Shown here: positions 1 through 64,000 of the stretch, one piece after another
Numbering within the stretch: the first letter of the stretch is position 1
Layout: each line of letters opens with the position of its first letter
Assembly (NCBI GenBank): GCA_965206595.1
Contig: OZ242214.1
Span: 4,064,001-4,128,000, forward strand
Reading direction: 5' to 3'
DNA length: 64,000 nt
Source: Candidatus Latescibacterota bacterium
GTDB lineage: Bacteria; Latescibacterota; UBA2968; UBA8231
Notes under the pieces: model-generated
What the model was told of the DNA's origin: nothing
The model's input: only the letters and a program-made list of their open reading frames with translations
Databases searched by the model: none
Translations under genes and position numbers: made by a program

Positions 1-417
1 CATGCCGATGACCGGCGCTAGTCGCGCCGCGCGCACTACGTAGGCCTTCATGGCCTTGTATTCCGGCAGTGGTATCGTGCCCCGCAACCAGGCCTTCACC
101 TCGTTTTCTGCGGCCGCAGTCTCGTCGCGGCGGTCGTTCAAGTACAGGCCGACGTACAGGCTTAGCGTCACGGAGTCGAAGTACTTCCGCACCAAGGCGT
201 ATGCGTCGTTGATGCGCCCTTCCCCGAGGATCACCCGGATTGAGTTCAACGTGCCTCCCATAGCCTGGTACAGATTCGTGTCGATGTTCACGAATGCGCC
301 TGTGCCCGGGGATACGAACCCCATGATGGAGTCCGAGAGCCGCTCGTAGAATTCCGCGTATCGTTCAAGGGCGGCAAACACCGCGTGCGAGCGGTACGCC
401 GGATCGTCAGTTCTCAT
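1..417 (-). CDS. Hypothetical protein running off the window start (helical, weakly DUF5677/HEPN-like)
   Basis: Own translation MRTDDPAYRSHAVFAALERYAEFY...RINDAYALVRKYFDS...; ATG at 417 with GGAGGA RBS (421-426); open to base 1; not in the ORF track. Confidence 0.65.
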   Translation of the reverse strand, partial: MRTDDPAYRSHAVFAALERYAEFYERLSDSIMGFVSPGTGAFVNIDTNLYQAMGGTLNSIRVILGEGRINDAYALVRKYFDSVTLSLYVGLYLNDRRDETAAAENEVKAWLRGTIPLPEYKAMKAYVVRAARLAPVIGM

Positions 418-604
418 TCGTCCTCCGTTTGGGCGGCAGCCATCCGGGCTCGCAACTTTGGTCCAAGAGGGCCTTCGCCGCGAAGCCGATCACCCAAGCG
501 AGTCAGCGTCCCCGCTGTTTCTCGACGCCCTTTCCTTTTACACCGCGGAACTAAAGCCCCACCAGTTCCAAGCCTTCCCATAGATCCCATCTCCTGGCCG
601 GTGC

Positions 605-674
605 TGCCGCTACGTGGGCCGGCTGGCCCTGGGGCGGGGCGTCTGCGCGTCCTCGATGCCGACCATCTTTCCTT
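605..674 (+). mobile_element. IS91/ISCR-family transposase internal fragment (copy 1)
   Basis: Degenerate match to the CRYVARPALAGGRLRILDADHLS segment of copies 4 and 8. Confidence 0.75.
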
Positions 675-890
675 AGATTCGGGAGACGCGCGGCAGCTTG
701 GCGGGGAAAGACAAACGAATTCCCGTAATCTGCAATCGACGGGCCGAGTCCTTTGCGAGACGCAACATCAATGGGCTTCGGTGGTCGTCCAAGGGCACGG
801 CTACGACGAGGGGAGACGCGACTCAGAGTTCCAATGCATAGCTCTGCCGCGGCGTCCCTAACGCGGCCTCGGGGTCGCAGTTGATGGAGA

Positions 891-2443
891 CTTTCCAAGA
901 ACGACCATGAAAACTTCTGGAACGCCGGCGAACGCGACAAGATCGGAGGACTCGACATACTGGGTCTCCGCCGGTTGGACCAGAGCATCGAGCGGGAATG
1001 GGTAGGGGGAATCACGACGATCTCGCTCCGGGCTAGGTACCTATCGCTGCTCCCGTGGGTGGTCGTCGAGTCTACGAGGAGGAACTTCGCCGAGGCGGCG
1101 GAGTGGCGTCGTTCCACGAAGGCCGCTTCTACGAGATGCTCGGCCGGCTGGAGTTCGCCGTCCTCGCGGCTACCCGCGCGAAAGAGAAGGAAGAGCGGAA
1201 TGGCGGCATCTACGGGGTGCTTGGATCGCGATCGGACTTGTTCGGCCGCGCCTTGGCGGAGCTGGACGCGAAGGGGTCCGTGGAGTTGCCGGACGGTTGG
1301 GGCGGGGCTTCGTACGGAACCTACGTCATGCCGTGCCGGTCTTTCGGGCTTGTCGAGACGGGAGATCGCGATCTCCCGGTCGTGATCCCGCCGCGCGGGA
1401 AGGCTCTGCACAAGGCGCGGCGCGACGCTCTGCAGGGCTCGGCACTCGTAGAGGCGATCCTCCATGGTGGGTCGGTAACCGCGTCGACGCTCGCTTCGGA
1501 GGCGCTGTTCTTCTCCGTGAACGGTCTTGATGAACTTCCCCGCGAGCGTGAACTCCTGCAGGAGGCCTTCGTCCACGCATACGTGGATCGCCCGGATGTA
1601 AGCGCAACATACCGACGGTTTCTGGCGACGAGCCGTTGGGCCTTCGAGCGACTCGAAACGCATACGATGTCGTCCGCGCAACTCATCGTCAGCGCCTACA
1701 AGGAGGCCGTGGATGGAGTATCGAGCAGCGACGTCGAGACAGCGTGGGCCGAATACGAACTTCGACGACGCGTGCACTTCGCGATCGAACTGCTCCTGAG
1801 CGCGTTGACCGAGACGTTGATGGACCTGACCGAGGGTACGGTGGACGACGCACTGGATACTTGGTCGAGCGAGGAGCCCCTGCCGCAACTGCTCGTTGAC
1901 GTCCTCGGCGTCGAACAACCTGTCCTTCGAGCGACGGTGGAGGAGATCGAGCGGGGCATGGCGCAGAACGCCTGGCTTAGGCGGGCAGTGCCGATCGTTG
2001 CGGGGCGAGGGCTCCCTTCATGGTGCAAGGCGATCCTCGCCGTGGGCTTACTGGTGGCATCGAAGCGCCAGACCCAGGATGTTCGAGCGGCCGGGCAGAT
2101 ACCGGACCGGCGGGGGGAGTATCTGGAGAGGGCGTTCACCGTGCTAGACGCCGAGCGGAAGAGTCCAGTGGTAACGGCGCTGCGGAGGCTTCTCGTCGAG
2201 GTGGTGATTGAGGCCCACCTCTCGACGACACTTCGGAAGATGAGCCAGGGACAGAAGTGTTCGCTACGCTTCTTTCCGGAGGGGGCGTTGCTTCGGCCTA
2301 CCGGCATTCCAGTGTCTGCCGGGCAAAGCGGCGATCGGCTGGGAAACGTGTTGGGCGTGTGGGCGGATCTCGGCGTTCTTGAGCGGCGAGATGGAGGTTT
2401 CGGTCTGACAGAGCGAGGACGCCGGCTCGTACGGGAGTTGTAG
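891..2443 (+). pseudogene. DUF6361-like putative defence protein, frameshifted near 1070
   Basis: Frame 1 gives [38 protein letters not shown] and joins ORF 1055..2443 (YEEELRR...LTERGRRLVREL) if one T is restored; family assignment from motif memory. Confidence 0.6.
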
Positions 2444-2445
2444 GG

Positions 2446-2669
2446 ATGCGGTCGGATGTGCTGGAGGTGATTTCGTCCGCAAGGGATGTCACCAACGCGG
2501 TCGTTCTCACGCACAACATCGACTTTGTGTTCGTGCAAACGGTGGTCCTATCGGCGTTCCGGCAATGTGGCTATCCCACGATAACAGTTTTCGCCGACAG
2601 CGGGTGTGCGGCGGAATCCTTCGCCCAGCAAAAGGCTGTACTGACCGATCTGGGCGTACGGTACCGCGT
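2446..2669 (+). pseudogene. N-terminus of a phospholipase D-like (PLD fold) protein truncated by IS3
   Basis: NAVVLTHNIDFVFVQTVVLSAFR...TITVFADS resembles N-termini of PLD-type proteins; starts 2 nt after the upstream stop; interrupted at the IS3 end before any HxK motif. Confidence 0.55.
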
Positions 2670-2697
2670 TGATACTCCCCCGAAAAAGTGGACACTC

Positions 2698-3569
2698 TCA
2701 AGCGGCGATTGTGGATAACTGTTGCTCGAATGGGTCGGGTGTCACGTAGTCCAGGGTTGAATGAGTCCTTTTTCGGTTGTAGAAGACTTCGATGTATTCG
2801 AAAAGGCTGCGCTGTGCGGCCCGGTAGTCGAACCAGCGCTCGTGATAGGTCAACTCGGTCTTGAGCAGATGGAAGAAGGACTCGGCCACAGCGTTGTCCC
2901 AGCAGTCTCCTTTACGGCTCATGCTCTGCACGAAGCCTGTGTTGGGTGACCCACTCAGTGAAGCCGGTGCAGGCCTAGTGCACGCCGCGATCGGAGTGGA
3001 TGATCAAGTCCCTTCGGCGGTCGCCGTCGAATGACGGCCCGCTTCAGAGCGGTCAGCGCCACGCTGTGATCCAGCGCCGAGCTCAACGCCCAGCCAACCA
3101 CGCGTCGCGAATACAGGTCGATGAAGACCCCCAGATACAGCCAGCCGCGACCGACGCGCAGGTAGGTGAGGTCGCTGACCCACACCTGATTGGGGCGTTG
3201 CGCGGTGAAATCGCGCTGCAGCCGATTCGGCGCTACCGCAAACCGATGCCGCGAGGTTGTCGTCACCTTGAAGCGACGGCGGACGATCGAGCGCAGCCCC
3301 AGCTGCCGCATGCGCCGTGCAACGCGATTCTTGCTCACTCGCCAGCCTCGTGTCCCCAGAGCTCGAGTGATCTTCGGACTCCCGGAGCGCCGCCTGCTGG
3401 CCTCGTACAACTCGTTGATCTCGACATCCAGTCGCCGTGTCTCCTCAGTCCGAGGACGGATCGGACGCTGCTGCCAGGCGTAGAAACCGCTGCGAGACAC
3501 CTGCAGAACTCGACACAACATGGTGATCGGGTACCTCGCCCTCTCCGCCTCGATGAAGTCGTACCTCAT
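2698..3569 (-). pseudogene. IS3 transposase OrfB (DDE integrase core), frameshifted near 3000
   Basis: WVSDLTYL...FIDLYSRRVVGW in 2955..3569 and SMSRKGDCWDNAVAESFF in 2698..2931. Confidence 0.9.
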
Positions 3570-3853
3570 CGCGATTCGTTGGCGAAGAAGGCCGCCGCCT
3601 TTTTTAGGATATCCCGCTCCTGCGATACCCGCGTCAACTCACGACGCAGTCGCCTGATCTCCTCGTCGCTATCACTCAAGTGGCCGGTCCCCGGAAAGGC
3701 TTCCTCTGCCTTGGCCTTCAACTGCTTCTTCCAACGGCTGATGAGGCCCTGGCTGATGCCCAGGCGCCGCTCTACCTCAACAGCCGTACTCCCCTCTTCC
3801 GAGGCCATGCGGATAGCCTCCAGCTTGAACTCTCGATCATACTTTCCTGTCAT
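3566..3853 (-). CDS. IS3 transposase OrfA (HTH)
   Basis: MTGKYDREFKLEAIRM...ERDILKKAAAFFA; AGGAGG RBS. Confidence 0.92.
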   Translation of the reverse strand: MTGKYDREFKLEAIRMASEEGSTAVEVERRLGISQGLISRWKKQLKAKAEEAFPGTGHLSDSDEEIRRLRRELTRVSQERDILKKAAAFFANESR

Positions 3854-3919
3854 GATAACACCTCCTGCCGGAAATCTAACTCGGCGCTTCGAGGTGTCCA
3901 CTCGCATGGGGAAACATCA

Positions 3920-4028
3920 GAGAGTAGGACGGTCGCCCCTCCGCCGCCACGTGTTCCAGGACGGCAGCCAATCGTTCGATCCATGCTGCTTCCTTGAAGT
4001 TTGGGTATGTCACCCTTCTCTTCATCAT
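3920..4028 (-). pseudogene. Possible 5' stub of an unknown gene truncated by IS3
   Basis: MMKRRVTYPNFKEAAWIERLAAVLEHVAAEGRPSYS runs into the IS3 end. Confidence 0.3.
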
Positions 4029-4325
4029 TTTCGCCCCGCCCCTGCAATGGCAAGGTTCACGGCAGGCGAAGTTCGTTGGTATGACGGCATATCATCTCGG
4101 AGACTTTGGCATGGGGGCGGACTGAACTAGGCAAGCCACGTAGCGGCACAAAGCGTTCGAGCCCCGCCGGTAGAAGCCCACGCTTCGTCAAATGTCGGTC
4201 GGGGGAACTCTTAAGACCGAGAGGCCGCTCCGAAGAAGCCTTTGGTTTTCGGCATAGGCCATTCGTGGAAGCACGGGTTTTATCTGACCATGATCACTCA
4301 TCTGTAAAATCCGACCAACAATAGA

Positions 4326-4556
4326 TCAATTGCCGGGCAGATCAATGAATGCCTCCCGGTCAATCCCGACATCTCTCTGAATCTTGGACATGAGGCCAAC
4401 GCCGATCGTTTCACCGCCGTGAATGGGCACAACCGTGCTCCGTCCATCAGGGTGCTTCATAATCGCGTGACTCCCTCGTTGCCTCACAAGCTCGAAACCA
4501 ACCTTCCGCAGAGATCGGACCAAATGGGCACCCGTCACGCCCGGCATTCTGTTCAT
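4326..4556 (-). CDS. hicA: HicA-family mRNA interferase toxin
   Basis: GFELVRQRGSHAIMKHPDGRSTVVPIH motif; 76 aa. Confidence 0.93.
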   Translation of the reverse strand: MNRMPGVTGAHLVRSLRKVGFELVRQRGSHAIMKHPDGRSTVVPIHGGETIGVGLMSKIQRDVGIDREAFIDLPGN

Positions 4557-4774
4557 ACGGATATTCTTTGAATGCCTACCAGTTCAAGCGGACTCGGGGC
4601 GTCTTCGCCCTCTCTTCCCTCGACTTCAAGCCAGAGGGCGATCGCCTCCTCCATCCGTTCGATCAACTGATCAATTGACGTTCCCTGGGTATGACAGCCC
4701 GGTAGACCGGGAACGCTCCCAACGTAAAAACCGTCTTCATCCTTCTCGATGACGATAGTGTATTCAGTGCTCAT
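4553..4774 (-). CDS. hicB: HicB-family antitoxin (short, no DNA-binding tail)
   Basis: YTIVIEKDEDGFYVGSVPGLPGCHTQG...MEEAIALWLE; ATGA overlap with hicA. Confidence 0.92.
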   Translation of the reverse strand: MSTEYTIVIEKDEDGFYVGSVPGLPGCHTQGTSIDQLIERMEEAIALWLEVEGREGEDAPSPLELVGIQRISV

Positions 4775-5194
4775 CGGATTCTCCCATAGTTCAGAACGCC
4801 ACGGGCAGATTGGGGCGGCCAACGACGGCAAGCCCACCGCAGGCCGTCAATGGGTTCCGGTTTTCCCCGTCGCGTCGAACCAGCCCGCGTGCCGCCTTGA
4901 TGTCGGCCTCGTGTCACGAGATAGAATTCTCATTGTTTTAAAACCCTGTCAAGAGGCCTTTTTTCTCCACAGCCCTCAGAATTACCGCGCCAGTCTCAAC
5001 AACATGCCGGCCTTCGCCGGCTTCCAGTGAAGCCGGGACCATGACGCCCACCTCGTCGAACGGAGTGACCCAGTCTTCGCCTCCGTACCGGGTGTAGCCG
5101 ATTTTCGCGCGAAGCCCCAGTTGTTGTCCAGCATCTGCTTCATGCCGGGGCCGGCCGTCCAACCCTGCAGTTCCATGTCGCGACTGTCCGTACC

Positions 5195-5368
5195 TCGCGC
5201 GGCTTTTCGCTGCATGCCGCTACGCGGATCGCGGGCCCTGACCGGCAGGGGCTCGAACGCTTATGGCGCTACGTGGCCCGGCCGGCCCTGGCCTCGGGGC
5301 GCCTGCGCCTCCTCGATTCGCAGCGGCTTTCCTTCGCGCTCAAAACGCCGTGGTCGGATGGGACCCGC
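5195..5368 (+). mobile_element. IS91/ISCR-family transposase internal fragment (copy 2)
   Basis: SRGFSLHA.TRIAGPDRQGLERLWRYVARPALASGRLRLLDSQRLSFALKTPWSDGTR. Confidence 0.85.
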
Positions 5369-5480
5369 GGGTGCGCACCCCCGTCGAAGGGGTGCAGGCG
5401 GCGGGTCGCTATCAGGTTGCCTTGGATGGCCGCAGCGACGACGGGATGGCGTTGGCCAGCGGCGTGTACGTGTCTCCGTT
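5369..5480 (+). pseudogene. Fragment of a FlgD-Ig/CTD-like C-terminal domain
   Basis: VRTPVEGVQAAGRYQVALDGRSDDGMALASGVY matches tails of the 15270 and 56745 proteins. Confidence 0.65.
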
Positions 5481-5559
5481 GCGCTTAGGCTCCTTCCCCT
5501 TCGGTATCCGGTAGCCGACGCGAGGCTCGGTGAAGATGTAGGTGGGGTGTTGCTCGAGC

Positions 5560-5895
5560 GTTGTTTCAGCCCCACCGGTTGCCAATGGGCTTGGGATGAA
5601 TCCAGGTTCGGTCATTCTTGGTGTCCTGACCTCCGGACGCAGCCGCAAGCTGAGGCTCGGTGAGTTGACGGTGGAGCTGCGCCATGCACCCCGCTGGCAG
5701 TTGGCAGCGCCTCATCGGCCGGCAGGCGAAGTAGTGCGCGCACTGTCCTGGCTGGGTCCCGATGGGGTGGAGGCTGGCCTGGAAATGATAGGTGGCAAGC
5801 TCTCCGCGGAGGACTTTAAGGAGTTGGCTGCATCGCGTGCTCTAATGCCTGCTTGGGTAGCAGGGCCCGTGAGCGCACTGGTGGCCAATGGCTGA
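5560..5895 (+). pseudogene. 5'-truncated DUF6088/AbiEi-type antitoxin
   Basis: ANGLG...LTSGRSRKLRLGELTVELRHAPRWQL...GEVVRALSWLGP; overlaps the AbiEii start. Confidence 0.75.
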
Positions 5896-6755
5896 CACGT
5901 CGTTTCAGTCACTCTCGCTCGAAGACCAGCGGGATGCCCTGGGGGTGGCCGCCAGCCTCAGCGGAAGACAAGCACATCTCCTGGAGAAGGACATCTGGGT
6001 TGTTCACACCTTGAGCGCTCTTGTGAAAAGCCCTTTTGGCGGGGCCTTGACGTTCAAGGGAGGAACCTCTCTGGCCAAGGCATATCACGCTATTCGTCGA
6101 TTCTCGGAAGACCTCGGCATCACCCATGACATCCGCACCATTGCTCCTGACTTGGTGGAGAGAGGTGGGGGAGACGCTTTGCCATCCACGCGCAGCCAGG
6201 AGCGAAACTGGACGCGGGAAATAAGGAAGCGCTTGGCCGAATGGGTGGGAGAACATGCACGTCCCACCATCGAGACCAACCTGTCGCAATCCGGCCTGTC
6301 GGCACGGGTGCGAGCTGACCAGGACCGGGTATTCGTTGGCTATGAGCCGTTGTTCTTCTGACTACGGCTTCGTCAGGCCGGAGGTAACGCTGGGGTTTGG
6401 GGCACGCTCGACAGGAGAGCCTCGCGAGGAGCGTCAGATCGAGTGCGATGCGGCACCTTACATATCTGACGTAGCGTTCCCCACAGCTCACACCCTGGTC
6501 ATGTTGGCCGAGCGCACGTTCTGGGAGAAAGCTACCGCCATGCACGTCTTCTGTCGCCAGCAACGAAGACGCGGGGAGCGACTCTCCCGCCACTGGTATG
6601 ACCTGGTACGCCTGGATGACGCCAGCTTTGCCCAGACCGCGCTTGGCGACCGTACGCTGGCCCAATCGGTAGCGAGGCACAAGGCGATGTTCTTCCGGGA
6701 AAAGGACGCCTTGGAGTGTTGGATCGACTACGAGGCGGCAGTAACGGGGGGTGTC
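5888..6755 (+). pseudogene. AbiEii/AbiGii nucleotidyltransferase toxin (type IV TA), frameshift near 6355, 3'-truncated
   Basis: LLEKDIWVV...FKGGTSLAKAY..IRRFSEDL, then FGARSTGEP...ERTFWEKATAMH...SRHWYDL in the next frame. Confidence 0.85.
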
Positions 6756-6868
6756 TTTAAGCATTCTTATCAAAAATCCAACGGGGGAAGAGAAAGAAAT
6801 AGCATCCGCGACACGCAGAATGATTAGGGCAATGGATGAGCTGTTTGAGTTGGAGCAATTCCTAAACC

Positions 6869-7408
6869 ACGCTACCACGGGGTCCTGGCGCCCCGGGCCC
6901 GGGCCCGCGACCGCATCGTGCCAGCCAAGCCGGTTGCCGAGTCGTCGGCGGCGGACGGCTCGGCGAGCGTTGCGTCCTGCGGCCATCGACTGCGGTGGGC
7001 GACCCTGCTGGCGCGGGTGTTTTCCTCCGACCTCAGCGAATGCGCGGCATGCGGCGGTCGCCTGAGAATCATCGCCGCCCTGACCGATCCGGCCTCGATC
7101 CGGACCTATCCTGGAGGGAGTAGGGCTGCCGGCGATGCCCCCGCCGAGGGCCCCGCCTGAGCCGCTTTTCGAGTTCGCCGCCTGACCTCCTTCGCGATGG
7201 GCTCCCGGCACCGGTGAGCCGTACGGAGGAGTGCGCGCTCAAGTACCAGATCGACCCCTGAAACGGGCCGAAATCAAATTACAACGGTACTCTGAGCTTT
7301 TCTCAAACGATTCTGGACGACGAAAAGCGATTCATCAGGGACCCTGATGGACCTTTACGCACGTTCTCAGTGAACGGAATAGTACCGATATGTGCCTGAT
7401 TCCTATAC
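6869..7408 (+). mobile_element. IS91/ISCR 3' fragment with type-B tail and oriIS-like end (copy 3)
   Basis: RYHGVLAP...WATLLARVF...CAACGGRLRIIAALTDP; ends GTGCCTGATTCCTATAC. Confidence 0.88.
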
Positions 7409-8317
7409 TCTTTGAGACCGTGATTTCCACCGCGTGACGTATCGAGAAGTTGCGCGCAAGCTGACGCTGCTCGGATGCCAGGAACGTGAGCGACATCGAC
7501 CGGGCGCGAGGGACTGCACTCCGCGCCGCGGGACTCGCCCCTGACAGCCGGACTCCGGCTCCCGGTGTCACGGTGTGCCCGATGTGTTGTGAGAGCGGGG
7601 AAAGCGCCGCTGGCCGCGCGGGGCTTAGCTTAGCGGGAATGGCAGCCTTACGGTCCGGCGAAAGGGTCGCCGCGACGCTCGGAGTGGCTGGCGCCGTCGT
7701 GGCGTGCGCGTGCAGTGGGTTCGACCGGCACGCCGGTCAGCGCCGGCAAGGGCATCCTGGTCGGGGAGAGCGTGTGGCCGATGCGCTCTGCAAGGTGGTC
7801 CTCACCGGATGGGCTACCTTTGTCGGATGCGGGGGTGCGCGCGAGGTCGTCGTCCAGAGTTCATTTTTGGCGGGAACCTCAGCACAACGGCGACTACATG
7901 GCAACTGGCGCGTATGGCGGCGAGCTGATAGCGTTCGCCGGGTCATGGGAACCTGCGCACAACCGCATGGTGCGGATACGTGTGTTCGACCCAGCCTCAG
8001 CCTTGGAGCGCCCCGAGACGACGTTGGGTCGTTTTACCCCAATATTGTTGGATTAAGGCTGCAGTGCTATGGTCCGTGGCGTGCTCGTACGCTCTAGTCG
8101 CTGTGGACCGCCAGAGTCTTGGGATTCGGTGCGCACGCCGCCACGAGGGAAGCTTGATGACGAATGAACCCGACGTAACCACCTGTCTGCTAGGGGTCGG
8201 AAGCCGCTTCGAGACTGCCGCCGCTAGCGTTTTCCGCCCCAGTAATTCGGAGCGGATAGCCATCGGATCCGAGCTGCGGACGGTGCCAGGCCGCGGCACC
8301 GGACGAGGGCTGGCGCA

Positions 8318-10423
8318 ATGAAAGCTACCGAAGCCAAGTTCCTAGATTTCCTCGAGAACTCACCACAGTTCGTCATCCCGATCTATCAGCGCACGTACTC
8401 ATGGACCGAGCGTGAGTGCCGCCAGCTATGGGATGACATCGTGCGGACCGGAAGCAACGATGCCGTCTCGGCCCATTTTGTCGGTTCCATCGTCTACATC
8501 GAGAAGGGCTTGTACCAGGTATCCCGTAGGCCACCTCTCCTTGTGATAGATGGCCAGCAGAGACTGACCACGGTCACCTTGATTCTCGAAGCCTTAGCGC
8601 GCCAACTGGGGGATCGCGAGCCCGTTGACGGCTTCTCGGCCGAGAAATTGCGCAGTTACTACGTGCTGAATCCGTTGGAGAAGGGAGAGCGCGGATTCAA
8701 GCTGCTGCTCACACAGACCGACAAGGCGAGCCTGCTGGCCTTGGTTCAACAGAAGGCACAACCCACCGACCAATCCCTGCGCGTCACTGAGAATTTCGCC
8801 TTCTTCGAGGAGCAGGTGCAGAACCTTGGGGCCAACCTTCCCGCGCTTTGCCACGGCCTTGCGAAGCTGGTCGTGGTCGACATCGCGCTCAGTCGAGACC
8901 AGGACAATCCCCAGCTCATCTTTGAGAGTATGAACTCGACCGGACGCGAGCTGAGCCAGGCCGACCTGATCCGAAATTATATCCTGATGGGGCTAGAGCC
9001 CGCTCACCAGACTCGGCTATACGAGGATCACTGGCGCCCGATGGAAGTGGGTTTTGGGCAGGAGGGGTACGGCTCACATTTCGACAGCTTCATGCGGCAC
9101 TACTTGACGCTCAAGACGGGAGAGATACCGAACATTCGAGCGGTATACGAAGCGTTCAAGTCTCATGCGCGAACGCCGGATATAGACGCTGCGGGCGTGG
9201 ATGCGCTCGTCGCGGATATTCACGCCTTCGCGGGCTATTACTGCGCGATGGCACTGGGGAAAGAAGCCGATAAGAGGCTCGCTGAGGCATTTCGTGACCT
9301 GAGAGAGCTGAAGGTGGACGTCGCCTATCCGTTCTTGCTTGAGCTCTACGATGATTATGCCAACGGAAGACTCGAGAGCACTGACTTCGAGGCTGCCGTC
9401 CGGTTGGTCGAGGCGTACGTATTCCGCCGCTCGGTGTGTGCGATTCCTACAAACTCGCTGAATAAGACTTTCGGCACTTTCGGGCGAGCGCTGCAGAAAG
9501 ACCGGTACCTTGAGAGCGTCCAGGCTCACTTGCTGACGCTGCCTTCCTATCGCCGGTTCCCGGGCGACGAGGAGTTCAAGCGCGAGTTTGTCGTGCGTGA
9601 TCTCTACAACTTTCCTCGTCGAAGCTACTGGCTGCGCCGACTCGAAAACGATGGCCGCAAGGAGCGTGTTCCAGTCGACGAATACACCATCGAGCACATC
9701 CTTCCGCAAAACGAGAATCTGTCTGCGAAGTGGCGGGAGGAACTCGGACCCGAGTGGCAGCGCGTCCAGGAAACCTGGTTACACACGCTCGGAAATCTTA
9801 CGCTCACCGGCTACAACGTCGAATACAGCGACCGATCCTTTTCGGAAAAGCGTGAGATGAAAGGGGGATTCCGGGAGAGCCCACTAAAGCTCAACGAGGG
9901 CCTGAGAAGCCTCGACAAGTGGGATGAAGCGGCTATCAAGAACCGCGCTCAACGCCTTGCCGCTGTGGCCGCGGGTGTATGGGCGGTGCCTTCTTTGCGA
10001 GCCGAAGTACTCGAGTCGTACCGTCCGCGTGGCGAGCAAGCAGGGGGCTACACGATCGATGACCATCCGCAGCTCGCGATCGGTTCGCCCATGCGCGAGC
10101 TGTTCGAGATCTTTCGTAAGGACCTTCGGGCGCTCGACCCGTGCGTCTCGGAAGAGTTTCTGAAGCTCTATGTCGCCTACAAGGCCGAGACTAACTTCGT
10201 AGACATAATTCCCCAGAAAAGTCGCCTTCGCCTGTCGCTCAATATGCAGTTTCACGAATTACATGATCCGAGAGTTCTGGCCAAGGACGTCACCAATCTT
10301 GGTCGTTGGGGTAATGGTGATGTAGAGGTAGGCCTTAGCAAGCCGGAAGAGCTGCCCTACGTGATGGGCCTGGTCCGGCAGGCGTTCGAAAAGCAAATTG
10401 GATTCGTAGAGGCGGAAGCGTGA
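8318..10423 (+). CDS. GmrSD-like modification-dependent restriction nuclease (DUF262 + DUF1524/HNH + DUF5655-like tail)
   Basis: [43 protein letters not shown] motifs; 701 aa intact. Confidence 0.92.
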
Positions 10424-10437
10424 GAGAGGGGCGGACG

Positions 10438-11475
<1,038 letters not shown>

Positions 11476-11499
11476 GTTCTCGACGCCGACATGGACCGG

Positions 11500-11695
11500 G
11501 CCACAGGCGCGATTCGGCCCCGGGCAACCGTGCCACCATCCTCAATCCGGCGCCGGCCCAGGACCTGTCGGCCCACGATCTGTCGAGCGTGTCGGTGATC
11601 ACCCCGAACGAGACCGAGGCGCGCGCATGCCTGGGCCTGGGCGCGGGCGAGCGCGCCGACGAGGAAGCGCCGGGCGGCCGCCTGCTGGAACGCGG
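11500..11695 (+). pseudogene. Internal fragment of a ribokinase/PfkB-family kinase
   Basis: [12 protein letters not shown]...[16 protein letters not shown]...LLERG. Confidence 0.75.
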
Positions 11696-12467
11696 CTTCT
11701 CCCTGCATGCAACGCGGATCGCAGGCCCTGACCGGCGGGGGCTCGAACGCTTGGGCCGCTACGTGGCCCGGCCGGCCCTGGCGGGAGGGCGTCTGCGCCT
11801 CGTCGATGCCGACCCTCTTTCCTTCGCGCTCAAAACGCCGTGGTCGGATGGGACCCGCCCTCTCCTGCTGTCTCCGATGGAACTGCTGGAGAAGCTGGCG
11901 GCTCTGGTTCCCCCGCCCCGGTTTCATCTCCTGCGCTACCACGGGGTCCTGGCGCCCCGGGCCCGGGCCCGCGACCGCATCGTGCCGGCCCAGCCGGTTG
12001 CCGAGCCGTCGGCGGCGGACGCCTCGACGAGCGCTGCGGCCTGCGGCCATCGACTGCGCTGGGCGACCCTGCTGGCGCGGGTGTTTTCCTCCGACCTCAG
12101 CGAATGCGCGGCCTGTGGCGGGCGCCTGCGGATCGTCGCCGCCCTGACCGATCCGACCTCGATCCGGACCTATCTGGAGAGGTAGGACTGCCGGCGATGC
12201 CCCCGCCGAGGGCCCAGCCTGAGCCGCAGTTCGAGTTGGCCGCCTGACCTGCCTTCTCGACCCGATGCCGTCGCCGGGCGTACGGCGGGGTGTGCCCTCA
12301 AAGGCCCCTCAGACCCGTATTGATCCGGATACGGGCGGACAGGCAACCCAAACTGTACTGCGAGCTCGGTCGAAGGATTGGAAAAACGATCCTCAGGGGA
12401 GTTGCCAGACCCTTGCGGTGCGCTTAGCGCCTTGACCGAGAGTCCAAAAAGGCGCCTCATTTTTCCT
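11691..12467 (+). mobile_element. IS91/ISCR 3' fragment with type-A tail and degenerate oriIS-like end (copy 4)
   Basis: RGFSLHA...LERLGRYVARP...PPPRFHLLRYHGVLAP; ends AAAAAGGCGCCTCATTTTTCCT. Confidence 0.9.
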
Positions 12468-12552
12468 CGCTACGGAATCATGAGCCCGCAACCCCTCAAG
12501 CTGATGCCTTCTCCTTGAGGGCCACCGTTCAGTGTGGGATCACTACCCAAGG

Positions 12553-13737
12553 TCAACCGCCTGTAAGGCGCTGTACTCTGCCTGTATCGGAGGCGCGATA
12601 CAGGGCGTGTTGAATTTCCAGGAAGCGCAGACCGTCCTCGTTGGAGTTGGGCGGATCACACTCTCCACGGATGGCATCGAGGAAGGCTTGAAAGAAAGGG
12701 TCCTCACCTTCGGGTTCCACTACGTGGCTGAGATTGGTCTCCCAGCGTTTTATGATGTGCTGGTCCGAGGGTTCGCCCAAATGCCCGGTACCACCCTTGA
12801 GGTCGGCTTGAAGGTCGAGTGTGAAGTGCCCGCTGTCAGAATTTGCGGAAATGCAGCCCTTTTCACCCCACAACCTGAAGCCACGTGACTGCGCGGAGCT
12901 CGGGTCTTTGGGCAAGAGTGCCGGCTTGACCGAGTCGCTCAGAATCAGAGTACCTGTGGGGCTGATGGACAGGACCTCCGTTTCTACAGGCTGGTAAGGA
13001 GTCGGCCCCCAGTAGCCGCTATGTAGAACACCCACAGCGCCACCAGCAAAACGGACGCACAACACTATGGTGTCCTCCACCTCCAGTGGCTCCCCGCACA
13101 CGACATCTGCAAAGCCCGTCACTTCCACGAGCTCCTCCCCGAGTATGCGGCGCATGGAATGAAGGTAATGGCATGCAAGATGGCCCAGGATTCCTCCACC
13201 TGCCTGCGCCTTGGAAAACACCCAACCTAAATCATGGCGTCGTCGCCACCTCTGGTGGTCCATGCTCAGATAGTTTATGCCGTAGATGCGGCCCAGTGTG
13301 CCTTCTGACACAATCCTGGCCGCCTCACGTACCACGGGGGAGTCAGCAATAAGCGCCATGGTGAGGAGTAGCCCTCGAGCGTTCGCCAATTCTACTAGGG
13401 GTGCATAGGCGTCCGGGCAGGTGGCGCCGGGTTTCTCCACAAGTACATGGGCGCCAGCCTCCAGGGCTGCCCGAACGGCGTCCGGCATCCTGGAAGGAGC
13501 CATGGTCACCACGGCCATCTGGATTTTGTGCTCCTCGAGGAGTTCTGCCGGAGAGGAGTAGACACCGCCCAGTTTGTCTCCGACTGCCTGACTCACCAAG
13601 TCTGCATTCTTCCCCGATGGATCAGAGAGAAAGACCTTCTCGACACTGTCGCTGTGGCCGAGTCTGATCGCCCAGCCCGTGCGGTGCCACCCCAGCTCCT
13701 CCGTAAGAATTGCTGCGTGCATGCCTTTATTCCTCAT
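12553..13737 (-). CDS. Gfo/Idh/MocA-family oxidoreductase
   Basis: AALEAGAHVLVEKP, AGGGILGHLACHYL, EVEDT motifs. Confidence 0.88.
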   Translation of the reverse strand: MRNKGMHAAILTEELGWHRTGWAIRLGHSDSVEKVFLSDPSGKNADLVSQAVGDKLGGVYSSPAELLEEHKIQMAVVTMAPSRMPDAVRAALEAGAHVLVEKPGATCPDAYAPLVELANARGLLLTMALIADSPVVREAARIVSEGTLGRIYGINYLSMDHQRWRRRHDLGWVFSKAQAGGGILGHLACHYLHSMRRILGEELVEVTGFADVVCGEPLEVEDTIVLCVRFAGGAVGVLHSGYWGPTPYQPVETEVLSISPTGTLILSDSVKPALLPKDPSSAQSRGFRLWGEKGCISANSDSGHFTLDLQADLKGGTGHLGEPSDQHIIKRWETNLSHVVEPEGEDPFFQAFLDAIRGECDPPNSNEDGLRFLEIQHALYRASDTGRVQRLTGG

Positions 13738-13752
13738 CGCTCATATGGCTCG

Positions 13753-15030
13753 TCATCCGCCTCGCTGAACACCATGAGTCAGACGTCCCTTCCTGCTGTA
13801 GAAGGGATCGTCCTTGTCCAACGGAAGTGTGACCGGCCGGCGCTCCTCGGCCGACTTGTAGATGGCCCGCACCAGTTCCACGTGATGACGTGGTACCTCG
13901 ATGGGCACACGGGGTTCCGTATTGTCAATGATGCTTTCCAGGAACAGCCGGGTCTGGTATTCCTGAGTTATTTGCTCAGGGATGTGTCCTACATCCGCCC
14001 TCAGCGTCTCCAAGGCCTCCAAGGCAGCGGGATTATCTACCGAGGCGAAGGATGTATTGGCCTGGGTAAGATCGGGAGGAGCGTTCTCTTCTGGTAATAT
14101 CAAGAGGGAAGCGTCCTGACCTGATATCTCGATGCGGCTTCGATGGCCGCGGGGTTGGCGGTGGGTAATCAGAGAGGCGTGTATGCTGCCTGTAGCACCA
14201 TTGGCAAAGCGGACCACTGCGTGGCTGAGGCTATCGTGTTCAACTCGGCGCAACACAGGTCCGGAGTAGGCAAAGACCTCCACAACCCGGGACCCCACCA
14301 CCCACAAAAACGGGTCTATGATGTACCTGCCCTGATGGAACACGGCACCCCCTCCTTCACCTTCCCAACTGCCTTGCCAGTGACCGGAAGGAGAGTCCGG
14401 GTCGAAATAGCTCTGCGGGCGATAGTTGTTCATCTCAACTCTGGCGCTGCCCATCTCACCCAGTTTGCCGCTCTCCACCGCACTCCGTGCCAGGGCCATC
14501 GCCCGGGTGTAGCGGGGGAAGCACTGCGAAAGGTACTTGACCCCTGCCTTGCTTACCGCGCCAACTATGGCATCTGCCTCCTCGACGCTGGGGGCCATGG
14601 GCCCTTCGCTGAAGACATGCCGGCCTGATTCCGCGGCTGCCACCACGGGCTCCGCCCTGACAGGAGGCGGCGTCTGAACAACCGCCACCTGCACCTCGTC
14701 GTCGTTCAACAGCTCCTCATGGGTGCGGTATTTTCTTATCAACACATTGGAAGCGGTCTCGGCGGCCTCCGCTTTCCTCAGGTGAGTCTCACGGTTGGCC
14801 TTGCGTTCCTGTGGACTCCAGCCCTTGTCAGCCAGGACCCGTTCGCGGGAGGCTTCCTCCAAATAGGCATTGGTCAACATTCGGCGCCGCTCCTCGGCCA
14901 GCTCACCCACCGGGTCCGCCACCGCCACCACTTGAGCGATATCTGCCAGGCCTGCATACATCTGCACGTAGAGTTCCCGTGAGATACCGCCACAGCCTAT
15001 GAATCCGACTTTCAGTGGCGTATCAACCAC
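13753..15030 (-). CDS. Gfo/Idh/MocA-family oxidoreductase
   Basis: KVGFIGCGGIS Rossmann motif, GRHVFSEGPMA (EKP variant), EGGGAVFHQG. Confidence 0.9.
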   Translation of the reverse strand: MVDTPLKVGFIGCGGISRELYVQMYAGLADIAQVVAVADPVGELAEERRRMLTNAYLEEASRERVLADKGWSPQERKANRETHLRKAEAAETASNVLIRKYRTHEELLNDDEVQVAVVQTPPPVRAEPVVAAAESGRHVFSEGPMAPSVEEADAIVGAVSKAGVKYLSQCFPRYTRAMALARSAVESGKLGEMGSARVEMNNYRPQSYFDPDSPSGHWQGSWEGEGGGAVFHQGRYIIDPFLWVVGSRVVEVFAYSGPVLRRVEHDSLSHAVVRFANGATGSIHASLITHRQPRGHRSRIEISGQDASLLILPEENAPPDLTQANTSFASVDNPAALEALETLRADVGHIPEQITQEYQTRLFLESIIDNTEPRVPIEVPRHHVELVRAIYKSAEERRPVTLPLDKDDPFYSRKGRLTHGVQRGG

Positions 15031-15179
15031 GATTCACCTCTCTTTCATCTTGGCGGGGATTCTCCCGTTCAGCCACCAGTCACAGGAAACGCTCAGGACC
15101 GATAAGCGGCCTGAAGAGATCGTTAGTCTATGGGGCGTGGAGGGGTGGTGTCGAGAGGGGCGAGCAGCGGGATGGGGTG

Positions 15180-15270
15180 CTCGGATCAATGCACCGTCGG
15201 AGAATGATCTCGCCGCTTTTCATCGGGACGGATACGTGGCCTTCCCCGCGGTATTCAGCGATGACGGCCT
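15180..15270 (+). pseudogene. Possible N-terminal fragment of a PhyH-family dioxygenase
   Basis: PSENDLAAFHRDGYVAFPAVFSDDGL then stop/junction. Confidence 0.4.
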
Positions 15271-17273
15271 TAGTACGCCAGGGACACGAGCCGCTCGACG
15301 CTGAATTCGCCGTCATCGGTGTCGACCTGAAGACGGAGGATATAGATGCCGGGCGGCAGGAGGTCCCCGCGGCCGTCGCGGCCGTCCCACTCCGCCCGGT
15401 GGGGACCGCTGGCGAGGGGCTCGAGCCGCAGTTCGGCCACGGACGTTCCTGTCAGATCGTGGATCAGGATGCTTGCGGGAACCGCGGCGGAAAGGTTGAC
15501 GAGATCGAATTCCAGCCCCAGGAGATCGTTGATTCCGTCGGCGTTGGGAGTGAACACCGGGGAGGAGAGGTGAAGATCCTCGAGGGTTTTTGCGGCGACG
15601 TCGGAGAGCTCGACGCTGAGCGAGTTGTTGTCGATGCGGAAGTCTGCGTCTCCGGGGGCGAGCAGCTGGGGCACCTCCCAGGGTTTCTCGCTGTCGAAGA
15701 CGCGCCCGCGGAACTCGGTCCCGAAGCTGTAGATCCTGGCGTCGAAGAGGATCTCGACGAGGTCTTCGGTATTGCGGTCGTCCATGCGCGGAATCCGCAC
15801 CGTGAAGTCGTTGGCCCCGATCTCCTGCTCCCATTCCGTTGCCTTGAGCTGCCGGCCTTCGACCGCCACCGAAACGACGCTGTCGACCAGGGCCTGGGTT
15901 TCGATGCGGATGCTGTCGAATCCCAGGTCTCCCACCGAGACCTCCGTGGAGAACACAAAGGTGAAACGGGACGTTTCCCGGGCAGGCACGACTCCGGGGC
16001 CGATTTCGGCGACGCCACCGGAAACTATGGGGGGTTGAGACACCGAGAACTCGAAGAAGTCGAGGCGGCCCCCAGACAGGAAATCGGCGATGAGCTGGGC
16101 ATAACGGCGAGGCCGCCACTGGGGAAGAATCTCCTCCCCGTTGGCGAACTCGAGGGCCGGGCTCCAGTGGGACCAGTTGTCGAGGTCGGGGGCGATTCCC
16201 GCCTGTTCCCCGGACTCCAGGGCGAAATACTCGGAGCGGCCAAGGGGCAGTCCCTCCGCGTTCAGCCGGCTACGCTCCCGGCCCCGGAAGGTGTTGCGGA
16301 AATAGAGGTTGGGATCCGTGGTGTCGCCGGCGCGCACCCTGATATCCACCGTCGCACCGGGGTGAAGCACCCCGGACCAGGTCACCGGACCGAGGGTTCC
16401 CGGCTCGCCGAAGTCTATGAGGTTGGTGGTGTAGTTGGCGGCGTTGGCGAAACCCTCGAAGAGCAGCTCGAACTCGGCGATCTCCCAGTTTCCTATCGGG
16501 GCGATGAATACGACCTCCTTCACCGGTTCGTCGTCGAAATCGAACTCGAGCAGGGGTTCGTTGTTCTCCGCCACCTCGGACACCAGGTCGAAAGAACCCA
16601 CTATGGAAACCCCGGAATAGGATAAGGCCTCGGCGCGATTGCCAAAGGTCCGGTCCTGCTTGCCGAACTTGAGCGGGTCGCCGTCGCTGATTCCGAGAGT
16701 GTAGGTGGGTATGAAACGGTTTTCCTCGTTTCCGGGAATCGGGTAAATCCGGATCCGCTGCAGCGGGTAGGCACCGGGAAGAACCACGTGGATGTATTTG
16801 CAGTAGTTGGGCCGCTTGACGCAGAAGGGGGAGCCGGCCGCCTTGAGGCTGACCTCCGCTTCCCACGGCGGAACCCCGCCGTTGTAGGCCGTCTCGGGAT
16901 CCCCGTCGAGCAGCTTGATCAAAGCGTCGTCGGTTCCCCATCCTTCCCGGCCGGGGCGCCGGACCTGGATGAGGCCGCCCCGGCCGACTATCTCCGGGGT
17001 GAGGTTGGCGAGCGTCACCTGATCCGCGCGAACGGAGTCGGGGTGGATAATTACGAGATGGGCGCTGCCGAAGGGGGCGTCGTGAGTTTCGCTCCAGGGC
17101 AGCTGCACGAACCGGATCGACCCGGGCGGGGCGCCGAGACTGTCCGCATCGGGGGGCGGCAGGCTCTCCCCGCCGAGGCGGTAGATCGTCAGTCCCGCGA
17201 TCGGGACCGGGACGCCAATGCCGGCCACCAACGCGCAGGCGAGGAAGCAAAGTCGCGGGAATCGGTTGCTCAC
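15270..17273 (-). CDS. Secreted protein with C-terminal FlgD-Ig-like domain
   Basis: Signal peptide; C-terminal FTPNADGINDLL...AEWDGRDGRGDLLPPGIYILRL; 667 aa. Confidence 0.85.
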   Translation of the reverse strand: MSNRFPRLCFLACALVAGIGVPVPIAGLTIYRLGGESLPPPDADSLGAPPGSIRFVQLPWSETHDAPFGSAHLVIIHPDSVRADQVTLANLTPEIVGRGGLIQVRRPGREGWGTDDALIKLLDGDPETAYNGGVPPWEAEVSLKAAGSPFCVKRPNYCKYIHVVLPGAYPLQRIRIYPIPGNEENRFIPTYTLGISDGDPLKFGKQDRTFGNRAEALSYSGVSIVGSFDLVSEVAENNEPLLEFDFDDEPVKEVVFIAPIGNWEIAEFELLFEGFANAANYTTNLIDFGEPGTLGPVTWSGVLHPGATVDIRVRAGDTTDPNLYFRNTFRGRERSRLNAEGLPLGRSEYFALESGEQAGIAPDLDNWSHWSPALEFANGEEILPQWRPRRYAQLIADFLSGGRLDFFEFSVSQPPIVSGGVAEIGPGVVPARETSRFTFVFSTEVSVGDLGFDSIRIETQALVDSVVSVAVEGRQLKATEWEQEIGANDFTVRIPRMDDRNTEDLVEILFDARIYSFGTEFRGRVFDSEKPWEVPQLLAPGDADFRIDNNSLSVELSDVAAKTLEDLHLSSPVFTPNADGINDLLGLEFDLVNLSAAVPASILIHDLTGTSVAELRLEPLASGPHRAEWDGRDGRGDLLPPGIYILRLQVDTDDGEFSVERLVSLAY

Positions 17274-17614
17274 GGGAAAACCCTCCTAACCGCCGCCTGC
17301 AAACAAAGCGCCGCCAGGAATGTCCGAGGATGCACCGGCAGTAACCTGCAGGTTTTGACGGAGCGCAGCTTCCGGCGCGCGCCTTGTTTCGGCCCTCTCA
17401 TGCGGGGGACTCGCGGTTTGCCGGGGAAAGGGCCATGGTCGATTGCTGCCGATGGTTGATCGCGGCCGGGGAGTCACGGGATCCTTCAGCCTTCGTCCAA
17501 AGCTGATCTCGCCCTTGGTGGCGTTGCGGAAGTACTTCTCTCTCCGGAGGAGGGCGATTCGAGCGCTGCGCCCTGCTCCCACCGGCTGCGGTAGGCGACC
17601 CTGCTGGGCCAAAG

Positions 17615-17814
17615 CTAGCGCCGGTTGTCTCCTGATGAGGTAGATGCAGGTGTCGGTGTCGAGCAGAAAATCGATCACAGAGCCGCTCTCTGCTGCTGAT
17701 CGGGCTGATTTCTCTCGTCCGTGAAATCACTGGAAAAGCGGTCCAGACTGTCGACGAGCGAGGTCCAGGGGGATTCCTTGGGCAAGAGCATGACGATGCC
17801 CTGGTATTTCTTGA
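17615..17814 (-). pseudogene. VapBC remnants (vapB C-terminus, vapC PIN N-terminus)
   Basis: ...IVMLLPKESPWTSLVDSLDRFSSDFTDERNQP..QQRERL* overlapping MIDFLLDTDTCIYLIRRQP; vapB cut by IS701. Confidence 0.75.
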
Positions 17815-19210
17815 CTGGACTTTTGCAAACTCTGCTTTTTTACACAAGTTTCAGGTGTGCGACGATTCTCTCCTGCGTCCACCCTACTGTTATGGCCTGT
17901 TCGACCGCCCAGGTGATGGTTTTACTGAGCGTTTCTCGCGACACGGCTCGACAGGCTTCGCCAATGGTCGTCAGCACGGTGTGAGCCCAGTCACGCGCAC
18001 GGCCCTGCCGCATCCGTGCCATGAGCAGACTGTGCGTCAGCATCACGAGGTACCTATGCCGGGTCTGGCCCTCGCCGCTTTTGTAACTGACCGTCTCCCA
18101 TGCCCAGATGGTGCTTGCCGTCCCGATGAAAAGTCTCGGTGCCCGTCCAGCGTTTGCGATAAACATTCAGAATACGACTGATCTCCCAGTGCACGCGATG
18201 GGTCAGTAGAAACTTGACCGCTTCCCTGCCGTTCTTGCGATCCCACAGGATCACCAGGCGAACCCGGTGCTCGAGCTTGGGCAGACTCAGGGTTTTGGTG
18301 AAATACCTTGGTGAAATACCATTGTTTGCGCTTGCCGATGCTGACCTGTTTGCGATCCTCGGGTGGGATATTCGCAGCCACTTCCGTGGCCTTCATCAGG
18401 CCGCCCTTGAACTCGACCTTGCGGTTGCTCTTCAGGGCCCCTACGTAGCCGCGCTCATGACTATGGATGTGATCGAGACACTCGACACTGCTGAAGTAGC
18501 AGTCGAAGGCGAAATCGCCCGGGATCTGGCGGAAAACGACCCCGTCCACCAGCTCTTTGAACAGCTCGGTATGGCTCTTGAAGGAGGTGTCCGTCTCCCC
18601 TTCCTGGCGCTTGCGAAAGCGACGGAATTCCAACGGATAGTATTTCCCCGAGGTGCACACGTAATTGGCGATGACGTAGTCGTGGGCAATCCTATAGCGC
18701 TGGTCGGAGTGATCCCAAAACCAACCCACGTCCTCGATCTTGTCTCCGCTGTGGCCGACCAAGGTGTTGTCGATGGCGATCACCCCGCGCCCCGAATAGC
18801 GCGTCGAGGGGTGCTCCTGCAACCATTCCAGGCGGTGTTCGTTGAGCCATTTCCCGTCCCATCGCACCTGCGTAATCCAGCGGTTCAGGCAGGACTGATC
18901 GGTGGTCTCGACGAACTCGGCGTTGATCGCCGATACATGTTTGCGTTCGGCCACCATCAACCCGGTCAGATACTCCGCAAAGTGACGGCGCTCCGGGGCG
19001 TTGGCGAAGAGGCCGCCGAACTCTGCCACCGCGTCTTCAACCACCGTGGGAAAATCAACAATACCTGGCATGAACAACCTCTCACATGGCCAGGGGAAAC
19101 GAAGGCGGGGGATGCCTTCGTTCTACCAAACATACCAAGTTCCATCGAGTTCGCGCTACCCTCTATCCTTGACCGATTATCCAGGAATTCGGCCTTTTGC
19201 AAAAGTCCAG
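17815..19210 (-). mobile_element. IS701-family IS with frameshifted transposase (17840-19071)
   Basis: IR CTGGACTTTTGCAAA at both ends; GVIAIDNTLVGHSG, FAFDCYF, YRKRWTGTETFHRDGK. Confidence 0.88.
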
Positions 19211-19855
19211 ATGCCCCTTACGATACTGGATTTCATCCACGCCGAGGGCCGTGACCTGGTCGAGGCGGCGATGAGCGAGCCCATAGTCCACGACATACTG
19301 GACGGAGTGGTAGACCTTGTCCCAACGGGTCCGGAAGGAGCGCGCCACCTCGATCCACGACAGCTTTTTGGCCCACTGTGCCAGGAAGCAGCGGTAGAGG
19401 TCGGTCAGGTGGTGCTTGCCCGTGCTCCAGGGGACCTTCTCGACGACCACCCGGCCGCAGGCTTTGCAGGCAACCCGGCGCATGCGATACACCAGAAAGA
19501 CCGGAAACCCCCAGAGGGGAACAAACTCGAACAGCCGGGCCTCGGTGGCCGTGTCATAGGTGGGGGCCAAGTGACCGCAGCCGCTGCACGCGCCCCGGGA
19601 GTTTTTCCGTGGCCTGATCCGCACCATCACCCTTCCGTGCCGGTCAAAATGACTGCCCTCAAACACAAACCGCTTGAACGTCGTGCACCGGTTTAGTACC
19701 GTGATCAGGCGCATCATTCCCTCCACAGGAAGTTGGGATCGGTCTTGGTGGGCTGTCCCAACATACCCGGGGATGATGCGCCTGTGCTACCTTGCCCTCC
19801 TCTATGCCCATCGCCGCAGCGCCCCCTCCTCACCCACAGATTCTCCAGAGGAGCC
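19211..19855 (-). mobile_element. ISL3-family left end and transposase N-terminus, truncated by IS701
   Basis: End GGCTCCTCTGG; zinc finger CSGCG...RRVACKAC, VEKVPW, LGVDEI. Confidence 0.88.
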
Positions 19856-20003
19856 ATATTTTGGAGAGCAAGAGGTTTTAATGCGCAGCCCCGGGTGCTT
19901 CACTCCAGGAACCCTCCTGGTCTCCGCGAAAATGGACATATGAGCCGGTTTTTCCGGAACATGAGAGGAACCGAAGCTCTTCGGGATAAAGCCGCTGGTT
20001 TTT

Positions 20004-20652
20004 CGTGGTCGGATGGCACCCGTCATCTCCTGCTCTCTCCGATGGACCTGCTGGAGAAGCTGGCGGCTCTGGTCCCCCCGCCCCGGTTCCATCTGCTGCG
20101 CTACCACGGGGTCCTGGCCTCCCAGGCCCGGGACCGCGGCCGCATCGTGCCGGCCAAACCGGTTGAGGCATCTGCGGCGGCGACGCGCGAGTCGAGCGCT
20201 CCGTCCTGCGCCCATCGCCTGGGCTGGGCGGCCCTGCTGGCCCGCGTGTTTCTGCCGACCTCAGCGAATGCGCAGCCTGTGGCGGGCGCCTGAAAATCAT
20301 CGCCGCTTTGACCGATCCCGCCCTCGATCCGGACCTATCTGCAGGGAGTAGGGCTGCCGGCGTGGGTCCCGCCGAGAGCCCCGCCTCAGCCGCTGTTGGA
20401 TTTCGCCGCCTGACCTCCTTCGCGATGGGCTCCCGGCACCGGTGAGCCCATCGCGAAGGAGTGCGCCCTCAAGTACCAGATCGACAAGTACCGATCGACC
20501 CCTGAAACGGGCCGAAATCAAATTTACAACGGTACTCTGAGCCTTCTCAAACGATTCTGGACGACGACAAGCGATTCATCAGGGCCCCTGATGGACGCTT
20601 GCGCACGTTCTCAGCCGGCATAGTATCGATAGGTGCCTGATTTTTCCTATAC
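20004..20652 (+). mobile_element. IS91/ISCR 3' fragment with type-B tail and oriIS-like end (copy 5)
   Basis: WSDGTRHLLLSPMDLLEKLAALVPPPRFHLLRYHGVLA; ends GTGCCTGATTTTTCCTATAC. Confidence 0.9.
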
Positions 20653-20723
20653 TCTTGATGTATTTTTTTCTGACGCAGTAGTCCCTATTTTTTCGACCGC
20701 AGGCTCAAGTGGAGGAGCGCCTT

Positions 20724-21791
20724 ATGAAGTTCGGACAATTTTACCTACTCGAGACTCCGCCGTGGAAAGACCATGTCGAAACCTACCACGAGGCCTTCGC
20801 GCAATTTCGGCTCTTGGACGAAACCGGCTGGGATTCCCTCTGGCTTGCCGAGCACCATTTTGATCACCGCGTTGCGGATGCCAATTACTACTCCATCACC
20901 TCCTCCATCCACACCGTGGCGGCCTACGCAGCGGCCATTACCGAGCGGATCAAGATCGGCACAGCCGTGGTGGTGCTGCCTTTCCACGACCCGGTGATCG
21001 TCGCCGAGGATTTTGCCACCGTCGATATCATGTCGAAAGGCCGGCTGCTCTTTGGTGTAGGCCGGGGGTATCAGTTCGAGGAGTTTTACAACTGGGGGAT
21101 TGACCCGGAAGAAAGCCGCGAGCGCTTCAAAGAGTCGCTGGAGATCATCTTGCAGGCCTGGTCCGGACCATTTGAGTACCAGGGTAAGTTCCACCAGGTC
21201 CGCAAGGTCAACGTCATCCCCAAGCCGGTGCAGGAGCCGCATCCTCCCATCTACGTGGCAGCGGTCAGCCCATCCACCTATGAATGGGTGATTCAAAACG
21301 GCTACGACGTGCTCACCTCCTTTCTGGACCCTTATGAACAGGTGTTCGAGCTGTACAAGGCCTACCACAAGACGGCCGCGGAGGCCGGACTCGACGGGCA
21401 ATTGGATCTCCCGCTGGCGCGATTCCTCTACGTATCCGAGACGACCGGGAAGGCCAGAGAAGAAGCTCGCGCAAGTTTGATGTGGTATTTTCAGACCCTG
21501 CTGGCGGAAGTGATCGCCCCGCCGCCGGAGATCGCCCCGCCGGATCCGGACAACATCTATCAGACCCTGAAGCGCAGATTTGCATCCATATCATTCGAGG
21601 AGATCTTGGAAAACCACGCCATTGTCGGCGACCCCGATTACGTGATCGCTCAACTCAAGTGGATCCAGGAAAATACAGGGTCAAAACACTTTATGGGCTG
21701 GACGCGGATCGGAGGCCTGGATCACGAGCTGGTGTGCAAATCACTGAAGATGTTCGCGCAACACGTCATGCCCGAATTCAAGGAAGACTGA
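20724..21791 (+). CDS. LLM-class (luciferase-like) flavin-dependent oxidoreductase
   Basis: WLAEHHF, IKIGTAVVVLPFHDPVIVAEDFATVD, GRLLFGVGRGYQ, PKPVQEPHPPI; GGAGG RBS. Confidence 0.93.
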   Translation: MKFGQFYLLETPPWKDHVETYHEAFAQFRLLDETGWDSLWLAEHHFDHRVADANYYSITSSIHTVAAYAAAITERIKIGTAVVVLPFHDPVIVAEDFATVDIMSKGRLLFGVGRGYQFEEFYNWGIDPEESRERFKESLEIILQAWSGPFEYQGKFHQVRKVNVIPKPVQEPHPPIYVAAVSPSTYEWVIQNGYDVLTSFLDPYEQVFELYKAYHKTAAEAGLDGQLDLPLARFLYVSETTGKAREEARASLMWYFQTLLAEVIAPPPEIAPPDPDNIYQTLKRRFASISFEEILENHAIVGDPDYVIAQLKWIQENTGSKHFMGWTRIGGLDHELVCKSLKMFAQHVMPEFKED

Positions 21792-21816
21792 GCGCTGTGC
21801 GGAAAGCCTCTATGAG

Positions 21817-22161
21817 TTATTCGGGTTGATCCCGCCAGGCCGGTTGGGTGAAGTGCAACAGGTAGGCGTGTTCGGGCACGACGATCGTGGTCTGGGTGCC
21901 CTTCTCGATGTAACCCAGGTCGCCGACCTCGAATGCGACCGGGGCCTGGCCAGCGGCGTGGACCTCGAGGGCGCCTTCCAGCATGAAAAAGACTTCGTCG
22001 TAGGTGAAGGTCCACTCCAGTCTGCTGGGTTCGATGTACTCGGTAAAACCGGCCGCGAAATTGTTCTCCTTCCCGATGATGGGATCGGATACCTGCACGG
22101 TTGCCCCAGGGGCGTCCAGTAGATGCAAGCCCCTCTGGTGCGTCTTAGCTATTTGGACCAT
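21817..22161 (-). CDS. EutQ-like cupin protein
   Basis: AAGFTEY...LEWTFTYDEVFFMLEGAL...GDLGYIEKGT. Confidence 0.8.
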   Translation of the reverse strand: MVQIAKTHQRGLHLLDAPGATVQVSDPIIGKENNFAAGFTEYIEPSRLEWTFTYDEVFFMLEGALEVHAAGQAPVAFEVGDLGYIEKGTQTTIVVPEHAYLLHFTQPAWRDQPE

Positions 22162-22383
22162 GGTGTACCTCCTCTGGGAAACCAGAACCAGAAAACCGAT
22201 TCACAAGGAATGGCCAGTCGCGCCTATTCCAACGGGTATATCAACGCCTTGATTCAGGCGGTTTATCGGTGAAGGTCCGCAAGGCGCGGACCAAGCGCTC
22301 TGCCCTATTCAACGACCGCCTGGTCCTGGGGCTCGGAGCATGGAGATGTTTTCGTTGGGGGCCGCAATTCCAAACCTGCGCGA

Positions 22384-22722
22384 TTACGGTCTCCCCCCAT
22401 AGATCCGATTGGCTATGATCTTCCCGTCGCAAAGCTGGCAGATGTGCACTTCCACGCTTTCCAGATCCTTACCGACCCGCCATTCGACCGCCACCATATC
22501 GCCCTGGGCAATGATGTTCATGATCTCTCCTCGCAGTCCGGGTACCTCCTTGTAAAGGCAGCCCTGCCAGAGTTCCACGATCGCGTCGGGGCCGTGCACG
22601 GGTTCTGGCGTGCCCCTGATAACGGCGTCCTCGGCATAGAGATCGAGCAAACGGTCCCAGTCTTCGCGCAGTGGCGCCTCGATGGCCTCACGGGCAACCT
22701 GCGCGTTCTGTTCAAGAGACAT
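22384..22722 (-). CDS. SnoaL/NTF2-like protein
   Basis: DWDRLLDLYAEDAV...HGPDAI...IIAQGDMVAVEW...DGKI. Confidence 0.85.
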   Translation of the reverse strand: MSLEQNAQVAREAIEAPLREDWDRLLDLYAEDAVIRGTPEPVHGPDAIVELWQGCLYKEVPGLRGEIMNIIAQGDMVAVEWRVGKDLESVEVHICQLCDGKIIANRIYGGRP

Positions 22723-22940
22723 ATGCGTTTTCTTTCGTTGCCCGGCCCTCCCTGAAACCCGTTGGCTTCAGGTAGAACCGGCGCTCAAAAGGGGAGATCG
22801 CGGTAGTTCGACTCTGATGTGACCATTGCGACTACCCGGGAGATGGACAAAGCTACCAACCCATTCTGATTGGCTTGAGAGTTTAAACAAAGTCGCATGA
22901 TTCCACCGGATCGCGGCATTGCAGGATGCCAGAATGCATC

Positions 22941-24128
22941 CTAGGCATCCCAGCTGGCGATGAAGTCTTCGAGTTCGAAATCTTGCGGCATCTCTTCAAA
23001 GACATAGGGTATGGGCTCGGGCCCGGACTGGAAGCCGGGAATGTATTGTTCCGTCTCGGCCCGAAGTCTGGCATCCAGCGGGGCAAAGCGCTGGCTGAGG
23101 ATAGCGGCTTCTGCCGCTGAGAACCTCCCTGTGACGTCGGACTGTTTGAGCCGTGACAGCATCACGACGCACACCATCCGTCCTTTCTCGCCGGGATGTA
23201 GCCTGGCGAGAAAGGCGCGGAAGGCCGGCGCATCCTTGTCGAGCATGGCGCGGAAGGCGGAGACAATCACTTCGGCCTCAAGGGCGTGTAGTTCGGCGAA
23301 GCGTTCGAACGCCGCCCGCGCTTCGGGGGACAGGTGTTTGGTGAACCCCGGGTCCCAGTAGAAGTTGTGGTTGCAGTAGGGGTAAATGGAGCCGCCAAAG
23401 GAGCGGTAGCCCAGATGAATGGTGCGCCGCGGCCGGGGGCTGTAATTGCTACCCCAGTGGAGGATAGTGTTTATATAGACGACCCCGTCCCCTGCCTTCA
23501 ACTCCACCGGGATGCCGCCCGGCAGGGGCTCGCGCGGATCCTCGATCAGCTGGCGGTTTTCCGCCTCGGTGTTGGGGCGGCAATGGCTGCGGGGCACCAC
23601 CCAGAGCACGTCGTCGTCGTAGAGCGGGATATTCCACTGCACGGTGCCGGTGCCGTTTTCCAGCATGTCCATCTGTAAGCCGCCCAAGGGGGCCTCGCGA
23701 GTGGGGTCGATATCGCGGTGCCAGGAGAAAAAATTCGGTGGTTTGTTTTTGTATTGCGCCGGCCCGTGGTCGCGCACGGGGTTGCACATGAAGAACATGG
23801 ACGTGATCGCCGCCTCCGGCGCTTCCATCAACTGGCGGCTGATCCCCAGGGTGTTTTCGTGCAAGCAGAACTCCACCGTGTGGGCGGTTTCTGCGTCGAC
23901 GAGGTTGTTGAACACCAGCCGCGGCTGCGGGTGGGTCTCCCAGCTGCCGCCAGGCGGATCGTCGGGCCCGGCCTCGTCTGCCCAGATGGCTTTCTGGCGT
24001 TCGACCAGGACTTCAAAACCGGCGCGCAGTTCCTCCAGCTGTTCCGGAGGGATGACCTGCTGTAAAATGACGAAGCCATCGTCCAGGAGTTGTCGTGGGT
24101 TGACCTTCATACCAAGTGGTTTTTCCAT
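22941..24128 (-). CDS. PhyH-family Fe(II)/2-oxoglutarate dioxygenase
   Basis: DDGFVIL, WHRD, VQWNIPLYDDDVLWVVPRSH, LKAGDGV..ILHWGS. Confidence 0.88.
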   Translation of the reverse strand: MEKPLGMKVNPRQLLDDGFVILQQVIPPEQLEELRAGFEVLVERQKAIWADEAGPDDPPGGSWETHPQPRLVFNNLVDAETAHTVEFCLHENTLGISRQLMEAPEAAITSMFFMCNPVRDHGPAQYKNKPPNFFSWHRDIDPTREAPLGGLQMDMLENGTGTVQWNIPLYDDDVLWVVPRSHCRPNTEAENRQLIEDPREPLPGGIPVELKAGDGVVYINTILHWGSNYSPRPRRTIHLGYRSFGGSIYPYCNHNFYWDPGFTKHLSPEARAAFERFAELHALEAEVIVSAFRAMLDKDAPAFRAFLARLHPGEKGRMVCVVMLSRLKQSDVTGRFSAAEAAILSQRFAPLDARLRAETEQYIPGFQSGPEPIPYVFEEMPQDFELEDFIASWDA

Positions 24129-24180
24129 TTATTTTATTGACTTAAGCAAAGCAACATGGGAATTCGGAGTATGTATATAT

Positions 24181-24209
24181 ATTATACTAACAGTAATGCT
24201 TAGGCTCAA
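24181..24209 (-). promoter_or_regulatory. Sigma70-type promoter for the PhyH gene
   Basis: TTGAGC-17 bp-TATAAT on the minus strand in an AT-rich patch 52 bp upstream of the ATG. Confidence 0.75.
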
Positions 24210-24328
24210 GTTATTCTTTGTCGGTACTATTGGAAAAATATATCGTTGTTGACGATCATCGCGGACGACAAACCGCCCTTCATCTTTCGGGTCCTCGACT
24301 TCCGAATAGTCTTTCGATTTCCGCCTGC

Positions 24329-25959
24329 CTACCTGGCGCTGTCGCACCCCAGGACCATCACCTCGCACTGGTGCAGGGTCGGCCACGGGTCCGGGGTCTG
24401 CAGGCCCTCGAGTCCGACCAGGACCAGGTTCTCCCCCCTGCGGACCGGAGGGTTCTCCACGACCAGCCAGGTACCGTACTGGTTTTCCAGCTTGCCGCCT
24501 CCGTAGAGCGGGACGTCGCGGCCGTTGACACGGCAGAAGATCCGCTCCATGCAGGCTTCGCAATCGGTCAGCCGCAGGCGCAGCTCGGTGCCGAGTATGC
24601 GGCCGTCGGCGAGGCCGGCTTCGATGTCGTCCTCGATGACGAGGCTCATCTCGTATCCGGAACCGCCGGTGGCGCGCCCGGCATGCTCAGGTCGCGGGGA
24701 ACCTGCGGGTAGTGGTCCCCCGGGGAGTGGTGGACGGCCCCGCCGAGGGCGGAGTCCGACACCGAATAGCTGCGGTCGCGGCGCGCCAGCCGCTGCGGAT
24801 CGGCGAGGTCGGCAAGCAGGGCGAGGTGGTCGTCGTTGTACTCCTCCTCATCGAACGGGGAAGCGCGGTGGTGCCGGTAGTCGTAGTTGAAGACGTAGAC
24901 CCCGGAGGCCCCCTGCTCGTACCCGTTCAGGGCCGCCCCCCGCAGGACCGCGGGCACGCCCCGGTCGTAGCCTTCGTGCGGCGAGGTCAGGTGGGTGGCG
25001 CCGTCGAAGCCGACGTAGACCGGCACCTCGCTCTCCCCGGCGCAGGCGACCGCCTCGGCGATGTCGAAACGGGCGGGACAGTAGGAGGAGGAGGAGAGCA
25101 CGAAGAGGTCGGCCACCGGCTCGCGGATCCAGGCCCGGGCGTCGATGCCGATGGCGCGGGCTTCGGCAAGGCAGGGAGGTACGCGAGCGATCAGGGAGAT
25201 CGGCTTTCCCTTGCGTTCCCCGTGGCCGCGCACGATGGCATGGGCCTCGCGCATGAAGCGCGTGAGGGTGTCGAGGTTGTCGAGCAGGCGCCCCGGCCGG
25301 AAGTAGGGGGGGCCGCGCATCCAGTCGACTTCGACGCCGTCGAAGTCATAGCGCTCCAGAGTCTCGTCGACGAGCCCGAGGAAGCGGTCGCGCACCTCCT
25401 CCTGCTCGTAGTCCCACTGCCAGCAGAAGTTCCAGCGGTCGGCGCCGCCGGCCCGGGTCGGGGTGGGGGAGCCGATCAGCAGGTCGGGCCGCGACTTCTT
25501 GTGGCGGCTGCGCACCTGCCACTCGCGCGCCTCGTCCGAGGTGTGGGCGTCGTTCATGCGCATCGAGGCGATCGCCGCGATGCCGTGCCGGCGGCAACCG
25601 CCGATGTAGATCCGCATCAGCTCGCGGCCGTCGGCGATGACGGCGTCCATGCAGTTGTAGAGCTGCTCGAGGCGGCTGAGCTCGAAGCCGCCCGCGGTCA
25701 TCTTGCGCACCGGGTTGCCGTCGGCGTCGACGTCGGGGTCGGGGTCCCAGACCTCGGTGTCGTCTCCCCACATGGCCGAGTGCGGGCTGCCGCGCCAGAC
25801 GACGTCGTCGTCGATGCCGATGAGTCCGGCAAGGGCGTCGACGCCGGCCGGGACCAGGGCTTCGAGCTGGTGGGTGACGTCGCCGGGGTTGCGGTCCGGC
25901 AGGTAGAAGAGCATCCAGTTGCCGTCGGTGTTGAAGATCAGGCGCGGAAGTCTGGTCAT
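24329..25959 (-). pseudogene. GHL10-like TIM-barrel glycoside hydrolase-like protein, frameshift near 24680
   Basis: RLIFNTDG, IASMRMNDAH, WDYEQEEVRDRFL, RYDFDGVEVDWMRGP, GASGVYVFNY; beta-sandwich tail in 24329..24649. Confidence 0.7.
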
Positions 25960-26049
25960 CGCGGTCTCCGTTGTTTCGATTATGGGCTCCTGCCGGCGCC
26001 GGCCGGCCAAGATAGCTTACCCCCGCAGTCGCGTGAACGGAGAGCGAAC

Positions 26050-27262
26050 ATGTACCGAACCGATCTCGTCCTCAACCGGAACTTCCGCCCGGGAGCTCCC
26101 TACGGACCGGAGTAGCAGGCGCTGCTCGACTCGGAGTCGATGGCCGAGGTCAGGGAAGAGGTCGGTTCCTGGCCCGGGTACGAGCCGACCCCCCTGGTGC
26201 GGCTCGACGGCCGCGCCGCGGCCGCGGGAATTGCCCGGTTGTGGTGCAAGCACGAGGGCCCGCGTTTCGACATCGGCAGCTTCAAGCCCACCGGACCGAC
26301 CTACGCCATGCTGACCGTGCTGCGCGGCGAGATCGAGAAGGCCGCCGGCGTCCGCCACGCCCCGACGCGGGAGCTGCTCGACGGCAGGTACGCCGCCGCC
26401 GGGGTCACGGTCTGCGCCGCCACCTCGGGCAACCACGGCCGCGCCCTGGCCTGGGGGGCGCGCATGTTCGGCTGCCGCTGCATCATCTACATGAACGACA
26501 AGGTGAGTTCCGGAAGGGAGGCGGTGATCGCGTCCTTCGGAGCCGAGGTGGTGCGCGTCCCCGGCTCCTTCGACCGGGCGGTGCAGCGCTCGTTCGAGGA
26601 TGCCGAGGAGAACGGCTACTTCGTCATCTGCGACCGGCAGCGGCGCTATCCCGAGGTGCCGCTGCGGATCATCCAGGGGTACGCCCTGGTCGGGGAGGAG
26701 ATCGCATCGCAGCTGCCACTACCGGAAGCCCCCACGCATGTCTTCGTGCCCGGGGGCAGCGGCAAGCTCGCCTCGGCGGTCTGCGCGCGCCTTTGGGAGC
26801 GCTACGGAGAGGCGCATCCCCGGATGGTCACCGTCGAGCCGGAGGACTCGGCCTGCCTGCGCGAGAGCGCCCTCGCCGGCAGGGCTGTTGAAGTGGGGGG
26901 CGACGCGAGCACGGTCATGGACGGGCTGGTCGTCGGCAAGGCCTGCGCCAACGCCTGGACGATCCTGGGGACAGGGGCCTTCGCCTTCATGACGGTGGAG
27001 GACCGGGCCGCTACGGACGCTATGCGCCAGGCCGCCGAAGGGGGCGGGCGGGGACCCCGGGGTCGTGCTCGGGGACACCGGGAGCGCCGGCTGGGCAGGG
27101 TTTCTGGCGGCCTCGAGCGATCCCCGTCTGCGCGAGCAGCTGGGGTTGGACTCCGACAGCCGCGTGGTGGTGGTGGCGACCGAAGGGGCTACCGACCCGG
27201 AGGTGTACCGCGAAATCGTCGGCAGGAGCCCCGAGGAGGTGGAGGGAGTTGCGGGCGGCTGA
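26050..27262 (+). pseudogene. Diaminopropionate ammonia-lyase-like PLP enzyme; in-frame TAG at 26113 and frameshift near 27045
   Basis: YEPTPL, KHEGPRFDIGSFK, ATSGNHGRALAWGA, IIQGY, TVMDGL, ATEGATDP. Confidence 0.8.
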
Positions 27263-27379
27263 CCGCGGGGTTTTCCGCGGGCGTCTAGCTGCAGGTTATA
27301 CCAAATTCCCAAAAAGACCAAAAACCCAAGTGGGGGAGCGCTTTAATGCCGCGGGCCGACTATTGGGGTGGCGAGAACA

Positions 27380-28069
27380 ATGGCTTTACAAGACGACGCA
27401 TTGAGATTGAAGGAGCTTGAACAACAGGTGATTCAAGCTATCGACAGCCAAACTGAAAATTTAGGTCATGTACTGGAGTCGTACCTGGAGTTGAAGGCAA
27501 GCCTGAAGCGGCAGATTCTCGATGAATCGGCCATATCTGTTGAGGATGCAACGGCGCGAAAGGTTCTTCGCAAGATTGGCAAAGCGGTGGAGACAATCGA
27601 CGACGCAGACATTGAAGAATTGGGGGCTGAGCTTCTCTATTCATGGTATAGTCATCAGGAATACGTGAGTGCACTTGCCGAGTTGCGACCACTGATCCTG
27701 AGATGGGACACTTCAGAGAATGTAAAGCGACTGGTAGAACTGATAAAGCGGTGCTATGCCATTCAGCAATATGACGCATCGTTTGCGTTGTGCCGAACTT
27801 TGCTTGAGGCAAGTATTCGAGACATCTGCGTTCGGAGAAGACTATTCCCCGACTTGAGTGAGAATGCTGTTCTCTACGAAAAATTTACCTGGCGCAAGCT
27901 TCGGAACACGGTCTCGGCTGGGGACCTCAATAGGAAATTGGAAGATCTTTATGCACGCCTTTCCAAGGTGCTGCACGCGAGAAGGACCGTGAGGCCCAAC
28001 GAAGCTCGTGACGTATTCCTGGAAACTCTACTGGTTATAGAGAAGCTTTACGAATTCCACGAACTTTAA
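27380..28069 (+). CDS. Low-GC hypothetical protein with DUF4145/HEPN-like C-terminus
   Basis: YDASFALCRTLLEASIRD...LYARLSKVLH...EARDVFLETL. Confidence 0.6.
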   Translation: MALQDDALRLKELEQQVIQAIDSQTENLGHVLESYLELKASLKRQILDESAISVEDATARKVLRKIGKAVETIDDADIEELGAELLYSWYSHQEYVSALAELRPLILRWDTSENVKRLVELIKRCYAIQQYDASFALCRTLLEASIRDICVRRRLFPDLSENAVLYEKFTWRKLRNTVSAGDLNRKLEDLYARLSKVLHARRTVRPNEARDVFLETLLVIEKLYEFHEL

Positions 28070-28245
28070 CCGTTCACTGTCAAGATGTGAAATAGAAGTT
28101 TTGATGCTTCTTCCACATCTTCAGAAAAAACGAAGACCCCGGAGTAATCCTTCCAAGTTCCCACAGTGCTCCGAGGCCTCACTTCCAAACTAGTGTGTGG
28201 CTGCAGGCCGATACGATTGCCTAAACACCAAACGTCGATACAGGG

Positions 28246-29867
28246 GTAACCGTTCAGTCCCCCCTGCAGTAGTTTGCGCATTTAAAGAAATACCCAGCGA
28301 GTTTTCGGGTTCGTCGGTATTTTCGGGATTGGTTGTGTGTTGCAGATTCTCCGGATACGGCGACCCCCATGAAAAGACCTCCTGAGAGTGCGATTTCCGA
28401 AAGCGACCTGCGCCAGCGCATTGTCCAGCTCGAGCAAATCGTGGAACAACAGACGGCGCGCATCGGGGAGCTGGAGCGGGAATTGGCCCGCCGCAAGGGG
28501 CGCTCCCGCCGCGGTGCCCGGGCCGCCTCGTCGCAATCGGGCGCTTCCTCCTCGCCGCGCACCGACACCTCCCGACGCCGGTCCTCGGGGCGCTCGCCGG
28601 GCGGACAACCGGGGCACGAAGGACCCGGCCGCTCGTGGGTATCGGTCGAGCAGGTGGACGAACGGATCCCGGTCAAGCCCAGCCATTGCCACGGATGCGG
28701 GCACCCGTTGACGGGAGACGATCCTCATCCGCAGCGTCACCAGGAAGTCGTCCTCCCGCCGCTGCGGGCCGAGGTCATCGAGTATCAGTTGCACACCCTG
28801 CGCTGCGGTCACTGCGACCGCCTGACCGCAGCCGGTTGGCCCGAGGGCGTGTCGCGCCACACCTTCGGTCCCAGCGTGCAAGCCTGGGTCGGCCTGCTGG
28901 CCGGGGCCTACCGGCTGAGCAAGCGCAACATCCGGGCGTTGTTGTCCGACGCCTTCGGCCTCGAGGTGTCGCTGGGTACGGTCAGCCGACTGGAACGGGA
29001 GGTGGCCGCGGCCCTGGCGGCTCCGGTCGAGGAGGCGCGCGCCTTCGTTCGCCGACAGGGCCTCGTCAACGTCGACGAGACCGGCTGGCGCCAGCGCCGC
29101 GCCAAGGCCTGGTTGTGGACCGCGGTGACGGCCGGCGTCACCGTGTTCGCCATTCGCCCAAGCCGGGGACGGGACGGGGTCGATGAGGTGCTGGGTGCGG
29201 ACAACCGGGCGGTGGTCGGCTCCGATCGCTATTCGGCCTACGCGCATCTGCCGCTACGACGCCGGCACGTGTGCTGGGCTCATCTGCGGCGCGCCTTCGA
29301 GGAGTTCGTGGCCCGGGGCGGAGAGGCCGGGCGCGTCGGTCACCACCTGTTGGACCGCAGCGAGCAGCTGTTTACCTGGTGGCATCAAGTCCGCGACGGT
29401 ACCCTGTCCCGCGCCCGCTTCCAGGACTATATCGACGATTTGTGTCTGCGCTTTCGTTTTCATTTGTGCTATGGGCAGCGGTTCGCCGACGCCAAGACGG
29501 CGGCCACCTGCGGAAATCTCCTCGACCTCGGGCCGGCCCTGTGGACCTTCGCACGCCGGCCCGGCGTCGAGCCGACCAACAACGAAGCCGAACGAGCCCT
29601 TCGCCATGGCGTGTTGTGGCGTCACACCAGCTTCGGCACTGACAGTGCCGAAGGCAGCCGTTTTGTAGAGCGCCTGCTCACGGTGCGCGATACCCTGCGC
29701 CAGCAGCAGCGCAACGTCCTCGACTATCTCAGGATGGCCTGTCAGGCTGCCGTGTCTCAGCAGCCGGCGCCCTCGCTGCTGCCTCCAACCCACTCCCCCA
29801 TTCGTTAATATCAGCCCGCAACCATTCCGCCCCCCGGCCCCAATCTGCCAGGGAACTGAACGGTTAC
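28246..29867 (+). mobile_element. IS66-family element (single ORF, ISBst12-like)
   Basis: IRs GTAACCGTTCAG / CTGAACGGTTAC; 8-bp TSD ATACAGGG. Confidence 0.96.
28369..29808 (+). CDS. IS66 transposase (TnpC-like)
   Basis: PGGQPGHEG, CHGCG, VDETGW, SDRYSAY, CWAHLRR, PTNNEAERALR. Confidence 0.95.
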   Translation: MKRPPESAISESDLRQRIVQLEQIVEQQTARIGELERELARRKGRSRRGARAASSQSGASSSPRTDTSRRRSSGRSPGGQPGHEGPGRSWVSVEQVDERIPVKPSHCHGCGHPLTGDDPHPQRHQEVVLPPLRAEVIEYQLHTLRCGHCDRLTAAGWPEGVSRHTFGPSVQAWVGLLAGAYRLSKRNIRALLSDAFGLEVSLGTVSRLEREVAAALAAPVEEARAFVRRQGLVNVDETGWRQRRAKAWLWTAVTAGVTVFAIRPSRGRDGVDEVLGADNRAVVGSDRYSAYAHLPLRRRHVCWAHLRRAFEEFVARGGEAGRVGHHLLDRSEQLFTWWHQVRDGTLSRARFQDYIDDLCLRFRFHLCYGQRFADAKTAATCGNLLDLGPALWTFARRPGVEPTNNEAERALRHGVLWRHTSFGTDSAEGSRFVERLLTVRDTLRQQQRNVLDYLRMACQAAVSQQPAPSLLPPTHSPIR

Positions 29868-30123
29868 ATACAGGGTTTCCGTTTCCGGTGATCTACCCAA
29901 GCGAATACTTTACTGGCGCTTGGGTGATCCAATCGACACCAGCCAATCCCGGATCTTATCAAAAAACCGGAAAAATTCTCATTCTCAAGCCGGGTTCTCA
30001 AAGCGGATTCTAACTGCTCGCAAATGCTTTGAGAAACCATTGAGGCCTCCTGGTGTCCTACCGGCATTCTTTCTCTCCCTCCCTATGCGGATACAAATTC
30101 ACACCTCAGACCTATTGTCTTTG

Positions 30124-30430
30124 TTATCGCACCAGGGTGAGCTTGCGCGTCTGAACGTTCTCGTCCGTCGACAGGCGGTACAGGTAGACACCGCTTGCCA
30201 GAGGGCGGCCCCGATCGTCGCGGCCGTCCCAGTGGACGCGGTGGACTCCAGCCTTCTTCGGCCCCTGGTGGAGCACCGCCACCCGCTGTCCGGTCAGGGA
30301 ATACACCTCCACTTGCGCCGACCCTGTCGCATCAGAAACCAGGAGATCACCGTCTGGCTGTTGAACGGGTTGGGGGCGTTCTGCCGAACCTGTGGGCGGT
30401 CGGGCTCACCCGCAGGCTCACTCTCCTCCG
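30124..30430 (-). pseudogene. Orphan FlgD-Ig/CTD-like C-terminus of a secreted protein
   Basis: QNAPNPFNSQTVISWFL...EVYSLTGQRV...VHWDGRDDRGRPLASGVYLYRL..RKLTLVR. Confidence 0.8.
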
Positions 30431-30473
30431 TTGAGTATCCCCCGCCCTTGGACCGCCGGAGGGTCAAGCCGCG

Positions 30474-30625
30474 GTACGGGGGGGGGTGTCCTCAACGGTC
30501 CTTCAGGCCACCGAACTGCGAGCTCTGTCGAAGGACCTGCAAACGATCCTCGGGAACCTGCCTGGACCCTTGCGGTGCCCTCAGCACCGTGGCCGAGAGT
30601 CCAAAAAGGTGCTTATTATCTATAC
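30474..30625 (+). mobile_element. Diverged IS91/ISCR non-coding tail only (copy 6)
   Basis: GTACGG..GGGTGT.CTCAACGGTCC...GACCCTTGCGGTGC...CCAAAAAGGTGCTTATTATCTATAC aligns to type-A tails. Confidence 0.75.
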
Positions 30626-30965
30626 GGGTATACGGGACATGGTGGAGAACCTGCACAAACTGCGCGAGGAGGAACGGATGGGCCGGCTCGCCAAGGCGAA
30701 GTCGGCCGCCGAGGTGCGTGCCATCTTCTCCGGCCAGCCGTACGGCGGCCAGGAAAAGCGGAAGAAGTCGAAGCGGGGCTAGAGGACCTTGAGAGCGTCG
30801 AGGGCAAGAGGAATAGCTCTGAAAACTGTCGGGATTACATTCGAGGCTGCTGTCCGGGTGAATCTGCCGATCCTCTGAGCTATGGATCCGGACAACGAAG
30901 GGAAAGAGAGAGGCTCATCCGGGTTGAGATCGAGTTTTCGATATATGAGCATGGAGATTGGTTAG

Positions 30966-31550
30966 ATGGGCCCCTTTCTGCGACGAAGCGCAAGGCACCA
31001 GATGCTGAATTGCATCAATCGAATGACATTGCTCCTGGTCGCCGCGAACTCCTATCTCCAAGCACGAAAGGCATTCCGGGAAGACGACCCGGCGGACGTT
31101 ATTCGGGCCAAATTCCTTTTTGCCAAAGCCGTACAGGGACCGGTGCCAATCCGTCAACTTTGCCGCGTCGTACTCGAGCCTCTATTGCACGGCTACCAGG
31201 CGCCTCCCCTAGTCCGGGGCGCAGTTTCCGAGGTATGCGTCTGCGCTGCGTTCATGGAAGGGATGAGGTTTCAAAACGGGTTGAGGGCAACCTATCGTCG
31301 CCCGGTAGATGATGCCGTTTATGATCGAGTAAAAGCGGAATTCCACAGACTCTTGGACCAAGATCCCAAGAGCTGCCAATGGCCTTCGTTAGCCATTGAT
31401 TCGCTCGCCGAAGACAAGGATTCACTGACTCCAGTCGAGGCAAGAAACCAGTTCTCGGACCGTCAACTGTTGGAGATGCTGAGCCGACATCGCGACGGGT
31501 CGGAGGTTGTTCGATGGGCAACGGAACTGAGCGAGCTCGCGGACCGGTGA
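30966..31550 (+). CDS. Hypothetical protein
   Basis: 194-aa ORF, no recognised motif; start uncertain. Confidence 0.45.
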   Translation: MGPFLRRSARHQMLNCINRMTLLLVAANSYLQARKAFREDDPADVIRAKFLFAKAVQGPVPIRQLCRVVLEPLLHGYQAPPLVRGAVSEVCVCAAFMEGMRFQNGLRATYRRPVDDAVYDRVKAEFHRLLDQDPKSCQWPSLAIDSLAEDKDSLTPVEARNQFSDRQLLEMLSRHRDGSEVVRWATELSELADR

Positions 31551-31729
31551 ATCTCTGGCCGTGGTTAATGTGAGGATGATCGTCACGGCCCTATATGGCT
31601 CGGAATCTCGGCGTTGGGGTTCCTGGCCTAAACAGACGTGGCCTGTTCACCGGCGGGTACCTCATTGGACGCTGTGGCAAGACCGCAACATCGCTTCCGT
31701 TCCCCACTCGTTGTGATCGGAGTTGGTCC

Positions 31730-32245
31730 ATGAGGAAGGCACTGATATGTGTAGCCTTAATTGCTCTTGTAGCCTGGTTGTGGCCCTCTTCGATGAGACA
31801 AGATGATTTGACGGGTGTATGGGTGGCCGATGAAGATAGGGCGGGAGAATACAAGTTGTGGTTCTTTGAAGATGGTAACTTAGAAGCCTATCGGTCTACA
31901 ACAACGGGTCGCCTTCCAGATAAGCCCACGTTCAAGATGGGTTGGCGCATAGGGCGAAAGGGAACCCTAATCCTGATTTTCACGCCCAGATACGTCAATA
32001 TAATCAGTCGATTCTTTGGTATACCTGCGGAGGATATACGCAATGGCTTGAAGGGCAATCAGATCGTTTTTGAGAGGGTGAAGGACCCCATCTATGTCAA
32101 AGGAGAGAGAATAGGCAAAATTCAAACTCTCCAAGTCCGTCCTCTCTATGGCCTCAAGTTTCGGTTTGAGGATAACGACTCTCGTGGGCCGGAGAAGTTA
32201 ATGATTGGAAAGCGTGTCTTTGCCCAAACTTGGGGGACGGGGTGA
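31730..32245 (+). CDS. Low-GC hypothetical exported/membrane-anchored protein
   Basis: MRKALICVALIALVAWLWPSS signal/anchor, then DLTGVW...LWFFEDG (lipocalin-like start). Confidence 0.6.
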   Translation: MRKALICVALIALVAWLWPSSMRQDDLTGVWVADEDRAGEYKLWFFEDGNLEAYRSTTTGRLPDKPTFKMGWRIGRKGTLILIFTPRYVNIISRFFGIPAEDIRNGLKGNQIVFERVKDPIYVKGERIGKIQTLQVRPLYGLKFRFEDNDSRGPEKLMIGKRVFAQTWGTG

Positions 32246-32297
32246 TGGACTTGGGCCAACTCTCGAGTTGCTGTGGCAGATGATGGGTGCTCATGGT

Positions 32298-33470
32298 CTA
32301 GTGTCATGTCGTGTAATTAACTGTACAAACAATTGAAAGTGCCGTAGGTTTCCCTTATCCCCCTTCTGAAAGGAGAGACCTATGGTGACGGGGCGTCCAT
32401 TAACGCCGTTAGAGCTGAGTCCGTCGGACCGGGAACGACTGGAATCGATGGCCAAATCACGAAGTCTTCCCCACGGATTGGTGCGGCGAGCCGAGATGGT
32501 GCTGCTGGCCGCCGATGGCTGGCCCAATGAAGCGGTCGCTTCCGCGGTGGGTGTGACGCGAGCTACGGTGGGCAAATGGCGCCGGCGTTTTCTCGACAAC
32601 GGACTCAATGGCTTGTATGATGAACTACGTTCAGGGGCGCCGCGATCGATCACGGACGAGCAGGTAGCCGAGGTGGTATACAAGACCCTGAAGACCAAGC
32701 CCAAAGACGAAACACAGTGGTCGGTGCGCTCCATGGGCGAAGAAACCGGCCTGACCAAGGACGCGGTTCATCGCATTTGGCGCACGTATGGTTTGCAGCC
32801 CCATCGACACAAGCGCTTCAAGCTTTCCACCGATCCTTTCTTTGTCGACAAAGTACGGGATATCGTCGGCTTGTACCTGAATCCCCCCGAGCACGCCCTG
32901 GTGCTGTGCGTGGACGAGAAGAGCCAGATCCAGGCGTTGGAACGAAGTCAGCCCATGCTGCCCCTGGGACTGGGATACGTGGAAGGGATTACGCACGACT
33001 ACAAGCGGCACGGCACCACCACCCTGTTTGCCGCCCTGGACATCGCCACCGGGGAAGTGATGACCCAGTGCAAGCCCCGTCATCGTCACCAGGAGTTCCT
33101 CCAGTTCCTGCGCCACATCGAGGCCAACGTGCCCGCTGACCTCGATATTCATCTCGTCGTCGACAACTACGCCACGCATAAGCATGCCAAGGTCAAGCGA
33201 TGGCTGGCACGGCGTCCCCGATTTCACCTTCACTACACTCCCACGTATGCTTCGTGGCTCAATCAGGTGGAGATCTGGTTCAATATCCTCACCCGCCAGG
33301 CGGTTCGGCGCGATTCGTTCCGCAAGGTGTCGGAGCTCATCGAGCGAATCGAACGCTACACGGCCAAATGGAACGCCAACGCACACCCTTTCGTCTGGAC
33401 GGCTACGGCGGATTCCATCCTCGCCAAAATCAAGAGACTTTGTGAACGAATCTCTGCGACAGGACACTAG
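32298..33470 (+). mobile_element. IS630-family element, intact transposase 32382..33470
   Basis: CTAG-bounded; [31 protein letters not shown]. Confidence 0.95.
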
Positions 33471-34470
33471 TGTCCTGTCGTGTAATTAACTGTACAAACA
33501 ATTGAAGGTGCCGTAGGTTTCTCTTATCCCCTTTCTGAAAGGAGAGACCTATGGTGACGGGGCGTCCATTACCGCCGTTAGAGCTGAGTCCGTCGGACCG
33601 GGAACGATTGGAATCGATGGCCAAATCCCGGAGCCTTTCCCACGGGTTGGTGCGGCGAGCCGAGATTAGTCTGCTGGCCGCAGAAGGCGGGCCCAATGAA
33701 GCCGTCGCCGCCGCCGTGGGTGTGACGCGTGCTACGGTCGGCAAGTGGCGCCGGCGCTTTCTCGAAAACGGGCTCCAGGGCTTGCATATGGTTTGCAGCC
33801 CCATCGACACAAGCACTTCAAGCTTTCCACCGATCCTTTCTTTGTCGACAAAGTACGGGATATCGTCGGCTTATACCTGAATCCCCCCGAGCACGCCCTG
33901 GTGCTGTGCGTCGACGAGAAGAGCCGGATCCAGGCGTTGGAACGAAGTCAGCCCATGCTGCCCCTGGGACTGGGATACGTGGAAGGGGTACCGCACGACT
34001 ACAAGCGCCATGGCACCACCACCCTGTTCGCCGCACTGGACGTAGCCACCGGGGAAGTGATGACCCAGTGCAAGCCCCGTCATCGTCACCAGGAGTTCCT
34101 TCAGTTCCTGCGCCACATCGAGGCCCACGTCCCCGCTGACCTCGATATTCATCTCGTCGTCGACAACTACGCCACGCATAAGCATGCCAAGGTCAAGCGA
34201 TGGCTGGCACGGCGTCCCCGATTTCACGTTCACTACACCCCCCACCTATGCTTCGTGGCTCAATCAGGTGGAGATCTGGTTCAATATCCTTACCCGCCAG
34301 GCGGTTCGGCGCGATTCGTTCCGCAAGGTGTCGGAGCTCATCGAGCGGATCGAACGCTACACGGCAAATGGAACGCCAACGCACACCCTTTCGTGTGGAC
34401 GGCTACGGCCGATTCCATCCTCGCGAAAATCAAGAGACTTTGCGAACGAATCTCTGCGACACAACACTAG
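33467..34470 (+). mobile_element. Second IS630 copy in tandem, about 170-bp internal deletion and frameshifts
   Basis: Near-identical to the first copy; shares the CTAG junction at 33467; ends CACTAG. Confidence 0.93.
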
Positions 34471-34544
34471 GTCTGCTTACCCCCGGTCATAGAGCAAGCC
34501 CCCGGAATACAACGGACGCGAGAACAGGTGGTCCGCCCATTGCT

Positions 34545-35968
34545 GTGTGGCCGGCACCATGCCGGCCACACCTGCCCATCCCCCCGCGTACCGCCGCCGC
34601 GAACCGGAAAAGGAGCCCCTCTACCAGATCCTCGCCGGGCATCTGGAAGCCTTTCTCCAGCAAGCCGGAACGGCCGAGCACCGACTGCCGCTCCATGTCG
34701 AGAAAGAGATGCGGGCCTACCTCGAATGCGGCATTCTGGCTACCGCCTCGCCTACGACGGCGAGTGGGTCTCGAAGGTACTTGCGGTGTTTCTGCGCGTG
34801 GTGGGGCGCTGGTATCGACGTCAAGCGCAGGTCATGGGCCATGGTAATTCACGTTGGGGCTCGGTAACCTTCGTCCAAAGATTCGGTTCCTCCCTGAACC
34901 TCAATCCCCACGTACACGTGCTCATGCTCGACGGAGTCTACGTCGATGGGGAGGACGCTCCGGTTTTCGTTCCGGCCCCGCCGTTGTCCGACCAAGCCGT
35001 GCAGCAGATCGTGGAGACGAGTGCGCGCCGCATCATGCGCTTGTGCACGAAACGCGGCCTGCTCGACGACACCGCAGCCGATCCGCTCGCCGACGAGGAG
35101 CCCGTGCTGGCGGCTCTCACCGCGGCTTCGGTGCGAGGGCTCACCGCCACCGGGGCACGCGCCGGCCAACGCCTGCGCCGGGTCCTGAAAGATGCGGCCA
35201 CCGGGGTGCGTACGGCGCCCTTGTGCTTTGCTTCGCGCGGCTTTTGGCTGCCTGCGGCAACGCGGATCGCAGGTCCTGGCGGCGGGGCGTCTGCGCATTC
35301 TCGATGCCGACCCTCTTTCCTTCGCGCTCAAAACGCCGTGGTCGGATGGGACCCGCCATCTCCTGCTGTCTCCGATGGAACTGCTGGAGAAGCTGGCGGC
35401 TCTGGTCCCCCCGCCCCGGTTTCATCTCCTACGCTACCACGGGGTCCTGGCGCCCCGGGCCCGGGCCCGCGACCGCATCGTGCCGGCCAAGCCGGTTGCC
35501 GAGCCGTCGGCGGCGGACGGCTCGGCGAGCGCTGCGTCCTGCGGCCATCGGCTGCGCTGGGCGACCCTGCTGGCGCGGGTGTTTTCCTCCGACCTCAGCG
35601 AATGCGCGGCATGCGGCGGTGGCCTGAGAATCATCGCCGCCCTGACCGATCCGGCCTCGATCCGGACCTATCTGGGGGGTAGGGCTGCCGGCGATGCCCC
35701 CGCCGAGGGCCCCGCCTGAGCCGCTGTTCGAGTTCGCCGCCGGCCCTGCCTTCTCGACCCGTCGCCGTCGCCGGGCGTACGGCTGGGTGTGCCCTCAACG
35801 GTCCCTCAGGCCCCGGATTGATCCGGATACGGGCCTACAGGCAACCAGACCGGACTGCGAGCTCGGTCGAAGGATTGGCAAACGATCCTCTCAGGGAGCT
35901 GCCGGACCCTTGCGGTGCGCTCAGCGCCTTGACCGAGAGTCAAAAAAGGTGCCTCATTTTTCCTATAC
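34545..35968 (+). mobile_element. Longest IS91/ISCR-family copy (copy 7): HUH transposase pseudogene, type-A tail, oriIS-like end
   Basis: YRRREPEKEPLYQIL...YLECGILA; VQRFGSSLNLNPHVHVLMLDGVY (HUH); zinc-binding region and RYVARP segment deleted; ends CCTCATTTTTCCTATAC. Confidence 0.92.
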
Positions 35969-36179
35969 TTTGGAAGGCAGGGGCCAGCGCTTCACCAGTG
36001 CCGAGGAGTTGCGCCGAGACCTCGGCTTCTGATATGCTAACCGCTGTCCGCCCCCTCGCAGTTCAAGCGCGATGTGCGGAGGGCCAAGGTCCGGGGCAAG
36101 GATCTGAAGCGGCGAGATGGCAGCGCCAGCGAAGCCGCAGCATCAGCCCCCTTCTCCCACTCACGAATAGGAGCGCGCC

Positions 36180-37208
36180 ATGCATGCTCAGAGACCGAAC
36201 CTCTTCGATTACGCGACTTCAGAACTCTCGCAAGATGCCTTCCTTTGTTGGCTGCTCAAATGGGCTGATCCGACTTGTCGAGAATTCAGCGAAGCCTTGC
36301 ACGAAGCCGGAGTGGACTTGATCCGCCTTCTTTCCGCTGGGGAAGAGGGGTATTCAGAAAAGATCAATACCGTATGCGTGGAAAAACAGGTTGACCACAT
36401 TGACGTTCTATGTGTGCTCAACGAGCAGGAAGAGACTAAAGCTGCTATCCTGATTGAGGACAAGAAGGGTACTCAGGAACATTCGGACCAGCTGCAGAGA
36501 TACAAGGAACTGCTAAGTAAGGGCTTTCCGCAAGACAGGATTATTGCCGTCTATGTTCAAACTGACGATCAAAGCGATTACGGTAATGTGCGCAGCCATG
36601 GATATGATGTTGTCAGTCGACCTGATCTCCTGGCAGTCCTCGAGAAGTGCAGAGAAGCCCGAAGCCAGAGCGACATCCTTGACGGATTCGTGCGCCACCT
36701 ACGATCCATAGAGGATGAGGTGCAGAGTTGGCAATCCAAGCATCCCACAGATTGGTCATGGAGTGCCTGGAAAGGCTTCTTCATGGAATTGCAGGGAACC
36801 TCCGTAAAGGGAGACTGGGACTACATTCCAAACGAGAGCGGTGGCTTCCTGTGCTACTGGTATGCTGCTCGGGAAACTGATGAGACTTGGATGCACATCG
36901 ACCATGCGAAGCGTACTCTGTGCTTTCGCTTGGCTATGTCAGAGGCAGACACAGACCAAAGGTATGCACTGAGAGATCAGTGGAGTGGCTGCATCATTGA
37001 TCGATGCAAGGAGCTGAACATTCCTGCGAGAAAACCTCAGCGCTTTGGACGTATATCCGCTGGTAGCTTGACCGTTGCAGAGATTGATCGTGAAGCTTGG
37101 CTAAGGGTGCAGGACGGCCTTGTAGACCTTGACGCTACGGTGGCCACCATGGAGAAGTGCCTGGAGGTTGTCCGGCACTGTATAGAAAGCGACAGGGAAC
37201 GAAATTGA
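36180..37208 (+). CDS. PD-(D/E)XK-superfamily nuclease
   Basis: PNLFDYATSELSQDAFLCWLL, HIDVL...ILIEDKK..EHSDQLQRY; AGGAG RBS; low GC. Confidence 0.85.
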   Translation: MHAQRPNLFDYATSELSQDAFLCWLLKWADPTCREFSEALHEAGVDLIRLLSAGEEGYSEKINTVCVEKQVDHIDVLCVLNEQEETKAAILIEDKKGTQEHSDQLQRYKELLSKGFPQDRIIAVYVQTDDQSDYGNVRSHGYDVVSRPDLLAVLEKCREARSQSDILDGFVRHLRSIEDEVQSWQSKHPTDWSWSAWKGFFMELQGTSVKGDWDYIPNESGGFLCYWYAARETDETWMHIDHAKRTLCFRLAMSEADTDQRYALRDQWSGCIIDRCKELNIPARKPQRFGRISAGSLTVAEIDREAWLRVQDGLVDLDATVATMEKCLEVVRHCIESDRERN

Positions 37209-37229
37209 TATCCCCCATCAGCCGAGGTC

Positions 37230-38383
37230 CTGTCAAGGGGTCCGCCGCTGCCGCTCCCGCGTCGGGCGGGCGGGCGGGCGGGACGTTGAGGAAGCGGTCG
37301 AGGTAGACGCGCATCGCCCCGTGGTAGACGCCGCGCAGCATCTCCGGCGACTCGGCCCTCTTCAGCATCTGATGGAGGGCGTTGGCGTACGAGAAGGTGT
37401 GGAGCACCGCGATCCAGTCGGAGAACTCGTTGTTCACGTGGAAGCGGACGATGCGCAGCGCCGCGGCCATCGTGATCGCCTCCGCCAGTAGCACGGGGCG
37501 CGCGCCTCTCCTCAGGGCCTCGTTCAGCCCCTCCACGATCGCGTGGGGATCGTCCTGCAGGAGCGCGTCGGTGAACTCGCCGCTGCCCTTCCACTCCCTC
37601 CCCCCATCTCCGCCAGGTCGGCCGGGCTCGAAGGGCCCTCGATGGCGGCCAGCAGGGTGCGTTCCGCCCCGTCGCCGTTGCGCACCTCGATCAGGTAGCG
37701 GAACCACCGTCTCAGCGCGTCGTGCGGGATCGCCCTGCTCTCGAGGGGCCGGAGCGGGACCCGCGGCGGCTGGCCGCTGGTGTTCGTCGCTACGTGGAGG
37801 ACCCCCTGGTACAGGGGGCGATGCGCTCGTCGCCTTGGAGGTGGTCGGTCACGTTGGCCATGGCCGAGAGGATCGTCATGCCGTCGGCCCAACCCGAGCG
37901 CCGCCGGCGCACTCCGTAGAGGCCGCTGGCCCGCACGACGTCATCCGGGTCCGCCCCGGCGCGCAGGAGTGACACCACGGCCTTGGCCATCACCAGCCGG
38001 ATGTTCTGGTCCATGCCCTCCTCGAGGCGGCGCAGGCCGCGCTCGACCGGGTCGCGAGGGGGCGCGGAGAGGTCGATGTACACGCGCCCGTCCTTGACTT
38101 CCACCGGGTAGACGGTGGCGTCGTCGGCAAAGAGATCGAAGGTGCAGCCGCTGTTGAGGTCGAACCGGGCGTGGTGCCAGTGACAGGTCAGGATGCCGTC
38201 CTCCACGGTCCCGCGATGCAGGGGAAACCCCATGTGCGGACAGCGGTTGTCCACGGCGTGGAGGTTTCCCTCCGAGTAGAACACGACGATCGGTACGGGT
38301 CCACCGGAAACCACGGTTCTCCCCTTGAGCCTGATCTCCTCCAGGGTCCCCGCGTCCAGCAGTCTCGACTCTGATCTGTCCAT
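37230..38383 (-). pseudogene. Rieske [2Fe-2S] domain protein with helical C-terminus, frameshifted and deleted
   Basis: NRCPHMGFPL...LTCHWHHARFDL; later AALRIVRFHVNNEFSDWIAVLHTFSYANA in other frames. Confidence 0.82.
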
Positions 38384-38435
38384 GACTTTCTCCTTTCGGA
38401 TGGCGGCTCTCCATGAGCCGTGGACCGAATCTGCA

Positions 38436-38458
38436 ACTTCAAGTATACTTGAAGTCAA
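38436..38458. promoter_or_regulatory. SoxR operator within a MerR-type promoter for the Rieske gene
   Basis: Perfect palindrome ACTTCAAGTATACTTGAAGT resembling the sox box CCTCAAGTTAACTTGAGG; minus-strand TTGACT-19 bp-CAGATT. Confidence 0.85.
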
Positions 38459-38469
38459 GGAGAATCTTC

Positions 38470-38937
38470 ATGGCCGAGCTTCCGGAGTCCCTGACCATCG
38501 GTGAGGTAGCGGCGCGCAGCGGGGTCGCCACCTCCGCCCTGCGCTTCTACGAGGAGGAGGGCCTGATCTCCTCGGAACGGACCCGCGGCAACCAGCGGCG
38601 GTATCCACGGGCGGTCTTGCGCCGCGTCGCCGTCATCCGGGCCGCCCAGAGGGTCGGCGTATCTCTACGGGAGATCCGCTCGGCCCTGGACGGCCTTCCC
38701 AGCGGGCGCACGCCCAACAAGGCGGAGTGGGCAAGGCTGTCGCGGGGCTGGAGGGATCAGCTCGAGGAGCGGATCGAGACGCTGGAGAGGTTGAAGCAGA
38801 GCCTGACCGGCTGCATCGGCTGCGGCTGCCTGTCCCTGCGGTCGTGCTCGCTCTTCAACCGGGAGGACCAGATGGCATCCCGGGTCGACGGCAGTTCCCT
38901 GATGGGGAAACCCGCGAGGCGCCCGTCCTCCGGGTAA
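38470..38937 (+). CDS. soxR: Redox-sensing transcriptional activator SoxR
   Basis: LTIGEVAARSGVATSALRFYE, GNQRRY, GCIGCGCLSLRSC cluster motif. Confidence 0.96.
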   Translation: MAELPESLTIGEVAARSGVATSALRFYEEEGLISSERTRGNQRRYPRAVLRRVAVIRAAQRVGVSLREIRSALDGLPSGRTPNKAEWARLSRGWRDQLEERIETLERLKQSLTGCIGCGCLSLRSCSLFNREDQMASRVDGSSLMGKPARRPSSG

Positions 38938-39315
38938 TGGCGACGCGTATCCCTATTCCTTGCCCGCCACGCCGACCTGCACGATGCGAGTCCCCTCCAC
39001 GCCCGCGACGCCCACGTATTTGAAGGGCCTGGCGTCGAGCTCGCGCCGAACGGTCGGCCACCTCGGCGAGGATGGCGTTGATTTCGGCCTGGCTCATGCC
39101 GGCCTTGAGGGCCGCGGCGATGAAGTGCGCCGTCAGCATCGCTTCTGCGACCATGTGCCCGGAGACAGCATCGTCCATCGAGCCGGCCTTCTTCACGCCG
39201 CCGCTGGCGCTCAAGGTGAGGCACAGTCCAAGAGCTTCCAGACCTCTGAACTACATAGATCGAATGTCAATGACAGGTGTTTGAAATCGTTCATCACTCA
39301 GGCCCCCTTCCCATC

Positions 39316-39594
39316 TCACAATCTGTATGCGTCATGGGGACCAACAGCGATTGCTTTTCCAACTCCTTGCCCGAGATCTTGAAAAATGAATCTGTGCTTG
39401 TCATCCAGTCTTACAGAATGAAGCGGGGGCTGATTCTTTCGCTGCCCACTCAATTTCTCAAGCTTCCGGCCTGGTGATAATTCTCCCCTTTCAAATTCAT
39501 CGAAGAGATCAATCAACTCTTTCTTCACCTTGGGATGTAACCTGCGAGCAGCCTTGCGAAATCTGTTGGTTCCATCGAAACTATGAATCCGCAT
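39316..39594 (-). CDS. RelE/HigB-like toxin
   Basis: TNRFRKAARRL...LEKLSG...HSVRLDDKHRFIF...AVGPHDAY; 92 aa, basic. Confidence 0.72.
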   Translation of the reverse strand: MRIHSFDGTNRFRKAARRLHPKVKKELIDLFDEFERGELSPGRKLEKLSGQRKNQPPLHSVRLDDKHRFIFQDLGQGVGKAIAVGPHDAYRL

Positions 39595-40078
39595 CACTGT
39601 CGTCTCGCAAGAACTTTATGAGATCATCTCTGCCCCTTATCGTTCCGGCAACCTCAGAAGCTTGGCCGTCATGGATCAGAATTGTCCATCGAGCTTCTTC
39701 AAGTATGATCGCAAGTCTTCTGTAGAGATCATCTAACTGATCCAGTTCCCCAATCCGTTCTTTGTAGCCTTTGCGAACTAAGTCAGACCGTAGATGTCGT
39801 AGTTCGACACGTTGCGCGTCAAAGTACTCCTCAGCCTTCTCCAGAATAGGAACCGCAATGTCATCAGGATCAATCTCGTCATCCTCCGGGTAGTCCTTGG
39901 CAAGCTCGGCAAATCGTCTGTGGAACTCCTCGACCAAAGGGGCCAGCCCCTCACGGAGCGCTTTATATCTCTCTAGGTCCACATCGGCCCTCAACGGCTC
40001 AGAGAGCCAAACCATCGTGCCAGTGACGTTCCGAATCGTCTCACCGGCTCCTGCTGGCGGCTGGACAAGTGTGCTCAT
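39581..40078 (-). CDS. Acidic helical protein, putative antitoxin
   Basis: 165 aa overlapping the toxin start; GGAG RBS; no recognised family. Confidence 0.6.
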   Translation of the reverse strand: MSTLVQPPAGAGETIRNVTGTMVWLSEPLRADVDLERYKALREGLAPLVEEFHRRFAELAKDYPEDDEIDPDDIAVPILEKAEEYFDAQRVELRHLRSDLVRKGYKERIGELDQLDDLYRRLAIILEEARWTILIHDGQASEVAGTIRGRDDLIKFLRDDSDADS

Positions 40079-40482
40079 GCCTATTCTCCGTGGTTTCTTC
40101 CCTAGTCCTTCTCAGCCTTCTTTCGCTTGCTTCTCACGCCGTTCCACCACGATCTGGTTACTCGTCTTCGGTGGAGAGTTGAGCAGGTTTCCTGGCGACC
40201 TTCTGCGCTGCGTCGTGAACGCTGTCGGGGATGGCCGGGTGTCGCTTCGGGCCGGGCTTAGGCATTAGTCGTTGAGCTTTCTTGCATTCCCTGCGATGAG
40301 GAACCAGTGGTGGTGAAGGGATGTACAGTATCCGGTGACTCCGGTAGAGTCAAACTCGCCCAGCCGTATAGAAAGATGGCTGGGGGGACGCCAACCGTTC
40401 AGATGTGCACTTACCCCGCACGCTGGCAGATGTGTGCTGAGTTGAGGATATAATTCCCTTCTTCATCTCGTTCTCCTCGTGG

Positions 40483-40950
40483 TCATGAGCCCGGGCGGTA
40501 CTCCAGCTCCACCCGGTTCTCGGGGCCCCGGAGGCCCATGGTGTTGACCGCCCGCGCCCGCAGGCGGTTGCGGCCCGGGTGCAGCTCCCACTCGAAGGAG
40601 GCGCCGCTCTCCTCCCACTCCCCCCGGTCCAGGCTGACCTCGAAAGCGGTCCAGGTGGGGGATGGGGCTGGTAGAGCTGGGTGAACAGCCCATGGAGCTG
40701 CTCGGCGGGAACGGGCGGCGGCGGCACGAAATCGATGTTCCCCATCCGGCCGGCGGCGGCGAGGCGGTGCATCTCGAGGGCGTTGATGGGGGCGCCGGCC
40801 TCCTCGTACTGGAAGGCGACCTCGTGGCCGGGCAGGAGCCCCGGGTCCTGGAGGATCCACTTGCCGTGCTCGTCGGACCAGATCTCGGCCAGGCAGTGGT
40901 GGTCGACGATGAGGGCGCGGGCGTGGTAGCCGAGAGCGGCGGCGCACTGG
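40483..40950 (-). pseudogene. C-terminal fragment of a transglutaminase-like protein
   Basis: CAAALGYHARALIVDHHCLAEIWSDEHGKWILQDP...GRNRLRARAVN; 5' part replaced by IS91 copy 8. Confidence 0.65.
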
Positions 40951-40951
40951 C

Positions 40952-42847
40952 GCCCCGCCGTTGTCGGACCAAGCCGTGCAGCAGATCGTGGAGACGAGTG
41001 CGCGCCGCATCATCCGCTTGTGCACGAAACGCGGCCTGCTCGACGACACCGCAGCCGATCCGCTCGCCGACGAGGAGCCCGTGTTGGCGGCTCTCACCGC
41101 GGCTTCGGTGCGAGGGCTCACCGCCACCGGGGCAGGCGCCGGCCAACGCCTGCGCCGGGTCCTGAAAGATGCGGCCACCGGGGTGCGTACGGCGCCCTTG
41201 TGTTTTGCTTCGCGCGGCTTTTGGCTGCATGCGGCAACGCGGATCGCAGGCCCTGACCTGCGGGGAACCTATCTCAAAATTGAAATTGTTTAAGCAAAAT
41301 CAAAATGGATGCAAGTTGGACGAAGCCAAGAAAATTCTCCGGATACAATTCCCAGCGAGTGATCACTCGACGCTGCCATTGAAGCCAAGCAAAGAATCTC
41401 TCAACCATCCAAGGCCGCACATAACGCCGCAATCGCCGTCCATCCTGAGTCTTTTGCTTGCTCCGATTCTGGCGATGCGGGGCGATCATCTCGATCCCGT
41501 CTTTCTTAAGCTCTTCATCCAACGAATCGCTGTCGTACGCTTTATCGCCGATCAAGTTGTCAGGTTGGTCTTCGATGAGGTAAAAGTCAAAGGTCAACTG
41601 AACCAGCGTCACTTCATGATGGTTCGCTGCATGCGTGCTCACCGACAAGGGAAGCCCATTGCCGTCCACGATCCCCATGACCCGCACCCCCTTACCTCGC
41701 TTGGTGTGGCCGATATCGGCACCTCCACCCTTGGCCGCCGAGAACATGCCGTCGATGAAAGCCTCCGATTCGTCCAGGCCCCCTTGCTCGTGAAGGGTCT
41801 GGGCCAAGTCCATGAGAACTTCGCGTACCACCCCTTGACGACACCCGTTTTGAAAACGGCGATGCACGGTTTTGTAGTTCGGATAGCACTGCGGCAACAT
41901 AGGCCATTGAGCCCCGGTGTTTAGAATCCAAAGGACGGCTTCAAAAACATCACGCGTGCAAACCGGTTTGCGACCCGGATAGCTCTTGGGACGAAGTTCT
42001 TCAGGAAAGTGATGGCGGATTCGTTGCCATTGCATGTCGGTCAGATTGACCATACACCAATGGTACATCACTGTCATTTCGGGAACAAGTTTAAGTTTGC
42101 CTATTTTGAGATAGGTTCGGGTCTCGAACGCTTGTGCCGCTACGTGGCCCGGCCGCCCTGGCGGGAGGGCGTCTGCGCATTCTCGATGCCGACCATCTTT
42201 CCTTGGCGCTCAAAACGCCGTGGTCGGATGGGACCCGCCATCTCCTGCTGTCTCCGATGGAACTGCCGGAGAAGCTGACGGCTCTGGTCCCCCCGCCCCG
42301 GTTTCATCTCCTGCGCTACCACGGGGTCCTGGCGCCCCGGGCCCGGGCCCGCGACCGCATCGTGTCGGCCCAACCGGTTGCCGAGCCGTCGGCGGCGGCC
42401 GGCTCGGCGAGCGCTGCGTCCTGCGGCCATCGACTGCGGTGGGCGACCCTGCTGGCGCGGGTGTTTTCCTCCGACCTCAGCGAATGCGCGGCATGCGGCG
42501 GTGGCCTGAGAATCATCGCCGCCTTGACCGATCCGGCTTCGATCCGGACCTGTCTGGAGGGGGTAGGGCTGCCGGCGATGCCCCCGCCGAGGGCCCCGCC
42601 TGAGCCGCTTTTTGAGTTCGCCGCCTGATCCTGCCTTCTCGACCCGTCGCCGGGCGTACGGCGGGGTGTGCCCTCAACGGTCCCTCAGGCCCCGGATTGA
42701 TCCGGATACGGGCCTACAGGCAACCAGACCGGACTGCGAGCTCGGTCGAAGGACTGGCAAAACGATCCTCAGGGGAGTTGCCAGACCCTTGCGGTGCGCT
42801 CAGCGCCTTGACCGAGAGTCAAAAAAGGTGCCTCATTTTTCCTATAC
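40952..42847 (+). mobile_element. IS91/ISCR 3' portion (copy 8) interrupted by IS5; type-A tail and oriIS-like end
   Basis: SDQAVQQIVETSARR...IAGPDLRG|IS5|LERLCRYVAR...EPLFEFAA; ends CCTCATTTTTCCTATAC. Confidence 0.92.
41265..42118 (-). mobile_element. IS5-family element, single-ORF transposase ending at 41274
   Basis: Perfect 16-bp IR GAACCTATCTCAAAAT; G-run duplication of about 2 bp; LTDMQW, WILNTGAQW, IGDKAYDSD, WMVERFFAWL. Confidence 0.94.
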
Positions 42848-43936
42848 TTTCGGCTTGGCCAAGTAAGGGTTCGAATAGAAAACTGCTTTCGACCTATCTA
42901 AGGTGCCAGGGTGAATGCCATAAAATGCCACGACGCCTATCACATGTTGCCTGGTTGGACCACCAGGGTTAAACCAAAAGCCGTTCAGTTTTTGGCTATA
43001 GTAGGGTTCTGGTAGTGGCGTCGTGTTGGCTGGGTCGGGATGAACGTGGAAAGTATACTGCTGGCTTCCGAATAACACTTCATCTAGCCTGTTATTTGAG
43101 ATATCACAACGCAACGCGACGATTAAGTTATCTACATTCTTGTACCGCTTCGCCTTACGTTCAAGGCGATCTTTCGTTTTGCCGATGTCGTTTACGTAGT
43201 CGGCTCCCATCGAGACGCTGCCCACAAAATTCATAGTCTTTCCGCGATGCTCAGGTGACACTGGCAAAAGATAACCAGCCATAATCCAGCTACCATGTGA
43301 AAATGAAGCGCAGGGCAAATGCTCAAGTTTAAAACCCTGGTTTCCTTGTGAAATACGGAGGACTTCCTCATATTTAGTTTCTCACAGCAGCTTCTCGAAT
43401 TTCTGTCGTATTTGCGCTTTGCGCGGACTGGATTCTAACTTCCCTTCCATTCTGATGTGTAGATGAAAGTCGGGGGAGCTAATTTCAGCTAGCGTGTCAA
43501 GTACCGTAAGCTCGTTCCAGTTTTTTTCTAACTTTGTGCCTCGCTCCAAATCGATGTCTGTCGCCTCTACTACATAGGTCAACTGGCTAGCATCTGCCAA
43601 TTCTTCAGTCACTTCAAAATCTAGTGTTAGCTCATCGATCATAGGCTCTACCTTGACTTCCCCCCTTGTACCGAGCAGGAATTCGTGCAGAAACAACTCG
43701 AAGAAGGCTGCGTTGAATTGAATTTCGTCCTGTTGGGTTCCCGTTGGGTCGCGACGCATTCTGGCGACAGTGTCTCGCCGTTGTTTTTCGGGGAGTCGCT
43801 CCACCCATCGTTCCAGCATACCCCGAACTCTTACGAACTCAGGTTTCGAGGTCCGATCCAGAAATGAATAAGTCGTTTCAGCTCGATGGGCTGGCCTAGT
43901 GTAGTTTCTAGGTTTTTCGTCAAATAACCGGGGCAT
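42842..43936 (-). pseudogene. Low-GC putative PD-(D/E)XK-like protein; single in-frame TGA at 43382, 3' end cut by the oriIS end
   Basis: ORFs 43382..43936 and 42842..43318 share a frame, with an open linker (ETKYEEVLRISQGNQGFKLEHL); AFFELFLHE...TLDFEV...YVVEA. Confidence 0.65.
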
Positions 43937-44199
43937 CCGACTTCTCCAAGCTTAAAGGTCGATCGAAATCCATTGCCAAAATTACAAACGCCGTACAGTG
44001 TACCGGCTTACAGAGCCCACTCGGTCAAGCCATCGAGCTAGTCCGGCCGTGGTGGGCCTGAGCGTACCGACCTGCGAACTTTTCGGCGCGAGATACTCCG
44101 ATGAGAAGTCGGTCAACTACTTCGTCCTGTATCTTCCCCCGCAGCGACGCATGTGCTTCGTCAAGGGCTACCCAGCAGAGAATGCCAAGTGTGTCAATT

Positions 44200-45315
44200 T
44201 CATTCCAGCAGCAGGTCCGACCAGTTTGGTTGGTGCTTCTCCTCCACTATTCTCAGGATGCCGTCGCGGCATACCCGCCTCGCGCGTTTGCCCAATTCGG
44301 TGTCTGGGTTCCTAACTTGGTTGAGCTCCGTGCCATGGATTATCCTGGAAGCGAGCCCGTAGAAATCGGTCAATGTTGTACGTATCTCTCGACGCTTCTC
44401 TAGACTGGTCTCCAAATGGCGAGCTCCGGTGATTGCCAAACGGAATCCTAGCTCCCCGGCGCCTGAATTGAGATAAAGGGATTCCAAAGCTATACGAAGA
44501 TCGAAAACACGGTCTTCTGGCGAAGCCCCGGGAGTGGCGGACTGCTCCCACCGTCTGACAGCGATTCGGAATCGAGGGTCGGTTTCTATGCGTCGCTGAA
44601 GCTCCTTCACGAATGCCCAAGTCCTACTCAATAGGTTGGCATCCAGATTCGGAGAGGGCGGGTTGAAGTCCGTGATTTCGGTAGTGTTCGCTGTTGGGCT
44701 ATGCGTCGAACCTTTACCAAGCAATCTAAGTGTCATCGGGCCGGGACCGGCCAAGCCTGTGGGGGGTTTCGTTGCGAAGGCAGCGGCATCGCCGTAATCG
44801 TTCCAAGCCCACGCTACTCCCACCCGCCGGTTACACACCAGAGACAAGGCGGTCAAAAACGTGTCTACCTTCACGTCTTGCAATATCGTAAGCGTCTCCA
44901 ATGGCGGGTATTGACCTTCCTCTCGCGGCGGTTGAAAGAAAACGGGGCAAGTGTGTGCTTCGATCTCCAACACCGTATGTCCAAGCATGTTGGAAACTCT
45001 TTGCCAATGTGGACGGGGCGTTGCGGGCATTGAGAGAGGCATCCCTTCTGATGAAGTAGGCAACGAATACACTCGCAAGCCCGCAGGCAATTCGAGAGGT
45101 TGATCAACGTAAAGGCCATCCAGCACCAAGCAAATCTTGAATCGCAAAGGCTCACCACGTGCCCACCCATCAAGCAACCCGGTTGCGGCTTCTGGACCAA
45201 TAACTGCGGCGGCTCGAATGAGGGCACGTGCCAAGCCTTGCACATGTGACCTTGATTGGATCTCAACAGCATGCTCAGGAGTAGCCCTGATAACCCCACC
45301 CTCGTCACCAGCCAC
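44200..45315 (-). CDS. ApeA-like HEPN domain protein, probably 5'-truncated by IS1380
   Basis: DRVFDLRIALESLYL...GELGFRLA...DFYGLASRIIHG. Confidence 0.78.
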   Translation of the reverse strand: MAGDEGGVIRATPEHAVEIQSRSHVQGLARALIRAAAVIGPEAATGLLDGWARGEPLRFKICLVLDGLYVDQPLELPAGLRVYSLPTSSEGMPLSMPATPRPHWQRVSNMLGHTVLEIEAHTCPVFFQPPREEGQYPPLETLTILQDVKVDTFLTALSLVCNRRVGVAWAWNDYGDAAAFATKPPTGLAGPGPMTLRLLGKGSTHSPTANTTEITDFNPPSPNLDANLLSRTWAFVKELQRRIETDPRFRIAVRRWEQSATPGASPEDRVFDLRIALESLYLNSGAGELGFRLAITGARHLETSLEKRREIRTTLTDFYGLASRIIHGTELNQVRNPDTELGKRARRVCRDGILRIVEEKHQPNWSDLLLE

Positions 45316-45321
45316 CCTTAA

Positions 45322-47181
45322 CCCTTGTTATTCATGGAATTTTAGTGGAGAGGGCTGTACTGGGTGCCTCCCATGCTTAGATTTCAGAGGGAAACACAAG
45401 GCAGTATCGCCCTTTGAACCCATCACACAGTAGGACACCCAATGGGTGAATTACCGTCACACACCGAGTCCGAGCAAGCCGGGCCGATTCAGCCGTCTTT
45501 CAACCGCTCCATCCACATCGAAGCCCGCCCCACCCACCTTGGCAGCGACACCGGTGCGCTGATGTTGCGTCAACTGCTCGAACACAGCCGGGTTCTGGAT
45601 TGGGTCGACGCCCACTTCGAGGATCTCCGTACCCAAGACCAGATCACGCACCCGCTGCCGGAGCTGCTGCGCACACAGATCGTGCTGCTGGCACAGGGCT
45701 GGACCCACGCCGCCGACGCCGACGCGTTGCGCCAAGATCCGATCCTGCGTCTGGCGGTCAGCGATCGCAAAGGGCAGGCGCCGTTGCGCAGCGGCGACGA
45801 AGACCGGCCGCAGGGACTGGCCAGTCAGCCGACGCTGTCGCGCCTGCTCGAGCAAGCCTCGACTGCCTATAACCGCGAGGTGTTGGAGGAAGCCGTCCTG
45901 CGCAGCGCCCGGTCTCGTTGCCGGCTGCTGGAAGGACGGATGAAATACGAGGAGTTGGCCGTCGACATGGATGCCCTGCCGATGCCGGCGCACGGGCACC
46001 AGGCGGGGGTCGAATACAACGGCTACTTCCACGCCTCGGGGTACCATCCCCTGCTCCTCGGCTCGGCGCAGACGGGCGATTTCTTCGGTGCCGTGCTGCG
46101 GCCGGGCAACGTGCACGCCCATGAGGGTGCCTCAGAGGCTCTCGGCAAGCGCTTGGACTGGATTCAGTCGCATCTGGCCCGGCGCCTCATCCTGCGCTTC
46201 GACGCGGCCTCGGTGAGCGGGTCTTTCCTGAGTGAGCTGGAAGCGCGGGCCGACACCTCGTACGTGGCGCGCATCAAGAAGAATGCGCGCCTGGAGGAGC
46301 TGGCTCGTGCCTGGGTGGAAGGCTATCAGCAGGAGCTGGCGCAGCACCCGGAAGAGCTGCGGGAAGAGGGTTTTCGCTGTCGCGAGCTGCGCTATCAAGC
46401 CAGGTCCTGGGCGCAGCCCCGGCGGGTGGTGTTGGTCCTGGTCCCTTCCGAGACGGAAGAGCTGCCCATCGCCCGCCACTTCTTCCTGATCACCGACCAG
46501 AGTCCCCAGACGATGAGCGGCCGCGACCTGGTCGCCTTTTATCGTCAGCGCGGCCTTTTCGAGCGCATGCTCGGCGAGTTGAGCTCCACCCTCCAGCCTC
46601 AGCTCTCCTCTACCACCCGTCGCAAGCAACACTACCGGGGTCGAGAGCCGCGTCAGCGCACCCCGTCCCGGGATGCCTTCGCTGCCAACCAGGCGCTTCT
46701 GACCTTGAACCTGCTGGCCTACAACCTGCTTCACCTGGGCCGCCAGGCCGCCGAACGCGCCGAGGCCCGACGCGGGCGGCCCCGCACATACGGACGCTCG
46801 ACGACGGCCCTGAGCCTGGACAGTTTTCGACGGCGCTACCTGCGCCTGCCGTCCCGCGTCACCTTGCATGGGCGCAGGGTGGGCGTCATCCTGACCCAAG
46901 GGACGGCGGCTGCCTGGGATCGTCTGTGGAGATTTCTGGCCACGCTCAAACCGGTGGACGCGGCGATGGCGTAAGCGCAGGCCGGGTCGGTCGGGATGAT
47001 GGGCTCGCAAAGGCAAGCGTCTTCGAGAAGGCGTGTACAATTTCAACAAGGTCGGTAGAGATAAGGAGACGGCTCTACCCAAAAAGCCGACTATAGAAGG
47101 GACGCAAGCCTCTGAGGCTAAGCAAAGGGGTCTCGGAAGCGCCTATGTCCGCTTATGCGCGGGTTGAATGAATAACAAAGG
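45322..47181 (+). mobile_element. IS1380-family element, transposase 45442..46974
   Basis: IRs CCCTTGTTATTCAT / ATGAATAACAAAGG; flanks TTAA / TTGA; SDTGALML, LASQPTLSRL, HGHQAGVEYNGY, FYRQRGLFE. Confidence 0.92.
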
Positions 47182-47246
47182 TTGACAGAGAGGAATTCCG
47201 CGCGGCCAGTGAAAGGTACAATGTCTCGATCCTGTTGTTCTCGGGA

Positions 47247-48674
47247 GGGCATTGTCCCGATCTTAGTTGAAACAGCACAGGCTCCTCTCGCTACCTTGGT
47301 ACGGGAAGTTTTTGCGGAAAACCTCGTATCAGGTAACAGAAAGGAGCCTGCCATGAGCAAGCTATCAGGACCCCGGAAGCAGGTCAAACGCAGCCTGGAA
47401 ATCGGCCCCGTGAATGCGGAGGCCGCCGCCCTTACCGGCGATCTGGATACGCGCATCGAGGGGATCCAATGCCTGATTCCTTTGGGTCTGCAAGCCGTCG
47501 CCGAGGAATTGCAACGGGCGGTCGAGGAGTTGGCCGGGCCGCGCTATCAGCGCAAGGGGGCCGAGCAGCCGGTGCGCCGCTGGGGATCTCAGTCCGGATC
47601 GGTGTATCTGGGCGATCAGAAACTGAGGGTCGAGGTGCCGCGGGTGCGCAATGTGGCCAGCCGGACCGAGGTGCCGCTGGCGGCCTACCCGGCCCTGCAG
47701 AGGCCCCGGAACCAGGACGAGGGTCTGTTGCTGCGCGTGTTGAAAGGGATCGCCACGCGCGACTACGAGGCCTGCGCCGAGGCCGTCCCGGCCGCCTTCG
47801 GCCGGTCCGGTTCCTCGGTGTCGCGCCGCTACGTGAAAGGCACGGCGCGAAAGCTGGCCGAATTCCAGGAGCGATCCCTGGAAGGATACGATCTGGTGGC
47901 GCTGTTTCTCGACGGCAAGAGCTTCGCCGACGAGGAGATCCTCATCGCCTTGGGCGTCACCCTGGACGGACACAAGATTCCGCTGGGCTTCGTGCAGGCG
48001 GCCACCGAGAACGAGCGCGTCTGCCGGCGCTTCCTGTCCGATCTGGTCGAACGAGGCTTGCAGTATGAAGCCGGACTGCTGGTCGTCCTCGACGGCGGCA
48101 AGGGTCTGTACAAGGCGGTGCGGTCGGTGCTGAAAGGGCATGCCTGCGTGCAGCGCTGCCAGTATCACAAGCGCCAGAACGTCGTCTCGTATCTGCCCAA
48201 GAGCGAGCAGGCCCGGATCCGTCACAAAATGGAAGCGGCCTACGGGCAAGCGACGTACGAGGAGGCCAAGGCTGCCCTGGAGGCGCTCAAACCGGGCTTG
48301 GAGCTGACGAACCAGTCCGCCCTGCACAGCCTCGAGGAAGGCCTGGAAGAGACCCTCACCCTGCACCGCTTGGGAGTGATGCCGATGTTGAAGAATTCCT
48401 TCCGTACCACCAACTGTATCGAGAACGTCAACGGTCTTCTGGGGCAGTTGACGCACAACGTCCGGCGCTGGAGCAACTCATCGCAGCGTCACCGCTGGGT
48501 AGCCACGGCGCTGTTGGACATCGAACCGCGTCTGCGCCGGGTCAAGGGCTACCGTCACTTACCGACGATGCGGCACGCCCTGCAGGCCGAGCTCGGTATC
48601 AAACAGCTCGCTATGACGGGCTGATCTATTCAACCGAGCCTGTGCTTTGTTTCAACTGAAAATGGGACTTGCCC
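47247..48674 (+). mobile_element. IS256-family element, transposase 47353..48624
   Basis: About 39-bp imperfect IR (GGGCA..GTCCC...AGTTGAAACA..GCACAGGCTC); LFLDGK, VLDGGKGL, QRCQYHK, RTTNCIENVN. Confidence 0.93.
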
Positions 48675-48679
48675 CCCCC

Positions 48680-51600
48680 ACCATCAGACCAGGCCGAATC
48701 AGACAACGAAGAGGAATCCGACAAGACGCTGACGCTGGGGTTTGGTGATGCGCTGCCGGTGGGAGTGAGGTCCGGCACGCCTTCCACGGCGACGGTGACG
48801 CTTTCCGAATCGGGGACGCCGTCGGGTGCCATACCCGACACCCTGACCGCGGGCCTTGGCGCCAATTCAACCACCGCGGGTCAGATCCGGGTGGTATGGG
48901 ACGCGTCGACGGATATGACGGTGAGCGGGTATACGCTGCGCTTCGAGATCGGCGATGCCGCCGCCCTGAACAACGAGGGCGATCCGATCTGGGCATGGCC
49001 CGGTACCTGGAACCTGTGTCCGCTGCCGGCTTTGGGGGTCGACTCGACGGGGTTCACGCATCGGGACCTGCAGGCGTGGCGGCGCTACCGCTACCAGGTG
49101 CAGGCGACGAACCCTCACGGCGACAGCGAGTGGTCGGAGAGTTTCCCGCCGTCGGGGGTGACCCCGGTACCGAACAAGGCGGCGGCGGGCGACGTATCCG
49201 TCGAGCCATCCGAGCAATCCTCGGAGGAATCGGAGAAGAAATGGGAGGTGGAGTTCATCGTCTTGGAATGCTCCCGCCCGCCTTGCGAGCAGGAGGAGTT
49301 CGAGCCGTTTCCGGACCCCGACTCCGACCCCGACCTCCCGCCGGACTCCGGCCCTGCGTTTCCGATCGATTTTGAGGTTCTGGTGAATAGCGGGGGCGTG
49401 TTAGGGGCTTATCGTCTCGCCTCCCCTTTCAGCGGGGCGCCAGGAGGTGGAGCCTCCGGGGCCAGGGGCGCCTCCAGTGATGGAGCGACGGCGACCTCGG
49501 TGCGGGTGGAGGCGGCAGGCGACACGGTGCGGGTGTCGGGCCTGGCCGACACGGTAGTGCACCAGATCCGGGTGCGGCTGGTCAACGCCGACGGGGTGCC
49601 GGGCGAGGCGTCGGACTCGCTGGCGGTGGTACCCTTGCGGGCGCAGGCCGGCGCCGGGCAGGTGACGCTGAGCTGGGACGATCCGGGCAACGACACCCTC
49701 GAGGAATGGCAGTATCGGCAGCAGCGGGGCAGCAGCTTGTGGGGAGCGTGGCAGGACGTGCCCGGCAGCACGGCGTCGGCGACGTCGCACACGGTTACGG
49801 GCCTGACGAACGGGGAGACCTACGGGTTCCAGGTGCGGGGGGTGTACGAGCTGGCGGCGGGGAACTACCGGGCCGGAGCGGTCTCGTTCTCCCGCCAAGT
49901 GACGCTGCCCGACGTCCCGGATTCCCCGGGTAACCTGACGGCGGCCCCGGGCGACGCTCAGGTGTCTCTGACGTGGCAGACGCCTTCGGACAACGGCTCG
50001 CCCCTTACGGGGTATGAGTATCGTCACAGCGCCGCCGGGGCGGTCACGTGGTCTCCGGACTGGGGGGATATACCGGGCAGCGATGGGTCGACGACGCGCC
50101 ACACGGTGCGCGACCTGAGCAACGATACGGAGTACAGCTTCGAGGTGCGCGCCGTCAACGGGGCGGGGGCGGGGGCCTCCGCGAGCGACACGGCGACGCC
50201 GGCGAGGCCGGACACGCGCGGCCGGGTGGAGTGGAGCACGACTCAGCCGCGGGTGGGTCAGGAGCTGACGCCGACGCTCATCGACCCGGACACCCCCGCG
50301 CTGGCAGAGGCGCGCTGGCGCTGGCGCCGGTTGGGGTGGCTTCGGTCCGATGACGGCGATTCGCTGTCGGCGCCGGCCCCTGAGTCGCGCTCCGGTGAAT
50401 CGAAACTAGGAGTGATCGCCCGCACGCGTCAGTATAGGCCCCGGGTGAGCGATCTCAATCAGTGGTTGCGGGTTGAAGCGAGGCCGGACACTTAGTACCG
50501 ACGACTTCGCGCGGGCACCGGGTAACGCGCGACGACCCCCGCGCTCAGAGGCGCGCTGGCGCTGGCGCCGGTTGGGGTGGCTTCGGTCCGATGACGGCGA
50601 TTCGCTGTCGGCGCCGGCCCCTGAGTCGCGCTCCGGTGAATCGAAACTAGGAGTGATCGCCCGCACGCGTCAGTATAGGCCCCGGGTGAGCGATCTCAAT
50701 CAGTGGTTGCGGGTTGAAGTCACTTATACCGACGACTTCGGCGGGCACCGGGTAAGCGCGACGACGTCGAGGGCGGTGGGACCGGGCCCGCCGTGCGCCC
50801 CCGCCAACCTGAAGGCGGCGCCCGGCGACGGGCAGGTGACGCTGACCTGGGAGGCGGGCTGCGACAACGGGCAGACTATCGACAGGTATCAATACCGTCG
50901 TCTGGACGTGCGGAAATGGGTGCGGGTGCCCGGGGACGGCTCGGCCCGTCGTCAGCAGGTGACGGGCCTGACCAACGGGGAGGCGCACACGTTCGAGGTG
51001 CGGGCGGGGAACCGGCAGGAGTGGGGTCCTGCCGCCCAGGCCACGGCCACGCCCGCGGCGGCGGAGTCTCCTCCTCCCCCGCCGCCGCTGACGGTCACCT
51101 ACGAAGCGTCGTCCTACTCGGCGCAGGAAGGGGGCGAGGCGGCGACGGTGACGGTGCGGCTGTCGCCGTCTGCGGACGCGCTTGTGAACATCCCGATTTC
51201 GGTGACCCCGGGTGCGGAGACCGAGGAAGACGACTTCACGGTGGCCGGGCTGACGGACGGGGGGCTGTCGTTCGCACCGGAGGCGGACGAAGCGACGTTC
51301 ACGATCACGGCGTCCGAGGATGCGGACACGGTCGACGAGACGGTGACATTGGGTTTCGGCACGCCGCTGCCGGAGGGGGTGAGCGCCGGCACGACCGCAG
51401 AGGCGGTGGTGTCTCTTGTCGACGACGACGATACGCCCGGGGAGGTGACGGTTAGACCGGAGACGGCGCAGGTGGGCACGGAGCTGACGGCGACGCTGAG
51501 CGACGCGGACGAGGTGGCAGAGGTGACGGGCTGGCAGTGGCATCGGCGGGCCTCGGATCAGGCGGCCTGGACCGCGGTTTCGGGGGCGACGGCGGCGGCG

Positions 51601-54600
51601 TACACGCCGGTGTCGTCCGATGCAGGGCAGTACCTGCAGGCGACGGTGGGCTACACGGACGGGCACGGCCCGGACAAGAGCGCCGCGAGCGCGGCCATCG
51701 GCCCGGTGGCAGAATCCCCGGAGCCGCCGGACCTGACGGTCTCGTTCGATAGGGAATCGTATTCGGCGAGTGAAGGAGGCACCGCATCGGTGACGGTATC
51801 GGTATCTCCGGCGACGGACCGGGCGCTGAAGATCCCGATTTCGGTGACCCCGGATTCGGAGACCGAGGAAGGCGACTACACGGTGACGTGGCCGGGGGTG
51901 GCCGACACGCTGTGGTTCGAGTCGGGGGCCACGGCGCAGTCGTTTGCGATTCAGGCGAACGCGGATCCCGATTCAGACGACGAGACGGTGAGCCTGGGGT
52001 TCGGGACGCCGTTGCCGGCCGGGGTGAGCGCGGGCACGCCGTCGCGCGCCACCCTGACCCTGGGCGAGCGCCCGACCGGCGCCCTGGTGATTGTGGGCAC
52101 CCAGGATACCACCTTCGCCGAGGGCGGCACGGGGATCGTGGCCCCGTACCGGGCGCTCTCCGCGGACGGGCAGGCGGTCGCGCCGGTGTCCTGGTCCCTC
52201 GGGGGGGCCGATGCCGACACCCTGACGATCGACGCTGCGGGCCGGCTCCGCTTCGAGGAGCCGCCGGACTACGAGAATCCGGCCGACGCCAACCGGGACA
52301 CGGTCTACGAGGTGACGGTGGAGGCCGACGCCGACGGTCAGCCGCCGGCGGATGCGGCCTTGCCGGTGTCGGTGCGGGTGACCGACGTGGACGATCCCGG
52401 CGAGGTGACCCTGATCTCGTCGTCGCCGCGGGTGGGCACGCCGCTGACCGCGGTGCTCACCGATCAGGATGGGGGTATCCGGGAGGACGGGTGGCATTGG
52501 CAGCACCGGGACCGGGATACGGACGCGTGGGAGCCTCCCCTGCCGGCGGGGCGCTATCCGGGGCTGACCAGCTATACGCCGCAGGCAGGGAATGCCGGCA
52601 AGCGGCTGCGGGCGACGGTCGGCTATGCGGATGCCCTCGGCCCGGACAAGCGCGCGCAGAGCGATTCCACCGCCCGGGTGATTCATGCGCAGGTCTTCTT
52701 CGGCGCCGAGTCGTACCAGGCGGCCGAGGGGGGCGCTGCGGCGACGGTGACGGTGCGCATGGAACCGGCCGCGGACCGGCAGCTGGGCATTCCGATCGAG
52801 GCGACCGGGGAAGCCGGCACCGAGTCGGACGACTACAGCCTGGGGGGGCTGGGCAGCGGCAACACCCTGACCTTCTCGGACGGCGACGTCGCGCGGACGT
52901 TCACGATCACGGCGAAACCGGACGGCGACGGCGACGACGGGAGGGTGAGGCTGGGGTTCGGTTCGCTGCCCTGGCAGGTGACCGCCGGCTCCCCGGCCGG
53001 CGCTGCGGTGACCCTGGTGGAGCCGGCGACCAACTCGCCGCCCAATCCCCCGGACGGTCCCACCGCGGTGTCGTTCGCCGAGAACGGCACGGCCGCGGTG
53101 GCCAGCTACCGGCTGAGCGATCCGGATGCGGGGGATGCGCTTGCGTTGCAGAAGGAGGGGGGCGCGGATTCGAGTTCATTCCGGGTCGACGCCGTCAGGC
53201 TGTATTTCAAGAGCGCGCCGGATTTCGAGGGCACCGCCGACGCGGACCGCAACGACGTCTACGAGGTCAGCCTGCGCACGCACGACGGGTCGCTGCCGTC
53301 GGAGCCGGTGACGGTGTCGGTGACGGTGACGAACGTGGAGGAGGGGCCCGGCCGGATCGAGTTTCTCACGGGGACGCCCCAGGTGGACGTGCGGGTGAGG
53401 GGGACGCTCACCGACCCGGACGGGAACGTGGACGTGCGTTCGCAGCAGTGGCAGCGTCTGGGCTCGTCGGGCTGGGAGCCCATCACCCCGGATGAGGAAA
53501 CGCGGACACCTCCCTCCACCTATCCGGGATATGTCTATTACACGCCGACGGAGGACGATGTGGGGAAGCCGCTGCGGGTGACCGCCTCCTACCTGGACGG
53601 GGCAAGCGCCGACGAGGAGGACCTCAAGAGCGCGCAGAGCGGTGAAACGCATCCGGTGGCGCACCCTCCCCTGACGGTTGCCTTCAGCAGCGCCTCGTAC
53701 CAGGCGAGTGAAGGGGGCAGTGCGGCGACGGTGACGGTGCGGCTGTCGCCGGCCTCCCCGGGCCAGGTGAGCATCCCGATCGAAGTGAACCCGGGCTCGG
53801 GCACCGAGTCGGGGGACTACTCGGTCACGGGCCTGACCGACGGCGCCCTGAGGTTCGCGGAGGGCGACCGGACGAAGTCGTTTACGATCGCGGCCGACTG
53901 GGACAGCGACCACGCCAACGAGACGGTGAGTCTGGGCTTCGGCTCCACCCTGCCGGAAGGGGTGAGCCCCGGCACGCCGTCCCGCGCCACGATGACCTTG
54001 GCGGACGTCAACCGCCCGCCGGTGATTTCCGGGCCGGAGTCCCAGCCGGTGCCGGAAAACCGCACGACCGTGGCCACGTACAGGGCCAGGGACCCGGAAG
54101 GGGACTCGGTCACCTGGTCGGACAGCGGCGACGATGCGGGCGATTTCACCATCGCGGGCGGCGCCCTGAGCTTCGATCCGGCGCCCGACTACGAGCGCCC
54201 GGCCGACGCGGGCGGCAACAACGTCTACGCCGTCACCGTGGAGGCGACCGACGACGGCGGCCAATCGGGGACCCGGCCGGTGACGGTGACGGTGACCAAC
54301 GTGGACGAGCCCGGCCGGTTGACCGTGGACTCGACGCCGCAGGTGGGCACGCCTGCGACCGCGGTGCTCACCGATCCGGATGGGGGCATCCAAGTGGAGA
54401 GTTGGCATTGGCAGTGGAGGGCCCGGGATACGGACCCCTGGGAGCCCCCCCTGCCGGCGGGACGCTATCCGGGGCTGACCAGCTTTACGCCGCAAGCCGA
54501 GCATGTGGGAAAGCGGCTGCGGGCCACGGTCGGCTACACCGACGCCCAGGGTCCGGACAAAAGCGCCCAGAGCGCGGCGACCCACCCGGTACCCCCCCCC

Positions 54601-56745
54601 GCCGCTGACGGTTACCTTCAGCAGCTCTTCGTACCAGGCCACGGAAGGGGGCGATGGGCGGACCGTGACGGTGCGGCTGTCGCCGGCCGCCCACCAGCAG
54701 GTGAGTATCCGGATCGAGGTGAACCCGGGTTCGGGCACCGAGTCGGGCGACTACCGCGTGAGCGGCCTGACCAACGGCGCCCTGAGGTTCGCGGAGGGCG
54801 ACCGAACGAAGTCGTTCACGATCACGGCCAACCGGGACAGCGACCGCGACGACGAGTCCGTGAGCCTGGGCTTCGGCACCCTGCCTTCGGGGGTGAGCGC
54901 CGGCTCGCCGGCCCGCGCCACGGTGACCCTGGTGGACGTCAACCGCCCGCCGGTGATTTCCGGGCCGGAGTCCCAGTCGGTGCCCGAGAAGCGCACGGCG
55001 GTGGCCTCCTATAGGGTCAGCGACCCGGACGGCGATGCGACCCGCTGGTTGACCCTGACGGTACGAATGCCGGCGCCTTCACGTTCACCGGGGGCGCCTT
55101 GCGCTTCGTCCGCGCCCCGGACTACGAGAGCGATCCCCGCCGCTACGAGGTCACCGTGCGGGCCACCGATGGAGAGCGGCCCACCGACTATCCGGTGACG
55201 GTGACGGTGACCAACGTGGACGAGGCCGGCTCGGTGTCCCTGTCGACGACGCGCCCCCAGGTGGGCCAACGCCTGCTTGCGGAGTTGACCGACCCGGACG
55301 GAGGCGTGACCGGGGCCTCCTGGCGCTGGCAGCGGTTGCCACCCGGACCCGGTTCGCGGCAGCCGGAGTCCTCGACCGAGAGCGTGAGGGCGCCGGGCTC
55401 GACGTCGCCGCCGTACACGCCCACGTCGCAGGACGCCGGGCTGGTGCTGCGGGCGCGGGTGGACTACGACGACGCCCACGGGCCGGGCAAGGCGGCGGCC
55501 AGCGGCGAGACCGCCCCGGTGGTCACCGTGCCGTCGGTGCCGAGGGATTTCACCGCAGAAGCCGGCAACAGGCAGGTGGCGCTGTCGTGGCGGGCGCCGG
55601 TCTCCGACGGCGGCCTGTCCCTGACGGGCTACGAGTACCGGCGCCGGGCCGGCGGCTCCTGGTCGGGCTGGACCGGGGTGGGCACGAATACGACCCGGAC
55701 GGTGACCGGGCTGAGCAACGGCACTCGCTACCGCTTCGAGGTGCGGGCGCGCAACGCGGCCGGGGCGGGTGCGGCGGCCAGCGCCTCGGCGACCCCGGTC
55801 CAGCCCAACCGGGCCCCGTATTTCACCCGGGGGCCCACCAGCGTCTCCTTCGCCGAGAACGGCAGCGGCCCGGTGGGCCGGTACACGGCCAGGGACCCGG
55901 ACGGCGACGCCATCACCTGGTCGAGGACGGGTACGGAGGCGAGCGCTTTCCAGCTGGAGGGGACCGGCACGACGCGCACCCTCACCTTCGACACGGCGCC
56001 CGACTACGAGGCCGGGAGGTCCCACCAGGTGACCCTCGAGGTCAGCGACGGGTCGCTGCAGGCGGAGCGAACGGTGAGGGTGAGGGTAACCGACGAGCCC
56101 GAGCCGCCGGACCCGCCCTCCGGGGTGAGGGTGAGCGCGCCGGACAACATGGGCCATGAGCGCCTGGAGGTGAGCTGGACGGCCCCGGACAACCGCGGCC
56201 GGCCGGCGCTCAGCGGCAACGACGTGCACTACTGCAAGACCAACGAGGTCTTCTTTTGCGACAGCTACGGCATCTGGTCCTCGCTGACGGCCGGCGGCTC
56301 GGCCACCGGCACCCTGCTGACCGGGCTGTCGGCCCACACCGGCTACACCGTGCGGGTGCGGGCCCGCAACGCCGAAGGCACCAGCGGCTGGTCGGCGCGG
56401 GCCACCGGCCGCACCCGCTCGGCCGCGGCCAAGGCCCTGGCCGGGCAGCTGGCAAGGACCGGGATGAAAGGACTGGCCGCCCTGGCCGCGCCCAACCCCT
56501 TCAACCCCAGCACCACCCTCTATTTCCAGCTGACCGAAACCGGGGAGGCCTCCCTGGTCGTCTACAGCCTCGCCGGGCAGGTGGTCAAAACCCTGATACC
56601 CAACCGCACCCTGAAAGCCGGAATACACCGGGTGGACTGGGAGGGACAAGACCAGCAGGGACGCCCCGTGGCCGCCGGCGTCTACCTCTACCGGCTCGCC
56701 GCCGGAGATCAGGCCATCGTGCGAAAAATGACCCTGTTGAGATGA
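48680..56745 (+). pseudogene. Giant repetitive surface protein (FN3, cadherin-like, Calx-beta-like repeats, C-terminal FlgD-Ig/CTD), 5'-truncated by IS256, three frame breaks
   Basis: FN3 (GDGQVTLTW...YEYR...LTNG..YFEVRA), cadherin-like (PDYENPADAN.D.VYEVTV), APNPFNPSTT...GVYLYRL; breaks near 50480-50545, 54600 and 55058. Confidence 0.88.
50305..50787 (+). repeat. 241-bp-period tandem duplication inside the surface-protein gene
   Basis: 50305-50479 is identical to 50546-50719 apart from the edge; the junction between them is scrambled. Confidence 0.9.
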
Positions 56746-57156
56746 CAGGAGCATTGGCTGATGCAGGCATCACGCCACACGTCAGGGGCAGCTGAGGACA
56801 CGACGGCGGAAGTGGACGAGGCTAATCGATTCTTCTTCGTCCTGTCTCCGGCGGCCCTGACGTTGGGCTGATTGCCCGAGCCGGGCCCGTCCGAGACCCA
56901 CGCAGGACGGGCTCGGCGATCGCTTCGGTATCCGACCGGAATCAGCGGTAACCTTTTTATCCAGCAAGGCCGAGTTCGGGTGGATCCTGAGTTTCGGCTG
57001 CGGGAGTAGGGAGTCTCCCCCCGATTGTCCGCCCGCCTTCAAGGCTGCGGGAGGCCGGTGCTCCGGTCCGATCTCTTGCGGCCTGCGCCGACTGCCCTTC
57101 CTTTCTTTTCCGCCTTCCAGCGGTACTGAAGTCTCCCCGCAACCTGATTCCTCCGG

Positions 57157-59139
57157 ATGAAGCTGCTTCCCGTTCGCACAGTTGCTGTCATTGCGGCGCT
57201 GGCCCCCGCTCTGTCGCCACCGGGAGACGCAGAGGCCGCAACAACCTCAGCCGCCGCCTCGGCCGGCGGAATCTCCGGAGATGCCTGGCCCCGGACCTGG
57301 TTCGAGCCGCCCAGGACCGCATCCGAGCTCGGCATCGACAGCTTCCGCCAGTCGCCCTTGCTCGACGCCCAGGTGGCCGCCGGGGAGCTGCCCCCGGTAG
57401 AGGAGCGGCTCCCCGAGGACCCGATCGTCGCCGAGCCGTATCGTCGCATCGGCAAGTACGGGGGCACGGCCTCGATATTCGAGCCGGGCGTCTGGATCCT
57501 CAACCCGACCGAAGGGCCGTACCGGGTCGGCCCGCAGCTGAGCCGCAACCTGCCGAACTTCGCCGAGAGCGCCGAGTTCAGCGACGGCGGGCGAACCGTG
57601 ACCATCACCCTGCGCAAGGGGATCAGGTGGTCGGACGGGCATCCGCTGACAGCCGATGACTTCGCCTTCGACCTCGAGCACATAGAGCTGAACACCGACC
57701 TGACCCCGGTGGTGCTGCCGCTGTTCAAGGGAGCGAGGATCGAGATCCACGATCCCCAAAGGTTCAGCTACCACTTTCCGACGCCGCGGCCGCTGCTGCT
57801 CAAGTACATGGCCCACAGCGGCGAGCGCCTGCTGGGGCCTGCCCACTTCCTCAAGCGCTACCACCCGGCCTTCACCGACACGGCGCAGCTCGAGCGCGAG
57901 GCCGTGGAGCAGGGGCTGCAGGACTGGCGCAAGTACTTCGAGGTGGTCAACAGCATCCACGACCTCAAGGTCTTCCACCGGCCCGTCTTCTCGGCCTTCG
58001 CCGTCGTCAGCAAGACCTCGACCCGCTCCCGCTACCGGCGCAACCCCTACTACTTCAAGGTCGATCCCGAGGGCAACCAGCTTCCCTACATCGACTTCCT
58101 CGAGGTGCAGAAGGTCGGCAGCAAGGAGATCATGGCGGCCAAGGCCTCCACCGGCCAGGTGACGGTGGCCGGGCGCCAGCTGATGACGGCGGACATCCCG
58201 CTGTTCAAGCGCTACGAGGAGGAGAACGGGTACACGACCTACATCTGGCCGCGCTGCTACGGGTCCGACGTCGTCTTCCAGCTCAACATCACCCACCCGG
58301 AAGAGCGCCTGCGCCGGATCTTCGCAGACGCGAACTTTCGCCGCGCCATGTCGCTGGCCCTCGACCGCGACGAGATCAACGACATCCTCTATTTCGGGCA
58401 GGCGGTGCCGCGGCAGCTGACCGTCGTCCCCTCGAGCGAGTACTTCGAGCCCGCCTTCGCCGCGGCCTGGGCAACGCACGACCCGGAGAGGGCGGCGGCG
58501 CTTTTCGACGAGGCCGGGGTGCGCGACGGCGATGGCGACGGGTTCCGCGAGGGGCCGGACGGCGAGCCGCTGCACATCACCCTCGAGTACAGCCTGGGCG
58601 AGACCCCCAAGCAGAACACGGTCGAGCTGGCGGTCGCCCACTGGCGCGAGGCCGGCATACGGGTCGGCAGCAAGCAGATCAGCGGCTCCCTGCTGGCGAC
58701 GCGGGCAAAGGCCGGGCTCATGGACATGACCTTGTGGCACGCCGACCGGCAGGCGGACATCCTGTTTCCGATCGAGCCGTTCTGGTTCGTGCCGATGCAC
58801 ATCGGGCAGGAGCAGGGGGTGTGGTCGAAGTGGTCGCGGTGGTACCTGTCGCGCGGGCAGCTCGGATGGGAGCCCTCCGCGGAGGGGAAGCAGCTGCTCG
58901 CCTGGTGGGAGCGGCTGCGGCGGACCTCGGACGAGGAGGAGCGCCGCGAGATGGCCCGCAAGATCCTCGCCAGCCAGGCGCAGAACGTCTGGGGTATCGG
59001 GGTCGCCGGGCTCGCCCCCCACCCGGTGATCGTCCACGACGACCTGAAGAACGTGCCGGACCGGGGCTACTGGGGCTGGGACTCGCGCTGGTCCTGGCCC
59101 TACTACCCGGAGACCTGGTACCTGGATCCGGAGGGCTAG
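57157..59139 (+). CDS. ABC transporter substrate-binding protein, family 5
   Basis: Signal peptide; GELPPVEERLP, LRKGIRWSDGHPLTADD, RNPYYFKVDPEGNQLPYID. Confidence 0.95.
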   Translation: MKLLPVRTVAVIAALAPALSPPGDAEAATTSAAASAGGISGDAWPRTWFEPPRTASELGIDSFRQSPLLDAQVAAGELPPVEERLPEDPIVAEPYRRIGKYGGTASIFEPGVWILNPTEGPYRVGPQLSRNLPNFAESAEFSDGGRTVTITLRKGIRWSDGHPLTADDFAFDLEHIELNTDLTPVVLPLFKGARIEIHDPQRFSYHFPTPRPLLLKYMAHSGERLLGPAHFLKRYHPAFTDTAQLEREAVEQGLQDWRKYFEVVNSIHDLKVFHRPVFSAFAVVSKTSTRSRYRRNPYYFKVDPEGNQLPYIDFLEVQKVGSKEIMAAKASTGQVTVAGRQLMTADIPLFKRYEEENGYTTYIWPRCYGSDVVFQLNITHPEERLRRIFADANFRRAMSLALDRDEINDILYFGQAVPRQLTVVPSSEYFEPAFAAAWATHDPERAAALFDEAGVRDGDGDGFREGPDGEPLHITLEYSLGETPKQNTVELAVAHWREAGIRVGSKQISGSLLATRAKAGLMDMTLWHADRQADILFPIEPFWFVPMHIGQEQGVWSKWSRWYLSRGQLGWEPSAEGKQLLAWWERLRRTSDEEERREMARKILASQAQNVWGIGVAGLAPHPVIVHDDLKNVPDRGYWGWDSRWSWPYYPETWYLDPEG

Positions 59140-59143
59140 CGAC

Positions 59144-60127
59144 TTGGCCGGCTACATCCTCAGGCGCATGCTGCTCATGATCCCGACGCTGCTGGTGATC
59201 TCGGTGCTGGTGTTCGTCATCATCCAGCTGCCGCCGGGCGACATCATCACCTCGCGCCTGTCCGAGCTGCAGCAGCAGGGCCGCGACATCTCGGAAGAGG
59301 CGGTCGCCGCCCTGCGCCAGCGCTATCACCTCAACGATCCGCTGCCGGTCCAGTACTGGCGCTGGATCACCGGCTTCGTCCGCGGCGACATGGGGTACTC
59401 GGTCATGTACGGGCAGTCGGTGGGCACCCTGATCTGGGAACGGCTCGGCTACACCCTGGTGCTGACCTTCTCGGCGACCCTGTTCACCTGGCTGGTCGCC
59501 TTTCCCGTCGGGGTGCTGTCGGCGTTGCGCCAATACTCCGCCTTCGACTACGCCGCCACGGTGCTTGCCTTTCTCGGGCTGGCGACCCCGAACTTCCTGC
59601 TCGCCCTGGTGCTGATGTACATCGGCTACGACTGGTTCGGCATCGCCATAGGGGGGCTGTTCTCCCCGGAGTACGCCTCGGCGCCCTGGAGCGGGGCCAA
59701 GCTCGTCGACCTGCTGTCGCACCTGTGGATCCCGGCGGTCGTCCTGGGCACCGCGGGCATGGCCGGGCTGATGCGCGTCATGCGCGCCAACCTGCTCGAC
59801 GAGCTGGGCAAGCCGTACGTGACCACCGCCCTGGCCAAGGGGCTGAGCCCGGGGCGGCTGGTGGTCAAGTACCCGATGCGCATCGCCATCAACCCCTTCA
59901 TCAGCACCGTCGGCTGGATGCTGCCGCACCTGCTGTCCGGGGCCGCCATCACCAGCGTCGTCCTCAGCCTGCCGACCACCGGGCCGCTGCTGCTCGAGTC
60001 GCTCAAGAACCAGGACATGTACCTCGCCGGCAGCTTCCTGATGATGCTCAGCACCCTGACCGTGATCGGCACCCTGATCTCCGACATCCTGCTGGCCGCG
60101 GTCGACCCGAGGATCCGCTACGAATGA
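59144..60127 (+). CDS. ABC transporter permease (DppB/OppB-like)
   Basis: YILRRML...LPPGD, MRANLLDELGKPYVTTALAKGL, DPRIRY. Confidence 0.95.
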   Translation: MAGYILRRMLLMIPTLLVISVLVFVIIQLPPGDIITSRLSELQQQGRDISEEAVAALRQRYHLNDPLPVQYWRWITGFVRGDMGYSVMYGQSVGTLIWERLGYTLVLTFSATLFTWLVAFPVGVLSALRQYSAFDYAATVLAFLGLATPNFLLALVLMYIGYDWFGIAIGGLFSPEYASAPWSGAKLVDLLSHLWIPAVVLGTAGMAGLMRVMRANLLDELGKPYVTTALAKGLSPGRLVVKYPMRIAINPFISTVGWMLPHLLSGAAITSVVLSLPTTGPLLLESLKNQDMYLAGSFLMMLSTLTVIGTLISDILLAAVDPRIRYE

Positions 60128-61260
60128 GCGAGCCGGCGACCAGCGTCACGCATTCCCCGGAAGCGGCCGCGGCCGCGGGGGAGGATCTCTACTTCGCCTC
60201 GCAGTGGAGGCTGATGTGGCTGCGCTTCCGCCGCCACCGGCTGGCGCTGGCCGGGGGGGCCGTCCTTCTGGCCCTGTACTTCGCCGCGGCCTTCTGCGAG
60301 TTCCTGGCGCCGCTGTCCCCGGACCGGAGACACGCCCGCTACGTGCAGTGTCCGCCGCAGAAGATCCGCTTCTTCGATGCCGAAGGATCCTTCCACCTGC
60401 GGCCGTTCATCTACGGACTCGAGAGAGAAGGGGTGGACGAATGGCAGCGCCGCTACGTGCCCGACACCGAAGTCGTGTACCCGCTGCGGCTGTTCGCCAC
60501 CGGGGCGGAGTACGAAATGTGGGGGCTGTTCAGCGCCGACCTGCACCTGTTCGCCGCCGGGGAGGGGGCGCCGCTGTTCCTGTTCGGCACCGACGATCTC
60601 GGCCGCGACCTGTTCAGCCGCGTTCTCTACGGCTCCCGCATCTCCCTCACCATCGGGCTCGTCGGGGTGGCGCTGACCTTCTTCATCGGCATCCTGCTCG
60701 GCGGCCTCGCCGGGTACTTCGGCGGCTGGCCGGACATCCTGGTGCAGCGCTGCATCGAGATCCTGATGAGCATTCCGCAGCTGCCGCTGTGGATGGCCCT
60801 GAGCGCGGCGCTGCCGGCGGACTGGCCGCCGCTGGGGACCTATTTCGGCATCACCCTCATCCTCTCGCTGATGGGCTGGACCGGGCTCGCCCGGGTGGTG
60901 CGCGGCCGCTTCCTGTCGCTGCGCGAGGAGGATTTCGTCGTTGCCGCGCGCCTCTCCGGGACCGGCGAGCTCGGCATCATCTTCCGGCACCTGCTGCCCT
61001 CGTTCCTGAGCCACGTTATCACCTCGGCGACCCTGGCGGTGCCGGGGATGATCCTCGGGGAGACGGCGCTCAGCTTCCTCGGGATAGGGCTGCGCTCACC
61101 GGTGGTGAGCTGGGGGGTGCTGCTGCAGAAGGCGCAGAATTTCCAGGCGGTGGCCATGGCCCCCTGGCTGCTGCTGCCGGGGCTGTTCATCGTCGTCGCC
61201 GTGCTCGCTTTCAACCTCGTCGGAGACGGCATGCGGGATGCCGCCGACCCCTACAGTTGA
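60124..61260 (+). CDS. ABC transporter permease (DppC/OppC-like)
   Basis: FGTDDLGRDLFSR, LREEDFVVAARLSG, GDGMRDAADPY; ATGA coupling. Confidence 0.95.
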   Translation: MSEPATSVTHSPEAAAAAGEDLYFASQWRLMWLRFRRHRLALAGGAVLLALYFAAAFCEFLAPLSPDRRHARYVQCPPQKIRFFDAEGSFHLRPFIYGLEREGVDEWQRRYVPDTEVVYPLRLFATGAEYEMWGLFSADLHLFAAGEGAPLFLFGTDDLGRDLFSRVLYGSRISLTIGLVGVALTFFIGILLGGLAGYFGGWPDILVQRCIEILMSIPQLPLWMALSAALPADWPPLGTYFGITLILSLMGWTGLARVVRGRFLSLREEDFVVAARLSGTGELGIIFRHLLPSFLSHVITSATLAVPGMILGETALSFLGIGLRSPVVSWGVLLQKAQNFQAVAMAPWLLLPGLFIVVAVLAFNLVGDGMRDAADPYS

Positions 61261-61288
61261 TCCGATGGGATTCGATGGATCGGCCGGC

Positions 61289-62338
61289 ATGACCGCAGGC
61301 CCCGGCAGGACAGCTTCCCGGGAACCCCTGCTCGAGGTGCGCGACCTCGAGGTCCGCATCGAGCGGGACACCGGGGTGGTGCGGCCGCTCAACGGCGTCA
61401 GCTTCCGCGTCGAGGAGGGGCAGTCGGTGGCCATCGTCGGGGAGAGCGGCTGCGGAAAGACCATGGCGGCGAACGCCCTGCTGCGTATTCTGCCGCGGTC
61501 CTCCGAGATCACCGGGGGCGAGATGCTCTTCCGGCCCGGGAACGGCGGATCCGCGGTCGACCTGGCGCGGCTCGACCCGGGCGGCAGGGAGATGCGCGCC
61601 ATCCGCGGCGGCGAAATCTCGATGATCTTCCAGGAGCCGATGACGGCCTTCTCGCCGGTGCACACCATCGGCAACCAGATCGCCGAGATGATCCGCCTGC
61701 ACGACGGCGCTCTCGACGCGGAGCAGCGGCGGCAGCGCGTGGCCGAGCTGCTCGACCGGGTGGGGATTCCGCAGCCCGCGGAGCGCGCCCGCGACTACCC
61801 GTTCCAACTTTCGGGGGGGATGCGGCAGCGCGCCATGATCGCCATGGCGCTGGCGAGCAGTCCCCGCCTGCTGATCGCGGACGAGCCGACCACCGCCCTC
61901 GACGTCACCGTGCAGGCGCGAGTGCTCAAGCTGATCGAGCGCATGCAGCGGGAGCTCGACCTGGCGCTGATGCTGATCACCCACGACCTCGGGGTGGTCG
62001 CGCACACGGTGAGCTACGTGTACGTCATGTACCTCGGCCGCGTCGTCGAGGAGGGCCCGGTGGAGAGGATCTTCGATGCGCCGGCGCACCCGTACACCGC
62101 CGCCCTGCTGCGCTCGATACCCAACCTCGCGGCCAGGGCGGAAAAGCTCGAGCCGATCGAGGGGAGCGTTCCCAGCGCCCATGCGCTGCCGTCCGGATGC
62201 CCCTTTCACCCCCGCTGCCGCGAGAAGGTGGGGGAGGTCTGCGAACGGGAGATGCCGGGGCGCGTCGCGGTGCGGCCGGGCCATTTCGCCAGCTGTTTCA
62301 AGCTGACCGACGGAACCGGGGAAGGGGAAAATGGCTGA
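61289..62338 (+). CDS. ABC transporter ATP-binding protein (DppD/OppD-like)
   Basis: [26 protein letters not shown]-terminal CPFHPRC. Confidence 0.95.
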
Positions 62339-63374
62339 GCTGCCCGGCGGGACGATCCTGCAGGTCGACGGCCTCAGCAAGCACTTCCCGGTGCGGCGGG
62401 GGCTGCTGCGCCGGGTCGCGGGAACGGTCCGCGCGGTCGACGGCGTCAGCTTCCGCCTCGACGCCGGGCACACCCTGGGGCTGGTCGGGGAGAGCGGCTG
62501 CGGCAAGACCACCACCGGGCGTCTGATCCTGCGCGCTCTCGACCCGACCGCCGGCAGCATTCTCTTCAGGCGCGGCGACGGACAGGTGGTCGACCTTGCC
62601 CGGCTCGAGGGCCGCGCGATCGTGGAGGCGCGCCGCGACATGCAGATGATCTTCCAGGACCCGTACTCCTCCCTGAATCCCCGCATGCCGGTGATGGACC
62701 TGATCTCCGAGCCGCTCAGGGCCCGGGGCTGGGACCGCGGCCGCTGCGAGCGCCGCGTCGCCGAGCTGATGGAGCGGGTTGGGCTCGACCCGCGCTACAT
62801 CCGCCGCTACCCCCACGCCTTCAGCGGCGGCCAGCGGCAGCGCATCGGCATCGCCCGCGCCCTGGCGGTCAGCCCCTCGCTGATCGTCGCCGACGAGCCG
62901 GTCTCCGCCCTCGACGTCAGCGTGCAGGCGCAGATCCTCAACCTGCTGCGGCAGCTGCAGCGGGAGCTGAAGCTGACTCTCCTGTTCATCGCCCACGATC
63001 TCAGCGTGGTGCGCTACCTGTGCGACCGCGTCGCCGTGATGTACCGGGGCCGCCTTGTCGAGCAGGGGGAGACTGAGACGCTGTTCACCAGGCCGCGGCA
63101 TCCCTACACCGCGACCCTGCTGCACGCGGCGCCGCCGCCCGACCCGCACGCTCCCTGGAGGGTCGCCGGGGAGGAGGACGCCGATGCCGCGGGGGAACCA
63201 CCGGGGGCTTCCGATGCGGTGGAGGGGGGTTGCGCCTTCGCGCCCAGATGCCGGCACTGCGTCGACCTCTGCCGCAGCCGGGAGCCGGCGCTCGAGGAGA
63301 CCGGCAGCGAGGGCGGGTTTCCGCACGTCGCCGCCTGCCACCGCAAGCAGGAGATCGAACTGCAGGGCCTGTGA
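62331..63374 (+). CDS. ABC transporter ATP-binding protein (DppF/OppF-like)
   Basis: [27 protein letters not shown]. Confidence 0.95.
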
Positions 63375-63393
63375 CCGCGGGGCGGCGGTCAGG

Positions 63394-64000
63394 TCAATCG
63401 AGGTTGTAGGCGCGCGCCGCGGTGTCGTGGAACAGGGCCCTGAGCTCGTCTTCCTCCAGGTCCCGCGTCCAATCCAGGAAAAGCCCGTACAGCGCCGCGA
63501 ACGAGATCCCGCGGATCTTGTCGACCGGGTAGTTGCTGGCGAACATGCAGCGCTCCGGGCCGAAGACGTCGATCACCTCGCGGACGAGATCCCGCACCTT
63601 GGCCTGCCTGCCGGGGTCGCTGTGAAACCCGGCGCGGGCGAACCACAGCATCGACAGCTTGATGCAGATATTCGGCAGCGAAGCCAGGCCCTCGATGCCG
63701 TCGCGCCACAGCTCCTCGTGGGCGTCGTCCTCGCCGTCGTGGAGGAATCCGAGATGGTTGGCGACGACTCGCAGGCCGGCAAAGTCCGCGAACACCCTGA
63801 CGGCGCCGGGGATCTGGTGGGGATGGCAAGAGAGATCGAAGGCGAGGCCGCGGCTGGCGAGCAACTCGAGGCCCTCGCGGAACCGGGGAGTGTGCATGAG
63901 CTCGCCGCCGGCGACCTGCGGCCAGGTGAGATCCGGGTTGTCCGGGTGGTGGTTGAGGATCATGCGGACCCCGCGCAGCCGCGAGGAGGAGGCCTCGATA
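63394..64000 (-). CDS. Amidohydrolase_2-family protein (lactonase-like), 5' end outside the window
   Basis: RGVRMIL, GLAFDL, VANHLG, NICIKLS, FGPERCMFASNYPVD. Confidence 0.88.
   Translation of the reverse strand, partial: IEASSSRLRGVRMILNHHPDNPDLTWPQVAGGELMHTPRFREGLELLASRGLAFDLSCHPHQIPGAVRVFADFAGLRVVANHLGFLHDGEDDAHEELWRDGIEGLASLPNICIKLSMLWFARAGFHSDPGRQAKVRDLVREVIDVFGPERCMFASNYPVDKIRGISFAALYGLFLDWTRDLEEDELRALFHDTAARAYNLD

Follow-up and report, generated by a model that had tools for sequence, protein, structure and literature searches.

Among the described systems that resemble the locus analysed here, IS801, known from Pseudomonas syringae plasmids together with its ori801 fragments, is a rolling-circle element for whose movement the right (origin) end alone suffices. 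According to the available portions of the reports, many IS801 events yield right-end fragments truncated on the 5′ side of the transposase (fragments of 229-679 nt make up 26% of events), upstream DNA of 0.3-1.4 kb (290-1431 nt) can be recruited, the transposase works in trans, one-ended events give rise to origin-anchored deletions, and few copies are intact while many are truncated, as on p1448A-A with one intact copy, 10 truncated copies and eight ori801 (PMC3189936, PMC6354349). The present locus appears similar in each of these traits. It differs in that IS801 fragments start at defined tetranucleotides such as GAAC and the IS801 target is GAAC/CAAG, whereas here no such motif is apparent and the flank is TT, in that the IS801 cases are plasmid-borne, and in that strict co-orientation and arrays of up to 17 copies are not seen in those portions of the IS801 reports, whose authors judged most genomic fragments to be reorganisations (PMC3189936, PMC6354349). 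For IS91, the accessible part of the report gives one-ended transposition as 1-10%, or about half of events if the transposase is expressed without Orf121, and states that the bottom-strand circle alone inserts (PMC13181058).

A second parallel is offered by ISCR1, ISCR27 and the complex class 1 integrons, with which the locus shares its best protein model (NF052416), the motif TTCCTATAC about 230 nt past the stop codon, direct copies separated by cargo and one-ended transposition that mobilises DNA lying upstream of the transposase gene, as far as the excerpts of these papers go; those systems lie on a resistance plasmid, whereas this is an environmental chromosome with mostly truncated stubs, no flanking integron segment and no resistance genes in the cargo (PMC8894482, PMC13023784, PMC13393415). 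Catabolic clusters of sphingomonads are likewise framed by several IS91-family copies with a conserved terminal region, and are duplicated through the shared end, and circles have been observed there; unlike the array here they are plasmid-borne, with few and largely complete copies, and the available text reports no truncation gradient (PMC5737581). In integrons, too, a repeated sequence in constant orientation separates unrelated gene blocks, but here there is no IntI, attI or attC, the separators are transposon ends and the blocks do not consist of single promoterless genes. In Helitrons and in relaxase-piloted T-DNA transfer, an HUH enzyme on one DNA end leaves one exact and one ragged junction, and Helitrons pick up gene fragments too; as eukaryotic or inter-kingdom systems, these offer an analogy only.

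The window, the whole stretch of DNA analysed, comprises 64,000 nt of a Candidatus Latescibacterota bacterium (GCA_965206595.1, contig OZ242214.1, positions 4,064,001-4,128,000, forward strand). Our best explanation, which as a whole we accept with slightly better than even confidence, is that it contains what decay has left of about ten copies of a single ISCR-like (IS91-family, HUH) rolling-circle insertion sequence specific to Candidatus Latescibacterota, and that the array arose by abortive and one-ended rolling-circle transposition, recombination and decay. The pattern fits behaviour already known for IS801 and ISCR1 and not a novel gene-collecting device.

The element and its copies in the window

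PF04986 was matched in six reading frames of the window fragments and the NCBIfam ISCR model was their top match, in agreement with the IS91/ISCR assignment of the initial annotation. Intact relatives of 476-480 aa contain both PF14319 and PF04986, and score 330-364 bits against NF052416, so far under the model cut-off of 925 that they belong to a clade distinct from that of the ISCR model. The full element, about 1.87 kb long, opens with a leader of about 200 nt that contains a subterminal palindrome, followed by the gene for the 476-aa transposase and a tail of about 225 nt, whose final bases, ...TTTTNCCTATAC, constitute the origin end about 225 nt past the transposase stop codon. An ISCR-type end had been proposed, and TTCCTATAC is indeed contained in the oriIS of ISCR27 and ISCR1 as printed in the accessible parts of the reports, that of ISCR27 being similarly placed, 236 bp after the stop codon (PMC8894482, PMC13023784).

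Copies were placed on a DNA profile of 1871 positions, made from five near-full copies in relatives. Together with the neighbouring insertion sequences and gene blocks they are ordered as follows.

605-676, plus strand: c1, internal 72-nt fragment, profile 1142-1214, no tail
2690-4131 (approximate limits), minus strand: IS3-family element (Pfam rve/HTH_Tnp_1; NCBIfam IS3, 212 bits), abutting the minus-strand relic
4132-4187, minus strand: relic of 56 nt, profile 1103-1158 (blastn 38 nt at 94.7%; nhmmer E 4e-6)
5191-5368, plus strand: c2, internal fragment, profile 1069-1246, transposase residues about 290-347, no tail
5369-6866, plus strand: AbiE remnant, AbiEi without its N-terminus, AbiEii frameshifted and without its C-terminus
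6867-7408, plus strand: c3, 5′-truncated, profile 1320-1871, subfamily-B tail, end TTCCTATAC
7409-11690, plus strand: block with two unknown ORFs, GmrSD-type enzyme, HsdM and a ribokinase piece
11691-12467, plus strand: c4, 5′-truncated, profile 1076-1867, subfamily-A tail, final bases mutated
12556-17285, minus strand: block with two GFO/IDH/MocA oxidoreductases and a 671-aa protein with a FlgD_ig/CHU_C end
17545-17607, plus strand: c5, old 63-nt fragment, profile 1402-1464, E 6.5e-10
20004-20652, plus strand: c6, 5′-truncated, profile 1227-1871, subfamily-B tail, end TTCCTATAC
20682-27285, no strand assigned: block with LLM oxidoreductase, cupin, SnoaL, PhyH, an unknown ORF and diaminopropionate ammonia-lyase
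28245-29868, plus strand: IS66-family element
30473-30625, plus strand: c7, tail-only stub, profile 1672-1871, degenerate end TCTATAC
32298-34474, plus strand: two tandem IS630-family copies, the second frameshifted, abutting and truncating the 5′ end of c8
34475-35968, plus strand: c8, longest copy, profile 115-386 joined to 579-1871, complete tail
35969-36215, no strand assigned: 247-bp segment directly past the c8 origin end
36171-38934, no strand assigned: block with PDDEXK nuclease, Rieske protein and SoxR
40952-41267, plus strand: c9a, left part of the last copy, profile 815-1130
41266-42118, minus strand: IS5-family insertion splitting c9
42119-42847, plus strand: c9b, right part of the last copy, profile 1126-1871, complete tail

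All eight pieces first listed were recovered on the plus strand by self-BLAST, Pfam, tblastn with an intact 476-aa relative and the DNA profile; c5 (plus) and the relic (minus) had been overlooked, as had the 854-bp IS5-family insertion interrupting c9, and c8 starts at 34475, 70 nt ahead of the 34545 given before. The initial statement that all copies are co-oriented thus holds for those eight but not overall, since the relic leaves 10 of the 11 pieces on the plus strand (binomial p = 0.012). As had been stated, no intact copy or transposase is present in the window, where the longest copy, c8, carries a frameshift and is missing its first ~115 nt as well as residues 62-125. The 3′ side of c5 is cut where IS701-family DNA starts. 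An ISL3 remnant lies upstream of c6.

Six copies keep the tail, each with a 5′ breakpoint of its own, as originally described. The CTATAC-type ending is exact, as TTCCTATAC, in four of the six (ending at 7408, 20652, 35968 and 42847; expected 0.04 occurrences), is degenerate at 30625 and is mutated near 12467. The two tail subfamilies have only the last ~20 nt in common, about 150 nt having diverged. Profile coverage in the window climbs from 0-1 copies on the 5′ side to six at the origin end, and origin ends outnumber retained 5′ ends six to none (p = 0.03), the window, unlike the loci in relatives, not having been chosen by its tails.

Orientation and polarity in related genomes

A genome scan with the last 20 nt of the tail returned 60 loci, 58 of them in eight Candidatus Latescibacterota assemblies, with tails clustered 2-6 kb apart. 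In 22 regions with 109 copies in all, 107 copies follow the orientation of their region, and orientation is uniform in 14 of the 16 regions with at least three copies, so that the co-orientation reported for the window recurs. Ten related repeats of 60-1500 nt within 43 kb could invite repeat-induced misassembly; however, the window copies differ by 5-17% with a breakpoint unique to each, the c8 and c9 junctions are common to the independent assembly CBDCXV010000010.1 at 99% identity, and the same architecture occurs in the eight other assemblies, five of them labelled whole chromosomes, which makes such an artefact extremely improbable.

Coverage in the relatives increases along the profile, with four copies spanning position 50 and 87 spanning position 1860. 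Origin ends number 87 against nine 5′ ends, but since the origin end served to fetch the loci, the proportion of 87 in 109 is inflated. Of 82 copies extending to the final profile position, 80 end in CCTATAC, and TT followed by variable sequence comes after 72 of 77 subfamily-A ends. The 5′ breakpoints are spread almost continuously, each with a different flank, and inspection by eye revealed no IS801-like end tetranucleotide at them. An intact transposase is encoded in one relative by an uninterrupted 476-aa ORF (L020, 10226-11656) inside a 17-copy array.

In the mechanism that we favour, transposition would begin at the origin end and copy leftwards; an early stop or imprecise joining of the far end would give a 5′-truncated origin stub, exact at one end and ragged at the other, while copying past the proper stop would take upstream DNA along. 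Stubs would remain usable by the transposase of an intact copy elsewhere in the genome, and new copies would insert nearby in the same orientation, so that arrays build up. Their later reshaping would come from rejoining next to origins, from gene conversion and unequal recombination among the direct repeats, from small internal deletions and from the arrival of unrelated DDE elements. We infer that stubs are truncated at birth and fired in trans, and that some factor fixes their orientation. An empty site was found for none of the 118 copies, and truncation at insertion is therefore indistinguishable from later deletion.

Full-length copies might instead have been inserted independently into a region tolerant of insertions, aligned by a strand preference linked to replication or transcription, and reduced by later random decay to inert stubs. 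At least eight other IS families have accumulated in the region, and the 77-kb array of chromosome OZ244619 is a similar sink; deletions in situ and insertions of DDE elements into copies are directly seen. Moreover, non-element ORFs lie on the strand of the element for 59% of residues (Mann-Whitney p = 0.006) and GC skew shows the same trend (p = 0.049), although both statistics are rough and pseudo-replicated. Random decay should, however, spare both ends equally, contrary to the 6:0 and 87:9 excess of origin ends, and along OZ244619 orientation flips four times, a pattern not expected under a simple two-replichore rule. As an indel exactly at an origin junction and two transposase-less units re-copied with exact origin junctions (below) also speak against it, we regard passive accumulation as rather unlikely.

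Apparent stub mobility and array rearrangement

Two re-copied stubs, both in relatives, were encountered among 93 tail-bearing matches. A 1356-nt unit without a transposase gene, composed of 755 nt from a gene interior and profile 1271-1871, is present in two copies of 99.9% identity, 3.1 kb apart and with different DNA after the origin end, one of them in an intact gene context. A transposase-less unit of 584 nt, with two copies 778 nt apart at 99.3% identity, was duplicated with 160 nt of upstream DNA, and new flanks follow directly after the origin end. Because both stem from metagenome-assembled genomes, they may be assembly duplications. Combined with the intact 476-aa gene in one array, these units lend support to the earlier suggestion of ori ends driven in trans, and origin-bearing stubs appear to have been moved in this way in the relatives.

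One-ended events could also generate circles of cargo and a partial element that enter a resident copy by homologous recombination, which is, in the accessible part of the report, a published route to multi-copy ISCR1 arrays (PMC13023784); IS91-linked circles are on record in the portion available of another (PMC5737581). Recombination among copies is evident here, and this route explains direct orientation without a strand rule. It would, however, leave direct repeats flanking every cargo block, whereas no duplicated conserved segment flanks the blocks, neighbouring copies differ in 5′ extent and few are full length. The left junctions of the re-copied units are moreover novel and lie in non-element DNA, so that these units were inserted and not recombined in. 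Growth by this route is considered very unlikely.

Comparison with the closest relative bore out the expected variation in cassette content, with differences sited at the fragments. The block at 20682-27285 is syntenic and 96% identical, and that at 36171-38934 is 97-99.7% identical with several indels of 100-700 bp. The 247 bp at 35969-36215 are missing from the relative, in which the tail abuts the homologue of 36216, and this indel sits exactly at the c8 origin junction. The IS5-family insertion in c9 corresponds to a site empty of IS5, c9a and c9b are respectively 99% and 94% identical to their counterpart, and synteny stops at the c9b origin end. Multi-unit indels bounded by tails likewise separate the arrays of OZ244619 and OZ242318. 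Individual copies have certainly been eroded in situ, given the IS630 cut of the c8 5′ end, a 192-nt deletion in c8 not found in the closest relative, and further internal deletions in the positional counterparts of OZ242318. The tails evolve in concert. On their tree, tails of one array tend to group together: the array label changes 25 times, compared with a mean of 38.6 after shuffling, and none of 1000 shuffles reached so low a value. In addition, c8 and c9 are more similar to one another than to their positional counterparts in the relative. Gene conversion alone may account for this array-wise grouping.

Gene blocks between the tails

On balance, and as part of the explanation favoured above, the blocks between stubs are probably for the most part resident island DNA and gene debris, fragmented by the transposition and rearrangement described, rather than cassettes from a dedicated system. 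The initial annotation had viewed the region as a functional integron-like platform in which origins fired in trans import whole defence and catabolic genes to the benefit of the host. Such arrays recur in eight assemblies, upstream DNA can ride with stubs, block content varies between relatives with the differences at stubs, and the genes between the tails include defence-type ones (AbiE, GmrSD, HsdM and a PDC-S26-like nuclease) as well as oxidoreductases. The platform reading nevertheless fares poorly: neither an integrase nor an attachment site was found in the window (no PF00589 recombinase match in the 141 ORFs scanned), and the blocks consist of several genes on both strands, interspersed with eight DDE elements. 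Many cargo genes are broken, the only DNA seen travelling with a stub is gene fragment (the 160 and 755 nt of gene interior), and no window block is duplicated together with its tail. The Rieske-SoxR block, furthermore, is reversed relative to the stubs in OZ244619. We therefore hold an accretion platform collecting defence and catabolic cargo to be distinctly unlikely.

The breakage is illustrated by AbiEi, which covers positions 108-193 of 202 in the PADLOC profile, and AbiEii, covering 5-135 and 137-252 of 309 in two frames. HsdM is cut C-terminally, ending at 346 of 834 profile positions, and the ribokinase piece of about 45 residues abuts c4, while the GmrSD-type enzyme (8246-10420) looks intact. 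Broken genes in the OZ244619 array include half of an Ldh_2 gene, HsdS, a zeta toxin, and DEAD helicase and M20 fragments. The cargo named initially was recognised as AbiEi/AbiEii, GmrSD-HsdM, oxidoreductases, LLM-PhyH-DpaL and PDDEXK-Rieske-SoxR, with the exception of the toxin-antitoxin pair, whose sole match was HigB-like (E 0.036). The DDE elements lie on both strands, as first described, with IS3, IS701, ISL3 and IS5 on the minus strand and IS66, two IS630, IS1380 and IS256 on the plus strand.

Pieces of the element in the window and their family identity

The initial annotation had described eight + strand pieces of one IS91/ISCR-type element, none of them intact, and this description is upheld. 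A self-BLAST with the two longest copies as queries recovers all listed pieces on the + strand, PF04986 (IS91-type transposase) is matched by Pfam in six reading frames over the window fragments, tblastn with P0002, an intact 476-aa protein of a relative, places each window piece along the protein, and a DNA profile of 1871 positions, constructed from the near-complete copies of the element found five times in relatives (ATG near 201, stop near 1640), delimits the pieces as follows.

Pieces of the element in the window, with profile positions covered
605-676, + strand: c1, profile 1142-1214
5191-5368, + strand: c2, profile 1069-1246
6867-7408, + strand: c3, profile 1320-1871
11691-12467, + strand: c4, profile 1076-1867
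17545-17607, + strand: c5, initially overlooked
20004-20652, + strand: c6, profile 1227-1871
30473-30625, + strand: c7, profile 1672-1871
34475-35968, + strand: c8, the longest, profile 115-386 joined to 579-1871
40952-41267 and 42119-42847, + strand: c9, profile 815-1130 and 1126-1871
4132-4187, - strand: relic of 56 nt next to an IS3 element, initially overlooked

The claimed co-orientation holds for the eight pieces first listed and extends to c5, but the relic lies on the opposite strand, which leaves 10/11 pieces on the + strand (binomial p = 0.012). Also overlooked was an 854-bp IS5-family insertion that splits c9. No copy in the window is intact and none retains the left end of the element. 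It is possible that c2 and c3 are a single copy split by an AbiE remnant (profile 1069-1246, then 1320-1871), but the two parts diverge unequally from c8 (about 85% versus 95.5% identity). Among the profile matches of the window and the relatives, no tail has a truncated copy directly after it, as the insertion of one copy into another would leave. A module of ~177 nt (profile ~1070-1247) is met in different contexts with almost identical boundaries on both sides, at 5191-5368 in the window and at 12091-12234 and 19101-19277 within the region 2482750-2508648 of OZ242318.1, where it is joined to profile position 1721 across a CCGC microhomology.

The intact proteins of the relatives (476-480 aa) are 84-92% identical to the queried C-terminal frame and contain both PF14319 and PF04986, and the His-x-His of the HUH-type transposase is visible in LNPHVHVL. 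The window fragments score better with the NCBIfam ISCR model than with the IS91 model, while the intact relatives reach 330-364 bits against ISCR clade Ia (NF052416) and 97-108 bits against IS91 (NF033538), in both cases under the curated cut-offs of 925 and 125 bits, respectively. As judged from these scores, this indicates a kinship at the family level, nearest to ISCR and within neither curated clade. We therefore regard the element as a new, ISCR-like addition to the IS91 family, with a behaviour as known for the family.

Downstream of the stop codon the tail continues for ~225 nt and terminates in TTTTNCCTATAC (...CATTTTTCCTATAC), with CCTATAC at the end in 80/82 copies that reach the last profile position. 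The nonamer TTCCTATAC occurs four times in the window, each time at a tail end (0.04 expected); the c7 end reads TCTATAC and that of c4 is mutated. The same nonamer is contained in the oriIS sequences printed in reports on ISCR27 (236 bp past the stop; PMC8894482) and ISCR1 (PMC13023784), which bears out the ISCR-type origin end proposed at the outset. The window tails belong to two subfamilies, A (c4, c7, c8 and c9) and B (c3 and c6), divergent over ~150 nt; that the last ~20 nt are nevertheless kept argues for a functional constraint on the origin end. After 72/77 subfamily-A ends, TT is followed by variable sequence. This TT could belong to the target or be the final dinucleotide of the element, and differs from the CTTG/GTTC reported for IS91 (PMC13181058). 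Upstream of the ATG the relatives have ~135-200 nt in common, including an imperfect palindrome, a candidate for the termination end (terIS). Inverted repeats of at least 40 nt are lacking in the window, alifold on 80 tails gave no hairpin structure from an alignment that is too gappy, and the longest copy has no match in the plasmid collection (blastn, distant mode). In L057, a stretch of the relative OZ244619.1, an origin end (9880-10060, - strand) is followed by four extra CTATAC, its last hexamer, and then by four TTTAC, a repeat expansion exactly at the cleavage end that possibly stems from slippage in repeated initiation.

Arrays and graded loss in relatives

One scan of genomes for the terminal 20 nt of the tail identified 60 loci, 58 of which are found in eight Candidatus Latescibacterota assemblies; the two others (Rhizobiaceae and Anaerolineales) are chance matches with nothing further of the element. 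The loci were merged into 24 stretches, 665 kb in all, and the profile matches were chained into copies. The tails are clustered, 2-6 kb apart, and 107/109 copies (22 regions) follow the orientation of their region. Orientation is uniform in 14/16 regions with three or more copies, and arrays on one chromosome differ in direction. An intact transposase is present in a relative: OZ244619.1 has an array of 17 copies, one of which contains an uninterrupted reading frame for the 476-aa protein. The 77-kb array around this copy resembles the window in that it also comprises other IS families, genes of accessory metabolism and numerous broken genes (one half of Ldh_2, and parts of HsdS, of a zeta toxin, of a DEAD helicase and of an M20 peptidase). 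An IS200-type (Y1 HUH) transposase gene borders the largest of the ISCR arrays (808-1308 of the OZ244619.1 stretch L026).

The loss of sequence is graded. In the relatives, profile position 50 is covered by 4 copies and position 1860 by 87, and just 9 copies keep the 5' end, although the count at the origin end is inflated, as the loci were fetched by that end. The window, which was not picked by its tails, has the same gradient (0-1 copies 5' versus 6 copies 3'; 6 vs 0, p = 0.03). The 5' breakpoints are spread near-continuously, denser toward the 3' end, with a different flank at each, and inspection by eye at the fragments and at two re-copied units revealed no common tetranucleotide and no TT. 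Internal deletions that spare the origin end are found in many copies. A search for empty sites yielded none for 118 copies. Three predicted chimeric proteins of relatives represent host genes read into truncated ISCR fragments: P0001 continues through the tail, P0020 has sulfatase domains and P0014 combines PF00589 (tyrosine recombinase) with PF04986.

Re-copied stubs, turnover and orientation

Stubs, i.e. 5'-truncated copies with an origin end, have been re-copied together with flanking DNA in two cases among the 93 tail-bearing profile matches compared, the relatives being metagenome-assembled genomes. In CBDCXV010000010.1, the closest relative, a 1356-nt unit (755 nt of gene interior plus profile 1271-1871) occurs twice in the same orientation, 3.1 kb apart and with 99.9% identity; the DNA right after the origin end is unrelated between the copies, one of which lies where the gene is intact. 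The second case, from OZ244619.1, is a unit of 584 nt, made up of 160 nt of flank and profile 1448-1871, with two copies 778 nt apart and 99.3% identical. Since neither unit contains a transposase, the copying must have taken place in trans, in agreement with the earlier proposal that origin ends are driven in this manner.

The window is syntenic with CBDCXV010000010.1:539478-570329 (96-99.7% identity across shared blocks), and this independent assembly contradicts a misassembly of the repeats, which is hardly credible. All synteny breaks fall at ISCR pieces. Left of c8 the DNA differs between the two genomes, and a 247-bp segment that precisely fills the interval from the origin end of c8 to the following gene is found only in the window; the counterpart in the relative consists of the tail, TT and then the downstream sequence of the window without the 247 bp. 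Synteny ends at the origin end of c9. Its left part is 99% identical to the counterpart, whereas the part right of the IS5 insertion is only 94% identical, and judged from these identities the IS5 site seems to mark the limit of a tract of conversion or recombination. The arrays of OZ244619.1 and OZ242318.1, with flanks 97-99% identical, are distinguished by indels of several units that have tails at their borders and, between positional counterparts, by further internal deletions. The variation between relatives for which the initial annotation had called thus exists, and is bounded by pieces of the element.

A tree of 61 tails from 19 arrays, with array labels shuffled within genomes (1000 shuffles), requires 25 label changes against a shuffled mean of 38.6, and 0/1000 shuffles are as low; for the OZ244619.1 tails alone the numbers are 7 and 18.4. 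In this tree c8 and c9 are closer to one another than to the copies at their positions in the relative, and c3 is the sister of c6. The grouping of tails by array implies that copies derive from one another or have been homogenised by gene conversion, and the comparison with CBDCXV010000010.1 shows, at the level of sequence identity, that conversion contributes.

Our preferred reading, held with somewhat better than even confidence, is that the array was built by rolling-circle transposition that started at the origin end many times over, with truncation, re-use in trans and later reshaping. Many products would be 5'-truncated, some by abortive or imprecise termination and some by later erosion; we infer that truncation occurred at birth. 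Read-through would now and then bring upstream DNA along, stubs would be re-used in trans and reinserted locally, and recombination and conversion among the direct repeats, together with DDE insertions, would remodel the array. The truncation gradient, the re-copied stubs with upstream DNA and the origin-anchored indel indirectly suggest a one-ended rolling-circle basis. For every step the family offers a precedent. Of IS801 events, 26% are reported to be right-end fragments of 229-679 nt, upstream DNA of 290-1431 nt can be recruited, the transposase works in trans and deletions are anchored at ori801 (PMC3189936, PMC6354349). One-ended events of IS91 amount to 1-10%, and to about half when the transposase is expressed without Orf121 (PMC13181058), and both multi-copy ISCR1 arrays (PMC13023784) and IS91-linked catabolic clusters with circles (PMC5737581) have been described. 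A passive graveyard of copies with a strand preference is rather unlikely, as it explains neither the polarity of the loss nor the re-copied stubs. Growth by circles and homologous recombination is less likely still, since the copies are of unequal extent and the re-copied units have novel left junctions.

As to the orientation of the arrays, 59% of the residues in non-element ORFs are on the strand of the element (p = 0.006 across regions), a modest bias, and in DNA outside the element the GC skew shows a weak, local trend in the same direction (p = 0.049); both measures are rough, from regions that are not independent. OZ244619.1 has four orientation changes along the chromosome, which exceeds a plain two-replichore prediction. 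Of the circles of IS91, only that of the bottom strand inserts (PMC13181058), and by analogy a strand rule for insertion is plausible; the text of that study contains neither 'lagging' nor 'replication fork'.

The island, its cargo and the wider setting

The first ~45 kb of the window have a G+C content of about 60%, compared to about 70% in the flanking core-like genes. Other elements occur on both strands (IS3, IS701, an ISL3 remnant, IS66, two tandem IS630, IS5, IS1380 and IS256) and touch five ISCR pieces: the relic (IS3), c5 (IS701), c8 (IS630), c9 (IS5) and c6 (ISL3 remnant upstream). The two IS630-family copies are located head to tail at 32298-34474, the second carrying a ~169-nt deletion and a frameshift and directly adjoining the truncated 5' end of c8. 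The initial cargo labels are borne out by domain searches, with the exception of the toxin-antitoxin pair, which is unverified. Several of the genes are broken: AbiEi is missing the N-terminus, AbiEii has a frameshift and no C-terminus, HsdM extends over just 346/834 profile positions and a ribokinase piece of ~45 residues adjoins c4. GmrSD, two MocA-type oxidoreductases, an LLM enzyme and SoxR look whole, and the diaminopropionate ammonia-lyase scores above the cut-off yet covers only model positions 22-333 of 402. For annotation, the message is that this region is an insertion-sequence-ridden plasticity zone in which several 'defence' genes are remnants. The Rieske-SoxR block (37250-38931) is 82% identical in the ISCR-bearing OZ244619.1, where its orientation to the stubs is opposite, and a homologue of GmrSD (8318-10401) is found at 67% in ISCR-bearing regions of the same relative.

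The initial annotation read the array as an adaptive, integron-like platform for gene accretion, which is improbable: an IntI-type recombinase is not apparent (no PF00589 match among the 141 window ORFs scanned), nor are attachment sites (no inverted repeat of at least 40 nt and no Rfam match), and no instance of a complete gene that had travelled with its tail was encountered. The cassettes of an integron consist of one gene each, mostly without a promoter, share one orientation and are bounded by attC, whereas the window blocks comprise 2-6 genes on both strands, contain broken genes and other insertion sequences, and are bounded by transposon tails. The ISCR1-type complex array combines direct copies with a duplicated conserved segment around the cargo; the window shares the direct orientation, but no duplicated conserved segment flanks its cargo blocks.

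The available parts of the literature on IS91-family or Latescibacter elements contain no description that we found of arrays of this scale and near-perfect co-orientation, nor of such arrays in the chromosomes of any uncultured phylum. The spread of many resistance genes is attributed to ISCR elements, whose movement is mostly inferred. For an ISCR-related unit, one abstract states that mobility had not been demonstrated (PMC9376610). The Latescibacterota arrays represent >100 natural products of one ISCR-like element, with exact origin ends, graded far-end loss, re-copied stubs with neighbouring DNA and an intact source copy, and lend themselves to comparative studies of how rolling-circle insertion sequences start, stop and acquire DNA, of a strand rule at insertion and of the repeat-driven turnover of genomic islands. 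A wider and only tentative idea is that the arrays are strand-fixed and self-propagating: an autonomous ISCR-like copy may seed nearby stubs, which fire in trans, take with them as much as about 1 kb of upstream DNA, change their downstream junctions and recombine, so that arrays would act as shuffling zones for accessory and defence genes. If true, this would parallel, in bacteria, the capture of gene fragments by Helitrons and would provide evidence from nature for one-ended transposition of ISCR-type elements.

Scans of the window for tRNA, Rfam families and tandem repeats gave no matches. Three very large ORFs of ~70% G+C at 48660-56742 have fn3, cadherin, Calx-beta and FlgD_ig domains (Pfam) and internal repeats of ~640-1000 nt with 65-98% identity (families D3, D4, D6 and D17), and look like surface proteins with a T9SS-type end.
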